DNA of 57,470 nt from positions 186,001-243,470 of the forward strand of contig QPGO01000141.1 of the NCBI GenBank assembly GCA_008632985.1, read 5' to 3'. Position numbers and translations under genes: made by a program. Under the pieces are notes generated by a model. The model was not told the origin of the DNA and ran no database searches. It saw only the letters and a program-made list of their open reading frames with translations. The stretch comes from Psammoneis japonica (taxonomy: Eukaryota). Numbering within the stretch: position 1 is the first letter of the stretch; the number at the start of each line of letters is the position of its first letter. Shown here one piece after another: positions 1-57,470 of this stretch.

Positions 1-436
1 TACCGTATCTACAAACAAAGTGTAGAACAAAAGCGTTGGTTGTTTTAGAACGGATACCGTATCTACAAACAAATTGTCACTCGGACCTACAGCGCTAAAA
101 AATCAGGAATCTTGTTATAGCCGCAAGTAGTGTTTGTAGTGGCAGGTGCCAACGTAATTCTGGACGAGGAGCTGCGTCTCTCCACATTTGATGGACTAAT
201 GTAGCAAAAGCTTGTTGAAATTGCTCTTCATCTTGATGACATCGTTGTCATCGTTGTTTGGGACTGACGCACCGTTGACCAATGCTCCTTGTCTGCCAAC
301 AACTGCACGTAGAGATGCCAGCAGGCGCTGAAGGAGCACTTGCTCCATGCAAAGATCTCTTGGTCCTTTTTCTTGTTGCATGGCGGAGCACCAAATGCGG
401 TTGATGGTGCTTCATTGGAACACTTCTCATCTCAAA

Positions 437-2252
437 ATGGCTCAGAGCAGCAGATACAATTATGTATTGTTGTACGTGGCGTGTTGTGTGTATCGACTCG
501 GCAACGCCTGCCATGGTTGCTTTATACGCAATTTGATCCAGATGAGTATTGGCAAAGCTTGGAGCCAGCATACTGTCGAGTGTTTTCTTCTCAAAACAAC
601 AATTGCGCACTCACGTGGGAATGGCTTGGAGATGAACCGATACGATCCTACGTATCGATACTACCAACGTTTCTGTTTTACAAGACTGTATCTGCGTTGC
701 AACACTTTCTTAAAGATGCTACAATTTCGTGGCTTGTTTCGAGAGGACCGTTGTATTTGCATGCGATACTCGTTACAGCACCAACCGACTTGTGTATCTA
801 CTATTTGTCATCGTGTGAAGGGTGGTGTTTGTTTTGTTCCCTGACGAGTTGGTTTCATGGATACGCTCTGGCACGAACCTCTATAGCAATTCTCTAGAAA
901 CTTTGTTGCTTTTGATGGGTCTGGTGCTAATTCAAAAGAAACAACAAACAAATTTGGCTTTCCTTTTGGGTGGAATCAGTGTATCGATTCGATTTACAGC
1001 CTTGGCGGCTTGGATTCCACTCGGAATGTACTTGGCATTTTTTCAACAAGAAAACAAACGAACGTCGATACGAAATTTGGTAACGTTTTTGTTTTATCCC
1101 TGTGCCATTTTTGGATTGCTCGGGGTGTTTGCCGCCATGGTGGTGGATTATCATTTTTACGGGAAACAATGGACCTTTACACTGTTGAACAATATTGTCT
1201 TTAATGTTGTGGAGAACAGTGGAGCCTTGTATGGGACTCACTCGTGGCATTGGTACTTGACGGGAGGAATACCGGCCATTACGGGTACCATGTTTCTCTT
1301 GTTGGTTTGGGATCTTACGGATCTCTTGACGGTCATACCACAACGAAAAGACAATAAGAGACGCATGCAACGAAAACAGCTATGGACCATTATTGGATGT
1401 TATACGCTGCTGCATTCCTGTAATGCGCACAAGGAGTTTCGCTTTCTCTTGCCCATACTACCGCTCTGTTGTATCTTGGCGGGGTATCGAATGAAACTCT
1501 TGTACTTGATGCGTACCTCTGTGCTTGTGGATTCTTCGAGCAGATCCTTTCTCAAAGAAAAAGTGGCAAGCTACAAGGTGGTTTTGATTGTCATGATTAC
1601 CGTCCCAATCCAGTTGAACCTTCTACCCATGCTGTACCTTTCACAAGTTCATCAACGATCACCCATTTCGGTCAATCGATACATTGTCGAGTCCTTGTTG
1701 AAAACAGACTCAACCTTGTTGTCGTCTTCCAATGTCGATATTCATTATCTCATGGGATGTCATTCGACTCCGGCGTATAGCCATTTGCACGTACCGAAAC
1801 GACCCGTGACAATTTGGACCTTGGATTGTTCACCCAATTGTCGTCGAGCAAAGAATTGTGAGAGCGATGCATTCTTGACGGACCCCAAAAGCTTTGTATA
1901 CGATCATTATCGGGCCTTGCAAAAAGAGGATATTTGCAAAGGCAGTAACGAGACGAAGAATACGTGTCGAGCCGACACTGCTTCTAATACATTAGCACAT
2001 CAGCTCGAGACACCTGATTTCATGGCTGTCTTTGTGGCCGACGTTTTAAAGATTGGCAAGGATGCATTCGATGCTCTTGGCCTGCAGGAAGAGGCCCGTT
2101 TTATTCACAGTGTCATGGGAATGCGAATACGGATTGGATACGGATATTTGCATATTAAACACACGGATCGAAGCATTTACAGCAAGCGTTCAGCAGGACG
2201 AGTGGACGTATATTATGATGAAATGGTGCTCTTTGTCAAGAAGAAAGGCTGA
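437..2252 (+). CDS. PIGB: GPI mannosyltransferase 3 (PIG-B/GPI10, glycosyltransferase family 22), interrupted by two frameshifts (~505-512 and ~880)
   Basis: Motifs TQFDPDEYWQSLEPAY, LTWEW..PIRSY, SNSLET, YGTHSWHWY, HKEFRFLLPILP, HQRSPI and LMGCHSTPAYSHLH lie across three consecutive frames (ORFs 347-844, 340-897, 822-2252). Likely start ATG at 437 (MAQSSRYNY). TpA content is normal. Confidence 0.85.
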
Positions 2253-2444
2253 TTATAAGCATCTCATTTTCGATGTCGGTTGGGTGCCGAGTCCTCCGTG
2301 ACAGCCACTCCGTTATGGTTGGATGATAAACATAGCTGAACGATTAGCCAGCAGTAATAGTGCTTCACAGACTACAAAATCGAGGGTAACTTATGAGTGT
2401 AAAACTTTGCGACTAAGAAGCTCAATACACTATCGATAATCCGA

Positions 2445-2585
2445 ATAAATATGCGGAACCTGAAGACCTGCCATTGACATCGCGATGATTCGTCGCAGCA
2501 ACCCCAATGACACTTCCGTCTGCCGAGACGGACAAGGACAACTTTGGTCTCACCGTTCAATGGTTAACACATCTGCATCCATTTG
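2445..2585 (-). pseudogene. Short FG-GAP family 3' fragment
   Basis: Degenerate match to the last propeller blade (PLNGE...SVSADGSVIGV...DVNGRSSGSA) of the intact paralogs. Confidence 0.6.
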
Positions 2586-2854
2586 TCGGCGGTGGTGTCG
2601 CACAGAAAGGTTCTGAATTGCAGGTTATTCCACAAACACGTTTATTTGTTGGAAGAACAGAAAAATGTACCATCACACAATGCACCAGATGCGCCCTCTA
2701 TCTATCTACCCTTGAGTCCAGCGCGTGCCTCGAACGAGGACAGACGTCTACTACAAATTTACGTACAAATGTGCCAAAGAGAGGCCCGGATTTTGGGACA
2801 CGTTTGAGACACGGCTGGGCACAAGGCTAGAGAGGATGAAATGCAAAATGCATT

Positions 2855-3360
2855 TTAGATTGTCATTCACCGTGAATGCGTGCGCGGATCCGGGGTCGAA
2901 GTCACCCATTGACATTGTCCTCCCAAGCGCCAATTCCAACGATGTTTCTGTCGGCCGACAAGGACACGGAATGCCCGCCAACTTGCTTCCATTCATCCGC
3001 ATTTCTGTCATGCTGAAAGATTTGAACTTGACCTGCATTGACCAATCTGCTGACATCATGCAAACGACTTCTGACCACCAAGACATTTCCATTGCCAGTC
3101 AATGACACTGACCAACCAAAATCATCACCGGGCTGTTGTGTCAGGAGTGTTTGGCCACGTTGGCTCCATGTCAAAGTCGAGAGGTTGCAAGAATGAACCA
3201 AAACCTTTTTGTCATCGCTTCCACGTGTGCGGCCATGATCAAACTGCTGTCATCAAGGGAAACAGAGCATCCAAACAAACCATCAACAACTTGTCCACCA
3301 ACTGGATTGCCCCACAGGCTCCATTTTGACGAGGCAGAGTTGCACTCACACACCAACACT
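2855..3360 (-). pseudogene. FG-GAP family pseudogene (3' end), TA-mutated
   Basis: Colinear with the 3' ends of 16973-20458 and 53744-55390 (WSQRGQTLLTQQPGDDFGWSVSL, SAHAFTVNDN). Contains deletions, frameshifts and Tyr to His/Cys changes. Confidence 0.85.
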
Positions 3361-3833
3361 TAACACTCAGCATTTCCACCCAAGTCATTGCATGCTTGCA
3401 TTTGGGCACAAGAAAGTGCTGGTTTTTGACTCCTGTCATGCTGAGAGTGTCAGCTTCTGTGACACAGAGAGTGACAGAATGGAAAGAAGAGCTTTGTCAG
3501 AAGGCAGCAAAATGGCTGCACTTCCTTGTGCTTGCCTTTCCTTTGGTTGCTCAGTCTTTCAGATCATTGGCACTCTTTGGGGGTGCAATGGCATGCCCGA
3601 TGACCATCGAACCAGTCTTCTGAGCATTTGCAAGAAGACATCTCTAGAATTTTTCCACACACTTGTTGAGGAATCCAGCAACCCACCAAAATTGAACATC
3701 AACAAAAAAGCAAGCACTGCTCAAGAATCAAAAACATCTTTGTCTTTGCAATGAGTGGTGGAATGCGTGCTTTGAAGCAACAAGCCAATGGATGACATGT
3801 GGACATGTGACAGGGTTTCTGCATGCACTGCCA

Positions 3834-3971
3834 TTTGGAAACATTGTCAATGTGGCACCCGTGGTTGCTGTGATTTATTGTGCCATCTTGTTGGGGTGGA
3901 TGGGCTTGGCTCATCAATTGAGCAGTTTGTTTCATGCCAAGATGGAAATGAACAAGGCTGAAAAGCATCAG
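3834..3971 (+). pseudogene. Duplicated 3' fragment of the NTT transporter gene
   Basis: Ungapped 138-nt match to 53084-53221 (FGNIVNVAPVVAVI...EMNKAEKHQ vs FGNIINAAPVVAVI...EMNKAEKYQ). Confidence 0.95.
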
Positions 3972-4319
3972 AGTGGTGCTTTTTTAATGGATGCATGCCG
4001 TGTCTGCAAGTCAATTGTCACTCTGACCTCTGCTGCACTAAAATGCCAGGATCTTGTCAGCTGCTGGCATTCTCTAGAATGTGTCAAGGTCCACAACGAA
4101 CTGTGTCTCTCTGCATGGTGTCTCTCTGCATGATGTTCTAGTGTGGCAACTGTCTTGGAGCATTCCACAAAATCGATGAGAGCGGGGACCGACCTGAATC
4201 GACTTGACTGATGATGACAACCAACAATTGCTCAATCGTTGTAAATCATCATCTCAAAGGCGCCTCTGGTGCAGTGTGATTGACAAAAAAGCATCAAATG
4301 CGAACACAGCTCCAATTGT

Positions 4320-7282
4320 TTTTTGCTGTGAGAATGCACACGCGGATCCAGATTGCTCGCCATTGACATCAGTCCAAAATGCACCAACTCCAACGACACG
4401 TCCATCTGCCGACAAGGAAACGGAAAATCCAAAACAATCACCTACAGCCTCGCCATTCAAAGGACCGCCCAATTGACTCCATTTTTTGAGGATGGCGTCG
4501 CACTGAAAGATTCGAACTTGACCAGCGTCATTCAATCCATTGACGTCATGACAACCACTTCCGACCGCCAAGACATTTCCATTTCCACTCAACGATGCCG
4601 AGTCACCAAAATCATTGCCAGGCTGTTGCGTGAGTGGAGTTTGGCCACGTTGATTCCATGTTGAAGTTGATTGGTCGTACGCACAAACAAGAACCCTCTC
4701 ATTGCGTCCTGGTGCACCCACGGCCACGATCATGCCGCTGTCGTCAAGGGCAACAGAACATCCAAACCAACCACCAAAACTTGTCCATTGATTGGATCAC
4801 CTGATCGATCCCATCTCAACGATGCCGAAATGTTTTCACATGTGTGTGCTGACGTTTGACCAGCATCACTTCCACCCGAATCATTCCAATGTGCTCCAAC
4901 GCCAACAATTGTTCCCAATTGACTCAAAGAAACGGAAGTGCCAAAACGATCACCACTAGATTCACCAATGAGAGTCTCTCTGAGTTGATTCCAGGACGAA
5001 GCGTCACGGTCGCATTGAAACAAGCGAACAAACCCAGTCTTGTCACTGTCTTCCGTGTCATCACCCCACGCTGCCACGGCAAGAATGTCTCCTGCGTCCG
5101 AGAGAGACACGGAAAAACCAAATCAATCAAAATCGTCTTGTCCAAGAATGTCGCTGCCGAGTTGAACCCAGCAATCCGTTGCAGAGTTGCACTCAAACAC
5201 CCGAACGTGACCGGCGTCTATTCCGCCACTGTCATTTTCGTCGGCTCCAACAGCAAGGATCGCACCATCGCCATTCACTCGCCAAAACTGTCCCCGCATG
5301 CTTGTCCAACCAATTCTTGGCCAATTTGTGCCCATTGTTGGGTGTTTGAATTGCATCGATTCACAATGACATGTCCGGGATTGGAAGAAAATTGTTGATC
5401 CGCTCCAATGGCCATGACACTGCCATCACGAGACAAGGAGATAGAATCGCCAAAACGATCACTTGCAGCTTTGCCATGCAAGACTTGACCGATGGGATTC
5501 CACGTCCCATCTGGCAGCAAACCACCACCACCGCCAGCATTGGGTGTTGAAGCTGGTGTTGTTGGAGTGGGGTGTGGAGTTGGATTGAGTGCCGCATTTG
5601 TTGACACTTCACCAGCACCAGCCAAATTGTCAAAAACATCGCTTCCGCCATTTTCACCTGCCAACTGAAGGTCGTTCACATGGGCCAACCTCCTTGCAGA
5701 TGTCTTGAATGGCTCGGTCACTGTTGCTTCCATGGAAACGTCTTGACTGCTGCTGTCAAGAGCACATGCAACGGCTTGGTTGTACACGACTTGAAGGGAG
5801 GGTTCTCCACCACTGCCATTTTGAACCACAATGGCATTGGCAACTTGCAGCGCAGTCTCGACATCTTGCATGTTGGAAGCCTGTAAATTCCGGAGCACGA
5901 GACCGACTGGGCTGCGGCGACAACGACGAGCATTGCAACAGTCCTCAATGAATGCCTTGGTTCCCGTGGCCCACAACTTGGAATCGTTTTCGTCAAACTC
6001 AGCATCTAAACCAATCAAATTCATCATCAACCCAGAAGCTTCCTTGGTGGACGGAGTGGTGCCTGGCTCACCGCTGCCGCCGCCGCCACTGCTGCCACCA
6101 CCAGAAGAAGACACTCCAACAGCAACCCCAACAATCGCTGCAATGGTCAACACTGCAACCCCCAGGACAACAAATCGTTTGTGAAGGCACTTGCACTGAA
6201 GCACCTCCTCAGCATTCGCCTCTATAATTTGTGCCTGGGGAACTCCTGCTTTGAGATGAGCCACTCGTTCACGGAGAGCAGCGAGTTCCTCCGTTCCTTC
6301 TGCCAAGTGAGCTACAACAAGTGGGGTGTCACCTCTGTCCGTACGAGTGGACTCCTCTGGAGGAGTGGGGGTGGAATCGTCGGAACGCATCGTTTCAAGC
6401 ACTGACAAGAGCGAAAAATTGTCATCAGCGGTCCTTCTTCTTTGCACCTCTTGTCCTCCTTGACGGACGGCAAAGGCGCCGGCAGCCATCTGCACCTCCT
6501 GCATTGTCAGACGAGGAGTTTGGGACAAAAATGGCACCAGTTTCTTCTTCATCAGCATCTTCATCATCCGCATCAACGAGTTCTTCTTCTTGTTGTTTTT
6601 GTTCTTCAACGTTTTCTTCTGCTTGCTGCTGCTCTTGATGGTGGCGATGGGCAGTTTGTCGATTCTTCTTTTTCTTCTTGTTCTTGTGAAGAGAAGCGGC
6701 GGTTTCTCCTGCATTGTCGGATGAGGAGTTTGGGGCAAACCCAGCACCGGTGTCTTCTTCATCAGCATCTGCATCATCCGCATCAAAAGGTTTTTCTTCT
6801 TCTTTTTGTTCTTCAACCGCAAAGTTTTCGTCTGCTTGTTGCTGATCTTGACGTCGGCGATGGGCAGTTTATCGCTTCTTTGTTTTCTTCTTTTTCTTGC
6901 GTGGAGAAGCGGCGGTTTCTCCTGCATTGTTGGACGAGGAGTTTGGGGCAAACACAGCACAGTTGTCTTCTTCATCAGCATCTGCATCATCCGCATCAAC
7001 AAGTTTTTCTTCTTTTTCTTTTCGTTCTTCAACCGCAAAGGCTTCTTCTGCTTGTTGCTGCTCTTGACGGCGTCGATGGGCAGTTTTTCGCTTCTTCTTC
7101 TTCTTCTTCTTTTTCTTGTGAGAAGAAGCGGCAGTCGTTTCTCCCGCAGGAATTGTTTCTTCAAATTCTTGAAACTGCTTCTCCTTTTCGTCATCCTTCA
7201 AGTTGCCGCTCCTGCTGGCACTGCCGCGAACACCACGCCTGTTGCACATGTCATCATTGTCGTTGTCGTTGGAAAGGTTCAT
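4320..7282 (-). pseudogene. Near full-length TM/SEA-like/FG-GAP membrane protein pseudogene
   Basis: ORFs 6869-7759, 5275-7194, 5123-5356, 4730-5110 and 4254-4733 piece together the family architecture. Several frameshifts, and conserved Tyr are replaced by Cys/His (QCDRD, ECNSAT, NRCNSN). Confidence 0.9.
6496..7148. repeat. Three tandem ~210-213 bp units encoding Lys-rich/acidic segments of the pseudogene's cytoplasmic N-terminus
   Basis: cctgcattgt..ga.gaggagtttggg recurs at 6498, 6708 and 6921. The sister copies near 24 kb and 41.4 kb have only one unit. Confidence 0.9.
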
Positions 7283-7456
7283 CACGGGGGTGAGCAACTC
7301 TACAGCAAGAAAGATGCATGGACAAACCGTCAACCAACAGCCACAAGCAACACGAGTGAGAGGTTTGTGATCAGACAGATGACAGATGTGAGTTCTGAAG
7401 ACAAGCGCAACTTGAAGCACGAACGATGAACGCGGATGCGCACTCCCCAGCGTTCG

Positions 7457-9280
7457 GGCAATCGTCCAGCTGCGCAGGCAGCTCTTTATAAACTGTGCAG
7501 GAAATGTGCCAGGGTTTGTGTAGAATTTGACAATGACACAATTCCATTTTGACAGCGACAAGCAGAAACCCACATGGTTTTCCAGCACAAATTTGACAGC
7601 GACGCCACAGACGGAATCATTGTCAACGTGCCAATCACCGCATTGTTGTGGGTTTTCGATCACAGGGAATTCCTCATTTGGCGCTGAATTTCCAAGACAA
7701 GGAAATGCAAGAAAACAAGAAAAGGAAAAAATAATTAGTTGTTCAATGCGTGGTTGCAACCGTCATGAACCATTCATCTAGAAGTTGATTTGCACAGAGC
7801 CTGTGGCTGCCAAAACACCTCTTTTTGTGCAATGCACTCAATGAGTGAGGCAGACACCATTGGGAGGCACTTTCTCAAGGACAAAAAGATGTGCTTCCAT
7901 GTGGTCTCTTCAAATGCAATCTGCTCCAAGCAAGCCCACAAAAGCTCAAATTGGTGTGGCAAATCTGGCGCACATTGTGCAACAAAACAAAAGAGGAAAG
8001 CCTCTTTGTTTTCTTTGTTTAACAAGCCAATGAGGGGGAAATCAAGATGTGAGCATGAGCGGGGTTTTGGGTCATGGGGGGCTCCTTTCTCAACAGCCCC
8101 CAAATTTCCTCGGATGAAAGGAAAATTTCCCGCACTTGTTTGGTGCCAGTTGTGACCAACACAGTCCTTTCATCTTGCAGCCAATGTTGTGGTCCACTCA
8201 TCTCTGTTGGATGGCCAGCACAGAGCACAGCTGCTGCAGCACTTCAAGCAGCCCGCCACCATGTGGGGATCTTGGCGGCTGCTTGTCTCTTGTGCCGCAG
8301 ATGGCTCCTTTCCTTTTGCAATCATTTTTTCACACAGAGCTGGCAGAAATGCCATTTGACTGCAGTGGCACAGCTGCATGATGTGGCCCAATGCCAACAT
8401 CATGAGAGGAGGCCAGCACCCGCTGTGCTGGCGGTGGCTGGCTGGCTGGGCTGTGCCTCGCAGCTGGTCTTGCCAGCACAGCACCACAAACAAGCACATT
8501 TCCTTTGACACCAAACCACAGGAAAATGCGCTCTTGATTGCTTGTCTCTTGTGTTGCAGCAGGCAGATCCTTTCCTTTTGCACAGCCATTTTTCACAGAG
8601 AGCTGGCTGCTGGGTTGCCAAGCAACCTTGGCGCTGCTGCTCACAGGCACAGTGTGACAGCAGAACCTGACACCTGACTGCTGAAAGTCAGCCTTCAATC
8701 TGTCTAGTGCAAACTCAAATTGAAGTGCACAAGCTGTGAGAGCTGAGAGCCTGAGTCTTGTGGCAAAACCACGCAAAGGGCCTTTGCGTTTGCCCTGCTT
8801 GCTTGGGTTTTTTCCTGCTGTGCCTCTCTTTTCGCTGGCGCACTTGCCAAAGAGAAACAGCACAGCATGCTGATCATCAGCAATTTTGGCAGGAAAGGTT
8901 TGGCAGCAAAAACAGAACATTGGCTGTTGCTGTGCAAGTTGTGAAAATGTGCAGTCTGGGCAGCGGCACAGCTGCAGGAAGGAGCTTTTGTTGTTCATTT
9001 TTGGGTTTTCTCTTGTGTCTCTTGCAATTGACACACTTGTCACAGCAAAATGTGGATGTCATGCATTGACATTTTTGGCAGGAAAAGGTTTGGTGGCAAG
9101 ATCAAACATCGGTTGTTGCCGCATCATGGTTGGTTTGTTTTTGTCGCAGCAGCATGAATGTCGCAAAACGTCTGTCCATCGTACGTGCGAATTGAAAGCA
9201 TGGCGTTTTCTCCTCCCCTCCTCCTTTTCCTCTCTTTTTTTTCATAAACTCGGAGCCACCTACGTGACCGGACATGTGCC
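7457..9280. mobile_element. Non-autonomous or decayed DNA transposon, Merlin-like, 1.8 kb
   Basis: 8-bp target duplication AGCGTTCG (7449-7456, 9281-9288) and ~28-bp imperfect TIRs (GGCAATCGTCCAGCTGCGCAGGCAGCTC vs reverse complement of right end GGCACATGTCCGGTCACGTAGGTGGCTC). The empty site ccccAGCGTTCGggacaaag is present in the paralogous segment at ~24340. Confidence 0.85.
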
Positions 9281-9518
9281 AGCGTTCGGGACAAAGAAAA
9301 TGCTCAGCGCCATCCGCGAACGGACAAACACAATGATGATGTGTTTGCTTTTGTGTTTCTTCATGCCTTGCACTGCATGTTGTTCTGTCGCTGCATGTCA
9401 AGTGAACAAGCACCAAGCAGCGTGTGGTTGTCAGGAGCTTTTTCTCATCATTTTTCCACTGAGCTGCCAACAGATTGAATTCTCTTCACCAACAAGAACA
9501 GCAAGCGCACTCGATGAA

Positions 9519-9875
9519 GCTCTGCTGCATCTTGGCAGGCTGCTGGGCAAAGCTTGTGAGCTGTTGATGTGTGCCCGCCTCCACCCTTTGTGTTCTTGGG
9601 CAGATTTTTCTCAAAGAAAAAGTGGCAAGTTGCAAGGTGGCATTGATTGTCATGATTGCCACCCCAGCCTGGTTGAAATGTCTGCCCACTCTGCACCTTT
9701 CACAAGCTCGCTGACAACCACCCACATTTGGGCGGTTGAGGCATTGTCGACAAAAAACCCAGCTGCTGTGACACATTTCAACATTCACTGTCTCATTGAG
9801 TGTCACTCAACCCCGGTGTGTGGACACTCACATGTGCCAAAATGATCCGCAACAATTTGGAGAGACACCTTGGAC
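9519..9875 (+). pseudogene. PIG-B internal fragment copy 1
   Basis: Homologous to ~1463-1825 (ctcaaagaaaaagtggcaag..., HCLIECHSTPVCGHSHVPK vs HYLMGCHSTPAYSHLHVPK). Confidence 0.85.
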
Positions 9876-12444
9876 GTGAGTTTGGACCTGGTGTGTGTGG
9901 TGCATGCACGCTGCTGGCTTCTGAGAGAGCTCTGGCACACAACACATTGGGTGCTCCTGCTGCTCTCTGTTTGTTGAGCTTGCTGCCCTGTGCATTGCTG
10001 GAAGGAACAGAGTTTGGGTTTTTTCAAATTTCTCCCTCTGCCGCGCAAACACCACACACAACAGTCCAAAGCAGCGCTGCTGTCAATGACAAACAGATGC
10101 CAGCACACAAGCCCACACCACAAAAGCCTGCCACACATGCTTCTTCGCACACCCCTTTTTTGCAAAGCACCTGCTTTTTTGTGAGCCCTCCTGTTTTGGA
10201 GAGTCTGCAGAGAGCTTTGCTTCTCCTGCCTGTGAAAACACAGCTGCGCTGGGCTGGGCACTTTTTTGACACCTGAGGGGGGGGGCACCCTAGAAATGAA
10301 AACTTGGCTGTGGGTGCTCCAAGCAAGTCAACAACAAAACTGATTCTTTTTCTTCTGCTTGTGGTTGCTGGCTTGTCCGCTGTGCTTTGGGGGGAGTTCG
10401 GCCATGCACACAGGAGACAGCTTGTGTGAAGAGCTCTGCAGGCCCAATGTTGCGTGGAGACATGCCCAAGGTTGGCCAGAGCATGTCAACAGCAGCAGCT
10501 CAAATGGTGCATTTGAGCCCATGCTCAAACACTTTGACATGATCTCTCTGTGGATGTCGGTCAAACATTGAAAGATTTTGATGCCGTTGCATGTCCTCTG
10601 CAGATGCCACACAGAGAGCAGCAGCTGTGGCTGGCCCTGTGGCAGCTGCAGAGAGCTTGTCTTGAAGCAGTCAACAGAAGTGACAACTTTTGGTTTTTTT
10701 TGTGGCCAAAAGGGGAACATCACCAAAAACAACTGGCTGTGGTCATTTCAACAACTCATGCCCAGTTGAAGATTGTGGGCATGCACACGTGCGCTGAGCT
10801 GTTTGTGACCTTTTCTTTCAAAATGACTTCTCAATGTCCAAACATTGTCCCATGACATTTTTGCTTGTTCAAACTCCAGAGCCAATTTGTCCCCAAGTCA
10901 AGGGGGGCACTCAATTCCAGAGTGCCTCAATCTACAATCAGTTGACTCTAGATCCACACAACTCCGTGCATTCTCAATCTGGAGCTGTTTGATTCCAGAC
11001 GCCACACTCAAGAACTGTTTGATTCTGGATTGCCCCAATCTTGAGCTGCTCAATTCTGGATTGAAGTGACTGCTTTCATTTTCTTGCAAAGTGCAATTTG
11101 CCAAAAATGGAGGCACAAGCTTCCCTGACACAGAACAAAATGAAAAACATGCCAGACATTGTCAGCCCTCACAGGTGCAAGAAAAAGCACCAGCAGCATC
11201 AAGGGCAGCTCACCAGTTGCAACTGTGCATGGCACCAACATGTGCCAAGGATTTTGACAAAAGGCGCACAAACCCATTGACATCTGCTGCTGCTGCCGTC
11301 AATGTGCACTGCTTGCCGAAGTCTTCATCAAAAAATTCATCAACAACAGGCAGCTCACCCTTTTTCCCCTGGCCACACAGACACTGGGAAGTGTTTTTGA
11401 TGGGCGAGTCTCATCAACAAAGAGAGCTTGCTCTGGATGGCTCGCATGCCTTTTGCACACATCTCAAAAGCGCTGGGCCACTCATGCTCACATCTTTGTC
11501 ATGCTCGAACAGCCAGTTTTTCTGGAGAGCATGTCAAAGGCTGCAAATCCTTTGCTGAACTGCACTTGTGTGCCAAACTTTGCCAAGTTTGCATCTCATG
11601 CTGAGCTGGGTTTCATCAAGACATGGCAACGGCTTTTCCTCCAGCAAACCAGCAAAGACTTTGTCACAAGCAGATGAAAAGGTGGCTCTTTTGCCAACTC
11701 CTTGAAATCCATTTCTTCTCTTGACTGACCACACTCTCCTGCAAGTTTCTGACTGGTTTTCTCCAAATTTAAGGCAGTGAATAAACCAGCCACAAAACGT
11801 CCTGTGCAAAACATCCGATCGCAGGATTCCCATGTGGAGCACAGCTTCCCAACTTGTCGTCCATCACTGCTGGCACACAGGCATGGCAACAAAACACCCC
11901 TGAATTGCCAAGATCCATTGACTGTCTAGCTCAAACATGACAGATGGCTTTGCACACAAGCAAAAACAGATTCAGTGCAAATGGCTTGTGAGGCGGCACT
12001 TGTTGACGGCAGCAACAATTGATTTGTTTGCGTGCCATTTCTTTCAAGCCAACAAAATGGACACAAGTCCACACCTTTCTTTGTGATTGCTGCACCACTT
12101 TTTGCAAATGAAGAATCCTGTAAGACCGCGGATGATGGTTGCGGACGTACGATGGTGACTGTCGTTGGCAACGACGTCAGAGATGGCAAGTTGCTGTCTC
12201 ACTTGGTGCGATTCGGTGCACGACAAAAAAATTTTCTTTCGAACGCAGAGCCTGTGCGATTGATTCGCGGTTAGCGATTCGCGGTTCGCGATTGATTCGC
12301 GGTTCGCGGTGCACGACAAAAAACTTCTGTTCGAAGATAACAAAGATCTTGAATCTGTACATAATAATCACACTTCGATTCATTCGCACTTTCCCTGTTG
12401 AGTGACTGACACGAAGAGAGAGACCAATCGAGCTTCGACCGATC

Positions 12445-14306
12445 ATGAGCGCAAAGGAGGAGAATCAACCGCCGACGGCAAAAGTCGCCTCCAAAAATGA
12501 TGGGGCGAGTCAGATCTGTAAAGGCGACGGCGCCGGCGACGGCGGCGATATAAAGCCAGCACCGACTGAGAATAAGTCCAAGACGAAGTTCAGCATTGAG
12601 GATCTGTTCGGCAACAGCGATGACAGTGATGACGACGACGGAGCAATAGAGTCACGCGGCAAGGATGAGAATAGCCGCCCATCAAAGACTGACCATCCGG
12701 TGGTGAAAACCAGTATGGAGGAACTTTTTGGTTCATGTAGCAGCAGCGACGAGGATGATGACGAAGAAAATGGCTTTGACGATGAATCGTGGGATGCCGC
12801 GTACAAGGAGTGGGAAGCAGAACTGGAAAATAGGTGGCGAGAGGAGGAGAGACGCCGGGAAGACGCAAAAGACTTTGCTCGGAAGCACCCGCTTCGACGG
12901 GATAGGGTGGGCCCTATCAACCAACTTTGGCCGCAGCCGCTGTTCTATACCAGATTCGAGGCGCTCAGAAATAGGTCCGCTCGTCTAGGGAGGAGGACGG
13001 AAGGCGGCGGACCTTTCATAAGATCCAACGAAGAAATTGCTGCGCTGCAAATCGAAAGATTACCGTGCTCTGCTAAAGAGTTCTTCCAATCCCAGCGGCC
13101 CCGTGAACGAATAGAAGGCGAAGAAGGAGGGAAAAAGAAAAGCGCCGCACAATCGGCGCAGTCATATCATGGTTGGTCGCCTTCTCTCCGAACTGTTTTG
13201 GCCGGAACACGCAGCATCAAAAAGACCAAAACATCGATGGGCTCGCACGCTGTTTGTCCACTCTCTCTGTTGCGCGACTATGAAACGACCGTCATCCGAT
13301 ACATCTTTTCCTACCTGCGTGACGCACACGACCACGTGCGCTTTACAATCCCAGCCGACTTGGTGGGCGTCGGGGCGGGATGGTTGCTGATGCGGTTCGT
13401 TGCAGGTCGGCAATACCCCAACTGTCGTCAGCGGACCGTCGAACAGCGGTCCAATCTAACGTCCTCCATCCCACCCATCGCTGCCATGAGCGCACACAAT
13501 GATTACCTAGACACTGGAGGTGCAATAGCAACGATAATGTCCACTCCAAACCAGAGCAACGACAACAGTAGCGCAGAGGACAGTGCCATTGCCGATGCAT
13601 ATGTGGCCTTCTCCAAGGTAAGAAACGATGCTATCCAGCTCTTTCCGCCACCCCAGGGCCGGAACGTAAACATGATGCCCTTTGTCTTGGGAAGCAAAGA
13701 TTCCTTGCCCGACCACCTGCAATGCTACTATGATCTTATCGATGCCTGCCCCTGGGTGATGGAGGAAGAAGGCAATGTGGCCTACTTAACCGTGCAAGAA
13801 ACGGATTGTGTAGAGGCCGGAGAAACGCAGCGTCGCCCGGGTCTCCACATTGAGTCCCCCGGTGTTTTCGCAGACAGCTCCTTCCTTCCCTATTCGGAAC
13901 ATCCATGGGGAAATGGGTTTTTGTATCTGATGCATCCGTATAATTACGACCATTACGAAGGGGCATCTACATCACCAGCAACGTCGATGATACGACCGCC
14001 CTTTGGGACGGCTTAGTGGATCGATCTGTCCCCGGCATGGTAGACCGCCACGGCGGCTGCGAATACTTGCGCCCGATCTTCCCAGAGTCCAGAGCGACCA
14101 AACTCAAGGCCGGTGAGCTAGTGTGGATGACCGACTGTACGGTTCATGAAGCGTTGCCCCAGCCCCAGACAGGTCCCCGCACCTTCTTCCGCCTTGTGAT
14201 GCCCAGCGTGAGTCACTGGTACGCAGCCCATTCCACGCCTAATCCAAAAGTGCCGGTCCCAGAGACAGTGACGGTTATTGAGGGCAGCAAGTTTTCCGGT
14301 AGCTAG
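12445..14306 (+). CDS. Uncharacterised protein with acidic disordered N-terminus and C-terminal putative 2OG-Fe(II) oxygenase-like domain; single frameshift at ~13960
   Basis: ORFs 12445-14016 and 14016-14306 join if one G is added to the G-run at 13960-13963 (HYEGGIYITSNVDDTTALWDGLVDR). Motifs QRRPGLHIE, TDCTVHEALP and RTFFRLV fit an HxE...H...R pattern (fold assignment is inference). Confidence 0.7.
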
Positions 14307-14639
14307 GAAAAAAGAAGAACAGGACATAGTGATAATTGCCATGAGGTCCGACTTCTCGAAATCTGCTGACTCATTGCACGCAGTTCTTTCTCTATTGTTC
14401 ATAAGGTATGGGCGGCGCTCCCCACAGTTGAATAGAAGTTCAGTCAACAATGCGTACTTTGGCGTCAACATTACTTCTTGAGAACCCGCCCGTTTGCTTT
14501 GACTGTGTTTTTGATGCTCGCGGTGCAGCAGAAGGACGGTCATATTTCCAATGGGAAGGTATCTGTTGCTTGTCCAAAGGCACATCGCACGCATTCATTT
14601 CTCTCTTTCATATAATTAGCCATGGAAAATCTAGTTGTT

Positions 14640-15260
14640 TAATGTGAATACATAAAACAGATCCGGACAGGTCGCCGTTAACACCACGGCCCCATGCACC
14701 AACTGCAACGACACGTTCATCAGCCGACAATGTAACAGAAAATTCAAAGTTATCAAATTCATCCTCGCCAGTCAAAGTGTTGTTGCCCATCGGTCTCCAT
14801 CCCTTTGGATTGCTGTTGTACTGAAAGATTGCAACTTGTCCAACCGCGGTTGATTCATTCATGCTAAGACCATGACTTCCAACCCAACACTCGTCCATCA
14901 CCATTTGGAGGCACGGATTTACCAAAACTGTCACCAGGTTGTTGCCCGAGTAAAGTTTGACTTGTCCAACCGTGGTTGTAAGACCATGACTTCCAACTCA
15001 ACACTCTTCCATCACCATTTAGAGGCACTGATTTGCCAAAACTGTCACCAGGTTGTTGCCCCAGGGATTGGGTCACCAAGTGAATCCCATGTTGACGAAG
15101 CAGAATTGCACTGAAACACCAGTGCCCACCCAACATCATCTCCCTCCGAATCATTCCAAGGGTCTCCAAATGTTGCAATGTTGCCTGAGCAACTCAAGGG
15201 CACTGAGACATCAAATTGATCTCTGCTGGGGCCAGCTTGCCCAAACAGCATTTGCCCAAG
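14640..15260 (-). pseudogene. Rearranged FG-GAP 3' fragments with an ~115-bp internal duplication
   Basis: EFSVTLSADERVVAVGAWG..VNGDLSGS; LGQQPGDSFGKSVP occurs twice (~14865-14947 and ~14980-15061). Confidence 0.75.
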
Positions 15261-16008
15261 TTGGTTCCAGGCATTTGCATTGCTGCTGCACTGGAGAACA
15301 TTTTCGCCCATTCAGACTCAATGAAATCCTCAGCATTTGCAAAGAGTCACAGAGAGGAGCATGGGAAGTGTTGTTGTCAGGGATTTCCATGGCAGCAAGT
15401 TTTCTGGCCAAGACTTCAACAGTTTTGTCATCTGTCTCAACAGAAGCAAATGGATCCTCAACTTCTGGGGATGGGGCATCGGGCATGAATGGCCTGTTTG
15501 CAAGAGCGTGAGCCAGAGCTCTGCTGCATGGGTTTTGAGGAGGTTGGTTGCTCTGATTGGGAGTGTGATGGTTTGGACAGTTGGGAGAGCATCAGGTCAT
15601 TAAACAGGACTGTCAGGTTTGTTCAAGACAACTGCCAAAGTCTCGACAGTCTTCTTTGACTTGGTGCATGGAAACTTTTGCACTCGGGCTTCAGTGTGTC
15701 ATCTGCAAAGTTGGTCTGGGAACATCAATTGAAAAAACATGGAGAAGATGGTCCAGACACAGACAAATGCAGCCAGGAAGCCACTGGCCAAAATGCAACA
15801 CTGAGGCACCCAGCTGCTCTCATGACAAAAAAACAGCACAATTGCAACAAACTGTCAGACAGCAAGAATGTCTGATGTGCCGGCCCAACAAGATGTCAGG
15901 ACAGCAGCAGCATCCTGGCGCACTTGTGATTTGGATAAAGTGAGTGGAGAGACCCACACATCTTGGAGTGTTCCATCTGTTTGATGTGCTCTGCCAATGG
16001 CTGATGGT

Positions 16009-16405
16009 GACGCGTTCCAGCTCTGGGTGGGACCTCGCAGTGCTGAACTGTGACATCAACAGTTTTTTGGATCGCGCCGCATGTCGCGCACGCAGATGGC
16101 TGCGTGTGACATTCTACGAAATTGTTTCATGCTTCCTATTTTGCAAAGCCAAAGGCTTTCTATTTTCAACATTTATGACAATGAAAATGCACTGGGCACA
16201 TTCTTCAATGTCTGTGGAACACACCCATGCAAACTGTTGTTCATGTGCTGTGAGTGTGAAGGAGGAGATGCGCTCGTAAAATTGCCTCTTTTTCTGTTGG
16301 CGATCATTTGTGTTCTAATTGATTGACAATTTTAACACAGAGCTTGCACGCAGAAGTCTGCGGGCCCAATGTCACACGGAGTCCCACCTGGGATTGGAAC
16401 CCGTC
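16009..16405. mobile_element. MITE (~397 bp, 25-bp TIRs, 4-bp TSD TGGT), TA-mutated copy
   Basis: Ends GACGCGTTCCAGCTCTGGGTGGGAC...GTCCCACCTGGGATTGGAACCCGTC, flanked by TGGT at 16005-16008 and 16406-16409. Inverted relative of 46908-47297. Confidence 0.85.
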
Positions 16406-16972
16406 TGGTGTCACACCCACACTTTGAAGTTTTGGGCATGGGGATTTTGGCCAACCACTCATTTGGTGGATTTTCGCTCAACATGACGGCCACAGCATGC
16501 ATTTGCGTTGTTTGGCCACAGCTGTTTTTTTTTTTTGGCAAAGGCAATTTGAAAAATGACTTGATGTCATTTTGAAATTCTGTGTGGAGTGCATTGGAGA
16601 GAAAGAGGGGGGGGGGGAGAGTGTGGGGTGCATTGTGTGAGTGTGAGACAAACAACCACAGCACTCATTTTGCTTGATTCATCAAGCAACAACATGTCAC
16701 AAACAACCAACAGCAGTTTGTCCATCTTGGTTGTTGTTGTTGACACTCCATCGTGTTGAATTTTCAGCGAGCAGCGAGGAACGAGCGATGATTCGTGATT
16801 GGAATCGCACGACTAAAAACGTGGAGAGACAGACAGACTCACTTTTTCATTTTTGGACGCAAGCGGAAAATGCACCATGACACAATGAACGCGATGCACG
16901 GTCTGCAACAAAATGAACTGCAAAAACATGCAGCATGATTGATGCAAAAGGATGAAATGCAAAAATGTAGTT

Positions 16973-19900
16973 CTAATTGTCATTTACCGTGAATGCATGC
17001 GCACCGCCATTGGCACCAGAATAAAGCGCACCAACTCCAACGGTGCTTCCGTCGGCCGACAATGACACGGACCATCCAAAACGATCTTCCTCAGCCTCGC
17101 CATTTAAAGGATCGCCAACTTGCTTCCATTCGTCTGCATTGCTGTCATGCTGAAAGATTCGAACTTGACCCGCACTGACCAATCCATTGACGTCATGATA
17201 GCAACTTCCGACCGCCACGACGTTTCCATTGCCACTCAATGACACCGACCATCCAAAAAAATCGCCACGCTGTTGTGTCAATAGAGTTTGGCCACGTTGA
17301 CTCCACGTCAAAGTCGAGCGGTCGTACGAATAAACTAAAACCCGCTCGTTGTTGCCAAAAGGTGCACCCGCGGCCACGATCAAACCGCTGTCGTCAAGAG
17401 AAAGAGAATATCCAAACCAACCATTAAAGACTTGTCCATTGATTGGACTACCCAACATATCCCATTTTGAAGAGGCAAAATTGTATTCATACACCAACAC
17501 TTGACCTGCCCAGGGTCCTCCCAAATCATTGACATTTGCTCCAACACCAACAATGGATCCCTGCGCATTTAAGGAAACGGAAACACCAAAACGAACATCA
17601 GCGGCTTGGCCAATGAGTGTTTGTCCGAGTTGGTTCCAGGATGAGGAGCCGCGGTCATATTGAAACAATCGAACCGATCCAGAATCAAGGCCATTTTCTG
17701 TGTCAGCCCACCGCGCTCCCACGGCAAGAACGTCTCCCGCGTCCGAGAGCGACACGGAAAAACCAAAATGATCATAAGCGTTTTGTCCAAGAATATCGCT
17801 ACCGATTTGGACCCAACGATTTGAGGCAGAGTTGTATTCAAACACGCGAACATGGCCGGCATCCATTCTGCCACTGTCATTCTCATTAGCTCCAACAGCA
17901 AGAATTGTGCCGTCGCCATTTAATGAAACAGACTCGCCAAAATCGTCGCCGCCAGTTTGTCCAATCAATTTTTGGCCAAATTGTTTCCATTGTTGGGTGC
18001 TTGGATTGTATTCATTGATAACAACATAGCCGGGTCTGAGAGAAGACAATGCTTGATCCGCTCCAATAGCCATGACATTACCATCGCGAGACAAGGATAC
18101 GGAACTGCCAAAATCATCATTTGCATCGTTGCCGTGCAAGTCTTGTCCAACGGGCTGCCACAGGCCGTCTGGCAGTGTAATGATTGGCGTAGGAGCTAGC
18201 GTTGTCGAGGGTGGTGACTGGAGATCTTGTGTCGGTGAGTTTGTCGGCGTGGGTGTGGGTGGCAAGGTCGGGTTTGGTGTTATCTCTCCAATGCTAACGC
18301 TATCAAGGTTGTCAAAGACGTCATTGACCCTAGCTTTGCCGGCTTCTCGAAGGACCTCTACATAAGCAATTCTTCTGGAGGACGTCCTGAATGGTTCACT
18401 GACCAAGTAGTCAATTGAAACGTTATCGTCCTTGATTGTATAAGTGAAAGTTTGATTATATGTAACGAGCAAAGACGAATCAGTACCCTTGTCAACACCT
18501 CTTACAACAGTTGTGTTTACCACCTGCAGTATGGTTTCAACATCTTCAACTTTGGTAGTTTGTAAAAAGCGCAATAATCGACGTCGACGACTATTGAAAA
18601 AGTCCTCGGCATATCTCTTTGTCGTGGATGTCCATAAATCTGTGTCGTCTGCATCAAACACTGATTCCAAAGCAACCAAATTCATGACCAATCCGGTTGT
18701 ATATTTTGTGGATTGCTCTAGAGGTGGAGGCGGTCGCGTAGCCATAATAGTGACGGTGACGATCACAGCAATAATGGCCAATATCGTAGCTCCTCCTATT
18801 CTAATGAAGCGTATGCGACGGCGCTCAATGTTGCGATCGACATCACTGTCAAGAGGAGCTGCTTCCTCGTCGACTGGAGGTAGCGTATCACGAGATTTTG
18901 AGACATCGACCTGGGGTTCGCCATCCATGCCATTAGCCTCAATGGGGGAAGCTAGGCTCTTCAACTCGGATGATACCAATAGATCGGGCGACGCATTGCC
19001 CCGTCCGTAGCGATCGCGACCTATCTCAGACAGACATTTGTTCTTGATTGAGGTCAAAGTCACTGGGAAAACAACCGGGAGCGGACCGTTGACCTTCTCC
19101 AGTAAGTCATCACTGTCATATTGACAATTTTCTGACAAACAAAGGCAGCTCACAGCAATGACAACTCCAAAACTGTACTGGTCAACGGTGTAAGTGTACA
19201 TTCTGTCTCGTGCAGATGACCCAATCCCGATAGCTCTAATTTCGGGTGCCATGTAGTACCATGTACCCGCCACAGAACCTGCCAGAATACTGGAAGCACT
19301 GTCTATCTTTCGAGCAGATCCAAAATCGGAAAGCTTGGGAGTGAAACCATGGTCTAGTAGGATATTTCCTGGCTTGATGTCACGGTGAATGATCCGACGT
19401 TGATGGATGTGTTCCATCCCGAGAGCAATTTGGTAGAATAGCTGGATCACCGCATAAGTAGAGACACTGTCATTTTCACAATCATAGCCTTCCATTTGAG
19501 ATCTCTTTGATTCATCTCGCAGAAAATCTTCCAAAGATCCGAAAACCACATATTCCATTGCGATGCAAAGAGTGTCTTCCAGACGGGTCAGACCGACAAT
19601 ATTTGCAACGAAAGATGAGTCGGAGCAGCGCTCATGATTTACGAACTCATCTAGCGCTTCACCACCATCTTGGACATTCGGTTTCTTTATCGCAATCGGT
19701 TTCTTTATTGCAATTGCCGCACCTTTATATTCCGCCTTGTAAACGATACCAAACGAACCCCTTCCTATTTCTTCGCTGCGAGTGATTTCGTCCTCTTTGA
19801 TTTCACGGGCACGAGAAATGATATCCAAGAGCTTCTCTCGATTTTCCTCCTTTGCTTTAGCAAGCTTCACAGCCGGACTATTCTGAAGATGGTCATTGAG

Positions 19901-20458
19901 ATCCCCGTGGCCTTGTATGTAGAGAAGAAGTACGTCCACCTTTTCCTTGATGACTTCGAGGTCGTCCTCCACAAGCTCGGAATGTAAACACTGTTGCTGT
20001 CCCTGCTGTTGATTCTGCGCAACAAGAATCTGAACAAGACCCATTAATTCATGCTCGAACGCCCTACTTTCGGCTCGAAAGTCAAACTCAAAATCAAACT
20101 GAAAATCATCACGGCACTGACTTAGACCAGTGCTGAGACTACTGTACTCATCCAGCAAAACACGATGAAACACCATCTGCCTCAGAGTGGATTCCTTCTG
20201 AAGCTTGACAAAGTATGCCTCGGTGCGATCCAACAGTTTCTGAAATGCCACGATATGACTCTCTTTCACAGTAGCGGAAGCATTTTCTTCCTTCATGTAT
20301 TGGAGCCTGCGTTCGAACATTTCGACACGATCTCTTAGGATCTGGGCCAAATCTGGAAAGGTCTTGACATCCTGATACGCCCTGTAGACGTTATAGATCT
20401 TCCCAGCTACCAAGTCAGTAGCACTCGCGACCGCTATTACAAAACCCGCGGTATCCAT
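16973..20458 (-). CDS. Receptor-like kinase with inverted topology: MLKL/HeLo-like helical N-domain, TKL-type kinase, TM, SEA-like domain, PT stalk, FG-GAP beta-propeller (1161 aa)
   Basis: Intact ORF with kinase motifs GRGSFG, AIKK, HRDIKPGN, DFG and GTWYYMAPE. TM IGGATILAIIAVIVTVTIM follows RRRIR. Repeated FGxSVSL..DG..LAVGA blades. Confidence 0.9.
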   Translation of the reverse strand: MDTAGFVIAVASATDLVAGKIYNVYRAYQDVKTFPDLAQILRDRVEMFERRLQYMKEENASATVKESHIVAFQKLLDRTEAYFVKLQKESTLRQMVFHRVLLDEYSSLSTGLSQCRDDFQFDFEFDFRAESRAFEHELMGLVQILVAQNQQQGQQQCLHSELVEDDLEVIKEKVDVLLLYIQGHGDLNDHLQNSPAVKLAKAKEENREKLLDIISRAREIKEDEITRSEEIGRGSFGIVYKAEYKGAAIAIKKPIAIKKPNVQDGGEALDEFVNHERCSDSSFVANIVGLTRLEDTLCIAMEYVVFGSLEDFLRDESKRSQMEGYDCENDSVSTYAVIQLFYQIALGMEHIHQRRIIHRDIKPGNILLDHGFTPKLSDFGSARKIDSASSILAGSVAGTWYYMAPEIRAIGIGSSARDRMYTYTVDQYSFGVVIAVSCLCLSENCQYDSDDLLEKVNGPLPVVFPVTLTSIKNKCLSEIGRDRYGRGNASPDLLVSSELKSLASPIEANGMDGEPQVDVSKSRDTLPPVDEEAAPLDSDVDRNIERRRIRFIRIGGATILAIIAVIVTVTIMATRPPPPLEQSTKYTTGLVMNLVALESVFDADDTDLWTSTTKRYAEDFFNSRRRRLLRFLQTTKVEDVETILQVVNTTVVRGVDKGTDSSLLVTYNQTFTYTIKDDNVSIDYLVSEPFRTSSRRIAYVEVLREAGKARVNDVFDNLDSVSIGEITPNPTLPPTPTPTNSPTQDLQSPPSTTLAPTPIITLPDGLWQPVGQDLHGNDANDDFGSSVSLSRDGNVMAIGADQALSSLRPGYVVINEYNPSTQQWKQFGQKLIGQTGGDDFGESVSLNGDGTILAVGANENDSGRMDAGHVRVFEYNSASNRWVQIGSDILGQNAYDHFGFSVSLSDAGDVLAVGARWADTENGLDSGSVRLFQYDRGSSSWNQLGQTLIGQAADVRFGVSVSLNAQGSIVGVGANVNDLGGPWAGQVLVYEYNFASSKWDMLGSPINGQVFNGWFGYSLSLDDSGLIVAAGAPFGNNERVLVYSYDRSTLTWSQRGQTLLTQQRGDFFGWSVSLSGNGNVVAVGSCYHDVNGLVSAGQVRIFQHDSNADEWKQVGDPLNGEAEEDRFGWSVSLSADGSTVGVGALYSGANGGAHAFTVNDN

Positions 20459-21082
20459 CTTGAAACAGTCGATAGAGAAAACAACTTTTGGGTCTTGTCA
20501 CCTCTACCGCATGAAGTTGCTTTTGGGGTTGCATCCGCGACTCCCTCTTTGTTCGTGCGAGAAACTTCAACACCGGTAAACCCCTTCGTAGCATCCACAA
20601 GGATCCGAATCCATGCTCGTAAACACCTGCGTGTCAAGGAGTTTCAAGTTGACGTCAGCGTGACGGAGGCTTGGCAGGCAAGCATCATCTGAATGACAAT
20701 GAATGGAGCACACGATGTGGTCCAAGGCTTTGGCTTCACAGAGTCTGTGATGAGCAGATTGCTACATGAAGCTGAGCCTTTCCATTGTCTAGTCTCCTTC
20801 TTTCAGAACCGCCATCATCCATCATGGTCACTTCTGTTTGAGGGTCGGAGGGAGGTTTTGTGGAAGATCGCGTCGCGCGGCACAGCTTCAATCAACGCAT
20901 GGAGCGCGCGGCCACCGGGCTTGAGCATCAGAAAAGCACACGCAACCACAGTGCATCGCCGCCACAAGCTCGAGCCATGATAGTTATCGAAACGAGAGTC
21001 TATGGCGGAGCGCGATGCTCATGGCTGGCAGAAAGACCAAAGTTGAAAGACAAGCAACAAAGCGACTGTCGAAGCCACCTGC

Positions 21083-24000
21083 CAGTTGTTTGCAGAGAAT
21101 CCAAAAGCAGATCCTGAATCCACGCCATTGCTGTTGTGTCCATTCGACGCACCAACTCCAACAGTCTTTCCGTCTGCCGACACAGACAATGACCACCCAA
21201 ATTTTTATCTCCTTGAGCCTTGCCATTCAAAGGATCACCCACCTGCTTCCATTCATTGGTGTCAGTGTCATGCTGAAAGATTCTAACTTGACCCGCATTG
21301 GCCAATCCATTTGCGCCATGCTCTTTGCTTCCAACTGCCACCACATTTCCATTTCCGCTCAACGACACCGAGTGTCCAAAATCATTGCTTGGCTGTTGGG
21401 TTGGCAAAGTTTGCCCACGCTGTTTCCATGCTGAAGAATCGTGATCATGGAAGCATGCCAAAACTCTTTCATTGCTTCGCAGCAATTAAATTTTTCTGTT
21501 CAGTGCCAGCAATGCTTGCATTCCCGGTGATCTCGTGAGCTGTGTGCATGATGATTTCCTGCCAAAACATGATCACATCTGTGAGTCGTGTCATGATGGA
21601 CCCGCCCAAAAAAGAGGTCATGTCTGTGAGTCATGCAAACAAAAACCCAAGCGCACACAAGGCACGTGAAATGAAACAACCCAAGACAATGCACTGCATG
21701 GAATGCACACAACAGAGCCGTTGTCCCATGTGGCATTGTGAGAAATGAAAAAGAACGCTTCTGGCCAAAAGTGCACAGCATTGTGCCAAATCCACTGTGA
21801 TGTCTCCCAAGCATTTGACGAACATGTTCCATTGTTTTTCTTGTGACAATTGGAGCAGCAAATTTCATGTGGAGATTTAATTTTTTTCGGGCAAGATGAT
21901 GCATCTCTACAGCACAAAAAAACACCACCACCTAAAGGTTTGACTGTGCACCAGAATTTTCATTTTTTGTGCTGACACATGAGGAGCCAGTGCACCCAGA
22001 GGCAGCTTTCAAAAAAAGTGTGGCACCAAATTCTGTGGCTCAAATTTTGTTGCAAGGTTGCAGGAAGTCATTTGGCACAGCAATGAGAGGAGAGCTGAGC
22101 TGCAGAGCAGCAACAAGATGTCCAAGAGATGTGCTTTCAACACAGCTGGAATGCTTGAGGACAACACATGAGATTTTCTGCATGTTTCTGCACAACACAC
22201 ATTGTTTGCACTGCACCCACATGGAAATCTCAAGCACCTGAGTGCAGACATCATTTTTTTCATGCACCAATCTGGCAACAATCACAAATCATGCAAACCA
22301 AAAATGGTGTCATGCCACCAACATCAAATTGTCAATTTTTGCACCAATTGTCAGAATGACATTCGTCAACACATTCATCAATCAACTTGATGCCAAACAA
22401 TTGTAAAGAACAATGTGTTTGTTGACACGTTCCTTGTCAACCAACTTGACCTGCCAAATGATGGCAGTGACTCTGGCCCTGGCAACAACATGGCCAGGAG
22501 GATTGGAGCAAGACAAATGTTGACTCGCTCCAACAGCCATGACATTGCCATCACGAGACAAGGAGACGGATTCACCAAAACTGTCTTCTGCAGCTTTGCC
22601 GTGCAAAACTTGACCAACAGGATTCCACATGGGTGTTGGAGTGGGGCGTTGAGTTGGATTGAGCATTGGACGAGGCGTTGGATTGAGAGTTGGATGAGGC
22701 GTTGGACTGAGAGTTGGACAAGGAGAGGGGTTCCCCATTGGCAATGCTGTTGGATTGCGGGTTGTTGGACCTGGAGTCGATGGTGGCGACGCGGGATCTT
22801 GTGTTGGCGGTTTTGCAATGGGAATGCTGTTTGCAGGAGGCGGGCGTTGGAGCAGCTGTGCCAGTTGAGACTTCACCAGTGCCAATCAAATTGTCAAAAG
22901 CATCGCTTCCGGCATTGGCACCCACCGCCTGGAGGTCATTCACGTGGGCCAACCTCCTTGCTGATGTCTTGAATGGCTCGGTCGCCATGGCATCCATGGA
23001 AATGTTGCCGTCACTGCTGTCGTCAGAAGCACACATGACAGCCTGATTGCATGTGATTTGAAGGGAGGATTCTCCATCACCCTTTTCTTGAACCACAACA
23101 GTGTTGGTGACCTCCAAAGTTGTCTTGACGTCTTGCACTGTTGATGCTTGTAAGTTACAAATCAACAATTCACCAAGGCCACGTTGATGACGAGTGTTGA
23201 AATGATCCTCGACGAATGCCTTGGTTGCCATGGCCTGCAACTCGGAATCGTTTTCTTCAAACTTGGCATCTAGACCAATCAAATGCATGACCAAACTGGT
23301 GGCTTGTTCGGCAGTCTCAGTGGCGGGTGCAAATGCAGGTGAAACCGCAGGGCTGCCTCCACCACCAGCATCCCACGGCTTTGCTGCAATGACAACCCCG
23401 ACAATCGCAGCAATGACCAATGCGATGACACCAAGAATTTTGAATCGTTTGTGAAGGCGCTCACAATGAAGCTCCTCTTCAGCACTCTCATTGTCTTGAT
23501 CAATGCGCGTTGTTTCATTTGCTTGTTCATTCCATCCAACACCACCATCAGCAGGAACCCCCTCTACAACTTGTGCCTGGTGAATCCCTGCTTCAAGCAA
23601 AGCAAATCGTTCCAGAAGAGCTGCAACATTTTCAGTTTCTTCTGCCAATCGAGCTTCGACGAGTGGAGCACCACCATTGTCAGTGCCAGCAGAATCATCT
23701 GGAGGAGGAGGCATTGAATCATTGGACCGCATCATTTCGGGTCCTGACAAGAGAGAAACATTGTCATCAGCGTTCCTTTCTCTTCGTTCCTCTGGTTCTC
23801 CTGGCCCAATGGCAATGGCACCAGCAGCATCTGCATCTACACCTGCAATGTCAGATGTTGAGTTTGAGGCAGTCATGGCGCCGATGTCGTCATCAGCACA
23901 ATCCAATTCAACAAGCAGTTGTTCTTCTTCTTTTTGTTCTTCAACCGCAAAGGCTTCTTCTGCTTGTTGCTGCTCTTGACGGCAGCGATGGGCAGTTTTT

Positions 24001-24170
24001 TGTTTCTTCTTTTTCTTGTGAGAAGCAGCGGTGGCCGTTTCTCCCCCGCAGGAATTGTTTTGTCAAATTCTTCCAGTTGTTGCTTCTCCTTTTCGTCATC
24101 CTTCAAGTTGCCGCAAACACCACGCCTGTCGCACATGTCATCAGTGTTGTTGTTGTTGAACGATTCACGA
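21083..24170 (-). pseudogene. Chimeric FG-GAP family pseudogene
   Basis: The 3' part (21083-21480) copies the end of gene 43256-46012. An unrelated insert occupies ~21481-22483. The 5' part (ORFs 22382-22885 and 22572-23906) resembles 4320-7282. Confidence 0.85.
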
Positions 24171-24568
24171 TTCATCACGGGGGTGAGCAACTCTACAACA
24201 AGAAAGATGCATGGACAAACCACCAACAAACAGCCACAATCCACAAGCCACACAAGTGAGAGGTTTGTGATGCCGCAGATGCAAGTTCTGAAGACAAGCG
24301 CACTTGAAGCACAAACGATGAACGCGGATGCGCACTCCCCAGCGTTCGGGACAAAGAAAATGCTCAGCACCATCCTCGAACGGACAAATGATGATGTTTG
24401 CTTTTGTGTTTCTTGCATGTTGTTCTGTCACTGCATGTCAAGTGAACAAGCACCAAGCAGCGTGTGGTTGTCAGGAGCTTTTTTTCATCCTTTTTGCACT
24501 GAGCTGCCAATGGTTTGAAATCTCTTCACCCACCGTGTCACCAACAAGAATGGCAAGCACTCGACAAA

Positions 24569-24920
24569 GCTCTGTTGCATCTTGGCAGGCTGTTGGGCAA
24601 AGCTTGTGAGCTGTTGATGTGGGCCCACCTCCATCCTTTGTGTTCTTGGACAGATTTTTCTCAAAGAAAAAGTGGCAAGTTGCAAGGTGGCATTGACTGT
24701 CATGATTGCCATGACCCCAACCCAGTTGAAATGTCTGCTCATGCTGCACTTTCACAAGCTCGTCGACAACCACCCATTTGGGCAGTTGAAGCACTGTTGA
24801 CAAAAGCCCCAACTGCCTCAACACAATTCAACATTCGTTGCCTCATTGAGTGTCACTCAACCCCGGTGTGTGGACACTCACATGTGCCAAAATGCCCCCA
24901 ACAATTTGGAGACCTTGGAT
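24569..24920 (+). pseudogene. PIG-B internal fragment copy 2
   Basis: Same fragment as 9519-9875. Confidence 0.85.
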
Positions 24921-25279
24921 GTGAGTTTGGACCTGATGTGTGCAATGCATGCTCACTGCCAGCTTCTGAGAGAGCTCTGGCACACAACACATGGGATGCT
25001 CCCACTGCTCTCTTTTTGCTGAACTTGCTGCCCCATGCATTCCAGGAAGCAACAGAATTGAGATTTTTCAAATTTCTCCCTCTGCCAAAACACCACACAC
25101 AGCGACATGTCCAGGGTGCAGCCATTTCCCCATTGTCACTCGCACCTTTACATCAATGAGGGTGCAGTCTCATCCAACAACAAGAAACAGATGCAGTGCG
25201 CAGCTGCAGCTCCTCAACTGATGGAGCACATTGTTGAACGAAATCAATGGCACCCCTCCGTTTTGCTGACTTGATTGAT

Positions 25280-26103
25280 TGGAAAGCTCACACGGTGCTA
25301 GTTTGATGACACTCCAAGCAGCACATCAATGGGTAAAATTGATTCACATTTTGCTCCTGACCAACAAGATCCCTCATCATTACAATCCGGCATGGCCTCA
25401 TCACTGTCTATCTTGCAAACATCCGATGGAGGATGGGGATCATATTTTGTGCTGCCCAGAAAATGAATCATGGTGCCGGAAGTTCTTGCAGGGTTTGCAC
25501 AAGTACTGTGACCACATGGATGCGATGCCCACCCTTCAGGATTTCTTGTTGGAAATGTTAAAGGCATGGTTACAGGCTCAGGAAGAGATCACGCATCTCA
25601 ATGACATCGACTGCAGGTGCAAGGAATTGTGGAAAGCTCAGTCAGATGTTGGATGGCGGCAGACTTTCAGCGGTCAGTATTTGTACCTATGGAATGTCAT
25701 ACAGTCAGGCTGTCTACAGGATTTGTGAATTTTGAAGCCATGCCATGAGGAGAACAAACACCCTTTGGATTGGACAGTACAGATTGGGTCATACATATGG
25801 AGAAGCTGGTGGGAATTGTGGGAGGAACACAACAAGTTAGTACATGGCCACGACATGGAAACTCGAAAGTCATCGCAACGTTGCAAGGTGGAAGCAGAAT
25901 TAACAGCAATATACAACAAATGACAGGAATACTTGGCAAAAGACAGAGCAGTATTATTAGTTTCAGTGGAAGAACACCGCGAATTTTCTACTACGCGGAT
26001 ACAAAATTGGATCTCTATGGACCGCCCAAGATTAAAAGAGAGTTTGAAAGAGGCTCGACGTCTAGCGCGTCTTAGCACTCGCACTATTGCAAGCTACTTC
26101 TGA
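25280..26103 (+). mobile_element. 5'-truncated non-LTR retrotransposon (LINE) ORF2 C-terminal fragment
   Basis: CLSCKHPMEDGDHILCCP zinc-knuckle-like motif, then QSDVGWRQTFSGQ and WWELWEEHNKLVHG (W..W..RN...HG type), as in LINE ORF2 C-termini. In-frame TGA stops at 25726 and 25921. Confidence 0.75.
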
Positions 26104-26347
26104 TGGGCGCCTTCTCAGGAGGGTGCCGCCCCTGGCTAATCGCACGATCTTCTGCCGCACTGTGGGTTAGCCGGCGCCGGTGTTGCTGGGCAATGGTGTA
26201 ATAGCACTTAAAATTAGATTTGGTTTTTTTTTTCTTGAGGCTCACTATCAGCTAATCAGTAGTCTTACAATGGCAGTTTGTGTACGGTCCTAACACCCTT
26301 GGCGATTTTTAAGATCGCGAACTTATGGATCAGTCCTCCATCGCATC

Positions 26348-27934
26348 TCATACAGCAGTGTATCCGCTAAACCGCACCTTCACATGATCGCATAGTTCCT
26401 TGAACTCCCTTTCCATGACCTCCGGTATGTTATAGAAATCAGCGGCAGCAAAGTCAATCCAGCACGGTCTTTTGTTCACAGAAACAACGTTCTCAAGTCT
26501 GGCGTCTCCGTGGATAATCCCATTTTCGTGCAGTCTTTTCAACGAGTCTACAATGGACTGAGGAGCGAGTCTTGAGAAGTGGTCACCCACCTCGGACATG
26601 AGCAACGCGGCACCATTTTCAAATACATTAAAACAGTCCTCTTCCAATCCCATGACATCGTCTGGACACAATTGTTTTGCTCGGAGCATCTTTTCCTTTT
26701 CGAATGACAGTCGTTCAATGTTCTTATCTGGACCACCGTAACCGTAATTCTTCAGAACAATCTTCAGCGCTACGTTCACGCCATCCGCTCGCTGAGCACG
26801 GAAAACAAAACCAAAGGCACCCGACCCCAAGAAGGAATTCGACGAAACAGTCAGGTTGAAATGCGCACAGGCATCTTTCAATAGATTTGGTAACGCCGTT
26901 TCTGGAATGAAATCCAGCAGCAGGCGTTTCGATCCACCTTCATCCCATGCGCACGTCGTCACACACGATATGGTTCCTTTGATGCTTTCCACAAGCCAAA
27001 ACACGCGCTTATCAAAGAGAATCAATCTCGTCGACACCGATCCATGGTCTCCAAAGCAAATATGGGCTCCGTAATTGATCACTTCACCGAAAGCTTGATT
27101 GTCTATGGTCTGTTTTGCCTCGCATGTCAGACCGATGTATTCGCGCAGCTTCCATTGGGAGAGGATGCCGAACTGGTCACTCGTCCTTCTCATAGCTTTC
27201 AAAGCTTCGTCCTTGTTGCATTTGAAAGGTGGTTTAATGTCAACCAAGGCTGGATGAATGATAATCAGGTCAGGTTTTTCGTTGTACTTAGACGTCTCAG
27301 AGGTGGTTTTGATCCACTTGTACTCTTCTGAGTTGATAACAGCCGAACTGACATGGTCTCGGACGATATCTTCTAGAAAGGGTGTCATAAAAGACACTAC
27401 TTGATGCTCGTTTTGCATTTTAGACAATGCTGCCATTTCCTCCGCCGTAAGCACACTTGCCTCGTCGGCTGTTCCTTTAAACTCAACGAAGCGTTTTGAT
27501 AAGACCAGTCTGTGCCTTTCCTTGTTTCCAACAAATGCCGCCGAATAATGTGGGGTCGCCCTGTCGGTGTTCTGAGTAGCAACTAGAATTTGATCAAGTT
27601 TCCGGGTAATATCTTCCGTGGAAGACTCGATCTCTGGGTGCAGCGGAGGGCGACCGTGCTGCTGCTGGCGGTGGCGATGTTGCTGAGGAGAATTGACGAT
27701 GAGAGGTACCCTGCTTGTTGTTTCAGATGGCACGTTCTCGCCAGGGTCGAGACATTCGTTCTTCTTCGGATCCACGCCCGCAGCGAAGACGTTGAGCTCC
27801 GGCGCCGAACAGGGAAGACGGTCGCCCCATTCTGTCTTAATCTTTTTCTTCAGATCGTCCACATCAGCGTCATCTTGCAATTCCACCTTGGAAGGTGGAG
27901 CTTCATCAAGCTTGTACCAGACTTTAATTGTCAT
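26348..27934 (-). CDS. Crinkler (CRN)-like protein: ubiquitin-like header, PD-(D/E)xK restriction-endonuclease-like domain, protein kinase (528 aa)
   Basis: From ATG 27934: header VWYKL...DVDDLKKKIK...PELNVF...LDPGENVP..TT...PLIV; nuclease-like EKPDLIII...CEAK...FGEVINY; kinase LGSGAFGFVF, VALK, HGDARLEN, WIDF. The upstream ORF extension to 28390 runs into a stop-depleted repeat. Confidence 0.8.
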   Translation of the reverse strand: MTIKVWYKLDEAPPSKVELQDDADVDDLKKKIKTEWGDRLPCSAPELNVFAAGVDPKKNECLDPGENVPSETTSRVPLIVNSPQQHRHRQQQHGRPPLHPEIESSTEDITRKLDQILVATQNTDRATPHYSAAFVGNKERHRLVLSKRFVEFKGTADEASVLTAEEMAALSKMQNEHQVVSFMTPFLEDIVRDHVSSAVINSEEYKWIKTTSETSKYNEKPDLIIIHPALVDIKPPFKCNKDEALKAMRRTSDQFGILSQWKLREYIGLTCEAKQTIDNQAFGEVINYGAHICFGDHGSVSTRLILFDKRVFWLVESIKGTISCVTTCAWDEGGSKRLLLDFIPETALPNLLKDACAHFNLTVSSNSFLGSGAFGFVFRAQRADGVNVALKIVLKNYGYGGPDKNIERLSFEKEKMLRAKQLCPDDVMGLEEDCFNVFENGAALLMSEVGDHFSRLAPQSIVDSLKRLHENGIIHGDARLENVVSVNKRPCWIDFAAADFYNIPEVMEREFKELCDHVKVRFSGYTAV

Positions 27935-28198
27935 GTGATGGGTTTGCAGTCCGGTAGAGTGTCTGAGGGACAGGTTGTTTCGTTTGCTGTCGTTGCTGTC
28001 GTTGCTGTCGTTGCTGTCGGTGATTTTCACGTACCATGCAATATCCATGATGGCGTCACCCGTCGATGCCCGTCGACGCAAGACGTTCGCATCAATCCGG
28101 ATTGATTGACGCAGCAAGGTCTCCTCGTGTAATCGTCCCAATGCTAAAATAACGTGTGAAACTCTAGCATTGTGAGCGAGGAGCATGCATGCCGCATG

Positions 28199-28606
28199 TT
28201 CAACAAATGAGTGAACCTTGTCATGAGCCTCTGCCAGTGAGGTCTTAGGCACCTTTGTGGCACCAGCAGCAGCAAACAGCAAAGTGATGCTCATCGAGAG
28301 AGAGTGAGAGGTGCTGAGATGACCCACTCTCAAGTGAGCCACAAAACTGGGAAGTTGTGTCATGCCACAGATGCCTTCTAACAGGGACAACAGAGATGTT
28401 CATGCAATGATGCAATCTCCCACATCAACATCAATGATGTCACAATGGTGCACTCACCAGCCATGATGGCCCATGAGGCATTTCCATCAACACAAAAAGC
28501 ACGAGAAATTCGGATGGATGACGAACGAGCAAAAAAGATGTTTCACTCAAATTGTTCCAGTGTTGTCCCCCCTGCTGTTCATAGAAATGCATGCAGCGAG
28601 CCGCAG
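28199..28606. repeat. ~405-bp direct repeat, copy 1
   Basis: Near-identical to ~30195-30597. Confidence 0.9.
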
Positions 28607-30194
28607 TTTAACATTCCATGAGACTGCAGAGTGATCAGGAAAATCAAACCAGCCCAGTTTAACAAGGTCAACTCCCACGACTGCAAGAGCACTTCCTCCA
28701 TTCATGAGCACAAGCACAATGCCACACGACCAAGAGGAAAATTGAGCCCTGTTCATTTTTCTCCTTTTTTTTGCAAAGTGGGAGGCAGCACAACACCCAA
28801 CAAATGACAAGAGCAGTGTCAAAGGGAGCACTGTGTGGGGATGAGTCCATGTCTGTTGCAATCAAAGCCTGGTCACTTTGAAAACACACAACAGAAACAC
28901 TGTGCCAAACACTGCACCCTTTCATGGGAAACACACCAGGCAGCACCATTCTTGCACTCAAATGAACAACACATGCTCAGCCAGTTGCTTGCTTTTTGAC
29001 TCAGCACCTGATCTGAGCAAATTGACACACTGCACACACAGGTTGTGGATGCATCGTTTGTTGCATTGTTTGTTGTGGTGCACATGATCAGGTGCCAAAC
29101 CAGCCAAAAAGCTGGTGCCCTCCCTTCTTGTTTCACCCTGCCAGAACTCAGGGGCCCTGCTGCTCTCCATTGCAAGGAAAAGCACAGTGGCACCCACAAC
29201 TTTCTGATGGCTGTCTCAGCAGAAACAACTGTGCAGCACTCCATAGAAAAGTTAGTCTCTTGAAGCTTCTGCATCCTTTCCATCTCTTTTTGATGACAGT
29301 GTGCCACTCTTGTGGCAATGACAGTCCACCGTCTGTGCTGCAGGCTGTCTTCAATGTTTTGCAGCCCTGTCTGCACCTCTGGTGTGCTTTGTTCTGTGGT
29401 GCAGGATGTGCAGCAGCTTGCTCTTTGTTGTGCATCAATGGCTGGCTTTGTTGCACTGGTGTGTGTTGCACTTGGGAGTGGGCAAGGACTGTTGGCAGGT
29501 CAACTGCAACAGGCTCTTCTCCAACTCTGATGGCAGAGTGCTCTCAAATGCAGTCCCCTGCAGTGATGAGGCAGACTTCCATGCCAGCAAGGATCAAAAA
29601 GAATGGGCAGCTGGTGCACAGCCTTCCACCATGAGCTTTGCCATTTTGTCAAAAGCCTCTTGTGATGGACAGAGCTTTGTCTGCTTGTTGCACAAAGCAG
29701 CATGGTTTGGTGGTGGCTCATTCATTGTGGCTGGACTTGACTCTGATGCAAGTGGGGAGAGACCACAGTGCAGCTTGTGCTTTGGAAGTGAAAGAGTTTG
29801 CTCTCTCAGGTGCAGGAAATGCTGACATTGAATTTTGCACTTCAACTGCTTTGTTCCATTTGTGGCATCTAAGCTCTCTGTCATCACAAAGGACCTGGCC
29901 TTCACTGAGGCATGTGTGCTCCTCATGTTTGCAGCCCTTCGAAGCAGCTGTCACCAGTGCTGCATGGCAAACATCACTTGTTTTAAGCTGACTGTGAGTT
30001 TCTTCTGTTTTCTCTCTGTGGTGCTGCCTGCATGCAACAAGAAATGATGTGCAGTCAAATTGTGGGAATTTGCTAAAGTGGAGCATGCCAGGGATGCAGA
30101 GGAAGAGCTCCTCTGTCCCTCTGTTGTGACCCACTGCCCAGGACATTTTTCTGGGGACCACACCATCAAAGTCACCTTTGTTGATCTCAAGTCA

Positions 30195-30597
30195 TTCAAC
30201 AAATGAGTGAACCTTGTCATTGGCCTCTGCCAGTGAGGTCTTGGGCACCTTTGTGGCACCAGCAGCAGCAAACAGCAAAGTGATGCTCATCAAGAGAGAG
30301 TGAGAGGTGCTGAGATGACCCACTCTCAAGTGAGCCACAAAACTGGGAAGTTGTGTCATGCCACAGATGCCTTCTAACAGGGACAACAGAGATGTTTGTG
30401 CAATGATGCAATCTCCCACATCAACATTGATGATGTCACAATGGCGCACTCACCATGATGGCCCACGAGGCATTTCTGTCAACACAAAAAGCACGAGAAA
30501 TTTTGATGGATGACGAATGAGTGAAAAAGATGTTTCATTTGAATTATTCCAGCGTTGTCCCCCTGCTGTTCACAGAAATGTGCGCAGTGAGCAGCAG
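30195..30597. repeat. ~405-bp direct repeat, copy 2
   Basis: Near-identical to ~28199-28606. Confidence 0.9.
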
Positions 30598-31189
30598 CTT
30601 TGGAATGTCAAAAGGGCCTGGTTCAATTTTCCAAGACCACTGCAGAGTGAGCAGGAAAGTTAAAACAGATCTTTTTCAGGCTGGATCGATGTTTGGCGGT
30701 CAATTTTATTTAGAGCTTGCATTTTTCTAAAAAAAACCGGATGTTTCACACCAATTGTGCACCTTCACCAAAAAAACATTTCAGCGATGGGCCAAACTTT
30801 GTCCATTCACAAGACAACATAGAATGCACTTAGGACCATTGCCGCCATTTCGCGACCTTTGGCTCAATGACTGCAGACATGTCCACAGCCAGTCAAATGC
30901 CAATTGTTGGCCTTTCCTGGAAAGTCATGGCTTGTCCAGCACAAGCAGTCTGATTTTGGCAAAAATGGTGGTTATCAACATCAACAACCAAACACGACAA
31001 CTGGCATTTGAAGGTTGACAAGCGCAGTTTGTGTGAAGGTCTAACAGCCCTGATGGGGGCTGGACACACTCACAAGTGTTTGGGGGTGCTCAGAGGCAAC
31101 GCAAAACAACACGGGCGAAGTGTGGGAAAATTTGAAAATCACGAGCTGTTTAAAAAAACAGTGCTGAGCAACGATCCAGCCTCAACCGT

Positions 31190-31410
31190 AGACACCAGTG
31201 CAAATTCCACGAGAGATGTTAAAAAACCTGCAAAGATGAACATCTTGAAAACCTTGAACTCCAAAAACGCACAAGTCGAAAACACGCTGTTTCGACAATG
31301 TCGCACTTTCGATGCAGCGAGCCCCTTGTAGACATCCATTCATCAACTTTTCAACATCATTTGACAAACCATGTTTCAATTGGCACATGTGTGTTTAATT
31401 TGTCAGCCGT
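31190..31410. repeat. ~220-bp direct repeat, copy 1
   Basis: agacaccag...gagatgttaaaaaacct...aaccttgaactccaaaaacgcacaagtcgaaaa shared with ~32853-33072. Confidence 0.85.
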
Positions 31411-32852
31411 TGACTCACTTTTGGTGCCGTGGAGGTTGCTTTGTTGTGGGAAGGACAAAACAACAGCATGAGATGAATTTTTCGACTTGTTCACACCCTT
31501 CTTGGTTGTAAATCAACAGTGCATTGACGCCGTTGTATTGTCCAATCGTCACAGAGTCTGTTGAACAGCAACAGCTGTTGACATTGTGTCTTTTTGACAT
31601 CATGTTGCCCCCAAAATTGGACACATCATGACGACAGCCAATGTCAACGCTTCGACGACCCATCAGATTGCAGCCACCACGTTTCATCCTGCTCTGTTCA
31701 CTCACGAGAATTTTGGAAATAAATCTATTTTGTTGCCATTGAAGCTGTCTTGCATTCTTGTGCTGCCATTGCTGTGCTGCATGGCTGTGGCAGAAACAAC
31801 GCCAAAGTTGAGATGCGAAATTTTTCGATGCATCGATCCTCTTCATGTTGATGAATCAAGGTGCTGCTGCTGTCATTGACATTTTAACATCTAAATTAGC
31901 TTATGCTGCAATTGCTTTGTGTGTTGCACAGTCTTTTGAGGCCGCGATGCTTGTTTTGTTGCAAAGCAACAAGAAACATCATGACGTTGCATGAATTTTG
32001 ACCCGAATTGTCGGTCTTTTTCACTTCAAAAGGCTCAACTGCTTGACACACATTTGGCCTTGTAGCTTCATTCACAACAATTGTACGTTTTGCACATCTC
32101 ACATTGTGGTGAAGTTGCTGAAATTGCCGTTGGAACGCCGCTGGCATCACGATTCGTCTTCCCCAACATTGCTTTGTTGTTCTTGTGCTGAGTGAATGGT
32201 CAAAAATTTACAGACTTTGCATCCAACGGACAGACATTCTGGCACACTTGGATGGTTAAATGAGCCCATTTTAATTTTCCAAGACACCTCATGGTGCTGC
32301 TGTTTTCTCGTACTTTCTATGCGGAGGGTACAGGGGTCGCTGATCCAATCGAAAAATCTCAGCGCACACATCCAGTGTTTGTTGTTTTTGTCGTAACACT
32401 TTCGCCAGATTGTAATGCTCACGAATTGGAATAATGTCATTTCTATATTTGACCGTAAATGTAGTGTTTATTATTTTCATAAATAAAATCCTTAAGACAT
32501 GAAGACACGTTTTGACTGCGGTTCTGACGCGCTCAAGCGCACGTACGTACGCATGATGTACCAAGAAAGACATGAGTGACGTCATTGATGACGTAATTTC
32601 AACTAAGACTGTTATTAGAATATAAGTTACGGAAAATGCAGTTGTCGCATTTCTTCGCCGATAATGTCTAACGGATATGTAATCGTGGGAATAATAAATA
32701 ATTACGACTGGATCGGCGACCCCTGTGCTGCTGGCATCTTTGGGAAATTAAAACAATCTGTTTTAACGATGACGTGGAAGGGCTGTATCCGTGTTAATTG
32801 TCCTTATTATGATGACACTGTAGAGTTAGCAGGAAAGTTAAAACAGATCCAT

Positions 32853-33072
32853 AGACACCAGCATAAATTCCACAAGAGATGTTAAAAAACCTCCAAAGAC
32901 GAATGTCTTGAAAACCTTGAACTCCAAAAACGCACAAGTCGAAAATGCTGTTTCAACAATGGCGCATTTTTGATGCAGTGAGCCCCTTGTGGACATCTGT
33001 TCATCAACTTTTCAACATCATTTGACAAACCACATTTCAATCAGCACATGTGTGTTCAATTTGTCAACAGTG
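32853..33072. repeat. ~220-bp direct repeat, copy 2
   Basis: Matches ~31190-31410. Confidence 0.85.
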
Positions 33073-35574
33073 TGAGTTAAAAAATGCATGATGGAACAGC
33101 AAGTGTTGCAGGTCATCCTTTGAGCAAAGTGCCTTGTGTGTGGCACAAGCTCTGCATTGCACCACACAAGGGCAGCTGACATTTTGCTTTGCACCCCATG
33201 CCACAAGGCAGGTGTCTGACAAGGTGCCAACTTTAGTCAAAAAGAGGTGTCATTTGCCTCAAGACATGAGTGTGTCATCCATTGAGATGTGGTGGCAGAA
33301 AACCATTTTTGGCAGTCCTGCAGAGCAGAAGCCCATCACCACACCAGCGATGAAGCACAACCATGTGCGGTTCTTTGCAGCATCATGTTGCTGAGATGGG
33401 CAGGTGAGGGAAAGGCAAAGAAATTGTCGCTGAAGGCAAACCAAGCATGACAGAAGCCAGAACTCAGGTGTGGCAGTGCCAGTGAGAGCTGTGCTCTCAG
33501 GTGCAGGTGTGCACTTGTGCCTGAAGCCAACAAAACAAGAAATTCTTAGAATCAAAAGATGCAGCAACACCCCAGAACATGCACTGGTGGCCACAGCAGG
33601 TGATGCAGGTGCCAACAAGGGACTTTGCATGGTTGTCACTGCTGGATTGTCAACACCGGCCAATGTGGGGGGTGCGCTCACTCTTGCTGGAGGAGCCTCC
33701 ACACAATTGCTTGGTGTGCTGCACACATGTGGCATGCTCTTAGATTCACTGCAAGATGCAGGAGCACCTCCACAGTGCCAGTCAGTTTTTGTGTGTGGCA
33801 CAGTGGAGTGCTTGACACACAGGCCACTTGCACAAAGTTGTGACAAGACTGTCCATGCCAGCTGATGAAGGGCTCATTGTGGCCAATGATGGTGGAGTCA
33901 GAGGCACCAGGAGCACATGTGGCTCAAAGGAAAAGAGCTTGTTCCGGCTTTGCAACAATTGACATCACATTGGGGTTGAAGTGAACACACACATTGCAAC
34001 AACTGCAATTGTTGGTTTTGTCTGACAAGCCTCAAGAGCTTCTTGGATTTTGTGGTCAAACATCATTGTTTGTCTAGAAAGTTGCAAGATGGGCTGAGTT
34101 GTCATCACCCAGCAGAGCTCTCTCACTTGAAGAGTCACTTTCTTGAACAACAATGCAACAGAGCTTGCATTTGTGGGATCTCTCATTGCAGGCACAGTGC
34201 AAAGGAATGGGCAATGGTGTGAGACCACATGTGTGATGGAGCAGCCACAACAGCAAAGTCCACAAGTGACAAGAACCTCTTCCCTCTGCAAACCTGACAG
34301 TGACAACAGCATGTGCACTGGCAAGAAAGAGTGGGAAGCAGATCTCAGGCAGAGATCTGCTCAACTGTCCAGAATGGTCAAACCCATTGTCCACACACAG
34401 CCTGCTTGTCATCCATGGATTTTGTGTGCTGACACACAGTGTGCTCTTCCAAGCAATTCAACAGCGCAGCAGCAGTTTGTGCCAACATGTGCAGTGCTTC
34501 CTTTTGTTGAAGTGTGCCTTGTCATCATTGCTGCCTTCCTCTTGTCTTTGTGTCATTTTTCTTGCAAAACATCTCCTGCTGCAGGCAAGCCTTTCCAGTG
34601 CCTGAATCTCTGTTTCTTGTTGTTTCTTTTTTGCTTGTCAATCTGCTCTTGCTCCAAAGCCTCTGGTCTTCCCCTTGCTCTGGCTGCCTCCTGCCACTCC
34701 ACCTCCACTGCTTTCTGCCATTTGGCGCACTTGTTCTTTTGCTGGCACTGCCGAGCTTCTGCAACAACAAGCCCATCAATGCCAGCTGAGCACATTCTGG
34801 CTCCAAGCAAGCTCTTCTTTTACATCCTGCTCAGCTCTGAACATTGTTGCTTCCTGTTCTTTGATGTGAGCCACTCTTCTGCCAGCAGACCCCTTTCTGC
34901 TGCTGCTGCTGCTGTTTGTTCTGTCCATGGTGATGGGTGCTTCATGCTTTGTGTGGCATGGCAGCACATGCACCCACACCACAACGTTGATGTCTGGGCC
35001 ACTTTTGTGCACAAAAACTTGCAGCCCACACCAGGTGAAAAAGGCCCAACTGCAAAACAATGAAGCAATTTCTCTTCAAGGAGATTGGGGCTGTCATGAG
35101 TCACACACCACCATCTGACAATCTGCTGAGTTTGTTGCTTTGCACAGGAACACAGCTTTTTCACACAACTTCAACTGAGCACAAACAATTTTTCATCTGT
35201 GGTGGCTGGAGATTGCTTCTGCTTCTTAGACTCTCTTTGCAGAACAACCACTTTTTGACATCAGCTGCATGCCCTCAGCTTCTTCTGTGTGGGTTTCTGC
35301 ACAACTTCTTGCACTGATGTTGCCCTTTCCTTCTCAGACAGTGCCTTGTTGGCTCCAACAAGCCCATTTTTTTCACATCTGCCAATGGCACAACCTTGTC
35401 ACAGCATGATGAGCAATGTTCATCAGTGGAAAATGACAAGTGTCAAAGTCTCATGGTTTTTTGCATGTGCTGGTTGTCATTTGTCACAATTTTCCATTGT
35501 CTCAGCAGAAAATTTTCCACACAGGTTCCGGTGCAAATTCTGTGCAGTTCAGCAGAAACTGCTGACAATTCACA

Positions 35575-36040
35575 TGTCACATCTCAGGACTGCTTTTGTC
35601 CTTGCCAATTGGTCTTCAATGCTGCTTCTTTTCTCTGTTGTTGATCAAGTCCTTTGCTCTTTTGGGTAAAAGTGCTTTCTCTGTTGCAGCCTTTCCAGCA
35701 AGAACATGAGTTTTCCTTTGGCGTCATTGATTGTCGCCCATTTGTTGCTCTTGCTGGCTTTTCTGCACAAGATCTGACATTGTTTCTGCATGACACCACT
35801 GACTGCTGTCTGCTTGTCACATCTCTGGACTGCTTCTGTCCACACCAGCTGGTCTCCAACACCACTCATTCTCTCTGTTGTTCAGCCAAGTCCTTTGCCC
35901 TTTGGAGTGAACGTGCTGCCATTGTTGTGGCCCTTGCAAGCATGAACATGAGTTGTCCTTCTGTGCCATTTGATTGTCATCCCTTTGCTGTGTCCACCTG
36001 TTGGCTTTTCTGCACAAGATCTGTTGTTGTTTCTGCATGC
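35575..36040. repeat. Degenerate tandem repeat, ~240-bp period
   Basis: tgtcacatctc.ggactgctt.tgtcc at ~35575 and ~35815; ggcttttctgcacaagatctg at ~35756 and ~36003. Confidence 0.7.
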
Positions 36041-37766
36041 AACAAATGTTTTCTTTGATGATCTGCTTGTCTCACCTTCAAGCATGGCTCCTGGTTCAAC
36101 ACATCCAAGCCCTGTGCAATCTTTCTTCTTCTTGCCAGCCATCCCAGCTCACAGCTTTTTTCTTGTTGTTAGCACAGATCTTCTTGGTGCAAGAATGAGT
36201 GGCCTCAAAGTGCCAGCTTGTGCCAGTTTTGGCAGCATGATGTTCCAAAGTGTTTTGTGGGCTCCTTTGAACACCTGTCTGAGTGCAATTGTCCTTTGCA
36301 GTTGTGGCATGCCTTCTGTGGCTGTCGCCATCAAGCATGCAACAAATTCCTTGTGCAGGTTGTTCTTTTTCAGTTGTTTGGTGTGGGGTGTCACCTTCTG
36401 GCAGCACTCATTCTGGCTGATCTCCCATGCAAGCTCCTGCTCCACCAAAGCAGTGTGCTGCAACAAGTGTGGGTCAGCCAGTGCCGGCCTGGCTGGCAGT
36501 GCAGCAACAGTGCTAAAAGTGTGGATCTGTTTTTTTCTCTTTGCAGAACAACCAGGCTTGGGACTTGTGCAGTGAGCTCCATGTCAAAGACACTCAATGA
36601 GGGCTTTTGTTGTTGTTGGACTTGCTGCAAGAGGATCCAAACACCCACATTTGCCAGAAATCCTGCACATTTTGAATTTTTGCAGCTGTGATGGGCAGCT
36701 GAGCTTGGTCAAGAGAAATGACTGTTGAAGAAACTGTTGAAGGTTCTTGCACCTTTTTGCATGATTTCAATGTGTTTGAAAGTTGGCTGGGTGCTCCATT
36801 GAAGATTTTGGATTTGTTTGGTTGCCACGTGGTGTCCACACACACAAGATGCTTCATGTGCTTGAAGAAGTTTGTGCAGGAGAGTGCAAATGACAACTGT
36901 GCCTTTGAAGCTGTGCTGGCTCCAGCAACCCAGTTCAGAGAAAATCTGCCAGAAGAAGGTTCCTCAGGATGATGGTGTTTGGCAACTTGCAGCAGCTTTC
37001 CAGACATCCCAAAGGATGAAAATGTGTTGGGACAAGAGCTGGAGTGGATGTGTCTTGTCTGTTGCACAGTTGGTGTGAGGAGGAGGTGATGTGGCTCCTG
37101 CCAAACAACAGAGAGGGAAAGACACCAGCTGTGTGCCTGCTGAGCTTTGTTCAATGTGCTCCAGCCCTGACTCAGCATTGCCTTGAGAGTTGCTTGAGGG
37201 TGCGGGGCTTTCTCTTTCCTGCTGTGTTGCATGATTGTCCCAGCTGGAAACAAAGCCTGTGCTGGCAGGTGAGCCAGTGCAGCTTCATTTCAAAACAAGG
37301 TCACGCAAGTCCCTGTCAAAAAAACCCACATCTCCAATTTACAGTGCTGCCACACCACTGTCCAGCAAAGCTGTTGTGGGCCAACCCACACTTCCAGCAC
37401 TCCCTGTCAACCAGCCAGTTGTTGTGATGTCTGAAAAAAGCCAGCGAACAAATGTCACATCAATGGGAGAGCTGAGGCACCATTTGCTCCAGCTTTGTCA
37501 TGCAGAAACCCTCTCCAGTGCCAACACATGCACCAACAACAACTGCTGGCACAGTCATCATCCATGACTTGTGGAATGGTTTGAACTTGCTCAACAATTG
37601 GCCACTGACCAGCAGCAGTGCCATGAGTGGAGCAGGTGCCCATGAAACAAGAAAAAACAATGACGACAGTTGTCGAAACGAGAGTCTGCAGCATGGAGCG
37701 ATGCTCATGGCTGGCAGAAAGAACAAAATTGAAAGACAAGCAACAAAGCAACTGTCGAAGCTGCCC

Positions 37767-40700
37767 ATTGGTTGTTCACTGAGAATCCAAAAGCAGATCC
37801 TGAAACCAAGCCGTTGCTGTGACATCCATTTGATGCACCAACTCCAACAGTCTTTCCGTCTGCCGACATGGACAATGACCACCCAAATTCATCTCCTTGA
37901 GCCTTGCCATTCAAAGGATCACCCACCTGCTTCCATTCGTCAGTGTCACTGTCGCACTGAAAGATTCTAACTTGACCCGCATTGGTTGATCCATCTACAT
38001 CATGCTCTTCCTTCCAACTGCCACCACATTTCCATTTCCGCTCAACAACACCAAGTGTCCAAAATCATCACTTGGCTGTTGGGCTGGCAAAGTTTGCCCA
38101 TGCTGTTTCCATGCTGAAGAATCATGATCATGGAAGCATGCCAAAACTCTTTCATTGCTTTGCAGCAATTGAATTTTTCCATTTGCCAGCAATGCTTACA
38201 TTCCTGGTAATCTCGTGAGCTGTGTGCATGATGATTTCCTGCCAAAACATGATCGCATCTGTGAGTCGTGTCATGATGAACCCGCCCAAAAAAGAGGTGA
38301 TGTCTGTGAGTCATGCAAACAAAAACTCAAGCACACACAAGGCACGTGAAATGAAACAACCCAAGACAATGCACTGCATGGAACGCACACAATAGAGCCG
38401 TTGTCCCATGCAGCATTGTGAGAAATGAAAAAGAACGCTTCTGGCCAAAAGCACACAGCATTGTGCCAAATCCACTGTGATGTCTCCCAAGCATTTGACG
38501 AATGTGCTCCATTGTTTTTTTGTGACAATTGGAGCAGCAAATTTTAAGTGGAGATTTAATTTTTTTTGGGCAAGATGATGCATCTCCACAACACAAAAAA
38601 ACGCCACCACCTGAAGGTTTGACTGTGCACCAGAATTTTCATTTTTTGTGCTGACACATGAGGAGCCAGTGAACCCAGAGGCAGCTTTCAAAAAAAGTGT
38701 GGCACCAAATTCTGTGGCTCAAATTTTGTTGCAGCCAAGGTTGCAGGAAGTCATTTGGCACAGCAACAAGAGGAGAGCTGAGCTGCAGAGCAGCAACAAG
38801 ATGTCCAAGAGATGTGCTTTCAACACAGCTGGAACACTTGAGGACAACACATGAGATTTTCTGCATGTTTCTACACAACACACATCATTTGCACTGCGCC
38901 CACATGGAAATCTCAAGCACCTGAGTGCAGACATCATTTTTTTCATGCACCAATCTGGCAACAATCACAAATCATGCAAACCAAAAATGGTGTCATGCCA
39001 CCAACATTAAATTGTCAATTTTTGCACCAATCGTCAGAATGACATTCGTCAACACATTCATCAATCAACTTGATGCCAAACAATTGCAAAGAACAATGTG
39101 TTTGTTGACACGTTCCTTATCAACCAACTTGACCTGCCAAACAATGGCAGTGACTCCGGCCCTGGCCGGACAGCAGAAAAAAGTGAGCAGATTTGAGGAC
39201 AGAAGATGCAAAAAATCAGGGGAAAGCATGAGATTAGATGAGACACTTGTTCTTGCACAAAAAGCACAGTGATGGAAAATGGATGGGCACAGTGCCACAC
39301 CACCCTTGCAAATGCGTGCCCCACCTGGGACAAAAACACATTGTCAAGAGCACACCCAGAACAAAAGGGATCTAAATGTCACCAAATGCCCCCCAACAAC
39401 ATTCCAAGCATTTTTTGTTGTTGAACACATCTTTTTCATTTCAAAAGCACAAAACAGGAAGACACTGAATGACAAGTGGCTTTTTGTTTTGTTGGGAAAA
39501 TCCTGGCAGACACAACAACCATGTCTGGCCAGCCTCCATGCAAAATGGTCCATGCGTTGGCTGACTTCATCCCACTTGGTTTGAACCAACCAATGACACA
39601 AATTCTGCTCAAGTCACACACCAACAATCAAGCAGGTTCTACACATCTCCTTCCAACCACAAGACGGGGCCACAATCATCAACGCCATCATGGACCCTTG
39701 TTCTTGTCACTGAAACAAGATCCAACGAAGAGTGAAACACCTGAACATGACCGGCATTCGTTCCGCCACTGCCATTCCATGAAGCTCCAATGACAAGAAT
39801 CGTGCCATCGCCATTTGACAAAACAGACTCGCCAAACTCCTCACCACCGGCTTGTCCAACCAATTCTCAGCCAATTTGCATCCATTTGGCGGGTGTCAGG
39901 ATTGTGTTGTTGCACAACAACATAGCCAGGAGGATTGGAGCAAGACAAATGTTGACTCGCTCCAACAGCCATGACATTGCCATCACGAGACAAGGAGACG
40001 GATTCGCCAAAACTGTCTTCTGCAGCTTTGCCATGCAAAACTTGACCGACAGGATTCCACATGGGTGTTGGAGTGGGGCGTTGAGTTGGATTGAGCATTG
40101 GACGAGGCGTTGGATTGAGAGTTGGATGAGGCGTTGGACTGAGAGTTGGACAAGGAGAGGGGTTCCCCGTTGGCAATGCTGTTGGATTGCGGGTTGTTGG
40201 ACCTGGAGTCGATGGTGGCGACGCGGGATCTTGTGTTGGCGGTTCTGTGATGGGAGTGCTGTTTGCAGGAGGCGGCATTGGAGTGGCTGTGCCAGTTGAG
40301 ACTTCACCAGTGCCAATCAAATTGTCAAAAGCATCGCTTCCGGCATTGGCACCCACCGCCTGGAGGTCATTCACGTGGGCCAACCTCCTTGCTGATGTCT
40401 TGAATGGCTCGGTCGCCATGGCATCCATGGAAATGTTGCCGTCACTGCTGTCGTCAGAAGCACACGTGACAGCCTGATTGCATGTGATTTGAAGGGAGGA
40501 TTCTCCATCACCATTTTCTTGAACCACAACAGTGTTGGTGACCTCCAAAGTCGTCTTCATGTCTTGTGCCGTTGACACTTGTAAGTTACGAATCAACAAT
40601 TCACCAAGGCCGCGTCAACGACAAGTGTTGAAATGATCCTCGACGAATGCCTTGGTTGCTGTGGCCCACAACTCGGAATCGTTTTCTTCAAACTCGGCAT

Positions 40701-41625
40701 CTAGACCAATCAAACGCATGACCAAACCGGTGGCTCGTTCAGTGGTCTCAGTGGCGGGTGCAAACGCAGGTGAAACATCAGGTGAAACCGCAGGGCTGCC
40801 TCCACCACCAGCATCCCACGGCTTTGCTGCAACGACAACCCCGACAATCGCAGCAATGACCAATGTGACGACACCAAGAATTTTGAATCGTTTGCGAAGG
40901 TGCTTGCAATGAAGCTCCTCTTCAGCACTCTCATCATCTTGATCAATGTGCGTTGTTTCATTTGCTTGTTCGTTCCGTCCAGCACCACCATCAGCAGGAA
41001 CCCCCTCTGCAACTTGTGCCTGGTGAATCCCTGCTTCAAGCCGAGCAAATCGTTCCAGAAGAGCTGCAACATTTTCAGTTTCTTCTGCCAATCGAGCTTT
41101 GACGAGTGGAGCACCACCATTGTCAGTGCCAGTAAAATCATCTGGAGGAGGAGGCATTGAATCGTTGGACCGCATCGTTTCGGGTCCTGACAAGAGAGAA
41201 ACATTGTCATCAGCGTTCCTTTCTCTTCGTTCCTCTGGTTCTCCTGGCCTGATGGCAAAGGCACCAGTGGCATCTGCATCTGCACCTGCAATGTCAGCTG
41301 TTGAGTTTGAGGCAGTCATGGTGCCGATGTCGTCATCAGCATGATCCAATTCAACAAGCAGTTGTTCTTCTTCTTTTTGTTCTTCTTCTTTTTGTTCTTC
41401 AACCGCAAAGGCTTCTTCTGCTTGTTGCTGCTCTTGACGGCAGCGATGGGCAGTTTTTTGTTTCTTCTTTTTCTTGTGAGAAGCAGCGGTGGTCGTTTCT
41501 CCCGCAGGAATTGTTTCATCAAATTCTTCCAGTTGTTGCTTCTCCTTTTCGTCATCCTTCAAGTTGCCACAAACACCACGCCTGTCGCACATGTCATCAG
41601 TGTTGTTGTTGTTCGAACGATTCAC
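37767..41625 (-). pseudogene. Chimeric FG-GAP family pseudogene
   Basis: ORFs 40615-41625, 39841-40599, 39639-39863 and 37705-37926, with an insert at ~38165-39730. The natural stop TAA is converted to CAA (FSVNN-Q). Confidence 0.85.
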
Positions 41626-42026
41626 GATTCATCATGGGGGTGAGCAACTCTACAATGAGAAAGATGCATGGACAAACCACCAACAAACAGCCACAATCCA
41701 CAAGCCACACAAGTGAGAGGTTTGTGATGCCGTAGATGCAAGTTCTGAAAACAAGCGCAACTTGAAGCACAAACGATGAACACGGATGCGCACTCCCCAG
41801 CGTTTGGGACAAAGAAAATGCTCAGCACCATCCTCGAACGGACAAACAATGATGTTTGCTTTTGTGTTTCTTGCATGTTGTTCTGTCACTGCATGTCAAG
41901 TGAACAAGCACCAAGCAGCGTGTGGTTGTCAGGAGCTTTTTTTCATCCTTTTTGCACTGAGCTGCCAATGGTTTGAAATCTCTTCACCCGCTGTGTCACC
42001 AACAAGAACAGCAAGCACTCGACGAA

Positions 42027-42381
42027 GCTCTGTTGCATCTTGGCAGGCTGTTGGGCAAAGCTTGTGAGCTGTTGATGTGTGCCCGCCTCCATCCTTTGTG
42101 TTCTTGGGCAGATTTTTCTCAAAGAAAAAGTGGCAAGTTGCAAGGTGGCATTGACTGTCATGATTGCCATGACCCCAACCCAGTTGAAATGTCTGCTCAT
42201 GCTGCACCTTTCACAAGCTCGTCAACAACCACCCATTTGGGCAGTTGAAGCACTGTTGACAAAAGCCCCAACTGCCTCAACACAATTCAACATTCATTGC
42301 CTCATTGAGTGTCACTCAACCCCGGTGTGTGGACACTCACATGTGCCAAAATGACCCGCAACAATTTGGAGACCTTGGATG
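42027..42381 (+). pseudogene. PIG-B internal fragment copy 3
   Basis: FLKEKVASCKVALTVMI...IHCLIECHSTPVCGHSHVPK vs intact FLKEKVASYKVVLIVMI...IHYLMGCHSTPAYSHLHVPK. Confidence 0.9.
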
Positions 42382-43255
42382 TGAGTTTGGACCTGATGTG
42401 TGCAATGCACGCTCACTGCCAGCTTCTGAGAGAGCTCTGGCACACAACACATGGGATGCTCCCACTGCTCTCTTTTTGCTGAACTTGCTGCCCTGTGCAT
42501 TCCAGGAAGCAACAGAATTGAGATTTTTTCAAATTTCTCCTTCTGCCAAAACACCACACACAGCAGTCCAAAGCGCCATCAACAACAATGAACAGATGCC
42601 AGTGCAAGCCACACCACAAAAGCTTGTCACATGTGCTTTTCTGTTGATGCCCCTCTTTTGCCAAGCACCTGCCTTTTTTGTGAGCCCTGTTTTGGAAAGT
42701 CTGCAGAGAGCTTGGTTTCTCCCATTTCTGAAAACACAGCTGGGCTGGGCACTTTGTCAATGCCTGGGGGAGGTGTCTGGACCTGCTGGAAATGAAAACT
42801 TGGCTTCGGGTGCTCCAAGCAAGTCAACAGCAAAATTGATTTTTTTCTTCTATTTGCACCCAGTGGCTTGTGTGCTGTGCAGCGGGGGCTGCTTTGCCAT
42901 GCACAGGAGACAGGGACCAATGTTGCATGGAGACATGCCAAGGCTGGCCAGAGCATGTCAACAGCAGCAGCTCAAATGGCATGTTTGAGCCATGCTCAAA
43001 CACTTTGACATGATCTCAGTGGATGTGGGACAAACATGGAAAGATTTTGATGCCATTGCATGTCCTCTGCAGATGCCACCACACAGAGAGCAGCAGCTTT
43101 GACAGGCATTGCAGCAGCTGCAAGGCCCATCTTGAAACAGTCAACAGAGGCAACAACCTTTTGGTCTTGTGGCCTGTGCAATGGAGCGATGCTCATGGCT
43201 GGTAGAAAGAACAAAATTGAAAGACAAGCAACAAAGCAACTATCGAAGCTACCCA

Positions 43256-46012
43256 TTAGTTGTTTACTGAGAATCCAAAAGCAGATCCTGAATCCACGCC
43301 ATTGCTGTTACGTCCATTCGACGCACCAACTCCAACAGTCTTTCCGTCTGACGACATGGACAATGACCACCCAAATTCATCTCCTTGAGCCTTGCCATTC
43401 AAAGGATCGCCCACCTGCTTCCATTCGTCGGTGTCACGGTCGTACTGAAAGATTCTAACTTGACCCGCATTAGTTATTCCATCTACGTCATGCTCTTTAC
43501 TTCCAACTGCCAACATATTTCCATTGCCACTCAACGATACCGAGTGTCCAAAATCATTACCTGGCTGTTGGGTCAGCAAAGGTTGCCCAAGTGATTTCCA
43601 TGCTGAAGATTCGTGATCATGGGAGTATACCAACACTCTTTCATTGCTTCGTGGTGCACCCACTGCCAGGATTGAGCCACTGTCATCAAGAGAAATCGAA
43701 TATCCAAACTCACCACGAACGACAGCTCCATCGATTGGATCACCGAATGGCTCCCATGAAGAAGATTTGTATTCATACACCAAGACCTGACCGGCATCCT
43801 CCCCCGCAGAATCATTTCTATATGCTCCAACGGCAACAATACTCCCTGAGCGATTCAAACAAACGGAGCGTCCAAATCCAGCATCGGCGGCTTGGCCGAC
43901 AAGTGTCTGTCCAAGCTGATTCCAACTTGAAGTACTAGGATTGTATTGAAATAACCGAACCGATCCAGAACGAAATGATCCCACGGCCAGAGTATCTCCC
44001 GCATCCGACAGAGAGACGGAAACACCAAATCGATCACCAGCCGCTTGTCCTTCAATTTTGTTTCCGTGCGGGTCCCATTGATCTGTGGAAACATTGTATC
44101 GAAACACTCGGACCATACCGGCATTGTGTCCACCGCTGTCGTTCTCATCGGCTCCAACCGCAAGAATCGTTCCGTCGCCATTTAACGACACGGACTCACC
44201 AAAATCGTCACCCCCCTTTTGTCCGAGTAATTCCTGGCCAGTACGGTTCCATGTTTTAGTGTCACGATTGTATCGATAGACCGACACGTAACCAAAAAAT
44301 ATCGAATTCGCCTGAGAGGCTCCCACTGCCATTACAGTTCCATCTCTCGACAACGAGACGGAATGACCAAACGAGTCTTTTGCCGCGTTACCATGCAAGA
44401 CTTGTCCCAAAGGCTGAAATGTAAGGTCTGGCAGAGGCCCAGGTGGCGTGGGAGACAGGGTAGAAGGTAATAACGTTGGCTCGAGCGTCGTGGGTGGCAT
44501 GGTTGGGGTTGGCAATGGAGTTGGTGTTGGAGAAGGCGTCGGAATTGGTGTCGGTGGACGTGTAGTAGGGGGCGGTGTCGAAGCAGTGGGAGAAGGAGTA
44601 GCGGGCGGTGTTGTTGGTATTGGCGTCGTTGGGCTTATCGTTGAGGGGCTCGTAGGAGGTGGAGTACTCAAGGTAGGAACAGGTGTTGGATTTGGCGTTG
44701 ACTTTTGCGTTGGTGCACTCGTCGTAGGGGATGGAGTGGCAGACGTAGGAACAGGAGTAGGGTTTGGCGTTGGCTTTTGCGTCGGTGAACTCGTCGTAGG
44801 GGTTGGCGTAGCAGTGGTTGAAACTGGAGATGGGTCTGGCGTTGGCATCGGCGTTGGTGATTCAGTAGTTGGAAGTGTAGGAGCAATGCTTGGTGTGGTA
44901 GATATCGAAGCAGACTGCGAAAGAGTTGGCTCTGGTGTGGGAGATGAATTTGGGCTCGAAGTTGGCGTTGGAGGCGGTGATTCAGGATTACTTGTCGGGG
45001 ACATTGTAGGCATTGCGCCGAGCGTCATGCTAACTGCAGTCAATCCATCAAAAATGACGTTTCCTGAAGCCTTACCAGTTTCTGTCAGGTCGTTTGCATA
45101 TGCATTTCTAGATACATCAGTCCTGAATGGCTCGGTCACCAAGCGGTCAATCGAAACGTCGTCGCCCTCGAAAGTATACGTAACAACTTGGCTGTAGGTG
45201 ACAAGCAAGGATGAGTCCGTGCCGTTATCACCAGCCTGTACAAGATCAGTATCAGTTACTTCCAATGTAATTTCAACGTCTTGAACATTGCTTATTTGTA
45301 GCAATCTCAGCAACCGACGTTGGCCACTGTTGTAAAAGCCCTCAACATATTTCTTGGTTGTAGTGGTCCATAGTTCCGTATCAGCTGCATCAAACTCTTT
45401 CGTTACACCATTCAAAGTCATTTCCAGTCCCGCTGTTTCTTTTGTTGTCCTGCTCTCGTTATTGCCACCGTCACCTCCACCACCGGTCACTGCAATAACA
45501 ATACCGACAATCGCTACAAGGAGCACTGCTGCTGCTATTCCTAGACAAAGGCGGCGCTTAGAGCGAGGCTGAGTCGTCTCCTCTTCTTGTTCCTCCGCGT
45601 TATGATGGTAATAACTAAAGAGAGACTTGAGTGAACTAGGTACACGAAACATAATGTTTCGCTCATCATCATCATCGGTCTCATCCTCAACGCGTGTCGT
45701 ATTTACGGGTTCTGCCACTTGTGTTTCCACCAACAAGGGAGGAACTGCTACCTGACGTAAATGTCGAATTTCTTCTTCAAGTCGAGCAGCCTCCTCATCC
45801 GTTACTTGAGCAAGCTCTGCTTGAACCACAAAAGCGCCTTGTCCATTGCTGGGCGTGCTGGAGGATGGTTCCGAAAAGAATGTAACATTGTCGGGATCTT
45901 GTCCTGCTCTTGGAATAGCTTGTCCGTGTTGAATGGCAAACGCACCAGCGACCGGACCTTCCGGGTCCCATGCCAGTTGTTCTTGTTGCTCTTGTTGTTT
46001 CTCTCGTCTCAT
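43256..46012 (-). CDS. Type II membrane protein with SEA-like domain, long Pro/Thr mucin-like stalk and FG-GAP beta-propeller (~918 aa), intact
   Basis: Intact ORF with [33 protein letters not shown], a ~190-aa PT stalk and six to seven FG-GAP-like blades. Tyr are retained. The start could lie slightly upstream. Confidence 0.9.
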
Positions 46013-46907
46013 TATTTCTTCTTGAGCGTTTCTTGTTGCTTCTTGTTTTTCCTATGCTTCTCTCTGCGCTTCTTGAGTTACTGTACAATGACACTTGTTT
46101 GTCAGTGATTTGTGGATGGAACGTCACACGCGGCAGTGTATCGTTTTCATTTTGGAGAGAAAGAATAAGCGCTTTCCGCGACATCAGTTCCATGACCCAG
46201 ATTCGCGTTTCAAAAAATGAGAACGCCATCAAATCACTTGACAACCTGACGGACAAACATGTGATGCCGACACGTCAGCAGCGACGATACCGCGGTTCGC
46301 AACGCGTTTCATTGCCGCAGGGTTGGCGTGTATCGAAACTGTTCATGGTGAAAGCTGCAACATTGGGCATTGCTATTGCTGCACTGCCGCTATCGTTGGT
46401 TGTTGTTTCGTCATGGTTGATGGTACAGTGTGTGTGTGTCGTGTATGTCGGAGGGAGTTTTCACGCGTTTCGAAAATTCCAACGGTCGGTGCGCGCGTCA
46501 CGCGCAACTCCGCACGAACCCAACTTGAACTTCCACGTGTAAATCTTTCGTCGCTTTTGAGAACGTCCGCGAGGGTTGCGTCGTTCATCACTGTCTTGTC
46601 GCCACCAAACTTGCAATCCACAGTCCACCACCATCAATCGGGCCTTGCAAAAAATGAATGTTTGCAAAAACAGTGATGAGACAAATGTGTGTCAAGCTGA
46701 CACTGTTCTTTTGCAGCACAACTCGAAACACCTGATTTCAAGGCCATGTTTTCAGCCGACGTGCAAAGATTGGCAACAACACATTTGGTTCTCTTGAGGG
46801 CTGAAGAAAGAGGCTTGCTTTGTCCATGGTGCTGTGGGAATGTGAGCACAGATTAGATCTGGCCATTTGCATGCTGGACACATGGATCGAAGCGTTTGCA
46901 GAGGTCT

Positions 46908-47297
46908 GACGCGTTCCAGCCCCAGGTGGGACTCCGTGTGACATTGGGCCCGTAGAATTCTACGTGCGAGCTCCGTAGTACGAGAATTTAATTAATGGAT
47001 ATATTCATCTTTAACATCAAATAAACGGCCAAGTTTGTGGTGCAATTATGCCTCTTACCACTCGACGTTTTTGCAAATGCACCTGCCCTACGCGATTCTT
47101 AAGACATTATAGAATCGCGCTGTAACAAAAAATGTCAAAAGTTGTTGGACGGATCGCTCAATAAGTGTACCGTAAAATGACACAAAATATCAAAAAAATC
47201 ACGTAGAAATCTACGTGCGCGACATACGACGTGATTCAAAAAACTATCGATGTCACAGTTCAGCAGTGCGAGGTCCCACCTAGACCTGGAACGCGTC
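46908..47297. mobile_element. MITE (390 bp, 25-bp TIRs, 4-bp TSD GTCT), TA-intact copy
   Basis: GACGCGTTCCAGCCCCAGGTGGGAC...GTCCCACCTAGACCTGGAACGCGTC with GTCT at 46904-46907 and 47298-47301. Internal palindromes at 46951-46964 and 47200-47217. Confidence 0.88.
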
Positions 47298-48399
47298 GTC
47301 TGGCGCATTTGTCGAGATGTGTGGACAGGTTTTTTTTAATGGTGCTCTTTCTCAAGAAGGAAAACTGGCTGATGCCAATGCTTGGCAATTGCAGACAGTG
47401 CTTCACAGACTGCCATTGCAAGAGCAGGGGCAATCTTGCTGAGGCTGCTCAAAATCACCCGACATGTTGCGTGTGCAGCTGGGAATCCGTGTGACGACAC
47501 ATTGGGCCCGCAGAATTCCACGTGCAAGCTCAGCAGTGAGGTTGTTGAGCAATGAATGTGTCATTGATGACCAATGGAAAAAGAGGCAATTTGCAAATGT
47601 GCAAACTTGCCCATGACAATTAAAGCACAGCACAGCTTGCTCAGCCGGGTGGATTCTTTTCAGATTTTGAAGAGTGCAGCCCCTGGTGCCGCGTTGTTGT
47701 TCCCAAAAATTTGTTCTCAAACAAAACATCTGGGGCTTTGCAAAGTGGCAAGTTTGGAACATTTCTGTGAGAGAGCATTTGCAGAAATGCACATGTGAAG
47801 CCAACGATCACTTCTTCTACAGCCCAACACTGTGCAGGGCAATCAGATCACACAGCATGTCAGTGAGCGGGACAGACTGCCAGAAGGTTGTGCTGCCAAG
47901 GAGGGGGGGACTTTTCAAAAACCGAGCAAGTGGGTCATGGCTCACCCAAAAATCAATGAACCCACAGAAAGAAATGATGATGATCAAACCCCATCTTGGG
48001 TGCATCATCATTTTTCAGAAGAAGGGGACAAGAGCTGAAGGATTCCACTGCCGACTTGGAGGACACACATCAGTGTTCAAGTTTGATTTAAGTCACCAGC
48101 TGCACCAAGGACCTGTTCCATTGAAACTGGAAAACCGATGGCTACATTTTGGCCATGCAGCATCCTGTGCCGGGGCCCTGTCTCGACAAGTTAACCAACA
48201 GAGATGCTCCTTGACATCAAGTCGAGTGTGTCAGTTCAAAACCCTTTAGATGCCGGTGTGGAGCATCTCTCCGAGGCGTCTTGCAACCAGCTGGCAAAAA
48301 GCCCGCAGAGGGCTGGGACTAACTGGCAATTGTTGAGTTGATTGATTGATTGCAAGAACGGGGGCAACTTAAATGTAAAACATTGCAACCAAGAAACTC

Positions 48400-50769
48400 A
48401 ATGTGTGTTTGCTCCGAACAAATGTGCGGATCCTGAAGACCTGCCATTGACATCACGATGCTGCGCACCAACCCCAAGGACACTTCCATCTGCCGAGACA
48501 GACACGGAACATCCAAAATTGTCAAATTGAGATTCACCATTCAAAGGATCACCAACCTGCAGCCATTTGGTGGTGTTGGCGTCGCACTGAAAGATTCTGA
48601 CTTGACCCTTGTTGCTTGTTCCATTTGCGTCATTCTCTTTGCTTCCAACAGCCAAAATGTTTCCATTGCCACTCAACGACACCGAGGAACCAAACTCATC
48701 CCCTGGCTGAAATGAAAATGGAGTTTGACCATGTTGATTCCATGCGGACGAAGCATGGTCAAACTCACAAACAAGCACTTGGAAACTCAAGGGTGCTCCA
48801 ACTGCGAGCACCAAACCACTGTCATCAAGAGACACTGACCCACCAAAATGACCGTTCTCGAATTGGCCTTTGATTGGATCGCCCAATGGATTCCACCTTG
48901 ACGATCCAGAACTGCGTTCAAACAATGAAACCTGGCCAGCGTCTCTTTCGCCTGCATCATTGCGAACAGATCCAACTCCAACTGTGGTTCCCGAACTGCT
49001 TGGGGAGACCGAGAAACCAAAATCATCTCGAGCACCCTCACCTGTCAGCGTCTGTCCAAGTTGGCTCCAGAATTGTACGTCACTGTTGCACCGAAACATT
49101 CGAGCCAATCCTGAATCAACTTGATTTAAACCGTCCATGTCATTGCACCACGTTCCGACTGCAAGAGTGTCCCCCACATCCGAGAGATCCACAGAATGCC
49201 CAAAACGACCTCCCGCTGCTTGTCCTTCAATGTCAACCCTAGTTGAATCCAACGGTCAGTGGTGGAGTTGTGTTCAAAAACTCGAACACGACCAGGATCA
49301 TCTTCGGCATCATTGTCACAGGCTCCGACCGCCAACACCGTGCCGTCGCCATTCAACAACACGGACTTGCCAAAGTTTTCCCCGGCAGCCTGCCCAACCA
49401 ATTCTTGACCCACGCTCGTCCATTCTTGTGCATCTTGATTGCATTGATGGATGGACACATGTCCAGGATTGGAAGTGAATTCTTGAGACGCTCCCACTGC
49501 CATGATGGCACCATCTCGAGACAAGGAGACGGAATCAGCAAACACATCAAATGCAGCTTTGCCATGCAGCACTTCACCTGACCCTTGAAATGCAACGTTT
49601 GGTGGAAACGCAATGAAAGGAGTGGGAGAAGGAGTGCTGAGTGTGGGAGGTAGAGCAGGCGTTCGCGTTGACAGGCTTGTGACATTGCCCAGTTGCACTC
49701 CAGTCAACCCATCAAAAATGTCGTTCCCTGCGGTTAGACCCGCCTCTTGAAGGTCACTTGCACACTTCGATCGTAAAGCGGACGTCTTGAATGGCTCTGT
49801 CACCAACCTTTCGATCGAAACATCGGTGTCCTGAAAAGTGCATGAAATGAATTGGCTGCACGTAACGAGCAAAGACAACTCAGCGCTGTTGTCACCAATT
49901 TGCATGAGATTTGCATCTGACACCTCTAATGTAGTTTGGACATTGCGGATCTCGATGACTTGCAAAGATTGCAACAAGCGTCGGCGGCGACTGTCACAGA
50001 AACTCTCGATGTGTTTCTTGGTGGCAAACGACCACAGTTCAGCATCAGCTGCTTCGAAGCCTCTGTCTAAGCCGTCCATGCTCAGGGCCAATCCGGTTGC
50101 TTCTTTGGTGGATAATTCGTCCCCACCGTCTCCGCCACCGCCACCACCCCCGAACGTCACCCCAGCTACAATTCCCAAAACTGATGCCAAAAGCCCAACG
50201 CCCCATGTTACGAATCACTTGCGACGGGAAATCGTTTGATTGGAGCCATCTGCAGCGCTCGACTTTGTCTCTTCAGCTTGGGTTCTGTCGTTTGGTGCGG
50301 GTTCAGCGACTTGCGCCTGAGCCAGAGGAACCGACTGCCGAAGAAGTCGGTTTTCTTCTTGGAGTCGAGCCGCTTCCTTGTCTGTCACTTGAGCGACCTG
50401 AGCATGAATGAGCAAGGCGCTTTGTTGATCGCGAGTGGGAGCTGGAAGAGTGGTGTTGGATCCAGACGACGTCTCAGACATGAGACTGACACTGTTGGCA
50501 TTGTCATTTGGTCCTGCTCTCGGGACAACTCCGTCGCAATTTACGGCATGAGCACCAGCAACTGGCGTTGTTGGGTTTGGTGCAGGCTGAGCAGCATCTG
50601 CAATGTCTTCCTTTGCGTCTGGTGCAGATTCTTCCCCATGCGTTTCAACCTCATGTTTTTCCTCTTCATCTTGTTCGTTGTTGTTGTTGTTGCTGCTGCG
50701 GTGATGGCCTCGCCTTCTATCCGTGGTGCCGTGCCACTTGGTCGGAAGCTTGGTTTTGGAACGGTTCAT
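48400..50769 (-). pseudogene. TM/SEA-like/FG-GAP family pseudogene, TA-mutated
   Basis: ORFs 50215-50919, 49126-50190 and 48398-49252 joined by frameshifts. Tyr are replaced (ESFCDS, LVTCSQ, HQCNQ, FEHNS, QCDAN). Confidence 0.9.
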
Positions 50770-51390
50770 GACTGAGAGATGATGACAAAACAGCCCGTGA
50801 TGCAAAAATGTGGAGTCAAGAGTCAATGAACGCAGCTTTTGGACTCTTTTGGGACTCCTGTAAGAATTAGGCGTGACTGAGAGATCACGAACGGGAACGC
50901 GACAAGTGTCATGCTTCATCGCGCGAGCCGTTGCTGCAATTCATCAACGCCGGCATTTCATGATGAGGGTTGACACGCCCCAAAACGATTTGTGGTGAAA
51001 GCTGCAAAACGGGGCTGTGCTGTTACTGCTCCTTCTCGTCGGTTGTTTTAGTCATGGTGCTGAATCGTGCTGATGAGTGTGTGTTGTGGAGGGAGTTTTC
51101 ACGCATTTCGAAATTCCGCCAAACGATCTTTACGCGCTTCGTGCGCGACAAAACTTCAACATCTGGCCGTCAGTCGTCTTCCCGCGCTTTTTTGTGTTGG
51201 ATGGTTTCGCGCGGGCGGCGCGCGTCATCGCTCATCGCTCATCCATCTCACAAAACCAAAACATCATCATCCATCAGCCATCATCACTTTGCGCTTCATT
51301 ATACTCTGCTTGTTATACCCCTCCTTCTATTATCACACCACACTTATTGCAATCCTCATATAATACAAGGCCGTCTTTATTGCATGTCGA

Positions 51391-53224
51391 ATGAACAAGT
51401 TTCGAGCATCACGTGGTTGTTGGATACTTTTACTTTTTGTATTATTGAATTGCCGATTGATTGAATCATCCTCTTTACCCATCATCAACAACAACAAGCA
51501 TCACTCGACAAAAAGAAGAGCAACATCATTTCTAACGAGAAATCAACTACTAAAGAACAAGAAAACTACAACCATGACGACAACTGACTTGCGTGGTGGT
51601 GGTGGTGAACAACAGCCGAGTAGCAGTAGTCGTTTGGTTCGTATTCGACAGACGGTGTTTCCGATTTATGGGAAACAAGAAGTGATTAAATTTCTCTTGA
51701 TTGGCTCTATAAAGTTTTTCATAATCATGGCCTTGACTCTGACACGAGATACCAAGGATACCTTGGTCGTGACGCAATGTGGAGCCGAAGCCATTGCGTT
51801 TTTAAAGGTGAGAGGCGTACATGCTGATTGAAGCATGATATGAAGCATACACACGGCATGCTGGTATGTTTTGCTTATTCTCAATCGCTCACCAAGTATA
51901 TGCTACCTTTTGTGTCAATATATAGATTTACGGAGTTCTTCCTGCTGCTACTGCCTTTATTGCACTCTACTCGAAAATGGCATCCGTCATGAGCAAGCCG
52001 ACGCTCTTTTACTCGACATGTATTCCTTTTTTTCTCTTTTTCCTACTCTTTGATGTATGGATTTATCCCAATTCCAACCTACTGCATCCATCGTTGGAAA
52101 CGGTCCAATCATGGTTGCCCCATTCAGAAGGAGCATGGAGTGTCTTGGCGAAAATATGTAGTCATTGGACGTATTGTTTGTTTTATGTAGTGGCAGAAAT
52201 CTACTCGTCCGTCTCGGTGGGACTCTTGTTTTGGCAATTTGCCAATGACGTGGTGCCCGTGGAACAAGCCAAACGGTTTTATCCACTCTTTGCACAAATG
52301 AGTGGATTGGCACCCGTCGTGGCGGGACAATATGTGGTGCGGTATGCCAGTCAATCGAAATCGTTTCAAGTGAGTTTGCACCGACTCACGGCCGCTGTGA
52401 GTTTTGCGGGAATCATGATTTGTGTCTTTTATCACGCGAGTCGAATGTATATAAAACAACAAGAACAAGAAGAACAAGCTTTGTTATCGAATACTAACAA
52501 AAAGACGACATCAGCATCCAAATCAAAGAAACCAAAAATGAGCATGGGGGAATCGGCAAAGTTTTTGGCATCCTCGCAGTATCTGAGACTGATTGCCGCA
52601 TTGGTGTTGGGATACGGATTGTCTATTAATTTTACAGAAATCATGTGGAAATCACTCGTCAAGAAACAATATCCCGACCCACTTGATTATCAACGATTCA
52701 TGGGTAACTTTTCGTCGGCCGTGGGACTGTCCACGTGTATTGTCATTTTCTTTGGTGTGCACGTGATTCGAATCTTGGGATGGAGGGTGGGTGCCATGGC
52801 GACACCGGGAATCATGGCTGTACTTGCATTACCCTTCTTTGCTTGTATCTTGTTGGGTCTCGATGGTAGCCCCACGCGTCTATCGACCGCGGTTGTCTTT
52901 GGAACGGTCCAATCCTTACTGAGCAAAACTTCCAAATATGCACTCTTTGATCCCACAACGCAAATGGCATACATTCCACTCGACGAGGAATCCAAAGTCA
53001 AGGGCAAGGCTGCAATTGATGTATTGGGATCTCGGATTGGCAAGAGCGGTGGCTCGCTCATTCAACAGGGGTTGGTCATGGTGTTTGGAAACATTATTAA
53101 TGCTGCACCCGTGGTTGCCGTAATTTACTATACCGTCTTGTTGGGGTGGATGGGTGCGGCTCATCGATTGAGTAGTTTGTTTCATGCCAAGACGGAAATG
53201 AACAAGGCTGAAAAGTATCAGTAA
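51391..53224 (+). CDS. NTT: Plastid-type nucleotide (ATP/ADP) transporter, TLC/NTT family; exons 51391-51807 and 51926-53224
   Basis: A 118-bp GT..AG intron (51808-51925) joins FLK|IYGVLPAA in frame. Motifs RDTKDTLVVT, AEAIAFLK, LFWQFAN, AKRFYPLF, KYALFDPTTQMAYIPLD and KGKAAIDVLGSRIGKSGGSLIQQ. N-terminal signal-like presequence. Confidence 0.95.
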
Positions 53225-53364
53225 GACTACAGTGTGGAACAAAAGTACCTTATTCATTATTAAAAGGGAATACCGCATTTTGAGGTGCCAATGTTATTCT
53301 GAGGAATGAGCTGCGTCTCTCTGCACGACGGTCTCGTATAGGCTAGCACATGATGTTTACCATT

Positions 53365-53510
53365 TTCTGTGTCATCCCAATACGCTTCCACAGCAAGAAT
53401 ATCTCCGGCCTCCGATGGCGACATGGAAGAACCAAATCGATAACAAAACTCTCTCCAAAAATGTTGCTGCCGAGTTTGTTCCAACGATGCGAAGCAGGGA
53501 GCTGTATTTA
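53365..53510 (-). pseudogene. Small FG-GAP blade fragment
   Basis: RFGSSMSPSEAGDILAVEAYWDDTENG. Confidence 0.65.
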
Positions 53511-53743
53511 CAATCACTTTGTTCGTTATACCGGCATTTGGTTCGCCATACTGCCCACCTTTTAACGATACAGCCCAACCAATTCGTGGACACTACGACT
53601 CCACGGTTGGTTAGCGGGATTGCATCGATAGTAACAATATAACATGGCCGATCGGATCAAAATCGTCCCTTGCTGCTATTTGCGATACAAAACTACATCT
53701 GCAGCATTATTGACACCAATGCATGAAATACAAAAATACAGTT

Positions 53744-56300
53744 CTAATTGTTGTTTACCGTAAATGCATATGCGGATCCGGACTTGTCGCCATTGACGTC
53801 AGCATTCCGTGCACCAACTCCAACGAAGCTTCCGTCGGCCGACAAGGACACGGAATGTCCAAACCAATCACGTTCAGCCTCGCCATTTAAAGCATCTCCA
53901 ACTTGCTTCCATTCGTCTGCATTGACGTCATACTGAAAGATTCGAACTTGACCCGCTCGATACATTCCATTGACGTCATGCAAACCACTTCCGACCGCCA
54001 AGACGTTTCCATTGCCACTCAATGACACTGAGTAACCAAACTCATCATCAGACTGTTGTGTCAAGAGAGTTTGGCCACGTGGATTCCATGTCAAAGTCGA
54101 GCGGTCGTACGAATGAACCAAAACCTTCTCGTCGTTGCTTCCAGGTGCATCCGCGGCCACGATCAAACCGCTGTCGTCAAGAGAAACAGAATATCCAAAT
54201 TTACCATATTCGACTTGGCCATTGATTGGGTCACCCAACAGATCCCATCTTGACAAGGCAGAATTGTATTCGTACACTGACACTTGACCAGCATTGTTTC
54301 CACCCGAATCATTTCTATATGCTCCAACGCCAACAATGGTTCCCTGCGCATTCAACGAAACAGAAATACCAAAACGATCATCAGCGGCTTGGCCAATGAG
54401 GGTTTCTCCGAGTTGGTTCCAGGACGAAGAGCCGCGGTCGTATTGAAACAATTGCACCGATCCAGAATCAGAGCCATTTTCCGCGTTGTCCCAATGCGCT
54501 CCCACGGCAAGAATGTCTCCAGCGTCTGAGAGCGACACGGAAGAACCAAATAAATCACCAGCGTCTTGTCCAAGAATGTCGCTGCCGCGTTGGACCCAAT
54601 GATCCGATGCCGAGTTGTATTCAAACACCCGAACGTGACCGGCATTCGATCCGCCACTGTCATTCCATGGAGCTCCAATGGCAAGAATCGTGCCATCGCC
54701 ATTTAACGAAACAGACTCTGCATAATCGTCGCCGCCAGCTTGTCCAGTCAATTCTTGGCCAATTTGTATCCATTGTTGGGTGCTTGGATTGTATCGATTG
54801 ACCTCAACGTAGCCGGGATTGGAAGAAGATTGTTGTTGATCTGCTCCAATCGCCATAACACTTCCATCACGAGACAAGGAGACGGAATCGCCAAAATTGT
54901 CATCTCCCGCTTTGCCGTGCAAGATTTGACCGACGGGACTCCACGTCCCATTTAGCGGCAAACCACCACCACTGGTAGAATTGGGTGTTGGAGCTTGAGT
55001 TGTGGGACGTGGAGTAGGATTGAGCGTTGGCGGAGGCGTTGGCGGAAAACTAGATGGAGTGGTGGGGGCTGTTGTGGAAGGTTGGGTAGGTCTTGAAGCG
55101 GTAGGAGCCACAGTAGGTGGAGGAGTCGGGTTGACCGTGGGAGATGGCGTTGGCTCTTTTGTGGAAGACGGAGTCGGCGTGGGTGTCGGAGCTAATGTCG
55201 ATGGAGGCAACGTCGGATCTTGTGTCGGTGAGTCTGTCGGAGATGGAGAGGAAGGATTTGGTGTATTTGATTCCATGCTAACGTCAGTCAAGTTGTCGAA
55301 AACGTCCTCGCCTTGAGCCATACCCGCGTCCTGTAGGCCGCCTGCATATGCCATTCTTCTGGCAGACGTTCTGAATGGTTCACTCACCATGTGATCAATA
55401 GAAACGTCCTTGTCTTCGAATGTATACGCGAATGATTGGGTGTACGTAACAAGTAAAGAGGGACGAGTGCCATTGTTGCCACCTCTTACGACGTTTGTGT
55501 CGGTTACACCCAGTTCAGTTTTGACATTGTAGATGTGGCGGTCGCTAAAGAGCGAAGCAAGCGGCGTCGGCGACTGCTGTAAAAGTCCTCAACGTATTCC
55601 TTGGTCACGGCAGCCCACAAATCCGAGTCGTTCGCATCAAACACTGCGTCCAAACCAATCAAATCAATGACCAATCCGGTAGCTTGTTTGATCGACTGCT
55701 CGCCGCTTGCTCCGCCATCGTCCCAGGGCTTAACTCCTACAATAACACCGACAATCGCAGCAATAACTAAAACAACAACTCCTCCTCCGATGATGTAACG
55801 TTGGCAACGTCTCTTCTTTTCCCCATCAATGGATCGTCACCTTTCGTGTTGATCGACGCCAGTTGGGTCGGGCGGTGTTCGGCATCATCAGAAGCCATGA
55901 GGACAGGTTCCGCAACCTGGGCTTGAGCCAAAGGAACGGATCGGCGAAGAAGAATGTTTTCTTCTTGGAGTCGAGCCACTTCTTCATCCGTCACTTGAGC
56001 AAGCTGAGCTTGGACAAGTAAATCGCTTGGATTGCGAGTGCTGGGCGCTGGAACAGAGGGATCAACACTCTCGGGCTCCGACATGAGTGTGACAATGTCA
56101 GGATTCCTTCCAGCTCTCGGTACCACGCCATCACGATTGACTGCATATGCTCCAGCTGCAGGAGCTTCTTCCGTGTCTTGATTTACCTCTTGACCTTCTT
56201 GAACCGTCTCTTGTTTCTCCTCCACCACACTTCTACTGTTCCCACGGCTTTCATAGGTGTCATCCCAAATCGTGGTCGGCGGCTTGTTGGAACGGTCCAT
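53744..56300 (-). CDS. TM/SEA-like/PT stalk/FG-GAP membrane protein with two frameshifts (~55830 and ~55540); young pseudogene or assembly errors
   Basis: ORF 55767-56300 (AAGAYAVNRDG, LLVQAQLAQV), a middle frame (RCQRYIIGGGVVVLVIAAIVGVIVGVKPW...DFYSSRRRRLLRSL) and ORF 53744-55390 form the full family architecture. TpA and Tyr are retained. Confidence 0.8.
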
Positions 56301-57470
56301 GTTTGCTTTTGATGTGGGACGGAGCGAGAATGAGAAATTATTGAGTCAAATGAAAAGATTGCCGTCTGTGAACAAGTGTCGCGTTTCTCAGACGAAAAAA
56401 CGAGAACGCCTTCAGGAGGTGGTCTTGACGTCAGCGGTGTCATGTAGGCTTCGCATCGTATCATCACACGCACATTGCAACTGCCGGTATTGCCCACGTC
56501 ACATCAACAACCGCTATTGTGGTATGAGCAGAGTATTATGACTTTGACAAGTTCATTCTGCTTTGCCTCGATCTTGTAATTGCGGCAGTTCCACCCTTTT
56601 GTGCCAAAATGCGCGAAAAGCCCAGACTCAACAACTGCGTAGGAGCGAACTTATCGATGCGTACGTAAAGGTAAAGGACTGCAGACGGAAAGAATGAAGT
56701 GCAGGTTAGGGCAGTGTGTGACGACACCAAGCCATTTCCCTTCAACCATAACTCACGTTGGAAAGATGCTGCACGATACGGATCCAACATAATTACAACA
56801 TGATGTAGACGACCGCAGCGCAATCGCGCATAGCCCAAGTAGCATTCCGGCCTGAGAGCAATTGTACGGTAAGAAGCTTCAAGACAACAACAAGTGAAAT
56901 TCAAAATTTGTCTTACCACTCGTCTGATCCATAGAATATTAGACGGAAGAGAAAGCAAGCTTGTTGCAATGTATCTTTGCATCGTTGCGGGATTGTCCAT
57001 GACAGCGCGGATGACTATTGCCGAGTCGTTCTTGGTGCTTAACAACCATGGCACTCTTCACCCAAGAGAACTTATGAAACAAGGTGCGAAAGGCCAAGCT
57101 GGAAGCAACATGTACTGTAGCACCGGAACGTCTTTGCAAGACATGCAATCAAGCTGCAACCGGGCGGAGAAAGCATGGATCTAGTCAAATCCTTCTCGTT
57201 GGAGCTTAGAACCATCGTATTCTGCAACACCAGCACCTTCAACCTATTCAACAATAGGAACGCACACAAGACGCCATGAAGTTCCTGTTTGTGGTAAAGG
57301 ATGAATGGGACAAACAACATTCGTAAGAGAAGTGCGTCCGATCGCTAAATAGGTCTGAAAACATCAAACATTAGCTCTGCTTACTCTTGGTGCTTCAGTC
57401 GTCATATTTTTCCATACTGACGCCCATACATCATTCAATGCCAACGTATGAGACATGCCATGCGTTCCTG

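What the first reader, a model, noticed from the sequence alone, without database searches (positions are those of the whole stretch)
2880..50900. Repeat- and pseudogene-targeted TpA to TpG/CpA hypermutation (a 'reverse RIP'): candidate undescribed genome-defence system
Seen: the blocks ~2880-12100, 14900-16950, 20700-25300, 28180-32300, 32900-43200 and 47300-50900 are strongly depleted of TA. I count about 10 TA in 33100-37600, whereas intact genes have several per 100 nt. Intact paralogs in the window give the direction of change. In the NTT copy (3834-3971 vs 53084-53221), 7 of 8 TA became TG or CA and 5 of 6 CG became TG/CA, with few other changes. Conserved Tyr become Cys or His in every decayed FG-GAP and PIG-B copy. 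Established: 5mC deamination explains CG to TG/CA but not TA loss, and fungal RIP creates TA (CA to TA), the opposite direction. Inference: an enzyme converts A:T to G:C at TpA on both strands of silenced or repeated DNA. Candidates are a TadA/ADAT-like DNA adenine deaminase, or a modified A/T base repaired mutagenically. I know of no described system with this signature.
Basis: partly seen in the sequence, partly recalled or inferred. Interest (0 to 1): 0.97.

Follow-up and report, generated by a model that had tools for sequence, protein, structure and literature searches.

The report
TpA-erasing hypermutation in a diatom
In this diatom chromosome piece, silent decayed gene copies and repeats have had nearly every TA step turned into TG or CA while neighbouring working genes are untouched, a targeted mutation process so far reported only once, in an unrelated alga.

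Summary
Six sharply bounded blocks (34,106 of 57,470 nt) have TA observed/expected 0.07, against 0.56 in the rest of the window. TG and CA rise to 1.71 in the blocks. Intact paralogues in the window give the direction of change. Of 159 TA sites in intact copies, 116 are TG or CA in decayed copies and 8 are still TA. Two young decayed copies resolve the same TA to opposite products, so the hits came after their duplication. From that pair, TpA mutates about 177 times faster per base than background and about 5 times faster than CpG. Intact genes keep TA even at synonymous codon junctions, so they are spared by targeting and not by selection. One block boundary lies inside a single pseudogene. 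Surviving TA sites are almost all YTAR; ATAT and ATAC are nearly extinct. The window belongs to a diatom. My searches found nothing for diatoms. The enzyme is unknown; adenine deamination is an inference.

The parts
2857..12337 (.). TA-poor block A. It holds decayed FG-GAP copies (2836-3389, 4270-5589), an NTT fragment (3834-3971), a PIG-B fragment (9520-9875), a 213-bp tandem repeat and anonymous DNA.
   Evidence: TA 42, o/e 0.07; CG o/e 0.55. Homology and frameshifts from tblastn. Logan contigs identical.
15021..16967 (.). TA-poor block B. It starts inside the decayed FG-GAP copy 14620-15305, contains a mutated MITE-like element (about 15990-16420), and ends 6 nt before the stop codon of the kinase/FG-GAP gene.
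   Evidence: TA 10, o/e 0.07; CG 0.41. Boundary inside the pseudogene. MITE comparison.
20621..25298 (.). TA-poor block C, a decayed unit (FG-GAP gene copy plus PIG-B fragment). It is 95% identical to part of block E.
   Evidence: TA 19, o/e 0.06. C versus E comparison.
28166..31884 (.). TA-poor block D. It begins 30 nt before a 411-bp direct repeat (28199-28609 / 30195-30600) that covers the 5' end of the long ORF 26348-28390.
   Evidence: TA 29, o/e 0.11; CG 0.29. Repeat alignment with CA/TG opposite doublets.
32884..43202 (.). TA-poor block E. It has 4.8 kb of anonymous DNA that is the most depleted part (10 TA and 20 CG in 33100-37600), followed by the paralogue of block C.
   Evidence: TA 32, o/e 0.05; CG 0.28. 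No Pfam hit in its ORFs.
47338..51299 (.). TA-poor block F, a decayed FG-GAP gene copy (48380-50577) that has kept most of its CpG.
   Evidence: TA 29, o/e 0.12; CG 0.74. tblastn.
16973..20458 (-). Intact protein kinase + FG-GAP gene, TA-normal. It serves as reference for the ancestral state.
   Evidence: Pfam Pkinase 1.7e-38, FG-GAP_2 2.5e-28. TA o/e 0.55.
43256..46012 (-). Intact FG-GAP gene, TA-normal. Its 3' 470 nt are 88-90% identical to the mutated copies 21012-21479 and 37693-38160.
51977..53224 (+). Intact main exon of the plastid-type nucleotide transporter (NTT/TLC), TA-normal, 70-79% identical to diatom NTTs.
   Evidence: Pfam TLC 2.7e-114. Homologues.
53744..55390 (-). Intact FG-GAP gene, TA-normal. 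It is the parent-like copy for 4270-5589 and 2836-3389.
822..2252 (+). Intact PIG-B/Alg9-like mannosyltransferase exon, TA-normal. It is the parent-like copy for the fragments at 9520-9875, 24570-24925 and 42028-42369.
   Evidence: Pfam Glyco_transf_22 8.4e-46..
46900..47337 (-). TA-normal copy of the MITE-like element. Its end coincides with the boundary of block F.
   Evidence: all 7 TA sites in its conserved ends are TG/CA in the copy inside block B.

Best explanation
The blocks record a DNA-level, locally targeted hypermutation that turns TpA into TpG or CpA, that is, A:T to G:C on either strand. It acts on silent DNA of a diatom nuclear chromosome: decayed segmental duplicates of host genes, a MITE-like transposon copy and anonymous repeats. 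It leaves adjacent working genes untouched.

Shown here:
- The direction of change and its TpA specificity.
- Symmetry between the two strands.
- A rate roughly 120-270 times background per base and 3-7 times that of CpG decay.
- Boundaries sharper than 50 nt.
- A flank effect: RTAY sites are erased fastest and YTAR sites slowest.
- Independence from CpG decay.

Inferred:
- Targeting follows a silent chromatin domain rather than repeat homology.
- The chemistry is enzymatic deamination of adenine to hypoxanthine in DNA, which is then copied as G. A TadA/ADAT2-type enzyme is the favoured candidate because its natural substrate has U 5' of the edited A (recalled, not from a call).

This is the same signature that was measured de novo in Bigelowiella natans. 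I give about 0.9 to the process as a real mutation pattern, about 0.5 to adenine deamination as its chemistry, and about 0.6 to domain rather than homology targeting. The overall confidence of 0.7 weights the shown part most.
For: Direction. In 13 intact-to-decayed alignments (not independent of each other), 159 TA sites give 66 TG, 50 CA, 8 TA and 35 other. At sites where three intact copies agree, 6 transitions fall on about 6.5 TA sites in each of two decayed copies, against 0-3 in the controls.

Timing. Copies 20980-21530 and 37665-38215 resolve the same TA of the intact copy to opposite products at 6 sites. In 4,115 aligned nt of blocks C and E (95.2% identical) there are 37 TG-versus-CA opposite pairs, 21 TA-versus-TG/CA, 64 CG-versus-TG/CA, and only 16 other transitions and 15 transversions. 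This gives TpA 177x (120-270) and CpG 35x (23-55) background per base.

Specificity. ApT outside TpA is not depleted (VATB o/e 1.48 vs 1.29). GC content is nearly equal (0.484 vs 0.475).

Symmetry. TG and CA o/e are both 1.71. The order of TG and CA outcomes shows no strand runs (22 runs vs 19.1 in shuffles).

Genes are spared. TA o/e at codon phase 3-1 in the intact genes is 0.56 (203 sites), although T-to-C there would be synonymous.

Domain targeting.
- The intact copy 43181-43651 is unmutated although two 88-90% identical copies are mutated.
- A MITE-like copy in a block has lost 7 of 7 TA that the copy outside the blocks keeps.
- TA and CG drop together inside the pseudogene 14620-15305.

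Flank effect. Among the 161 surviving TA there are 0 ATAT and 1 ATAC (7.5% and 17.7% of TA in normal DNA), while CTAA, TTAA and CTAG are enriched about 3-fold (chi-square p = 3e-20).

Precedent. In B. natans mutation-accumulation lines, 230 of 231 single-nucleotide mutations in the two hypermutable regions were A-to-G or T-to-C and all of these fell on TpA; the paper also reports TpA-depleted, CpA+TpG-enriched clusters (preprint Results).
Against: No enzyme, DNA modification or chromatin state could be examined, because no genome is held.

Three block boundaries coincide with junctions of duplicated segments (28166/28196, 43168/43202, 47325/47337), and the hits in C and E post-date their duplication. 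A homology-triggered, RIP-like mode is therefore not excluded.

The flank preference is only partly reproduced in polarised data. At mixed sites the TAY strand is hit 31 times and the other strand 16 times (p = 0.04), but this splits as YTAY 23:5 and RTAR 8:11. Strand choice favours TAC (56 of 87) but not TAT (32 of 74). The survivor analysis also assumes that the blocks once had the TA contexts seen in today's mostly coding normal DNA.

A three-category fit of TA loss in C and E shows rate heterogeneity (6 TA/TA pairs observed, about 3 expected).

0.6 Mb around NTT relatives in environmental contigs shows no such blocks (1 of 2,274 windows), so I found no evidence that the process is general in diatoms. 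Those contigs are gene-rich and poor in repeats.
Confidence: 0.7

Rival explanations
1. Same mutational outcome, different chemistry. A TET/JBP-type dioxygenase oxidises thymine at TpA in silent chromatin to 5-hydroxymethyl- or 5-formyl-uracil. This base mispairs with G at replication or is repaired mutagenically, giving T-to-C on either strand.
For: T-to-C at TpA cannot be told from A-to-G on the other strand, and the outcomes are symmetric. The palindromic RTAY preference fits recognition of a duplex site as well as it fits a single-strand deaminase. That 5-formyluracil pairs with G, and that modified T sits in TpA in dinoflagellates and trypanosome telomeres, is recalled and comes from no call.
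Against: No such enzyme or base could be looked for. The only experimental report proposes deamination, also without proof. The 3'-C bias of strand choice (56 of 87) resembles the TadA UAC substrate (recalled).
Confidence: 0.15
2. A homology-dependent, RIP-like process. Duplication itself triggers the TpA mutation of the duplicated segments, and intact copies survive only because hit alleles are removed by selection.
For: Most annotated block content is duplicated within the window. C and E were hit after they duplicated. Three boundaries sit at junctions of repeated segments. Diatoms carry DNMT4 genes related to fungal RID, of unknown function (PMC9998398, passages).
Against: The intact copy 43181-43651 is untouched although it is 88-90% identical over 470 nt to two mutated copies. 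One boundary lies inside a single pseudogene. The same MITE family is mutated in one place and not in another. The hypermutable giant-virus (NCLDV) insert of B. natans is single copy. 4.8 kb of block E has no repeat partner in the window.
Confidence: 0.2
3. Not hypermutation but a slow repair or conversion bias, either GC-biased gene conversion or an over-zealous T:G mismatch repair like bacterial very-short-patch repair, acting for a long time on neutral DNA.
For: Very-short-patch repair is thought to deplete CTAG in E. coli (recalled). Pseudogenes are neutral and could accumulate any bias.
Against: The rate is 120-270x background, with about 81% of TA lost while background divergence is about 0.5% per copy. 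GC content is unchanged and A:T to G:C is not raised at ApT. CTAG is among the best survivors (14 of 161, against 2.8% of TA in normal DNA). The left part of the pseudogene 14620-15305 is decayed yet keeps TA.
Confidence: 0.04
4. Artefact or RNA-level origin. The options are base-calling or polishing errors at a modified base, or ADAR-type editing of double-stranded RNA fixed through reverse transcription.
For: Modified bases can cause systematic miscalls on some platforms (recalled). ADAR prefers U 5' of the edited A (preprint Discussion).
Against: Contigs rebuilt by Logan from a run's reads match 6,357 nt of the blocks with 0 differences at full depth. The decayed copies also carry frameshifts and fixed, copy-specific outcomes. 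The copies share non-coding flanks and lie in segmental order, so they are DNA duplicates and not retrocopies. There are no strand-coordinated runs.
Confidence: 0.03

Closest known systems
TpA-specific hypermutation of integrated giant-virus (NCLDV) and virophage DNA in Bigelowiella natans (Mettrop et al., bioRxiv 10.64898/2026.01.13.699255; abstract, Results and Discussion read)
   Same: Transitions are almost exclusively at TpA, to TpG or CpA depending on strand. The process is confined to discrete regions beside a normal genome. It leaves a long-term footprint of TpA loss with CpA+TpG gain in clusters. The rate is orders of magnitude above background. The target is silent or foreign-looking DNA.
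   Different: The host is a diatom (stramenopile) and not a chlorarachniophyte (rhizarian). The targets here are mainly decayed duplicates of host genes plus a MITE-like element, with no recognisable viral gene (0 of 78 ORFs). Depletion here is near saturation (o/e 0.05-0.12, against 0.45 for their NCLDV region). CpG decay co-occurs but can be separated. A flank preference (RTAY over YTAR) is seen here and is not mentioned in the text I read ('flanking' 0 hits). De novo events are not observed here.
Fungal repeat-induced point mutation (RIP)
   Same: Hypermutation by transitions at one dinucleotide, confined to non-functional or repeated DNA, with sharp borders and effective inactivation of genes.
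   Different: The direction is opposite: RIP turns CpA into TpA and makes DNA AT-rich, whereas here TpA is destroyed and GC content is unchanged. Homology dependence is not shown here, and one highly similar copy is spared.
5-methylcytosine deamination at CpG in methylated repeats (diatom repeats are methylated: PMC9998398, passages)
   Same: The products are the same (TG and CA), and it operates in parts of the same blocks (CG o/e 0.28-0.74 by block).
   Different: It cannot remove TA. About 10 of the TA-poor 500-nt windows keep CG o/e of 0.8 or more, and TpA decays about 5 times faster than CpG.
A-to-I editing by ADAR/ADAT-family deaminases (RNA), including fungal sexual-stage mRNA editing (recalled)
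   Same: A is read as G, with a preference for U/T 5' of the edited base.
   Different: Those enzymes act on RNA. Here the change is fixed in both DNA strands of chromosomal duplicates, with no strand clustering.

Membership tests
TpA hypermutation as described in Bigelowiella natans | Mutations are almost only A-to-G / T-to-C, and they fall on TpA | tested here: met
   116 of 159 polarised TA sites are TG/CA and 8 are kept. ApT outside TpA is not depleted. In C versus E, 122 of about 161 difference events are at TA/CG/TG/CA steps.
TpA hypermutation as described in Bigelowiella natans | Confined to discrete regions within an otherwise normal nuclear genome | tested here: met
   Six blocks with boundaries under 50 nt wide. 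Intact genes keep TA at synonymous codon junctions.
TpA hypermutation as described in Bigelowiella natans | Long-term footprint: TpA depletion coupled to CpA+TpG enrichment in clusters of windows | tested here: met
   TA o/e 0.07 with TG and CA at 1.71. 119 of 228 windows meet the criterion.
TpA hypermutation as described in Bigelowiella natans | De novo rate about 1000 times the genomic rate, seen in only some lines | not testable with these tools
   Only an indirect long-term ratio could be obtained: 177x (120-270) per base from one paralogue pair.
TpA hypermutation as described in Bigelowiella natans | Targets are integrated viral or other foreign sequences | tested here: not met
   The identifiable targets are host FG-GAP, PIG-B and NTT copies and a MITE-like element. 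No viral or transposon Pfam domain appears in 78 ORFs of the blocks. About half of the block DNA is anonymous, so a foreign origin of that part is open.
Fungal RIP | C-to-T at CpA (or another CpN) in duplicated DNA, raising TpA and AT content | tested here: not met
   TpA is lost, CpA is gained and GC content is unchanged. C-to-T at CpA occurs at 1 of 72 and 2 of 71 conserved sites in the decayed copies.
Fungal RIP | All copies above a homology threshold are hit | tested here: not met
   The intact copy 43181-43651 is unmutated next to two mutated copies of 88-90% identity.
ADAR-type hyperediting fixed by retrocopying | Strand-coordinated clusters of A-to-G in copies made through RNA | tested here: not met
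   No runs (22 vs 19.1 expected). TG equals CA. The copies share non-coding flanks and segmental order.
Very-short-patch-repair type bias | Preferential loss of CTAG-type sites | tested here: not met
   CTAG is about 3-fold enriched among the surviving TA.
TadA/ADAT2-family deaminase as the agent | A deaminase gene that acts on DNA at T-A-(Y) | not testable with these tools
   No genome is held. The only signal is the sequence preference: TAC is favoured in strand choice, 56 of 87. The UAC substrate of TadA is recalled.

The most novel reading that the evidence does not exclude
Diatoms carry a chromatin-domain-directed enzyme that edits double-stranded DNA at the palindromic step R-T-A-Y. It would be a natural DNA adenine deaminase or a thymine oxidase. 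It works independently of cytosine methylation and permanently erases TA from silenced DNA, and with TA it erases TAA/TAG stops, Tyr codons and TATA-like elements. Its presence in both a stramenopile and a rhizarian would make it an old genome-defence arm of the SAR supergroup (stramenopiles, alveolates, rhizarians), and a source of natural duplex-DNA A-to-G editors.
Probability: 0.35. Interest if true: 0.92.

Novelty: new member of a known kind. Interest (0 to 1): 0.78.

Why it matters
Until 2026, eukaryotic genome defence by point mutation meant cytosine deamination, as in RIP, APOBEC and 5mC decay. A process that removes TpA by A:T-to-G:C changes is known from one preprint on one alga, with no mechanism.

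This window adds four things:
- The same signature occurs at saturation in a diatom, a distant and ecologically dominant lineage that can be transformed and edited in the laboratory.
- It can hit the host's own duplicated genes, not only viral inserts.
- It is separable from CpG methylation decay.
- It has an extended site preference that can be tested in vitro.

It also has practical consequences. TA-poor DNA has few stop codons and yields long false ORFs. Homology searches fail on it. Divergence-based dating of such copies will be badly wrong. If the agent is a natural duplex-DNA adenine deaminase, it would interest base-editing work.

Tried and rejected
- Whole-genome tests (sliding TA map, deaminase and TET/JBP search) were not possible: no genome is held.
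- Earlier notes of this scan: nothing for this genome. Word searches returned nothing or only phage dinucleotide cases and unrelated items. None was used.
- Sequencing runs: no RNA holder is listed. Run X2 laid mostly on intact genes and left several TA-poor bins without cover, and X3 laid nothing. Parts without cover are not evidence, so I draw nothing on expression from them. Summed contig depth was not used as copy number.
- Pfam on 78 stop-to-stop ORFs of 110 aa or more, nearly all from the blocks: only FG-GAP, PIG-B and TLC remnants and four sub-threshold hits. No reverse transcriptase, integrase, transposase or viral domain. Heavy mutation may hide them.
- Search for the signature elsewhere: 80 metagenome loci around NTT relatives show it in 1 of 2,274 windows. 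This is a useful null for chance but a weak test of distribution.
- ApT as a second target (raised) was rejected, because VATB is not depleted.
- Strand-processive editing was rejected by the runs test.
- The FG-GAP homologue search gave no taxon signal beyond two diatom hits at 42% identity.
- The protein atlas gave only bacterial TLC clusters for the NTT, and it was closed for the unknown protein 12445-14016.
- No tRNA and no Rfam family in the window.
- Literature: apart from the B. natans preprint, no paper in the held library describes TpA-to-TpG/CpA hypermutation, and none concerns diatoms. Subscription journals are not covered, and the preprint's supplements are closed.

Full report

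Per 500 nt, TA observed/expected (o/e) is 0.00-0.2 across long stretches and 0.4-0.8 elsewhere. A two-state hidden Markov model on TA positions gives six TA-poor blocks: 2857-12337, 15021-16967, 20621-25298, 28166-31884, 32884-43202 and 47338-51299.

Pooled figures:

| | TA-poor blocks | Rest of window |
|---|---|---|
| Length (nt) | 34,106 | 23,364 |
| TA count | 161 | 904 |
| TA o/e | 0.07 | 0.56 |
| TG and CA o/e | 1.71 each | 1.23-1.24 |
| CG o/e | 0.45 | 1.00 |
| AT o/e | 0.83 | 1.00 |
| GC-dinucleotide o/e | 1.23 | 0.99 |
| G+C content | 0.484 | 0.475 |

- There are exactly 10 TA in 33100-37600.
- In the NTT pair, 7 of 8 TA and 5 of 6 CG are changed to TG/CA.
- Of 65 Tyr codons in intact copies, 26 align to Cys triplets, 13 to His and 3 to Tyr in decayed copies.

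As a yardstick for chance, 119 of 228 overlapping 500-nt windows here have TA o/e <0.2 with mean TG/CA o/e >1.45. Only 1 of 2,274 such windows does in 598,602 nt of environmental contigs around NTT relatives.

**2. Is it an artefact?**

Contigs that Logan built from the reads of run X1 lie on 2500-3516, 3490-5163, 5412-6823, 10751-11594 and 14627-16036 with 0 differing letters at word depth 32-37. That run may be the sample the window came from, and only contigs, not raw reads, were on offer. This therefore excludes an artefact of the window's own assembly or polishing, but it is not an independent isolate.

The decayed copies also carry frameshifts. The FG-GAP copy at 4270-6066, for example, is read in three frames. 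They show fixed, copy-specific outcomes as well. A miscalled modified base would not give either.

**3. What organism, and what lies in the window?**

The TA-normal parts hold intact, nearly intron-free genes:
- a PIG-B/Alg9-like mannosyltransferase (822-2252);
- an unknown 523-aa protein (12445-14016);
- a protein kinase with FG-GAP repeats (16973-20458, minus strand);
- a long ORF with weak Crinkler and kinase hits (26348-28390, minus strand);
- two FG-GAP proteins (43256-46012 and 53744-55390, minus strand);
- a TLC-type nucleotide transporter (51977-53224).

The transporter is 70-79% identical to NTTs of named diatoms (Amphora, Cylindrotheca, Seminavis, Nitzschia, Fistulifera, Pseudo-nitzschia and others). 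The window is therefore diatom nuclear DNA. It is not Bigelowiella.

The TA-poor blocks contain decayed paralogues of these same genes, arranged as repeated segmental units. They also hold a 213-bp tandem repeat, a MITE-like element and several kilobases with no recognisable content. Of 78 stop-to-stop ORFs, nearly all from the blocks, none has a transposon or viral Pfam domain.

**4. Direction and specificity**

In 13 alignments of an intact copy with a decayed copy, 159 TA sites of the intact copy correspond to TG 66, CA 50, TA 8 and other 35. Of 332 CG sites, 117 are kept and 145 are TG/CA. These alignments are not independent: some references are reused and some decayed copies share ancestry.

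I then restricted the count to positions where three intact FG-GAP copies agree. Each of two decayed copies shows 6 transitions on about 6.5 TA sites. The three intact lineages show 0, 2 and 3 on 7-10.5 sites. C-to-T at CpA is 1 of 72 and 2 of 71.

The clearest case is the triplet of 43150-43700 (intact), 20980-21530 and 37665-38215. At six TA sites of the intact copy, one decayed copy has CA and the other has TG. TA was therefore ancestral and each copy was hit on its own.

A:T-to-G:C is not raised in general. ApT outside TpA (VATB) has o/e 1.48 in the blocks against 1.29 outside, so the loss of AT and the gain of GC dinucleotides are by-products of TAY-to-TGY and RTA-to-RCA.

**5. Rate**

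Blocks C and E share 4,115 aligned nt at 95.2% identity. Their pyrimidine-purine steps compare as follows:

| Step in C versus step in E | Count |
|---|---|
| CG / CG | 82 |
| CG versus TG or CA | 64 |
| TA / TA | 6 |
| TA versus TG or CA | 21 |
| TG versus CA | 37 |

All other differences are 16 transitions, 15 transversions and 8 odd doublets.

I treated each lineage as independent and subtracted the roughly 6 opposite pairs expected from CpG. On that model about 88 TA existed at the time of duplication, and 81% (72-88%) have since been lost in each copy. For CG the loss is 28% (22-35%).

Per base, this makes TpA 177 (120-270) times and CpG 35 (23-55) times the background rate. TpA decays 5.1 (3.3-7.5) times faster than CpG. 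The fit shows some rate heterogeneity among TA sites, which section 7 explains in part.

Other genomic copies seen in run X1 differ from the window by TG-to-CA doublets at 7264, 8185, 10640 and 10658. At 21136-21137 they have TA and CG where the window has TG and TG.

**6. What is targeted?**

Intact genes are not merely protected by selection on protein sequence. At codon phase 3-1, where T-to-C is always synonymous, TA o/e is 0.56 (203 sites), the same as at the other phases. The genes are simply not exposed.

Boundaries are abrupt. TA occurs every 10 nt or so up to 32883 and then not until 33078. None occurs from 47338 to 47620. The pattern is similar at 2856, 16968 and 51300.

Evidence for targeting by domain rather than by homology:
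- (a) The intact copy 43181-43651 is unmutated although it is 88-90% identical over about 470 nt to two mutated copies.
- (b) A MITE-like element with terminal inverted repeats has one copy inside block B and one in TA-normal DNA at about 46900-47325. All 7 TA in the conserved ends of the latter are TG/CA in the former.
- (c) The decayed FG-GAP copy 14620-15305 straddles a boundary. Its left 401 nt have TA o/e 0.40 and CG 0.76. Its right 285 nt have TA 0 and CG 0.11.
- (d) In B. natans the hypermutable giant-virus (NCLDV) insert is single copy.

Evidence for a role of duplication:
- Most identifiable content of the blocks is duplicated.
- C and E were hit after they duplicated.
- Three boundaries sit within 15-35 nt of segment junctions (28166 vs 28196; 43168-43181 vs 43202; about 47325 vs 47337).

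I consider domain targeting more likely (about 0.6), but it is not settled.

**7. Anatomy of the site**

TG and CA outcomes are equal overall (66 vs 50; o/e 1.71 each). Their order along a copy is random: 22 runs against 19.1 in shuffles. Both strands are therefore hit equally and site by site. This argues against a transcription-coupled, replication-strand or RNA-borne process.

The 161 surviving TA are strongly biased in their flanks:

| Site | Surviving TA in blocks (of 161) | Share of TA in normal DNA |
|---|---|---|
| ATAT | 0 | 7.5% |
| ATAC/GTAT | 1 | 17.7% |
| GTAC | 6 | 6.6% |
| CTAA/TTAG | 34 | 7.2% |
| TTAA | 24 | 5.1% |
| CTAG | 14 | 2.8% |

The chi-square test on 3' neighbours gives p = 3e-20. 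As trinucleotides, the ratio of blocks to normal DNA is 0.04 for TAT, 0.08 for TAC, 0.21 for TAG and 0.21 for TAA. GCA/TGC shows the largest gain, at 1.74-fold. RTAY sites are thus erased fastest and YTAR sites slowest.

Polarised data agree only in part:
- The strand whose A is followed by C is hit in 56 of 87 cases, against 60 of 145 for the other three bases (Fisher p = 0.001).
- At mixed sites the TAY strand is hit 31 times and the other strand 16 times (p = 0.04). This splits unevenly, YTAY 23:5 and RTAR 8:11.

The survivor analysis also assumes that the blocks began with TA contexts like those of today's mostly coding normal DNA.

**8. Relation to CpG decay**

CG o/e varies within the blocks from about 0.0 to 1.0. 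About 10 TA-poor 500-nt windows keep CG at 0.8 or more, for example 4501-5500, 40501-41000 and 49001-51000. The decayed copy 4270-5589 keeps 46 of 83 CG, close to the 52 of 83 kept between two intact copies, but it keeps only 1 of 30 TA.

The two processes therefore overlap in space but are separable. CpG decay is the expected result of cytosine methylation of diatom repeats. Loss of DNMT5a depletes methylation and de-represses young transposons in Phaeodactylum (PMC9998398, passages read).

**9. Mechanism**

Shown: a DNA-level, strand-symmetric, TpA-specific transition process, fast relative to background and confined to silent DNA.

Inferred: adenine deamination to hypoxanthine, which is then copied as G. 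The 5'-T requirement matches the U33-A34 substrate of TadA/ADAT2, and the 3'-C bias matches the UAC loop of bacterial TadA. Both points are recalled and were not tested. The B. natans authors propose an ADAT2 homologue on similar grounds and without proof.

A thymine route (oxidation at TpA to a base that pairs with G) gives the same products and fits the palindromic preference. Repair or conversion biases are too slow and have the wrong specificity. ADAR-type RNA editing is contradicted by the strand data and by the DNA-level origin of the copies.

**10. Comparison and novelty**

The closest known system is the TpA hypermutation measured in Bigelowiella natans mutation-accumulation lines. There, 231 of 302 nuclear mutations lay in two integrated viral regions, at about 6e-7 per site per generation. 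Of those 231, 230 were A-to-G or T-to-C, all of them on TpA. The paper also reports 124 TpA-poor, CpA+TpG-rich clusters.

Six literature searches found no other report and none for diatoms. The preprint's text does not contain 'diatom', 'CpG' or 'flanking'.

What is new here:
- the lineage (a diatom);
- host gene duplicates as targets;
- near-saturation of the depletion;
- separability from CpG decay;
- the RTAY-over-YTAR preference;
- a boundary inside a pseudogene.

I file it as a new member of a very recently described kind whose mechanism is unknown.

**11. Verdict**

Interest is 0.78.

Noticed in passing
window 15990-16420 and 46900-47325 (inverted): A MITE-like element of about 430 nt with terminal inverted repeats beginning GACGCGTTCCAG and a variable middle. 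The bin 15840-16506 had by far the largest summed contig depth in run X1 (80,914, against about 35-60 for neighbouring bins), so the family is probably very abundant in that run. Summed depth is not a copy number.
   Followed up: partly
window 31885-32883: A 1-kb TA-normal, AT-richer island (G+C 0.41, TA o/e 0.61, CG 1.04) lies between two TA-poor blocks. It is flanked by a 220-bp direct repeat (31186-31405 / 32849-33066) and holds a 152-aa ORF (32292-32747, minus strand) without a Pfam hit. It could be a young insertion or a small live gene.
   Followed up: partly
window 28166-28390: The first roughly 75 codons of the long ORF 26348-28390 (TTG start) lie in TA-poor, duplicated DNA; 64 of these codons recur at 30195-30386 with 97% amino-acid identity. 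The real start of this Crinkler/kinase-like gene is probably further downstream.
   Followed up: no
window 313-894 / 819-2249 and 51364-51828 / 51926-53221: The PIG-B and NTT genes are each split over two frames, with Pfam profile positions continuing across the gap. This implies one short intron each. The other genes are uninterrupted ORFs of up to 1,161 codons.
   Followed up: no
window 12421-14329: Contigs of runs X1 and X2 differ from the window at 11-22 positions per kb in the unknown gene 12445-14016. This looks like a second allele or strain, while the TA-poor contigs laid were identical to the window.
   Followed up: no
window, all TA-poor blocks: Because TAA and TAG are nearly absent, all six frames carry long spurious ORFs (up to 639 aa at 5275-7194). 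Gene finders would over-call genes here.
   Followed up: partly
13 intact-to-decayed alignments: CpG decay products are unequal (CA 88, TG 57) while TpA products are not (TG 66, CA 50). This may be a strand bias of CpG deamination relative to the old gene orientation, or an effect of changes in the intact references.
   Followed up: no
window 6496-7132: A 213-bp unit repeated 3.0 times (85% matches) inside the upstream part of a decayed FG-GAP gene copy. The paralogous regions of blocks C and E align to it once each.
   Followed up: no

Follow-up and report, generated by a model that had tools for sequence, protein, structure and literature searches.

A predicted type II receptor kinase with a candidate MLKL/HeLo-like head in an FG-GAP surface-protein array of Psammoneis japonica

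Surface proteins with FG-GAP propellers occur as a tandem array in a window of Psammoneis japonica contig QPGO01000141.1 (here, the window is the whole stretch of 57,470 nucleotides that was analyzed). One locus of this array, at 16973..20458 on the minus strand, raises the question of whether a single polypeptide can join an outward-facing sensor, a kinase and a membrane-attacking domain of the type found in MLKL. We addressed this question by delimiting the domains of the protein and its membrane topology, by comparing it with its paralogues and with more distant relatives, and by weighing what the N-terminal region resembles. All loci and protein parts given below in the form start..end are on the minus strand.

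Domain layout and membrane topology

The locus is a single uninterrupted frame of 1161 codons that opens with MDTAGFVIAVASATDLV and has no stop codon between residues 1 and 1161; a chance origin of this 3.5-kb open frame is impossible. From the N terminus the product consists of an all-helical region (residues 1-222), a kinase (residues ~223-490), a membrane helix (residues 551-576), a stalk, a Pro/Thr linker and a seven-bladed FG-GAP_2 propeller. The order given in the original prediction (helical N-domain, linker, intact-looking kinase, transmembrane helix, C-terminal propeller) was borne out by Pfam, a hydrophobicity scan and the catalytic motifs.

The eukaryotic-type Ser/Thr (TKL-like) kinase (residues 223-490, 18989..19792) was delimited by the Pfam Pkinase match (PF00069), by its motifs and by alignment with the relative P0002. 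The Pkinase match covers residues 227-436 (E 1.7e-38, 133 bits versus a cut-off of 31.7), and the alignment with P0002 extends through subdomain XI, with both subdomains IX and XI included. The full set of motifs is present, namely GRGSFG at 232, AIKK at 250 and 256, HRDIKPGN at 358, DFG at 378, APE at 404, DQYSFG at 426 and RDRYG at 481. The nearest solved relatives in a PDB sequence search were EGFR, IRAK4, SOBIR1 and CTR1, which are eukaryotic TKL/TK kinases. The earlier description of the kinase as intact-looking is supported by the retention of all catalytic motifs and the 133-bit match, with the reservation that the beta3 motif is doubled. Specifically, Tandem Repeats Finder detected an in-frame 18-bp tandem duplication of the beta3 lysine motif IAIKKP at 19678..19714 (2.1 copies, 94% match), which places a six-residue insertion directly after the beta3 lysine; alignment revealed no such duplication in the two relatives, P0002 and P0122. 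The motifs predict a catalytically competent kinase of the TKL type.

Residues 491-550 (18809..18988) make up an acidic and probably disordered cytoplasmic juxtamembrane linker, as judged from the sequence and the flank charges, which ends in RRRIRFIR. The transmembrane helix that follows (residues 551-576, 18731..18808) is the only segment of the whole protein above the Kyte-Doolittle value of 1.6 that we used as the threshold for a membrane span. Since RRRIRFIR precedes this helix and PPPLEQS follows it, the positive-inside rule predicts a cytoplasmic N terminus and an external propeller, in agreement with the proposal that the propeller is C-terminal and extracellular, the reverse of canonical receptor kinases. 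A hydrophobic N-terminus had also been proposed. Helix 1 is the most hydrophobic of the predicted helices (mean Eisenberg 0.25); the first 19 residues are only moderately hydrophobic (Kyte-Doolittle 1.29) and stay below the span threshold. As read from its sequence, the product is a genuine type II receptor kinase, and its layout is new.

The FG-GAP array and the recurrence of the cytoplasmic cassette

The extracellular part begins with a stalk domain (residues 577-725, 18284..18730) that pairwise alignments revealed to be common to the paralogues and that had no Pfam match above noise. It continues with a linker rich in Pro, Thr and Ser (residues 726-762, 18173..18283) and ends with the beta-propeller (residues 763-1161 and the stop codon, 16973..18172), which was identified through Pfam FG-GAP_2 (PF14312; E 2.5e-28, 98.5 bits versus a cut-off of 23). 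Its seven FG..S.SL blades start at residues 783, 840, 898, 957, 1015, 1068 and 1127.

Querying the window with the protein (tblastn) revealed eight other FG-GAP loci, all in the same orientation. None of the matches to these paralogues begins before residue 540, which means that no other copy within the window has residues 1-539; pairwise alignments are solid from approximately residue 583. The kinase copy had been thought to replace a short cytoplasmic tail typical of the family. This proved incorrect, as paralogue tails are ~150-230 residues long (e.g., in the ORFs 43256..46012 and 22572..23906). The former is an intact kinase-less paralogue of 918 aa with a ~155-residue cytoplasmic tail, a transmembrane helix, the stalk, a long Pro/Thr linker and the propeller. 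The closest paralogue by ectodomain (53744..56300) is spread over several frames, reflecting introns or breaks, and the propeller DNA is 82.5% identical to positions 53700-54944 (dN/dS 0.52). Across paralogues the ectodomain dN/dS was 0.26-0.52 at dS 0.32-1.4, which argues that the gene is under constraint. The array is rich in segmental duplications and truncated copies. An adjoining truncated paralogue (20979..25103) and the stretch at 37665-42564 form the two arms of a recent segmental duplication (92.6-95% identity).

Outside the window, FG-GAP_2 surface proteins of marine bacteria and diatoms (e.g., P0194 and P0209 of Cyclostephanos tholiformis) resemble the protein at 33-43% identity over ~60% of residues 540-1161, and no kinase family was found among the 120 best of these relatives listed. 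In the separate search that returned P0002, P0085 was the only kinase match with FG-GAP families among the 120 listed; it was rejected as an analogue because its order is the opposite (FG-GAP_3, TPR, C-terminal kinase).

The cytoplasmic half has relatives of its own. P0002 (700 aa, from an unrelated source) is 38% identical over 92% of residues 1-520 and has the same N-domain, kinase and a membrane helix at ~561-585, followed by a different, Pro-rich outer part. The cytoplasmic module thus recurs, joined to another outer part. The membrane helix may stem either from this kinase cassette or from the FG-GAP copy, given that paralogue similarity is solid only from approximately residue 583. An exhaustive phmmer search of residues 1-215 against 1.84 billion cluster representatives retrieved only P0122, P0002 and one repeat protein, P0123 (E 1.9e-5); the last was dropped as a family member, being a tandem-repeat protein that matches residues 121-181 alone through a FRFEFEA-type motif in eight stretches. 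No further members were confirmed among 593 pattern matches in metagenome contigs, 385 in viral contigs and 306 in prokaryote genomes.

The N-terminal helical head

The candidate MLKL_N/HeLo-like four-helix domain (residues 1-125, 20084..20458) was delimited by low-confidence AF2 helices, Pfam and the ESM Atlas. Its four predicted helices span residues 3-30, 35-57, 62-88 and 96-119 (AF2, pLDDT 45.3). The brace-like connector between head and kinase (residues 126-222, 19793..20083), delimited by alignment with P0122 and P0002 and by AF2 secondary structure, carries a conserved FDFEFD/AE..AFE.E..GL motif. This is followed by a long helix (127-183), which includes a Q-rich stretch, and by shorter helices (189-217); besides a chance-level match to Zmiz1_N, the connector had no Pfam match.

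Among 24,736 Pfam models, MLKL_N was the top match of residues 1-130 (E 0.0076, 16.2 bits, residues 23-111 versus positions 10-100 of the 142-position profile), a score that misses the gathering score of 27 bits. The protein also matched SesA below threshold (E 0.024-0.053, best 15.2 bits versus a cut-off of 26.3). P0122 matched MLKL_N (E 0.011, 15.7 bits versus 27, residues 16-113 versus profile 8-102) and P0002 matched HeLo (E 0.031, 14.5 bits versus 23.2, residues 4-86 versus profile 3-94). No match reached the gathering score for MLKL_N (PF22215), HeLo (PF14479) or SesA (PF17107) in the protein or its two relatives, and the protein had no match to the HeLo-like model PF17111. All of the MLKL_N, HeLo and SesA matches are in N-terminal register, with the N terminus of the protein on that of the profile: the head starts at residue 1, and every MLKL-related match begins no more than 23 residues from the N terminus. 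HeLo, HeLo-like, SesA and MLKL_NTD domains are described as one superfamily whose members, searched one at a time, match differing MLKL-related profiles (Wojciechowski et al., PMC9815663). Comparably weak matches to unrelated helical families accompanied these (HbrB at E 0.015, Tubulin_2, Zmiz1_N, RIN1, Pfc11 and MitMem_reg), which shows that helical composition inflates scores of this kind. An ESM Atlas feature search with residues 1-215 returned two clusters carrying MLKL_N first (scores 0.86 and 0.84, with 174 and 169 shared features), and further sets carrying MCAfunc and RPW8. The same type of search with P0122 as the query was uninformative (score 0.81, no family).

Fold-level analyses were uninformative or negative. 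The AF2 model of residues 1-215, built from a three-sequence alignment, had low confidence (pLDDT 45.3), and in that of residues 1-540 (pLDDT 31.5) even the kinase was unfolded; the low-confidence helix pattern was four helices, a long helix, then the kinase. The original prediction had named Foldseek and RPW8 comparisons as checks, and neither favored it. With the pLDDT 45.3 model, Foldseek against the PDB gave no MLKL match and nothing at all at E <= 0.001; the top-ranked entries (ESCRT-III CHMP1B, E 0.09) are meaningless at such confidence. Aligning the three-sequence N-domain profile with an RPW8 (PF05659) alignment of 19 Rosaceae sequences (hhalign) gave a probability of 0.55%, with both profiles thin and the RPW8 diversity narrow. 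The same N-domain profile, searched against the PDB at E up to 10, retrieved no MLKL, HET-s or NLR coiled-coil chain, its sole match being EzrA (E 0.015); when the profile included the kinase, kinases swamped the matches. A complex prediction for two copies of residues 1-215 scored 0.02, which is no answer and evidence neither way. The proposed MLKL/HeLo likeness is thus weakly supported, by the sub-threshold Pfam matches and the ESM Atlas ranking but not at the level of the fold. On the strength of the former we consider the head probably MLKL-like, with some caution.

Known systems, rival readings and meaning

MLKL is a soluble pseudokinase that is licensed by another kinase, RIPK3. The protein described here resembles it in the order of its parts, with a helical bundle (~120 residues) at the N terminus, then one or more helical connectors and a kinase-fold domain. 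On the other hand, its kinase keeps the G-loop, beta3 Lys, HRD, DFG and APE, it has a membrane helix and a 585-residue C-terminal part with a large propeller, and the similarity of its head to MLKL, read from sequence alone, is below every family threshold. MLKL-like proteins are also reported from plants (bioRxiv 10.1101/681015), and fungal HELL-kinase proteins are described as MLKL-like (PMC12881547). The fungal HeLo, HeLo-like and SesA domains of HET-S, HELLP and NLRs are described as coupled to amyloid motifs or NACHT/NB-ARC and as activated by templating or oligomerisation (PMC9815663). The head shares with them the N-terminal position, hydrophobic first helix, predicted four helices and sub-threshold profile matches, whereas the fungal domains are not fused to a receptor. 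Plant RPW8/CC-R-kinase fusions likewise place a membrane-targeting helical head N-terminal to a kinase as a recurring layout; PF05659 is combined with a kinase in 8 of the 20 proteins of the Rosaceae RPW8 set, though the Pfam lists of these RPW8-kinase proteins contain no membrane helix or ectodomain. Bacterial Hanks-type kinases such as PknD and PknB carry their kinase N-terminally in the cytoplasm and, beyond a single membrane helix, a C-terminal extracellular sensor, which in PknD is a beta-propeller. The topology of our protein matches this type, but its kinase is nearest to eukaryotic TKL/RLK-Pelle/IRAK kinases (by nearest solved relatives), it has the extra helical head, and it belongs to a eukaryotic gene array. 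Like type I receptor kinases (plant RLKs, animal RTKs and stramenopile TM-TKL kinases), it combines an ectodomain, a single membrane helix and a TKL-type kinase within the same polypeptide; in contrast to them, it has no signal peptide, its kinase precedes the only membrane helix, on the side where the positive charges lie, and its ectodomain follows that helix.

The explanation we prefer, and to which we give an even chance as a whole, is that the locus of this diatom-like alga encodes a single-pass type II receptor Ser/Thr kinase. Its head would probably belong, as a distant member, to the MLKL_N/HeLo/SesA superfamily, followed by two brace-like helical segments, a competent kinase and an outward FG-GAP_2 propeller. 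The gene would have originated within a tandem family of FG-GAP surface proteins, one of which exchanged its own tail for the cytoplasmic cassette. The original prediction saw in it a one-piece sensor-kinase-executioner, with the non-kinase paralogues as putative co-receptors or decoys. For activation and membrane action we infer the following. Ligand binding or clustering by the propeller would bring kinases together, and their autophosphorylation would free the N-terminal bundle from the brace and kinase. The hydrophobic first helix of the freed bundle would then enter the inner leaflet next to the protein's own anchor, with cation (Ca2+) influx or cell death as the result. In its complete form, this would mean that one polypeptide senses the ligand with its propeller, licenses itself with its own kinase (thereby taking on the roles that RIPK3 and MLKL divide between them) and opens a cation-permeable lesion by its anchor with the MLKL/HeLo module, which we regard as rather unlikely.

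The protein could instead be an ordinary type II signalling receptor kinase that acts through substrate phosphorylation only, its head being a lineage-specific regulatory or oligomerisation domain outside the MLKL/HeLo group and the MLKL matches being noise from helical composition. Such a reading agrees with MLKL-related matches that are all sub-threshold amid other chance-level helical ones, with the lack of a 4HB relative in the PDB profile, RPW8 and Foldseek comparisons, and with catalytic motifs that, unlike those of MLKL, are all kept. Membrane-anchored TKL kinases are also reported to have several origins within stramenopiles (PMC3019232). It sits less well with three homologous sequences that match MLKL_N, MLKL_N, HeLo and SesA in the same N-terminal register, with MLKL_N leading both the Pfam models and an independent language-model search, and with a helix count and a place before the kinase that fit a 4HB-brace-kinase layout. 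We regard it as a real but lesser possibility.

Two further readings question the gene itself. The presence of the cassette in 1 of 9 FG-GAP loci, the abundance of duplicated and truncated copies, the duplication within the beta3 lysine motif and the absence of the protein from both protein collections searched would fit a recent chimeric by-product of array rearrangement, in which one FG-GAP copy acquired a kinase gene through an accidental fusion whose product is neutral or decaying and not a working receptor. Yet the 3.5-kb frame has stayed intact despite the ectodomain divergence and dN/dS values given above, the kinase motifs are all kept, and the kinase-then-membrane-helix layout must be old, since it is common to P0002 at only 38-40% identity; we consider such a by-product improbable. 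Less probable still is that two genes have been read as one, with the kinase part and the membrane/propeller part on separate transcripts or split by splicing, so that no single sensor-kinase protein exists. Paralogues do function (if at all) without a kinase, but the frame is free of stops, P0002 is a single predicted protein with both a kinase and a membrane helix, and a separate ectodomain gene would be left without its own tail and start because paralogue similarity sets in no earlier than the membrane helix.

Blooms are shaped by the programmed death and Ca2+ bursts with which diatoms respond to viruses, parasites and chemical attack. To our knowledge, no MLKL/HeLo-type executioner has been named for diatoms, and our literature search found no paper tying MLKL or HeLo domains to them. 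A review describes necroptosis-like 4HB modules in three kingdoms (PMC12881547). If the resemblance of the head to MLKL is real, a stramenopile member would widen this range, and outside sensing would be connected directly to a death or ion-influx switch. Were the complete form given above true, an MLKL/HeLo-type membrane-attacking module would be present in diatom-like algae as well as in animals, plants and fungi, here hard-wired into a cell-surface receptor. A single protein would then lead from recognition of a virus, parasite, bacterium or mate at the surface to a Ca2+ burst or to cell death. Anchoring the 4HB module in the membrane together with an active kinase and an ectodomain would be a new way of coupling it to a sensor. 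Apart from any MLKL link, the combination of a type II receptor kinase with an integrin-like propeller is unusual for a eukaryote, and the gene offers a starting point for learning what such algae recognise with their large FG-GAP surface families.

Layout of the predicted receptor kinase

The studied gene (window 16973..20458, minus strand) is an uninterrupted frame of 1161 codons that starts at MDTAGFVIAVASATDLV; the sole nearby ATG 5' of this start codon meets a stop after two codons. In Pfam, residues 227-436 matched the protein kinase family (E 1.7e-38, 133 bits, cut-off 31.7) and the C-terminal third matched FG-GAP_2 repeats (E 2.5e-28). A motif scan located the G-loop GRGSFG (residue 232), AIKK (present twice, at 250 and 256), HRDIKPGN (358), DFG (378), APE (404), DQYSFG of subdomain IX (426), and RDRYG of subdomain XI (481), along with seven propeller blades starting at residues 783, 840, 898, 957, 1015, 1068, and 1127. 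Since the nearest solved kinases are EGFR, IRAK4, SOBIR1, and CTR1, the kinase is classified by sequence as TKL/RLK-like. An in-frame 18-bp tandem duplication (window 19678-19714, minus strand) doubles IAIKKP, the kinase beta3 lysine motif, which is in single copy in the database relatives P0002 and P0122; this duplication may be recent or polymorphic.

A single membrane segment was detected by a hydropathy scan at residues 551-576, and residues 1-19 (hydropathy 1.29) scored too low for a membrane span. The 15 residues preceding the segment include six arginines, and almost no positive charge follows it; the positive-inside rule therefore predicts that residues 1-550 are cytoplasmic and that the stalk (577-725), Pro/Thr linker (726-762), and propeller lie outside. 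This predicted layout is that of a type II receptor kinase. Pfam, the hydropathy scan, and the charge flanks all bear out the original prediction of a kinase N-terminal to the membrane segment and a C-terminal, extracellular propeller. The stalk (window 18284-18730, minus strand), about 150 residues just outside the membrane, is conserved in the paralogues (i.e., the other FG-GAP loci of the window) with the motifs TGL.M.L, D.ELW..TTK.Y.E.F.NS.RRRLL, and LV.EPFRTS; no Pfam family matched it or its paralogue equivalents.

The FG-GAP array and the N-terminal cassette

Searching the window with the studied protein (tblastn) showed that the minus strand carries eight more FG-GAP loci, at approximately 2.5-3.4, 4.3-6.1, 14.6-15.3, 21.0-23.9, 37.7-41.6, 43.3-46.0, 48.4-50.9, and 53.7-56.3 kb. 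All matches began at residue 540 at least, and pairwise alignments were solid only from about residue 583, immediately past the membrane helix; therefore the N-terminal cassette (helical N-domain plus kinase, residues 1-539) is confined to the studied copy among these loci. The short cytoplasmic tail once attributed to the family did not hold, as the paralogues have tails of their own of about 150-230 residues.

The array has grown by segmental duplication. Regions 20979-25103 and 37665-42564 are the two arms of a recent duplication: they are 92.6-95% identical, differ by an indel of about 750 bp, and each hold one truncated FG-GAP paralogue without the middle blades. A further common element occurs at 9279-10694, 24339-25101, and 41797-43165 (82-85%), and 53700-54944 matches the 3' end of the studied gene (16929-18161) at 82.5% identity. 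By its contents, the eukaryotic DNA of the window resembles that of a diatom or a related alga; those relatives of the ectodomain that are named and eukaryotic belong to the diatom Cyclostephanos. At the array flanks, a TLC-type ATP/ADP transporter (51977-53224, plus strand, E 2.7e-114) and an Alg9-like mannosyltransferase (822-2252, plus strand, E 8.4e-46) are compatible with a plastid-bearing stramenopile. Inside the array, a 680-aa frame (26348-28390, minus strand) resembles a CRN-type modular protein. It matches the ubiquitin-like N-terminal domain of Crinkler proteins near threshold (E 3.2e-4, 21.9 versus 24.6 bits), and its C-terminal end carries a short kinase-like stretch of atypical sequence (GSGAFG ... 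HGDARLEN ... IDF; Pkinase E 2.3e-5, under the cut-off).

A word-indexed search with residues 1-520 returned 2750 kinase-bearing matches. Among the matches listed, only P0002 (700 aa, 38% identity) extended over 92% of the query, the others covering at most 59%. P0002 combines the same N-domain with a full kinase (HCD replacing HRD) and a strong membrane segment at about 561-585, followed by a Pro-rich region and unrelated outer sequence. Exhaustive phmmer with residues 1-215 against 1.84 billion cluster representatives (E <= 0.001) returned three proteins: P0122 (E 4.1e-25), a fragment of 310 residues comprising the N-domain and kinase start, P0002 (E 3.4e-22), and P0123 (E 1.9e-5). The last has 636 aa in about eight tandem repeats; its similarity to the N-domain, between an FRFEFEARHSF-type motif and the FDFEFDFRAESRAF junction, was judged a motif-level coincidence and the protein was rejected. 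Neither search returned the studied protein itself. Metagenome, viral, and prokaryote contigs, when scanned, yielded no additional N-domain family members, and the family has three known members in all. No kinase family occurred among the best 120 relatives of the ectodomain. Given the other outer part of P0002 and the few matches overall, N-domain, kinase, and membrane helix form a rare yet recurring module with differing ectodomains, and only in the studied gene was this module seen joined to an FG-GAP propeller.

Identity of the helical head

Pfam scans of the N-domains (24,736 models, E up to 10) ranked MLKL_N best for residues 1-130 (E 0.0076, 16.2 bits; 23-111 against profile positions 10-100 of 142), followed by SesA (E 0.024; 17-87 against 7-77). 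The N-domains of P0122 and P0002 matched MLKL_N (E 0.011; 16-113 against 8-102) and HeLo (E 0.031; 4-86 against 3-94), respectively, and the matches of all three share one N-terminal register. According to the accessible part of Wojciechowski et al. (PMC9815663), HeLo, HeLo-like, SesA, and MLKL_NTD form one four-helix-bundle (4HB) superfamily, single members of which match differing MLKL-related profiles. In an independent language-model feature search with residues 1-215, where scores <0.9 are leads only, the top two clusters carried MLKL_N (0.86, 174/256 shared features, and 0.84), with MCAfunc and RPW8 clusters at lower ranks. Both AF2 runs, unreliable at pLDDT 45.3 and 31.5, placed helices at 62-88, about 96-119, and 127-183; the N-terminal stretch was modelled as 3-30 and 35-57 in the first and as a single helix (3-57) in the second. 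MLKL follows the order 4HB, brace, kinase, and the low-confidence first model, with four helices, a long connector helix, and then the kinase, would agree with it.

On the other hand, no MLKL-related match of the N-domains reached the gathering score. Unrelated helical families (HbrB, Tubulin_2, Zmiz1_N, RIN1, Pfc11, and MitMem_reg) matched equally weakly in the same lists, and composition therefore inflates the N-domain E-values. A three-sequence N-domain profile found no MLKL, HET-s, or NLR chains in the PDB (E up to 10), Foldseek with the first AF2 model found nothing, and an ESM search with P0122 was uninformative. In the hhalign comparison with 19 Rosaceae RPW8 domains, the probability was 0.55%. 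On balance, we lean towards the head being a member of the MLKL_N/HeLo superfamily.

Proposed working and relation to known systems

By analogy with MLKL and with plant or fungal 4HB proteins (PMC12881547, accessible part), from which we infer every step beyond a type II receptor kinase, a ligand would cluster the propeller and the kinase would be activated in trans. Phosphorylation would then set the N-terminal bundle free, and its first helix would enter the inner leaflet, leading to cation influx or death. Chief among the alternatives is a plain receptor for signalling, with the helical head as its private regulatory domain; the sub-threshold profile matches would suit it, the common register of the three N-domains would suit it less, and we hold it to be possible, at under an even chance. 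A neutral chimera would fit an array with several truncated or split FG-GAP copies. Compared with the 53.7-kb copy, however, the ectodomain has dN/dS of 0.44 (477 codons, dS 0.44), and compared with the 43.3-kb copy 0.26 (686 codons, dS 1.43); the propeller alone gave 0.52 against the closest copy. These values place the studied copy's ectodomain under constraint, and the chimera is unlikely, less probable than the plain receptor. Two separate genes would fit the paralogues, which have no kinase; with a single open frame spanning both parts, this reading is highly improbable, again below the plain receptor.

Bacterial PknD has the order kinase, membrane helix, propeller, which the predicted layout resembles. 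MLKL differs from the studied protein, in which the kinase looks active, the chain is predicted to be already membrane-tethered, and the sensor forms part of that chain. The accessible parts of two sources describe animal, plant, and fungal proteins in which a 4HB/HeLo head is joined to a kinase or pseudokinase (PMC12881547; bioRxiv 10.1101/681015). In another lineage joining a 4HB-type head to a kinase, 8/20 Rosaceae RPW8-head proteins carried a protein kinase (P0247, P0250, P0251, P0253, P0254, and P0256-P0258). Among stramenopiles, membrane-anchored TKL kinases arose repeatedly (PMC3019232, accessible part), and the parasite Pirsonia has expanded FG-GAP families, described without kinases in the available portion of the source (PMC13524835). 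Nothing relevant tying MLKL or HeLo domains to diatoms was found in the open-access papers searched. Novelty as an MLKL/HeLo-type protein would depend on the identity of the head; without the MLKL link, a receptor kinase in an unusual orientation would remain new.

Follow-up and report, generated by a model that had tools for sequence, protein, structure and literature searches.

The closest known case to the mutational signature described here is the TpA hypermutation of Bigelowiella natans, in which A:T>G:C hypermutation confined to TpA was seen directly in mutation-accumulation lines (10.64898/2026.01.13.699255). According to the main text of that preprint, the targets are integrated giant-virus and virophage DNA, and an adenine deaminase (ADAT2-like) is proposed by Mettrop et al. 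as candidate agent (10.64898/2026.01.13.699255). The 57.5-kb stretch of DNA analysed here as a whole, hereafter the window, is diatom nuclear DNA and resembles B. natans in its near-exclusive A:T>G:C change on TpA, giving TpG or CpA depending on the strand. Two features of the B. natans type are found in the window: A:T>G:C change focused on TpA, and its restriction to discrete regions where rho(TpA) is low and rho(CpA+TpG) high. As far as that text goes, the two cases differ in host (a rhizarian against a diatom), in evidence (mutation-accumulation lines against sequence comparison), in intensity (rho of TpA is 0.45, a mild depletion, in the active giant-virus region of B. natans, against 0.00-0.25, near saturation, here) and in targets, which are viral insertions in B. 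natans and dead host-gene copies and unassigned repeats in the window. The words 'context', 'flanking', 'trinucleotide', 'CpG' and 'diatom' are absent from the main text of the preprint (10.64898/2026.01.13.699255), and the 3'-pyrimidine preference and nested CpG loss described below are therefore not found in that text. Our literature searches returned no report of TpA hypermutation in diatoms. A metagenome scan with an alignment of the FG-GAP family gave no relative, and 80 metagenomic loci with TLC relatives (598,602 bp of algal DNA) contained two isolated 500-bp bins with rho of TA below 0.2 and no depleted domain; since these contigs are gene-dense, the latter scan is uninformative on the spread of the process.

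RIP in ascomycete fungi is a C>T process that converts CpA to TpA, thereby creating TpA and lowering GC, and it usually hits both duplicates. The window shares with RIP the dense dinucleotide-specific transitions that kill duplicated DNA, the sharp limits and the repeated rounds. However, RIP makes TpA whereas the process in the window destroys it and makes TpG and CpA, and the parent genes in the window remain TA-normal whereas RIP usually mutates both copies. The fungal pattern of C>T at CpA in both copies is thus not what is observed.

Dead gene copies and repeats make up about half of the window, and nearly all of their TA have been changed to TG or CA. Seven sharply bounded TA-depleted domains add up to 29,325 bp (29.3 of 57.5 kb) and have 116 TA left, compared to 954 TA in the window outside them. 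TA is down about 10- to 30-fold in the domains and TG+CA is enriched. In 500-bp bins the observed/expected ratio (rho) of TA is 0.00-0.25 in depleted stretches, mostly below 0.1, and 0.25-0.80 elsewhere, and rho of TG+CA rises to about 2 in depleted stretches. The edges are sharp at the 500-bp scale, with 30 TA in 32501-33000 and 2 in 33001-33500. Surviving TA are classed below as RTAY (TAY on both strands), mixed (YTAY and RTAR) and YTAR (TAY on neither strand).

The domain at 2911..12188 (strand not applicable; RTAY 5, mixed 20, YTAR 16) has in it or at its edge dead copies of an FG-GAP propeller gene (2836-3389 and 4270-5589). Within it lie a dead TLC transporter fragment (3834-3971), a stretch depleted of both TA and CpG (7501-12000) and a minus-strand ORF of 639 codons with a single Tyr (5275-7194), for which no homologue was found among the 8000 candidates scored. 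A short domain depleted of TA and CpG, 15071..16011, holds 2 TA and 9 CG in 941 bp, and the domain at 20740..25231 (RTAY 0, mixed 13, YTAR 6) is the sister copy of 37665-42564. The TA- and CpG-depleted domain at 28301..30561 (11 TA and 16 CG in 2261 bp; RTAY 0, mixed 3, YTAR 8) looks like a repeat-flanked element, since direct repeats of about 410 bp, 91.7% identical, bound it at 28199-28609 and 30195-30600. The largest domain, 33003..43107 (32 TA in 10,105 bp; RTAY 0, mixed 17, YTAR 15), comes to within about 150 bp of the stop codon of an intact gene at 43256-46012, and CpG is also depleted in it at 33003-39500 and 42001-43107 and normal at 39501-41500. ORFs of the FG-GAP family coincide with two shorter stretches, 48398-49713 and 50219-51150, in which TA is depleted and CpG is normal.

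The recognisable targets are dead host-gene copies (FG-GAP/kinase family, TLC and Alg9). Pfam gave no match for any ORF of at least 90 aa in 33003-37700, and 68 of 69 such ORFs from the heaviest domains were without a match at credible score, the sole credible one being FG-GAP at 2911-3249; a match to Claudin_3 was sub-threshold. The segment 33100..37600 has no homologue elsewhere in the window, so that its surviving TA cannot be polarised. It is partly multi-copy in the genome, with a summed contig depth of 250-726 at 34787-36637 compared to about 60 for single-copy DNA. Sequencing run X2 covers only 39723-41573, with contigs 90-95% alike, and the normal gene at 43297-45991. Among the 40 differences listed between the window and contigs of other copies, 8 are TA differences and 10 are CA/TG-to-CG.

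Alignment to intact neighbouring genes reveals TA>TG and TA>CA directly, on both strands. The 3' end and 3' flank (43181..43649, minus strand) of the intact kinase/FG-GAP-family gene at 43256-46012 are the TA-normal parent of two depleted copies, 37693-38160 and 21012-21479. Of the 17 parental TA, one copy has 7 as CA, 6 as TG, 2 unchanged and 2 otherwise changed, and the second has 7 as CA, 9 as TG and 1 unchanged; a depleted copy has a 1-bp deletion in the alignment. Similarly, the plus-strand part 53084..53221 of the intact TLC ATP/ADP transporter gene (51977-53224) is the parent of the fragment 3834-3971, where its 8 TA have become 4 TG and 3 CA, with 1 TA left. Parental TA were thus converted to CA or TG at 13/17, 16/17 and 7/8 sites in the three pairs. 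The TLC orthologues of other diatoms match 53084..53221, from which the fragment departs by I>V, Y>C, R>Q, Y>H and T>M; the agreement of these orthologues with the intact copy fixes the direction of change as loss of TA. Among aligned pairs at or above 88% identity, the counts of A>G per A are 37/90 for TA, 22/223 for CA, 4/226 for AA and 4/170 for GA; the rate after a 5' T is about fourfold that after C and about 20-fold that after A or G. TG and CA products are roughly balanced. The sister copies 20979-25103 and 37665-42564 are 93-95% identical, with transitions making up 92/99 and 88/100 of the substitutions, and 37 TG/CA double differences between them indicate that they were hit independently after duplication. 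The smaller A>G excess at CpA could be a secondary activity or wrongly polarised CpG decay.

The original prediction, that surviving TA are mostly YTAR, including 7 of the 10 in 33100-37600, agrees with an exact recount: TTAG survives at 33234, 33547, 33741, 35227 and 36170, CTAG at 34075 and CTAA at 36514, and the non-YTAR survivors are TTAC (twice) and GTAA. The same predominance had been put forward for two further ranges and was recovered there, YTAR accounting for 7/12 survivors in 7770-12100 and 17/25 in 28180-31400, a range that extends beyond the depleted domain 28301-30561 into DNA of intermediate TA density. The count for 33100-37600 alone reaches only p=0.0035 against an expectation of 0.25; the three ranges pooled (31/47) give binomial p=3.9e-9 for that expectation and 1.1e-6 for 0.313, the most conservative null. 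In all seven domains the 116 survivors comprise 50 YTAR (43%), 60 mixed and 6 RTAY (5%), compared to 163 (17%), 502 and 289 (30%) of the 954 TA outside (chi2=58.9, p=1.7e-13), and the bias persists against an in-domain Markov null (p=1.7e-4). The most eroded domains, with 52 surviving TA, retain 33 YTAR and 19 mixed sites and no RTAY. Expressed as survivors per TA-normal count, CTAG (14/26), TTAA (15/57) and CTAA|TTAG (21/80) stand at the high end and GTAC (6/60), ATAC|GTAT (0/161) and ATAT (0/68) at the low end; all of these context counts come from one window and its 116 survivors. In the aligned pairs TA survived at 1/43 RTAY, 4/47 mixed and 3/15 YTAR sites. As had also been claimed, the preference is not absolute and YTAR sites were changed too. 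The counter-example quoted for this is real: the parental CCCATTAGTTG (TA at 43257-43258) reads CCCATTGGTTG in the copy, where the base at 37770 (plus strand) is changed and the parental TTAG (43256-43259) is TTGG.

A two-strand Poisson fit gave rates of 2.09 for TAT, 1.47 for TAC, 0.68 for TAA and 0.45 for TAG, with a Y/R ratio of 3.0 (likelihood-ratio statistic 66.4, 1 df), and the multiplicative model misfits at ATAC|GTAT, with 0 observed and 4.8 fitted. The preference is graded by the base 3' of the A, in the order T>C>A>G, and is no clean switch between pyrimidine and purine. Where an aligned site has TAY on one strand and TAR on the other, the TAY strand had its A changed in 27 cases and the TAR strand in 11 (p=0.014), in a strand-choice test that uses no survivors. 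The main source of this signal is the sister copies (16 vs 4), for which TA is assumed to be ancestral, and the normal>depleted pairs alone gave a non-significant 11 vs 7 (p=0.48). The strand richer in pyrimidine at +1/+2 was hit in 37 cases against 16 (p=0.0055). When half-sites were compared by survivor ratio instead, the one of lower ratio was hit in 47 cases against 24 (p=0.0086). Survivors favour a purine at the second base 3' of the A as well, and among half-sites TAGA is the most resistant (53/126) and TACT (2/112) and TACC (3/112) are the most sensitive; this +2 effect was not reproduced by the strand-choice test (11 vs 10). The predicted preference of the mutator for TAC and TAT is thus supported by two largely independent analyses, survivor contexts with their rate fit and strand choice.

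These observations probably reflect a near-saturating, domain-limited TpA>TpG/CpA hypermutation of dead copies and repeats, with a rate that depends on the 3' base. In this reading, A:T>G:C change strikes the A of 5'-TA on either strand and has gone nearly to completion in repeats and in the dead copies of genes nearby, at a rate set by the nucleotide that follows the A (TAT >= TAC > TAA > TAG, pyrimidine to purine about 3:1). RTAY, a good target on both strands, would have vanished, and YTAR, a poor one on both, would persist. As agent we infer a DNA-acting adenine deaminase that would require a 5' T and convert A to inosine, which is read as G. It may be targeted to silenced, duplicated or foreign chromatin; homology alone would not direct it, since the parent genes stay TA-normal. 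Scanning of ORFs from the window detected no deaminase domain. CpG loss, which affects a nested subset of the same domains and has almost no flank bias, would most simply be a second, slower process, decay of methylated CpG; CG>TG/CA with little flank dependence, as expected of such decay, is what the nested 15.6 kb contain.

The 5' T requirement may be likened to that of TadA/ADAT-type enzymes, for which U33 precedes A34, and the target A in the window is likewise preceded by T. This likeness, an A read as G after U or T, with the 5' T and 3' C of TadA apparently fitting as well, is an analogy, and the substrates of TadA/ADAT enzymes are tRNA loops or single strands. At position 35, most eukaryotic ADAT substrates carry a purine, the opposite of the 3'-pyrimidine preference in the window. 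Bacterial TadA is described as editing mRNA only within UACG/YUACGAA (PMC11472039), and the corresponding TACG half-site is only intermediate here (14/128, against 2/112 for TACT); TAC is preferred to TAR, but TAT is at least as sensitive as TAC. Amphioxus ADAT2 is reported to deaminate DNA and, in E. coli DNA, to prefer GAA for A and TCG for C (PMC10354150). Neither of these reported preferences is seen in the window.

It is also conceivable, if improbable, that the mutated base is the thymine in 5'-R-T-A, changed from T to C by, for example, oxidation by a TET/JBP-type dioxygenase to a derivative that pairs with G. A>G in TAY and T>C in RTA are indistinguishable by sequence, and the context, strand-choice and fit counts are all symmetric under this relabelling. 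Moreover, TA and methylated CG are alike in being 5-methylpyrimidine-purine steps, T being 5-methyluracil, and both TA and CG are lost in the heaviest domains. The two losses are nevertheless separable, since CpG loss is restricted to a nested subset (15.6 kb) of the TA-depleted domains, spares 9.7 kb of TA-depleted DNA and has almost no flank bias (survival 0.16 for ACG, 0.16 for TCG, 0.20 for CCG and 0.27 for GCG). We know of no thymine-directed process that yields clean, saturating T>C, and A>I>G is well-established chemistry. A bookkeeping of product excess (YTGY+RCAR +21.7/kb, YCAY+RTGR +6.6/kb) at first seemed to give a very strong TAY bias and was dropped because it mixes TA- and CG-derived products and, in CpG-depleted domains, runs counter in direction to the CG sites of the alignments (51 for C in RCG vs 25 in YCG).

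The present TA might instead be mostly new, arisen by ordinary C>T/G>A at the CA and TG that abound after hypermutation, and the YTAR bias would then be a bias of creation; we regard this as quite unlikely. Newly created YTAR survivors, a possibility raised with the original prediction, do occur: 3 of the 16 YTAR instances with a homologue in the window are new, whereas 8 (four sites) are retained from the parent or common to the sister copies, and 5 are ambiguous. The new ones are at least 3361 (TTAA, where two normal paralogues have TTGA), 4957 (CTAG) and 6007 (CTAA, with CCAA in a paralogue); 4957 and the ATAG at 5442, which also looks new, have CG in two to four other copies. The higher YTAR density in CpG-depleted domains (2.1/kb) than in CpG-normal ones (1.1/kb) is in line with new sites as well. 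The former domains are presumably the older, and simple ageing does not predict this pattern, which probably owes something to new sites or to an ancestral composition that differed. New sites alone, however, cannot account for the near absence of RTAY: the CA/TG contexts of the domains predict 23.6% RTAY, 53.2% mixed and 23.3% YTAR, against 5/52/43% observed (p=1.3e-8), and RTAY is 0/52 in the heavy domains. The strand-choice test is independent of survivors, and if hypermutation is still active, the standing TA still reflect removal rates.

A different NTAN make-up of the ancestral DNA (non-coding or transposon sequence, rich in TAA/TAG), which would render genes an unfair baseline, is very unlikely to explain the bias. 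YTAR does make up only 14% within the long ORFs of TA-normal DNA, compared to 21% in the rest of that DNA, and 33003-37665 and 7400-12188 have no origin assignable by Pfam. The bias nevertheless holds against a non-coding baseline (p=2.4e-8; heaviest domains p=4.7e-11) and is also present in proven copies of coding genes, such as 20740-25231, and 63% YTAR with 0% RTAY is the make-up of no plausible DNA.

ADAR-like A-to-I hyper-editing of transcripts, followed by reverse transcription and insertion, seems hardly tenable. ADAR hyper-editing would fit the clustered A>G changes, the 5' U/T preference and the repeat or duplicate targets, but its substrates are RNA, and editing of one strand would give a single product. 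Here both DNA strands are hit, TG and CA products interleaving base by base and balancing at the kb scale. Runs tests for strand-coordinated clusters (z +1.4 to -2.7) were weak at best, and the sister copies went on gaining hits in place. A 3' G is favoured by ADARs, but TAG resists change most strongly of all contexts in the window, and single-strand clusters of A>G with a preferred 3' G are thus not what the window contains.

An assembly, polishing or base-calling artefact at modified bases has a negligible chance of being the cause, although systematic miscalls at modified motifs occur in long-read data, since the copies also carry indels and non-TA changes and since a short-read-type assembly of run X1, which may be the window's own sample and is then independent of the assembler and not of the DNA, reproduces the depletion at single-copy depth: its Logan unitigs (k-mer depth about 55-65) contain the depleted sequence exactly or nearly so, its Logan contigs match depleted DNA over 949 bp with 0 differences (depth 60.9) and over 1624 bp with 5, exact contigs in 33003..43107 have depth 58-61, and the normal gene has about the same depth (~64).

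The preferred reading, TpA hypermutation with a 3'-base-dependent rate, provides a flank rule (TAT >= TAC > TAA > TAG, about 3:1, TAGA most resistant) that may serve as a biochemical fingerprint for candidate deaminases and speaks against an ADAR-like agent. Loss of RTAY with retention of YTAR should also be a better statistic for genome scans than TA depletion alone. DNA adenine deaminases are to our knowledge so far mainly laboratory-evolved TadA variants, besides one report on amphioxus ADAT2, and a natural one, if true, would be of interest to the base-editing field. We would tentatively go further and suggest, as a possibility that we hold to be somewhat short of probable, a diatom genome-defence enzyme that deaminates adenine of nuclear DNA at 5'-T-A-Y(-Y) on both strands, in chromatin marked as duplicated, foreign or silent. 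Such a 'reverse RIP', by a natural DNA adenine deaminase whose motif can be defined, would be common to diatoms and Bigelowiella and possibly ancient in SAR, and in the window it would also have reshaped a growing kinase/FG-GAP gene family, new copies being killed rapidly by it. The one previous report of TpA-specific hypermutation is a 2026 preprint on a chlorarachniophyte; the same signature at near saturation in a diatom extends the process to a second, ecologically dominant lineage, and indicates that it can erase endogenous gene duplicates besides viral insertions.

A dinucleotide scan in 500-bp bins across the window separated stretches with 0-8 TA per 500 bp (observed/expected 0.00-0.25) from the remainder, with 8-30, and TG plus CA occurred at about twice the expected level within the same depleted stretches. 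Segmentation gave seven TA-depleted domains (2911-12188, 15071-16011, 20740-25231, 28301-30561, 33003-43107, 48398-49713 and 50219-51150), which comprise 29,325 of the 57,470 bp and retain 116 TA. Self-comparison of the window identified these domains as copies of adjacent TA-normal genes or of one another. In the three closest pairs of TA-normal parent and copy (43181-43649 with 37693-38160 and with 21012-21479, and 53084-53221 with 3834-3971) the parental TA had become CA or TG at 13/17, 16/17 and 7/8 sites, in about equal proportions; the copy at 37693-38160 carries a 1-bp deletion as well. The direction of change, with TA lost in the copies, can be regarded as secure, since orthologues from six other diatoms side with the intact TLC ATP/ADP transporter gene and the fragment at 3834-3971 bears the substitutions Tyr>Cys, Tyr>His, Ile>Val, Arg>Gln and Thr>Met.

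In aligned pairs, A>G changes per adenine depended strongly on the 5' base (T 37/90, C 22/223, A 4/226, G 4/170). Between the depleted sister copies 20979-25103 and 37665-42564, transitions made up 92/99 and 88/100 of the substitutions, and 37 positions showed TG in one copy and CA in the other. Such double differences evidently mark independent hits on one ancestral site, which indicates that hypermutation went on after duplication of the copies. The TG and CA products were balanced at the kilobase scale and interleaved base by base, and runs tests gave weak evidence of clustering at most. The TA-normal parents were spared; even the 3' flank of the gene at 43256-46012 escaped, with a depleted domain about 150 bp away.

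The Logan contigs of a public sequencing run (X1, k-mer depth about 55-65) reproduce the depleted DNA and so exclude an artefact of the assembler or of polishing, although this run may be the source sample and not an independent isolate. One contig matched 36558-37506 over 949 bp with 0 differences and another extended over 1624 bp with five, both at a depth equal to that of the intact gene at 44671-46500. The same run contained many contigs 90-95% alike, differing mainly by transitions; within 30.5-31.7 kb and 34.8-36.6 kb contig depths add up to 250-1268 in places, so that parts of the domains also depleted of CpG are multi-copy in the genome. In a second run of the same sample (X2), coverage was limited to 39723-41573 and 43297-45991; the intact gene in the latter was covered by exact low-depth contigs, and the former, which is TA-depleted and CpG-normal, by contigs 90-95% alike at higher depth. 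This pattern would be compatible with a transcriptome in which paralogues located elsewhere are expressed.

The original prediction was that surviving TA are mostly YTAR, and its counts were exact: 7/10 survivors in 33100-37600, 7/12 in 7770-12100 and 17/25 in 28180-31400, or 31/47 pooled (p=3.9e-9 against the one quarter expected by chance). Over all depleted domains the survivors comprised 6 RTAY, 60 mixed (YTAY and RTAR) and 50 YTAR, compared with 289, 502 and 163 in the rest of the window (chi2 58.9, p=1.7e-13; YTAR odds ratio 3.7). The YTAR excess is thus real and far larger than chance would give. Because a transition keeps the purine or pyrimidine identity of a base, the classes cannot have been blurred by later flanking transitions. 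The bias held against TA-normal DNA outside long ORFs (YTAR 21%, RTAY 26%; p=2.4e-8), against the first-order Markov expectation of the depleted DNA (YTAR 31%; p=1.7e-4) and against the CA/TG contexts able to yield new TA (24/53/23% RTAY/mixed/YTAR; p=1.3e-8). It also held domain by domain, with RTAY absent from five of the seven, and the domains that are also CpG-poor contained 0 RTAY, 19 mixed and 33 YTAR.

Survivors might instead be newly created sites. A homologue within the window was available for 53 of the 116, among them 16 YTAR instances; three of these (3361, 4957 and 6007) appeared to be new, 4957 being CG in two other copies, eight (representing 4 sites) were retained or shared, and five were ambiguous. 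The CTAA at 21284, 37968 and 43456 exemplifies a YTAR retained from the TA-normal parent or common to sister copies. New sites alone cannot be the source of the bias, as it exceeds that predicted from CA/TG contexts, and if the mutator is still active the TA now present reflect how fast sites are removed, however they arose. The density of YTAR is higher in CpG-depleted domains (2.1/kb), presumably the older ones, than in CpG-normal domains (1.1/kb), which suggests that part of it reflects new sites or a different ancestral composition.

The ratio of survivors to the TA-normal count for strand-symmetric tetramers in this window was highest for CTAG (14/26), followed by TTAA (15/57), CTAA/TTAG (21/80), GTAA/TTAC (19/133), CTAC/GTAG (17/134), ATAG/CTAT (11/94), GTAC (6/60) and ATAA/TTAT (13/141), while neither ATAC/GTAT (0/161) nor ATAT (0/68) had any survivor. 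A Poisson model with the two strands acting independently gave loss exponents of 2.09 for TAT, 1.47 for TAC, 0.68 for TAA and 0.45 for TAG, and a pyrimidine/purine loss ratio of 3.0 (likelihood-ratio statistic 66.4, 1 df). Four separate rates improved only modestly on the pyrimidine/purine model (8.6 on 2 df) and under-predicted the complete loss of ATAC/GTAT. At the second position 3' of the A (+2), survivors favoured a purine (TAY p=1.3e-4, TAR p=6.5e-7); among half-sites, resistance was greatest at TAGA (53/126) and sensitivity at TACT (2/112) and TACC (3/112).

Strand choice provides evidence in which survivors are not used, because YTAY and RTAR sites have one TAY and one TAR strand and the product, TG or CA, tells which A was changed. 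In sister copies and normal-to-depleted pairs together, 27 changes fell on the TAY adenine and 11 on the TAR adenine (p=0.014); sister copies alone, with polarity assumed, gave 16 v 4, and normal-to-depleted pairs alone 11 v 7, which is not significant. The strand richer in pyrimidines at +1/+2 was changed in 37 v 16 cases (p=0.0055) and the half-site of lower survivor ratio in 47 v 24 (p=0.0086). Taken by itself, +2 had no effect in this test (11 v 10), so that its effect comes from survivors only. TA survival in aligned pairs was 1/43 for RTAY, 4/47 for mixed sites and 3/15 for YTAR. The competition ratio of about 2.5 from strand choice is concordant with that of about 3 from survivors, and the proposed preference of the mutator for TAY is supported by both, in one window with 116 survivors.

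In 15.6 kb of the domains CpG likewise fell to 0.03-0.3 of expectation, and it was normal (0.82-0.95 of normal density) in 9.7 kb of TA-depleted DNA. The CpG-normal tier comprises 4001-7500, 22501-24500, 39501-41500 and 48398-51150, and the tier depleted of both, with about 80% of CpG gone, 3001-4000, 7501-12000, 28501-30561 and 33003-39500. The dinucleotide scan found no CpG-depleted, TA-normal stretch within the window, which implies that TA loss was earlier or faster. CpG loss showed almost no flank bias and is nested inside TA loss, and we read it as a probable separate, slower decay of methylated CpG. CA/CG differences between copies were commoner before a pyrimidine (51 v 25 at mixed-class sites), reflecting either weaker mutator activity at CAY, so making CpG, or an RCG bias in CpG decay. 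In aligned pairs A>G was about 4-5 times as frequent after C as after A or G; this excess at CpA may represent weaker activity of the same enzyme, which would fit the 3'-pyrimidine bias seen elsewhere (GAY v GAR 22/250 v 6/211, p=0.01; AAY v AAR 26/289 v 11/247, p=0.04).

Long open frames, all on the minus strand, occur in the CpG-normal tier at 5275-7194, 22572-23906 and 40615-41625, and may be recently killed or still-used genes. The 639-codon frame at 5275-7194 contains only one Tyr, and combines Lys/Arg-rich repeats at its N-terminus with a hydrophobic segment and the beginning of an FG-GAP propeller. A homologue search found none among the 8000 candidates scored, and the length of the frame may be due to mere loss of TAA/TAG stops. 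Tandem duplications lie within depleted domains at 6496-7148 (units of about 213 bp, 83-85% identity, encoding the Lys/Arg-rich repeats) and 35575-36039 (a 220-bp pair, 76% identity). Direct repeats of 410 bp (28199-28609 and 30195-30600, 91.7% identity) flank a TA-depleted unit, and others of 220 bp (31186-31405 and 32849-33066, 88.6% identity) a TA-normal 1.4-kb unit with GC 0.41. Both units look like LTR-type or other repeat-flanked elements differing in age, and the TA-normal one may have been inserted after mutagenesis.

Taken together, the comparisons demonstrate, at the level of sequence, a TpA-specific A:T>G:C process that acts on both strands, is confined to domains with sharp limits and prefers the 3' base in the graded order T >= C > A > G. 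We infer that an enzyme requiring a 5' T would deaminate DNA adenine to inosine, and that it may be targeted by chromatin state or foreignness; homology pairing is disfavoured, because RIP-like pairing is expected to strike both copies and the parents are TA-normal. Fungal RIP runs in the mirror direction, turning CpA into TpA, whereas the process in the window destroys TpA. ADARs favour G on the 3' side, and TAG is the context that resists loss most in the window. The closest known case is TpA hypermutation in Bigelowiella natans, where, according to the main text of a preprint, 230/231 mutations in two integrated viral regions of mutation-accumulation lines were A>G or T>C, the GC-biased mutations were all on TpA at about 1000x the background rate, the genome contains TpA-poor, CpA+TpG-rich clusters, and an ADAT2-like protein is proposed as the agent (10.64898/2026.01.13.699255). 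By word search, neither flanking context nor trinucleotides, CpG or diatoms are mentioned in that main text (10.64898/2026.01.13.699255). Bacterial TadA, described as editing mRNA only at UACG/YUACGAA, fits in its 5' T and 3' C, yet in the window TAT is lost at least as readily as TAC and TACG is only intermediate (PMC11472039). Amphioxus ADAT2 is reported to deaminate DNA with preferences for GAA and TCG, neither found in the window (PMC10354150). Iyer et al. 2011 (PMC3239186) predicted CDD/CDA-like deaminases that are specific to stramenopiles and carry SAM and Tudor domains, as well as an LmjF36.5940-like group; these are candidates worth testing, as are ADAT2 paralogues, and nothing in the window ties the predicted enzymes to the process.

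The window's intact long ORFs code for an Alg9-like mannosyltransferase, protein kinases, FG-GAP-repeat beta-propellers, a protein with a Crinkler-like N-terminus and the TLC ATP/ADP transporter. The transporter has at most 79% identity to database proteins, and its named hits are all diatom (including Amphora, Cylindrotheca, Seminavis, Mayamaea, Nitzschia and Fistulifera), which identifies the DNA, on this homology, as diatom nuclear DNA. A clustered, fast-diverging kinase and FG-GAP/Kelch-like propeller family (16973-20458, 26348-28390, 43256-46012 and 53744-55390), one member with a Crinkler-like N-terminal domain, has intact members 65-82% identical, interspersed with hypermutated dead copies. 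This alternation suggests birth-and-death turnover policed by the mutator. We found no report in the literature of a TpA-hypermutation signature in diatoms; the phenomenon is to be classed with the TpA hypermutation newly described from B. natans, and the window adds diatoms as hosts and endogenous gene duplicates as targets of a process of that type, together with a rule for the flanking base.
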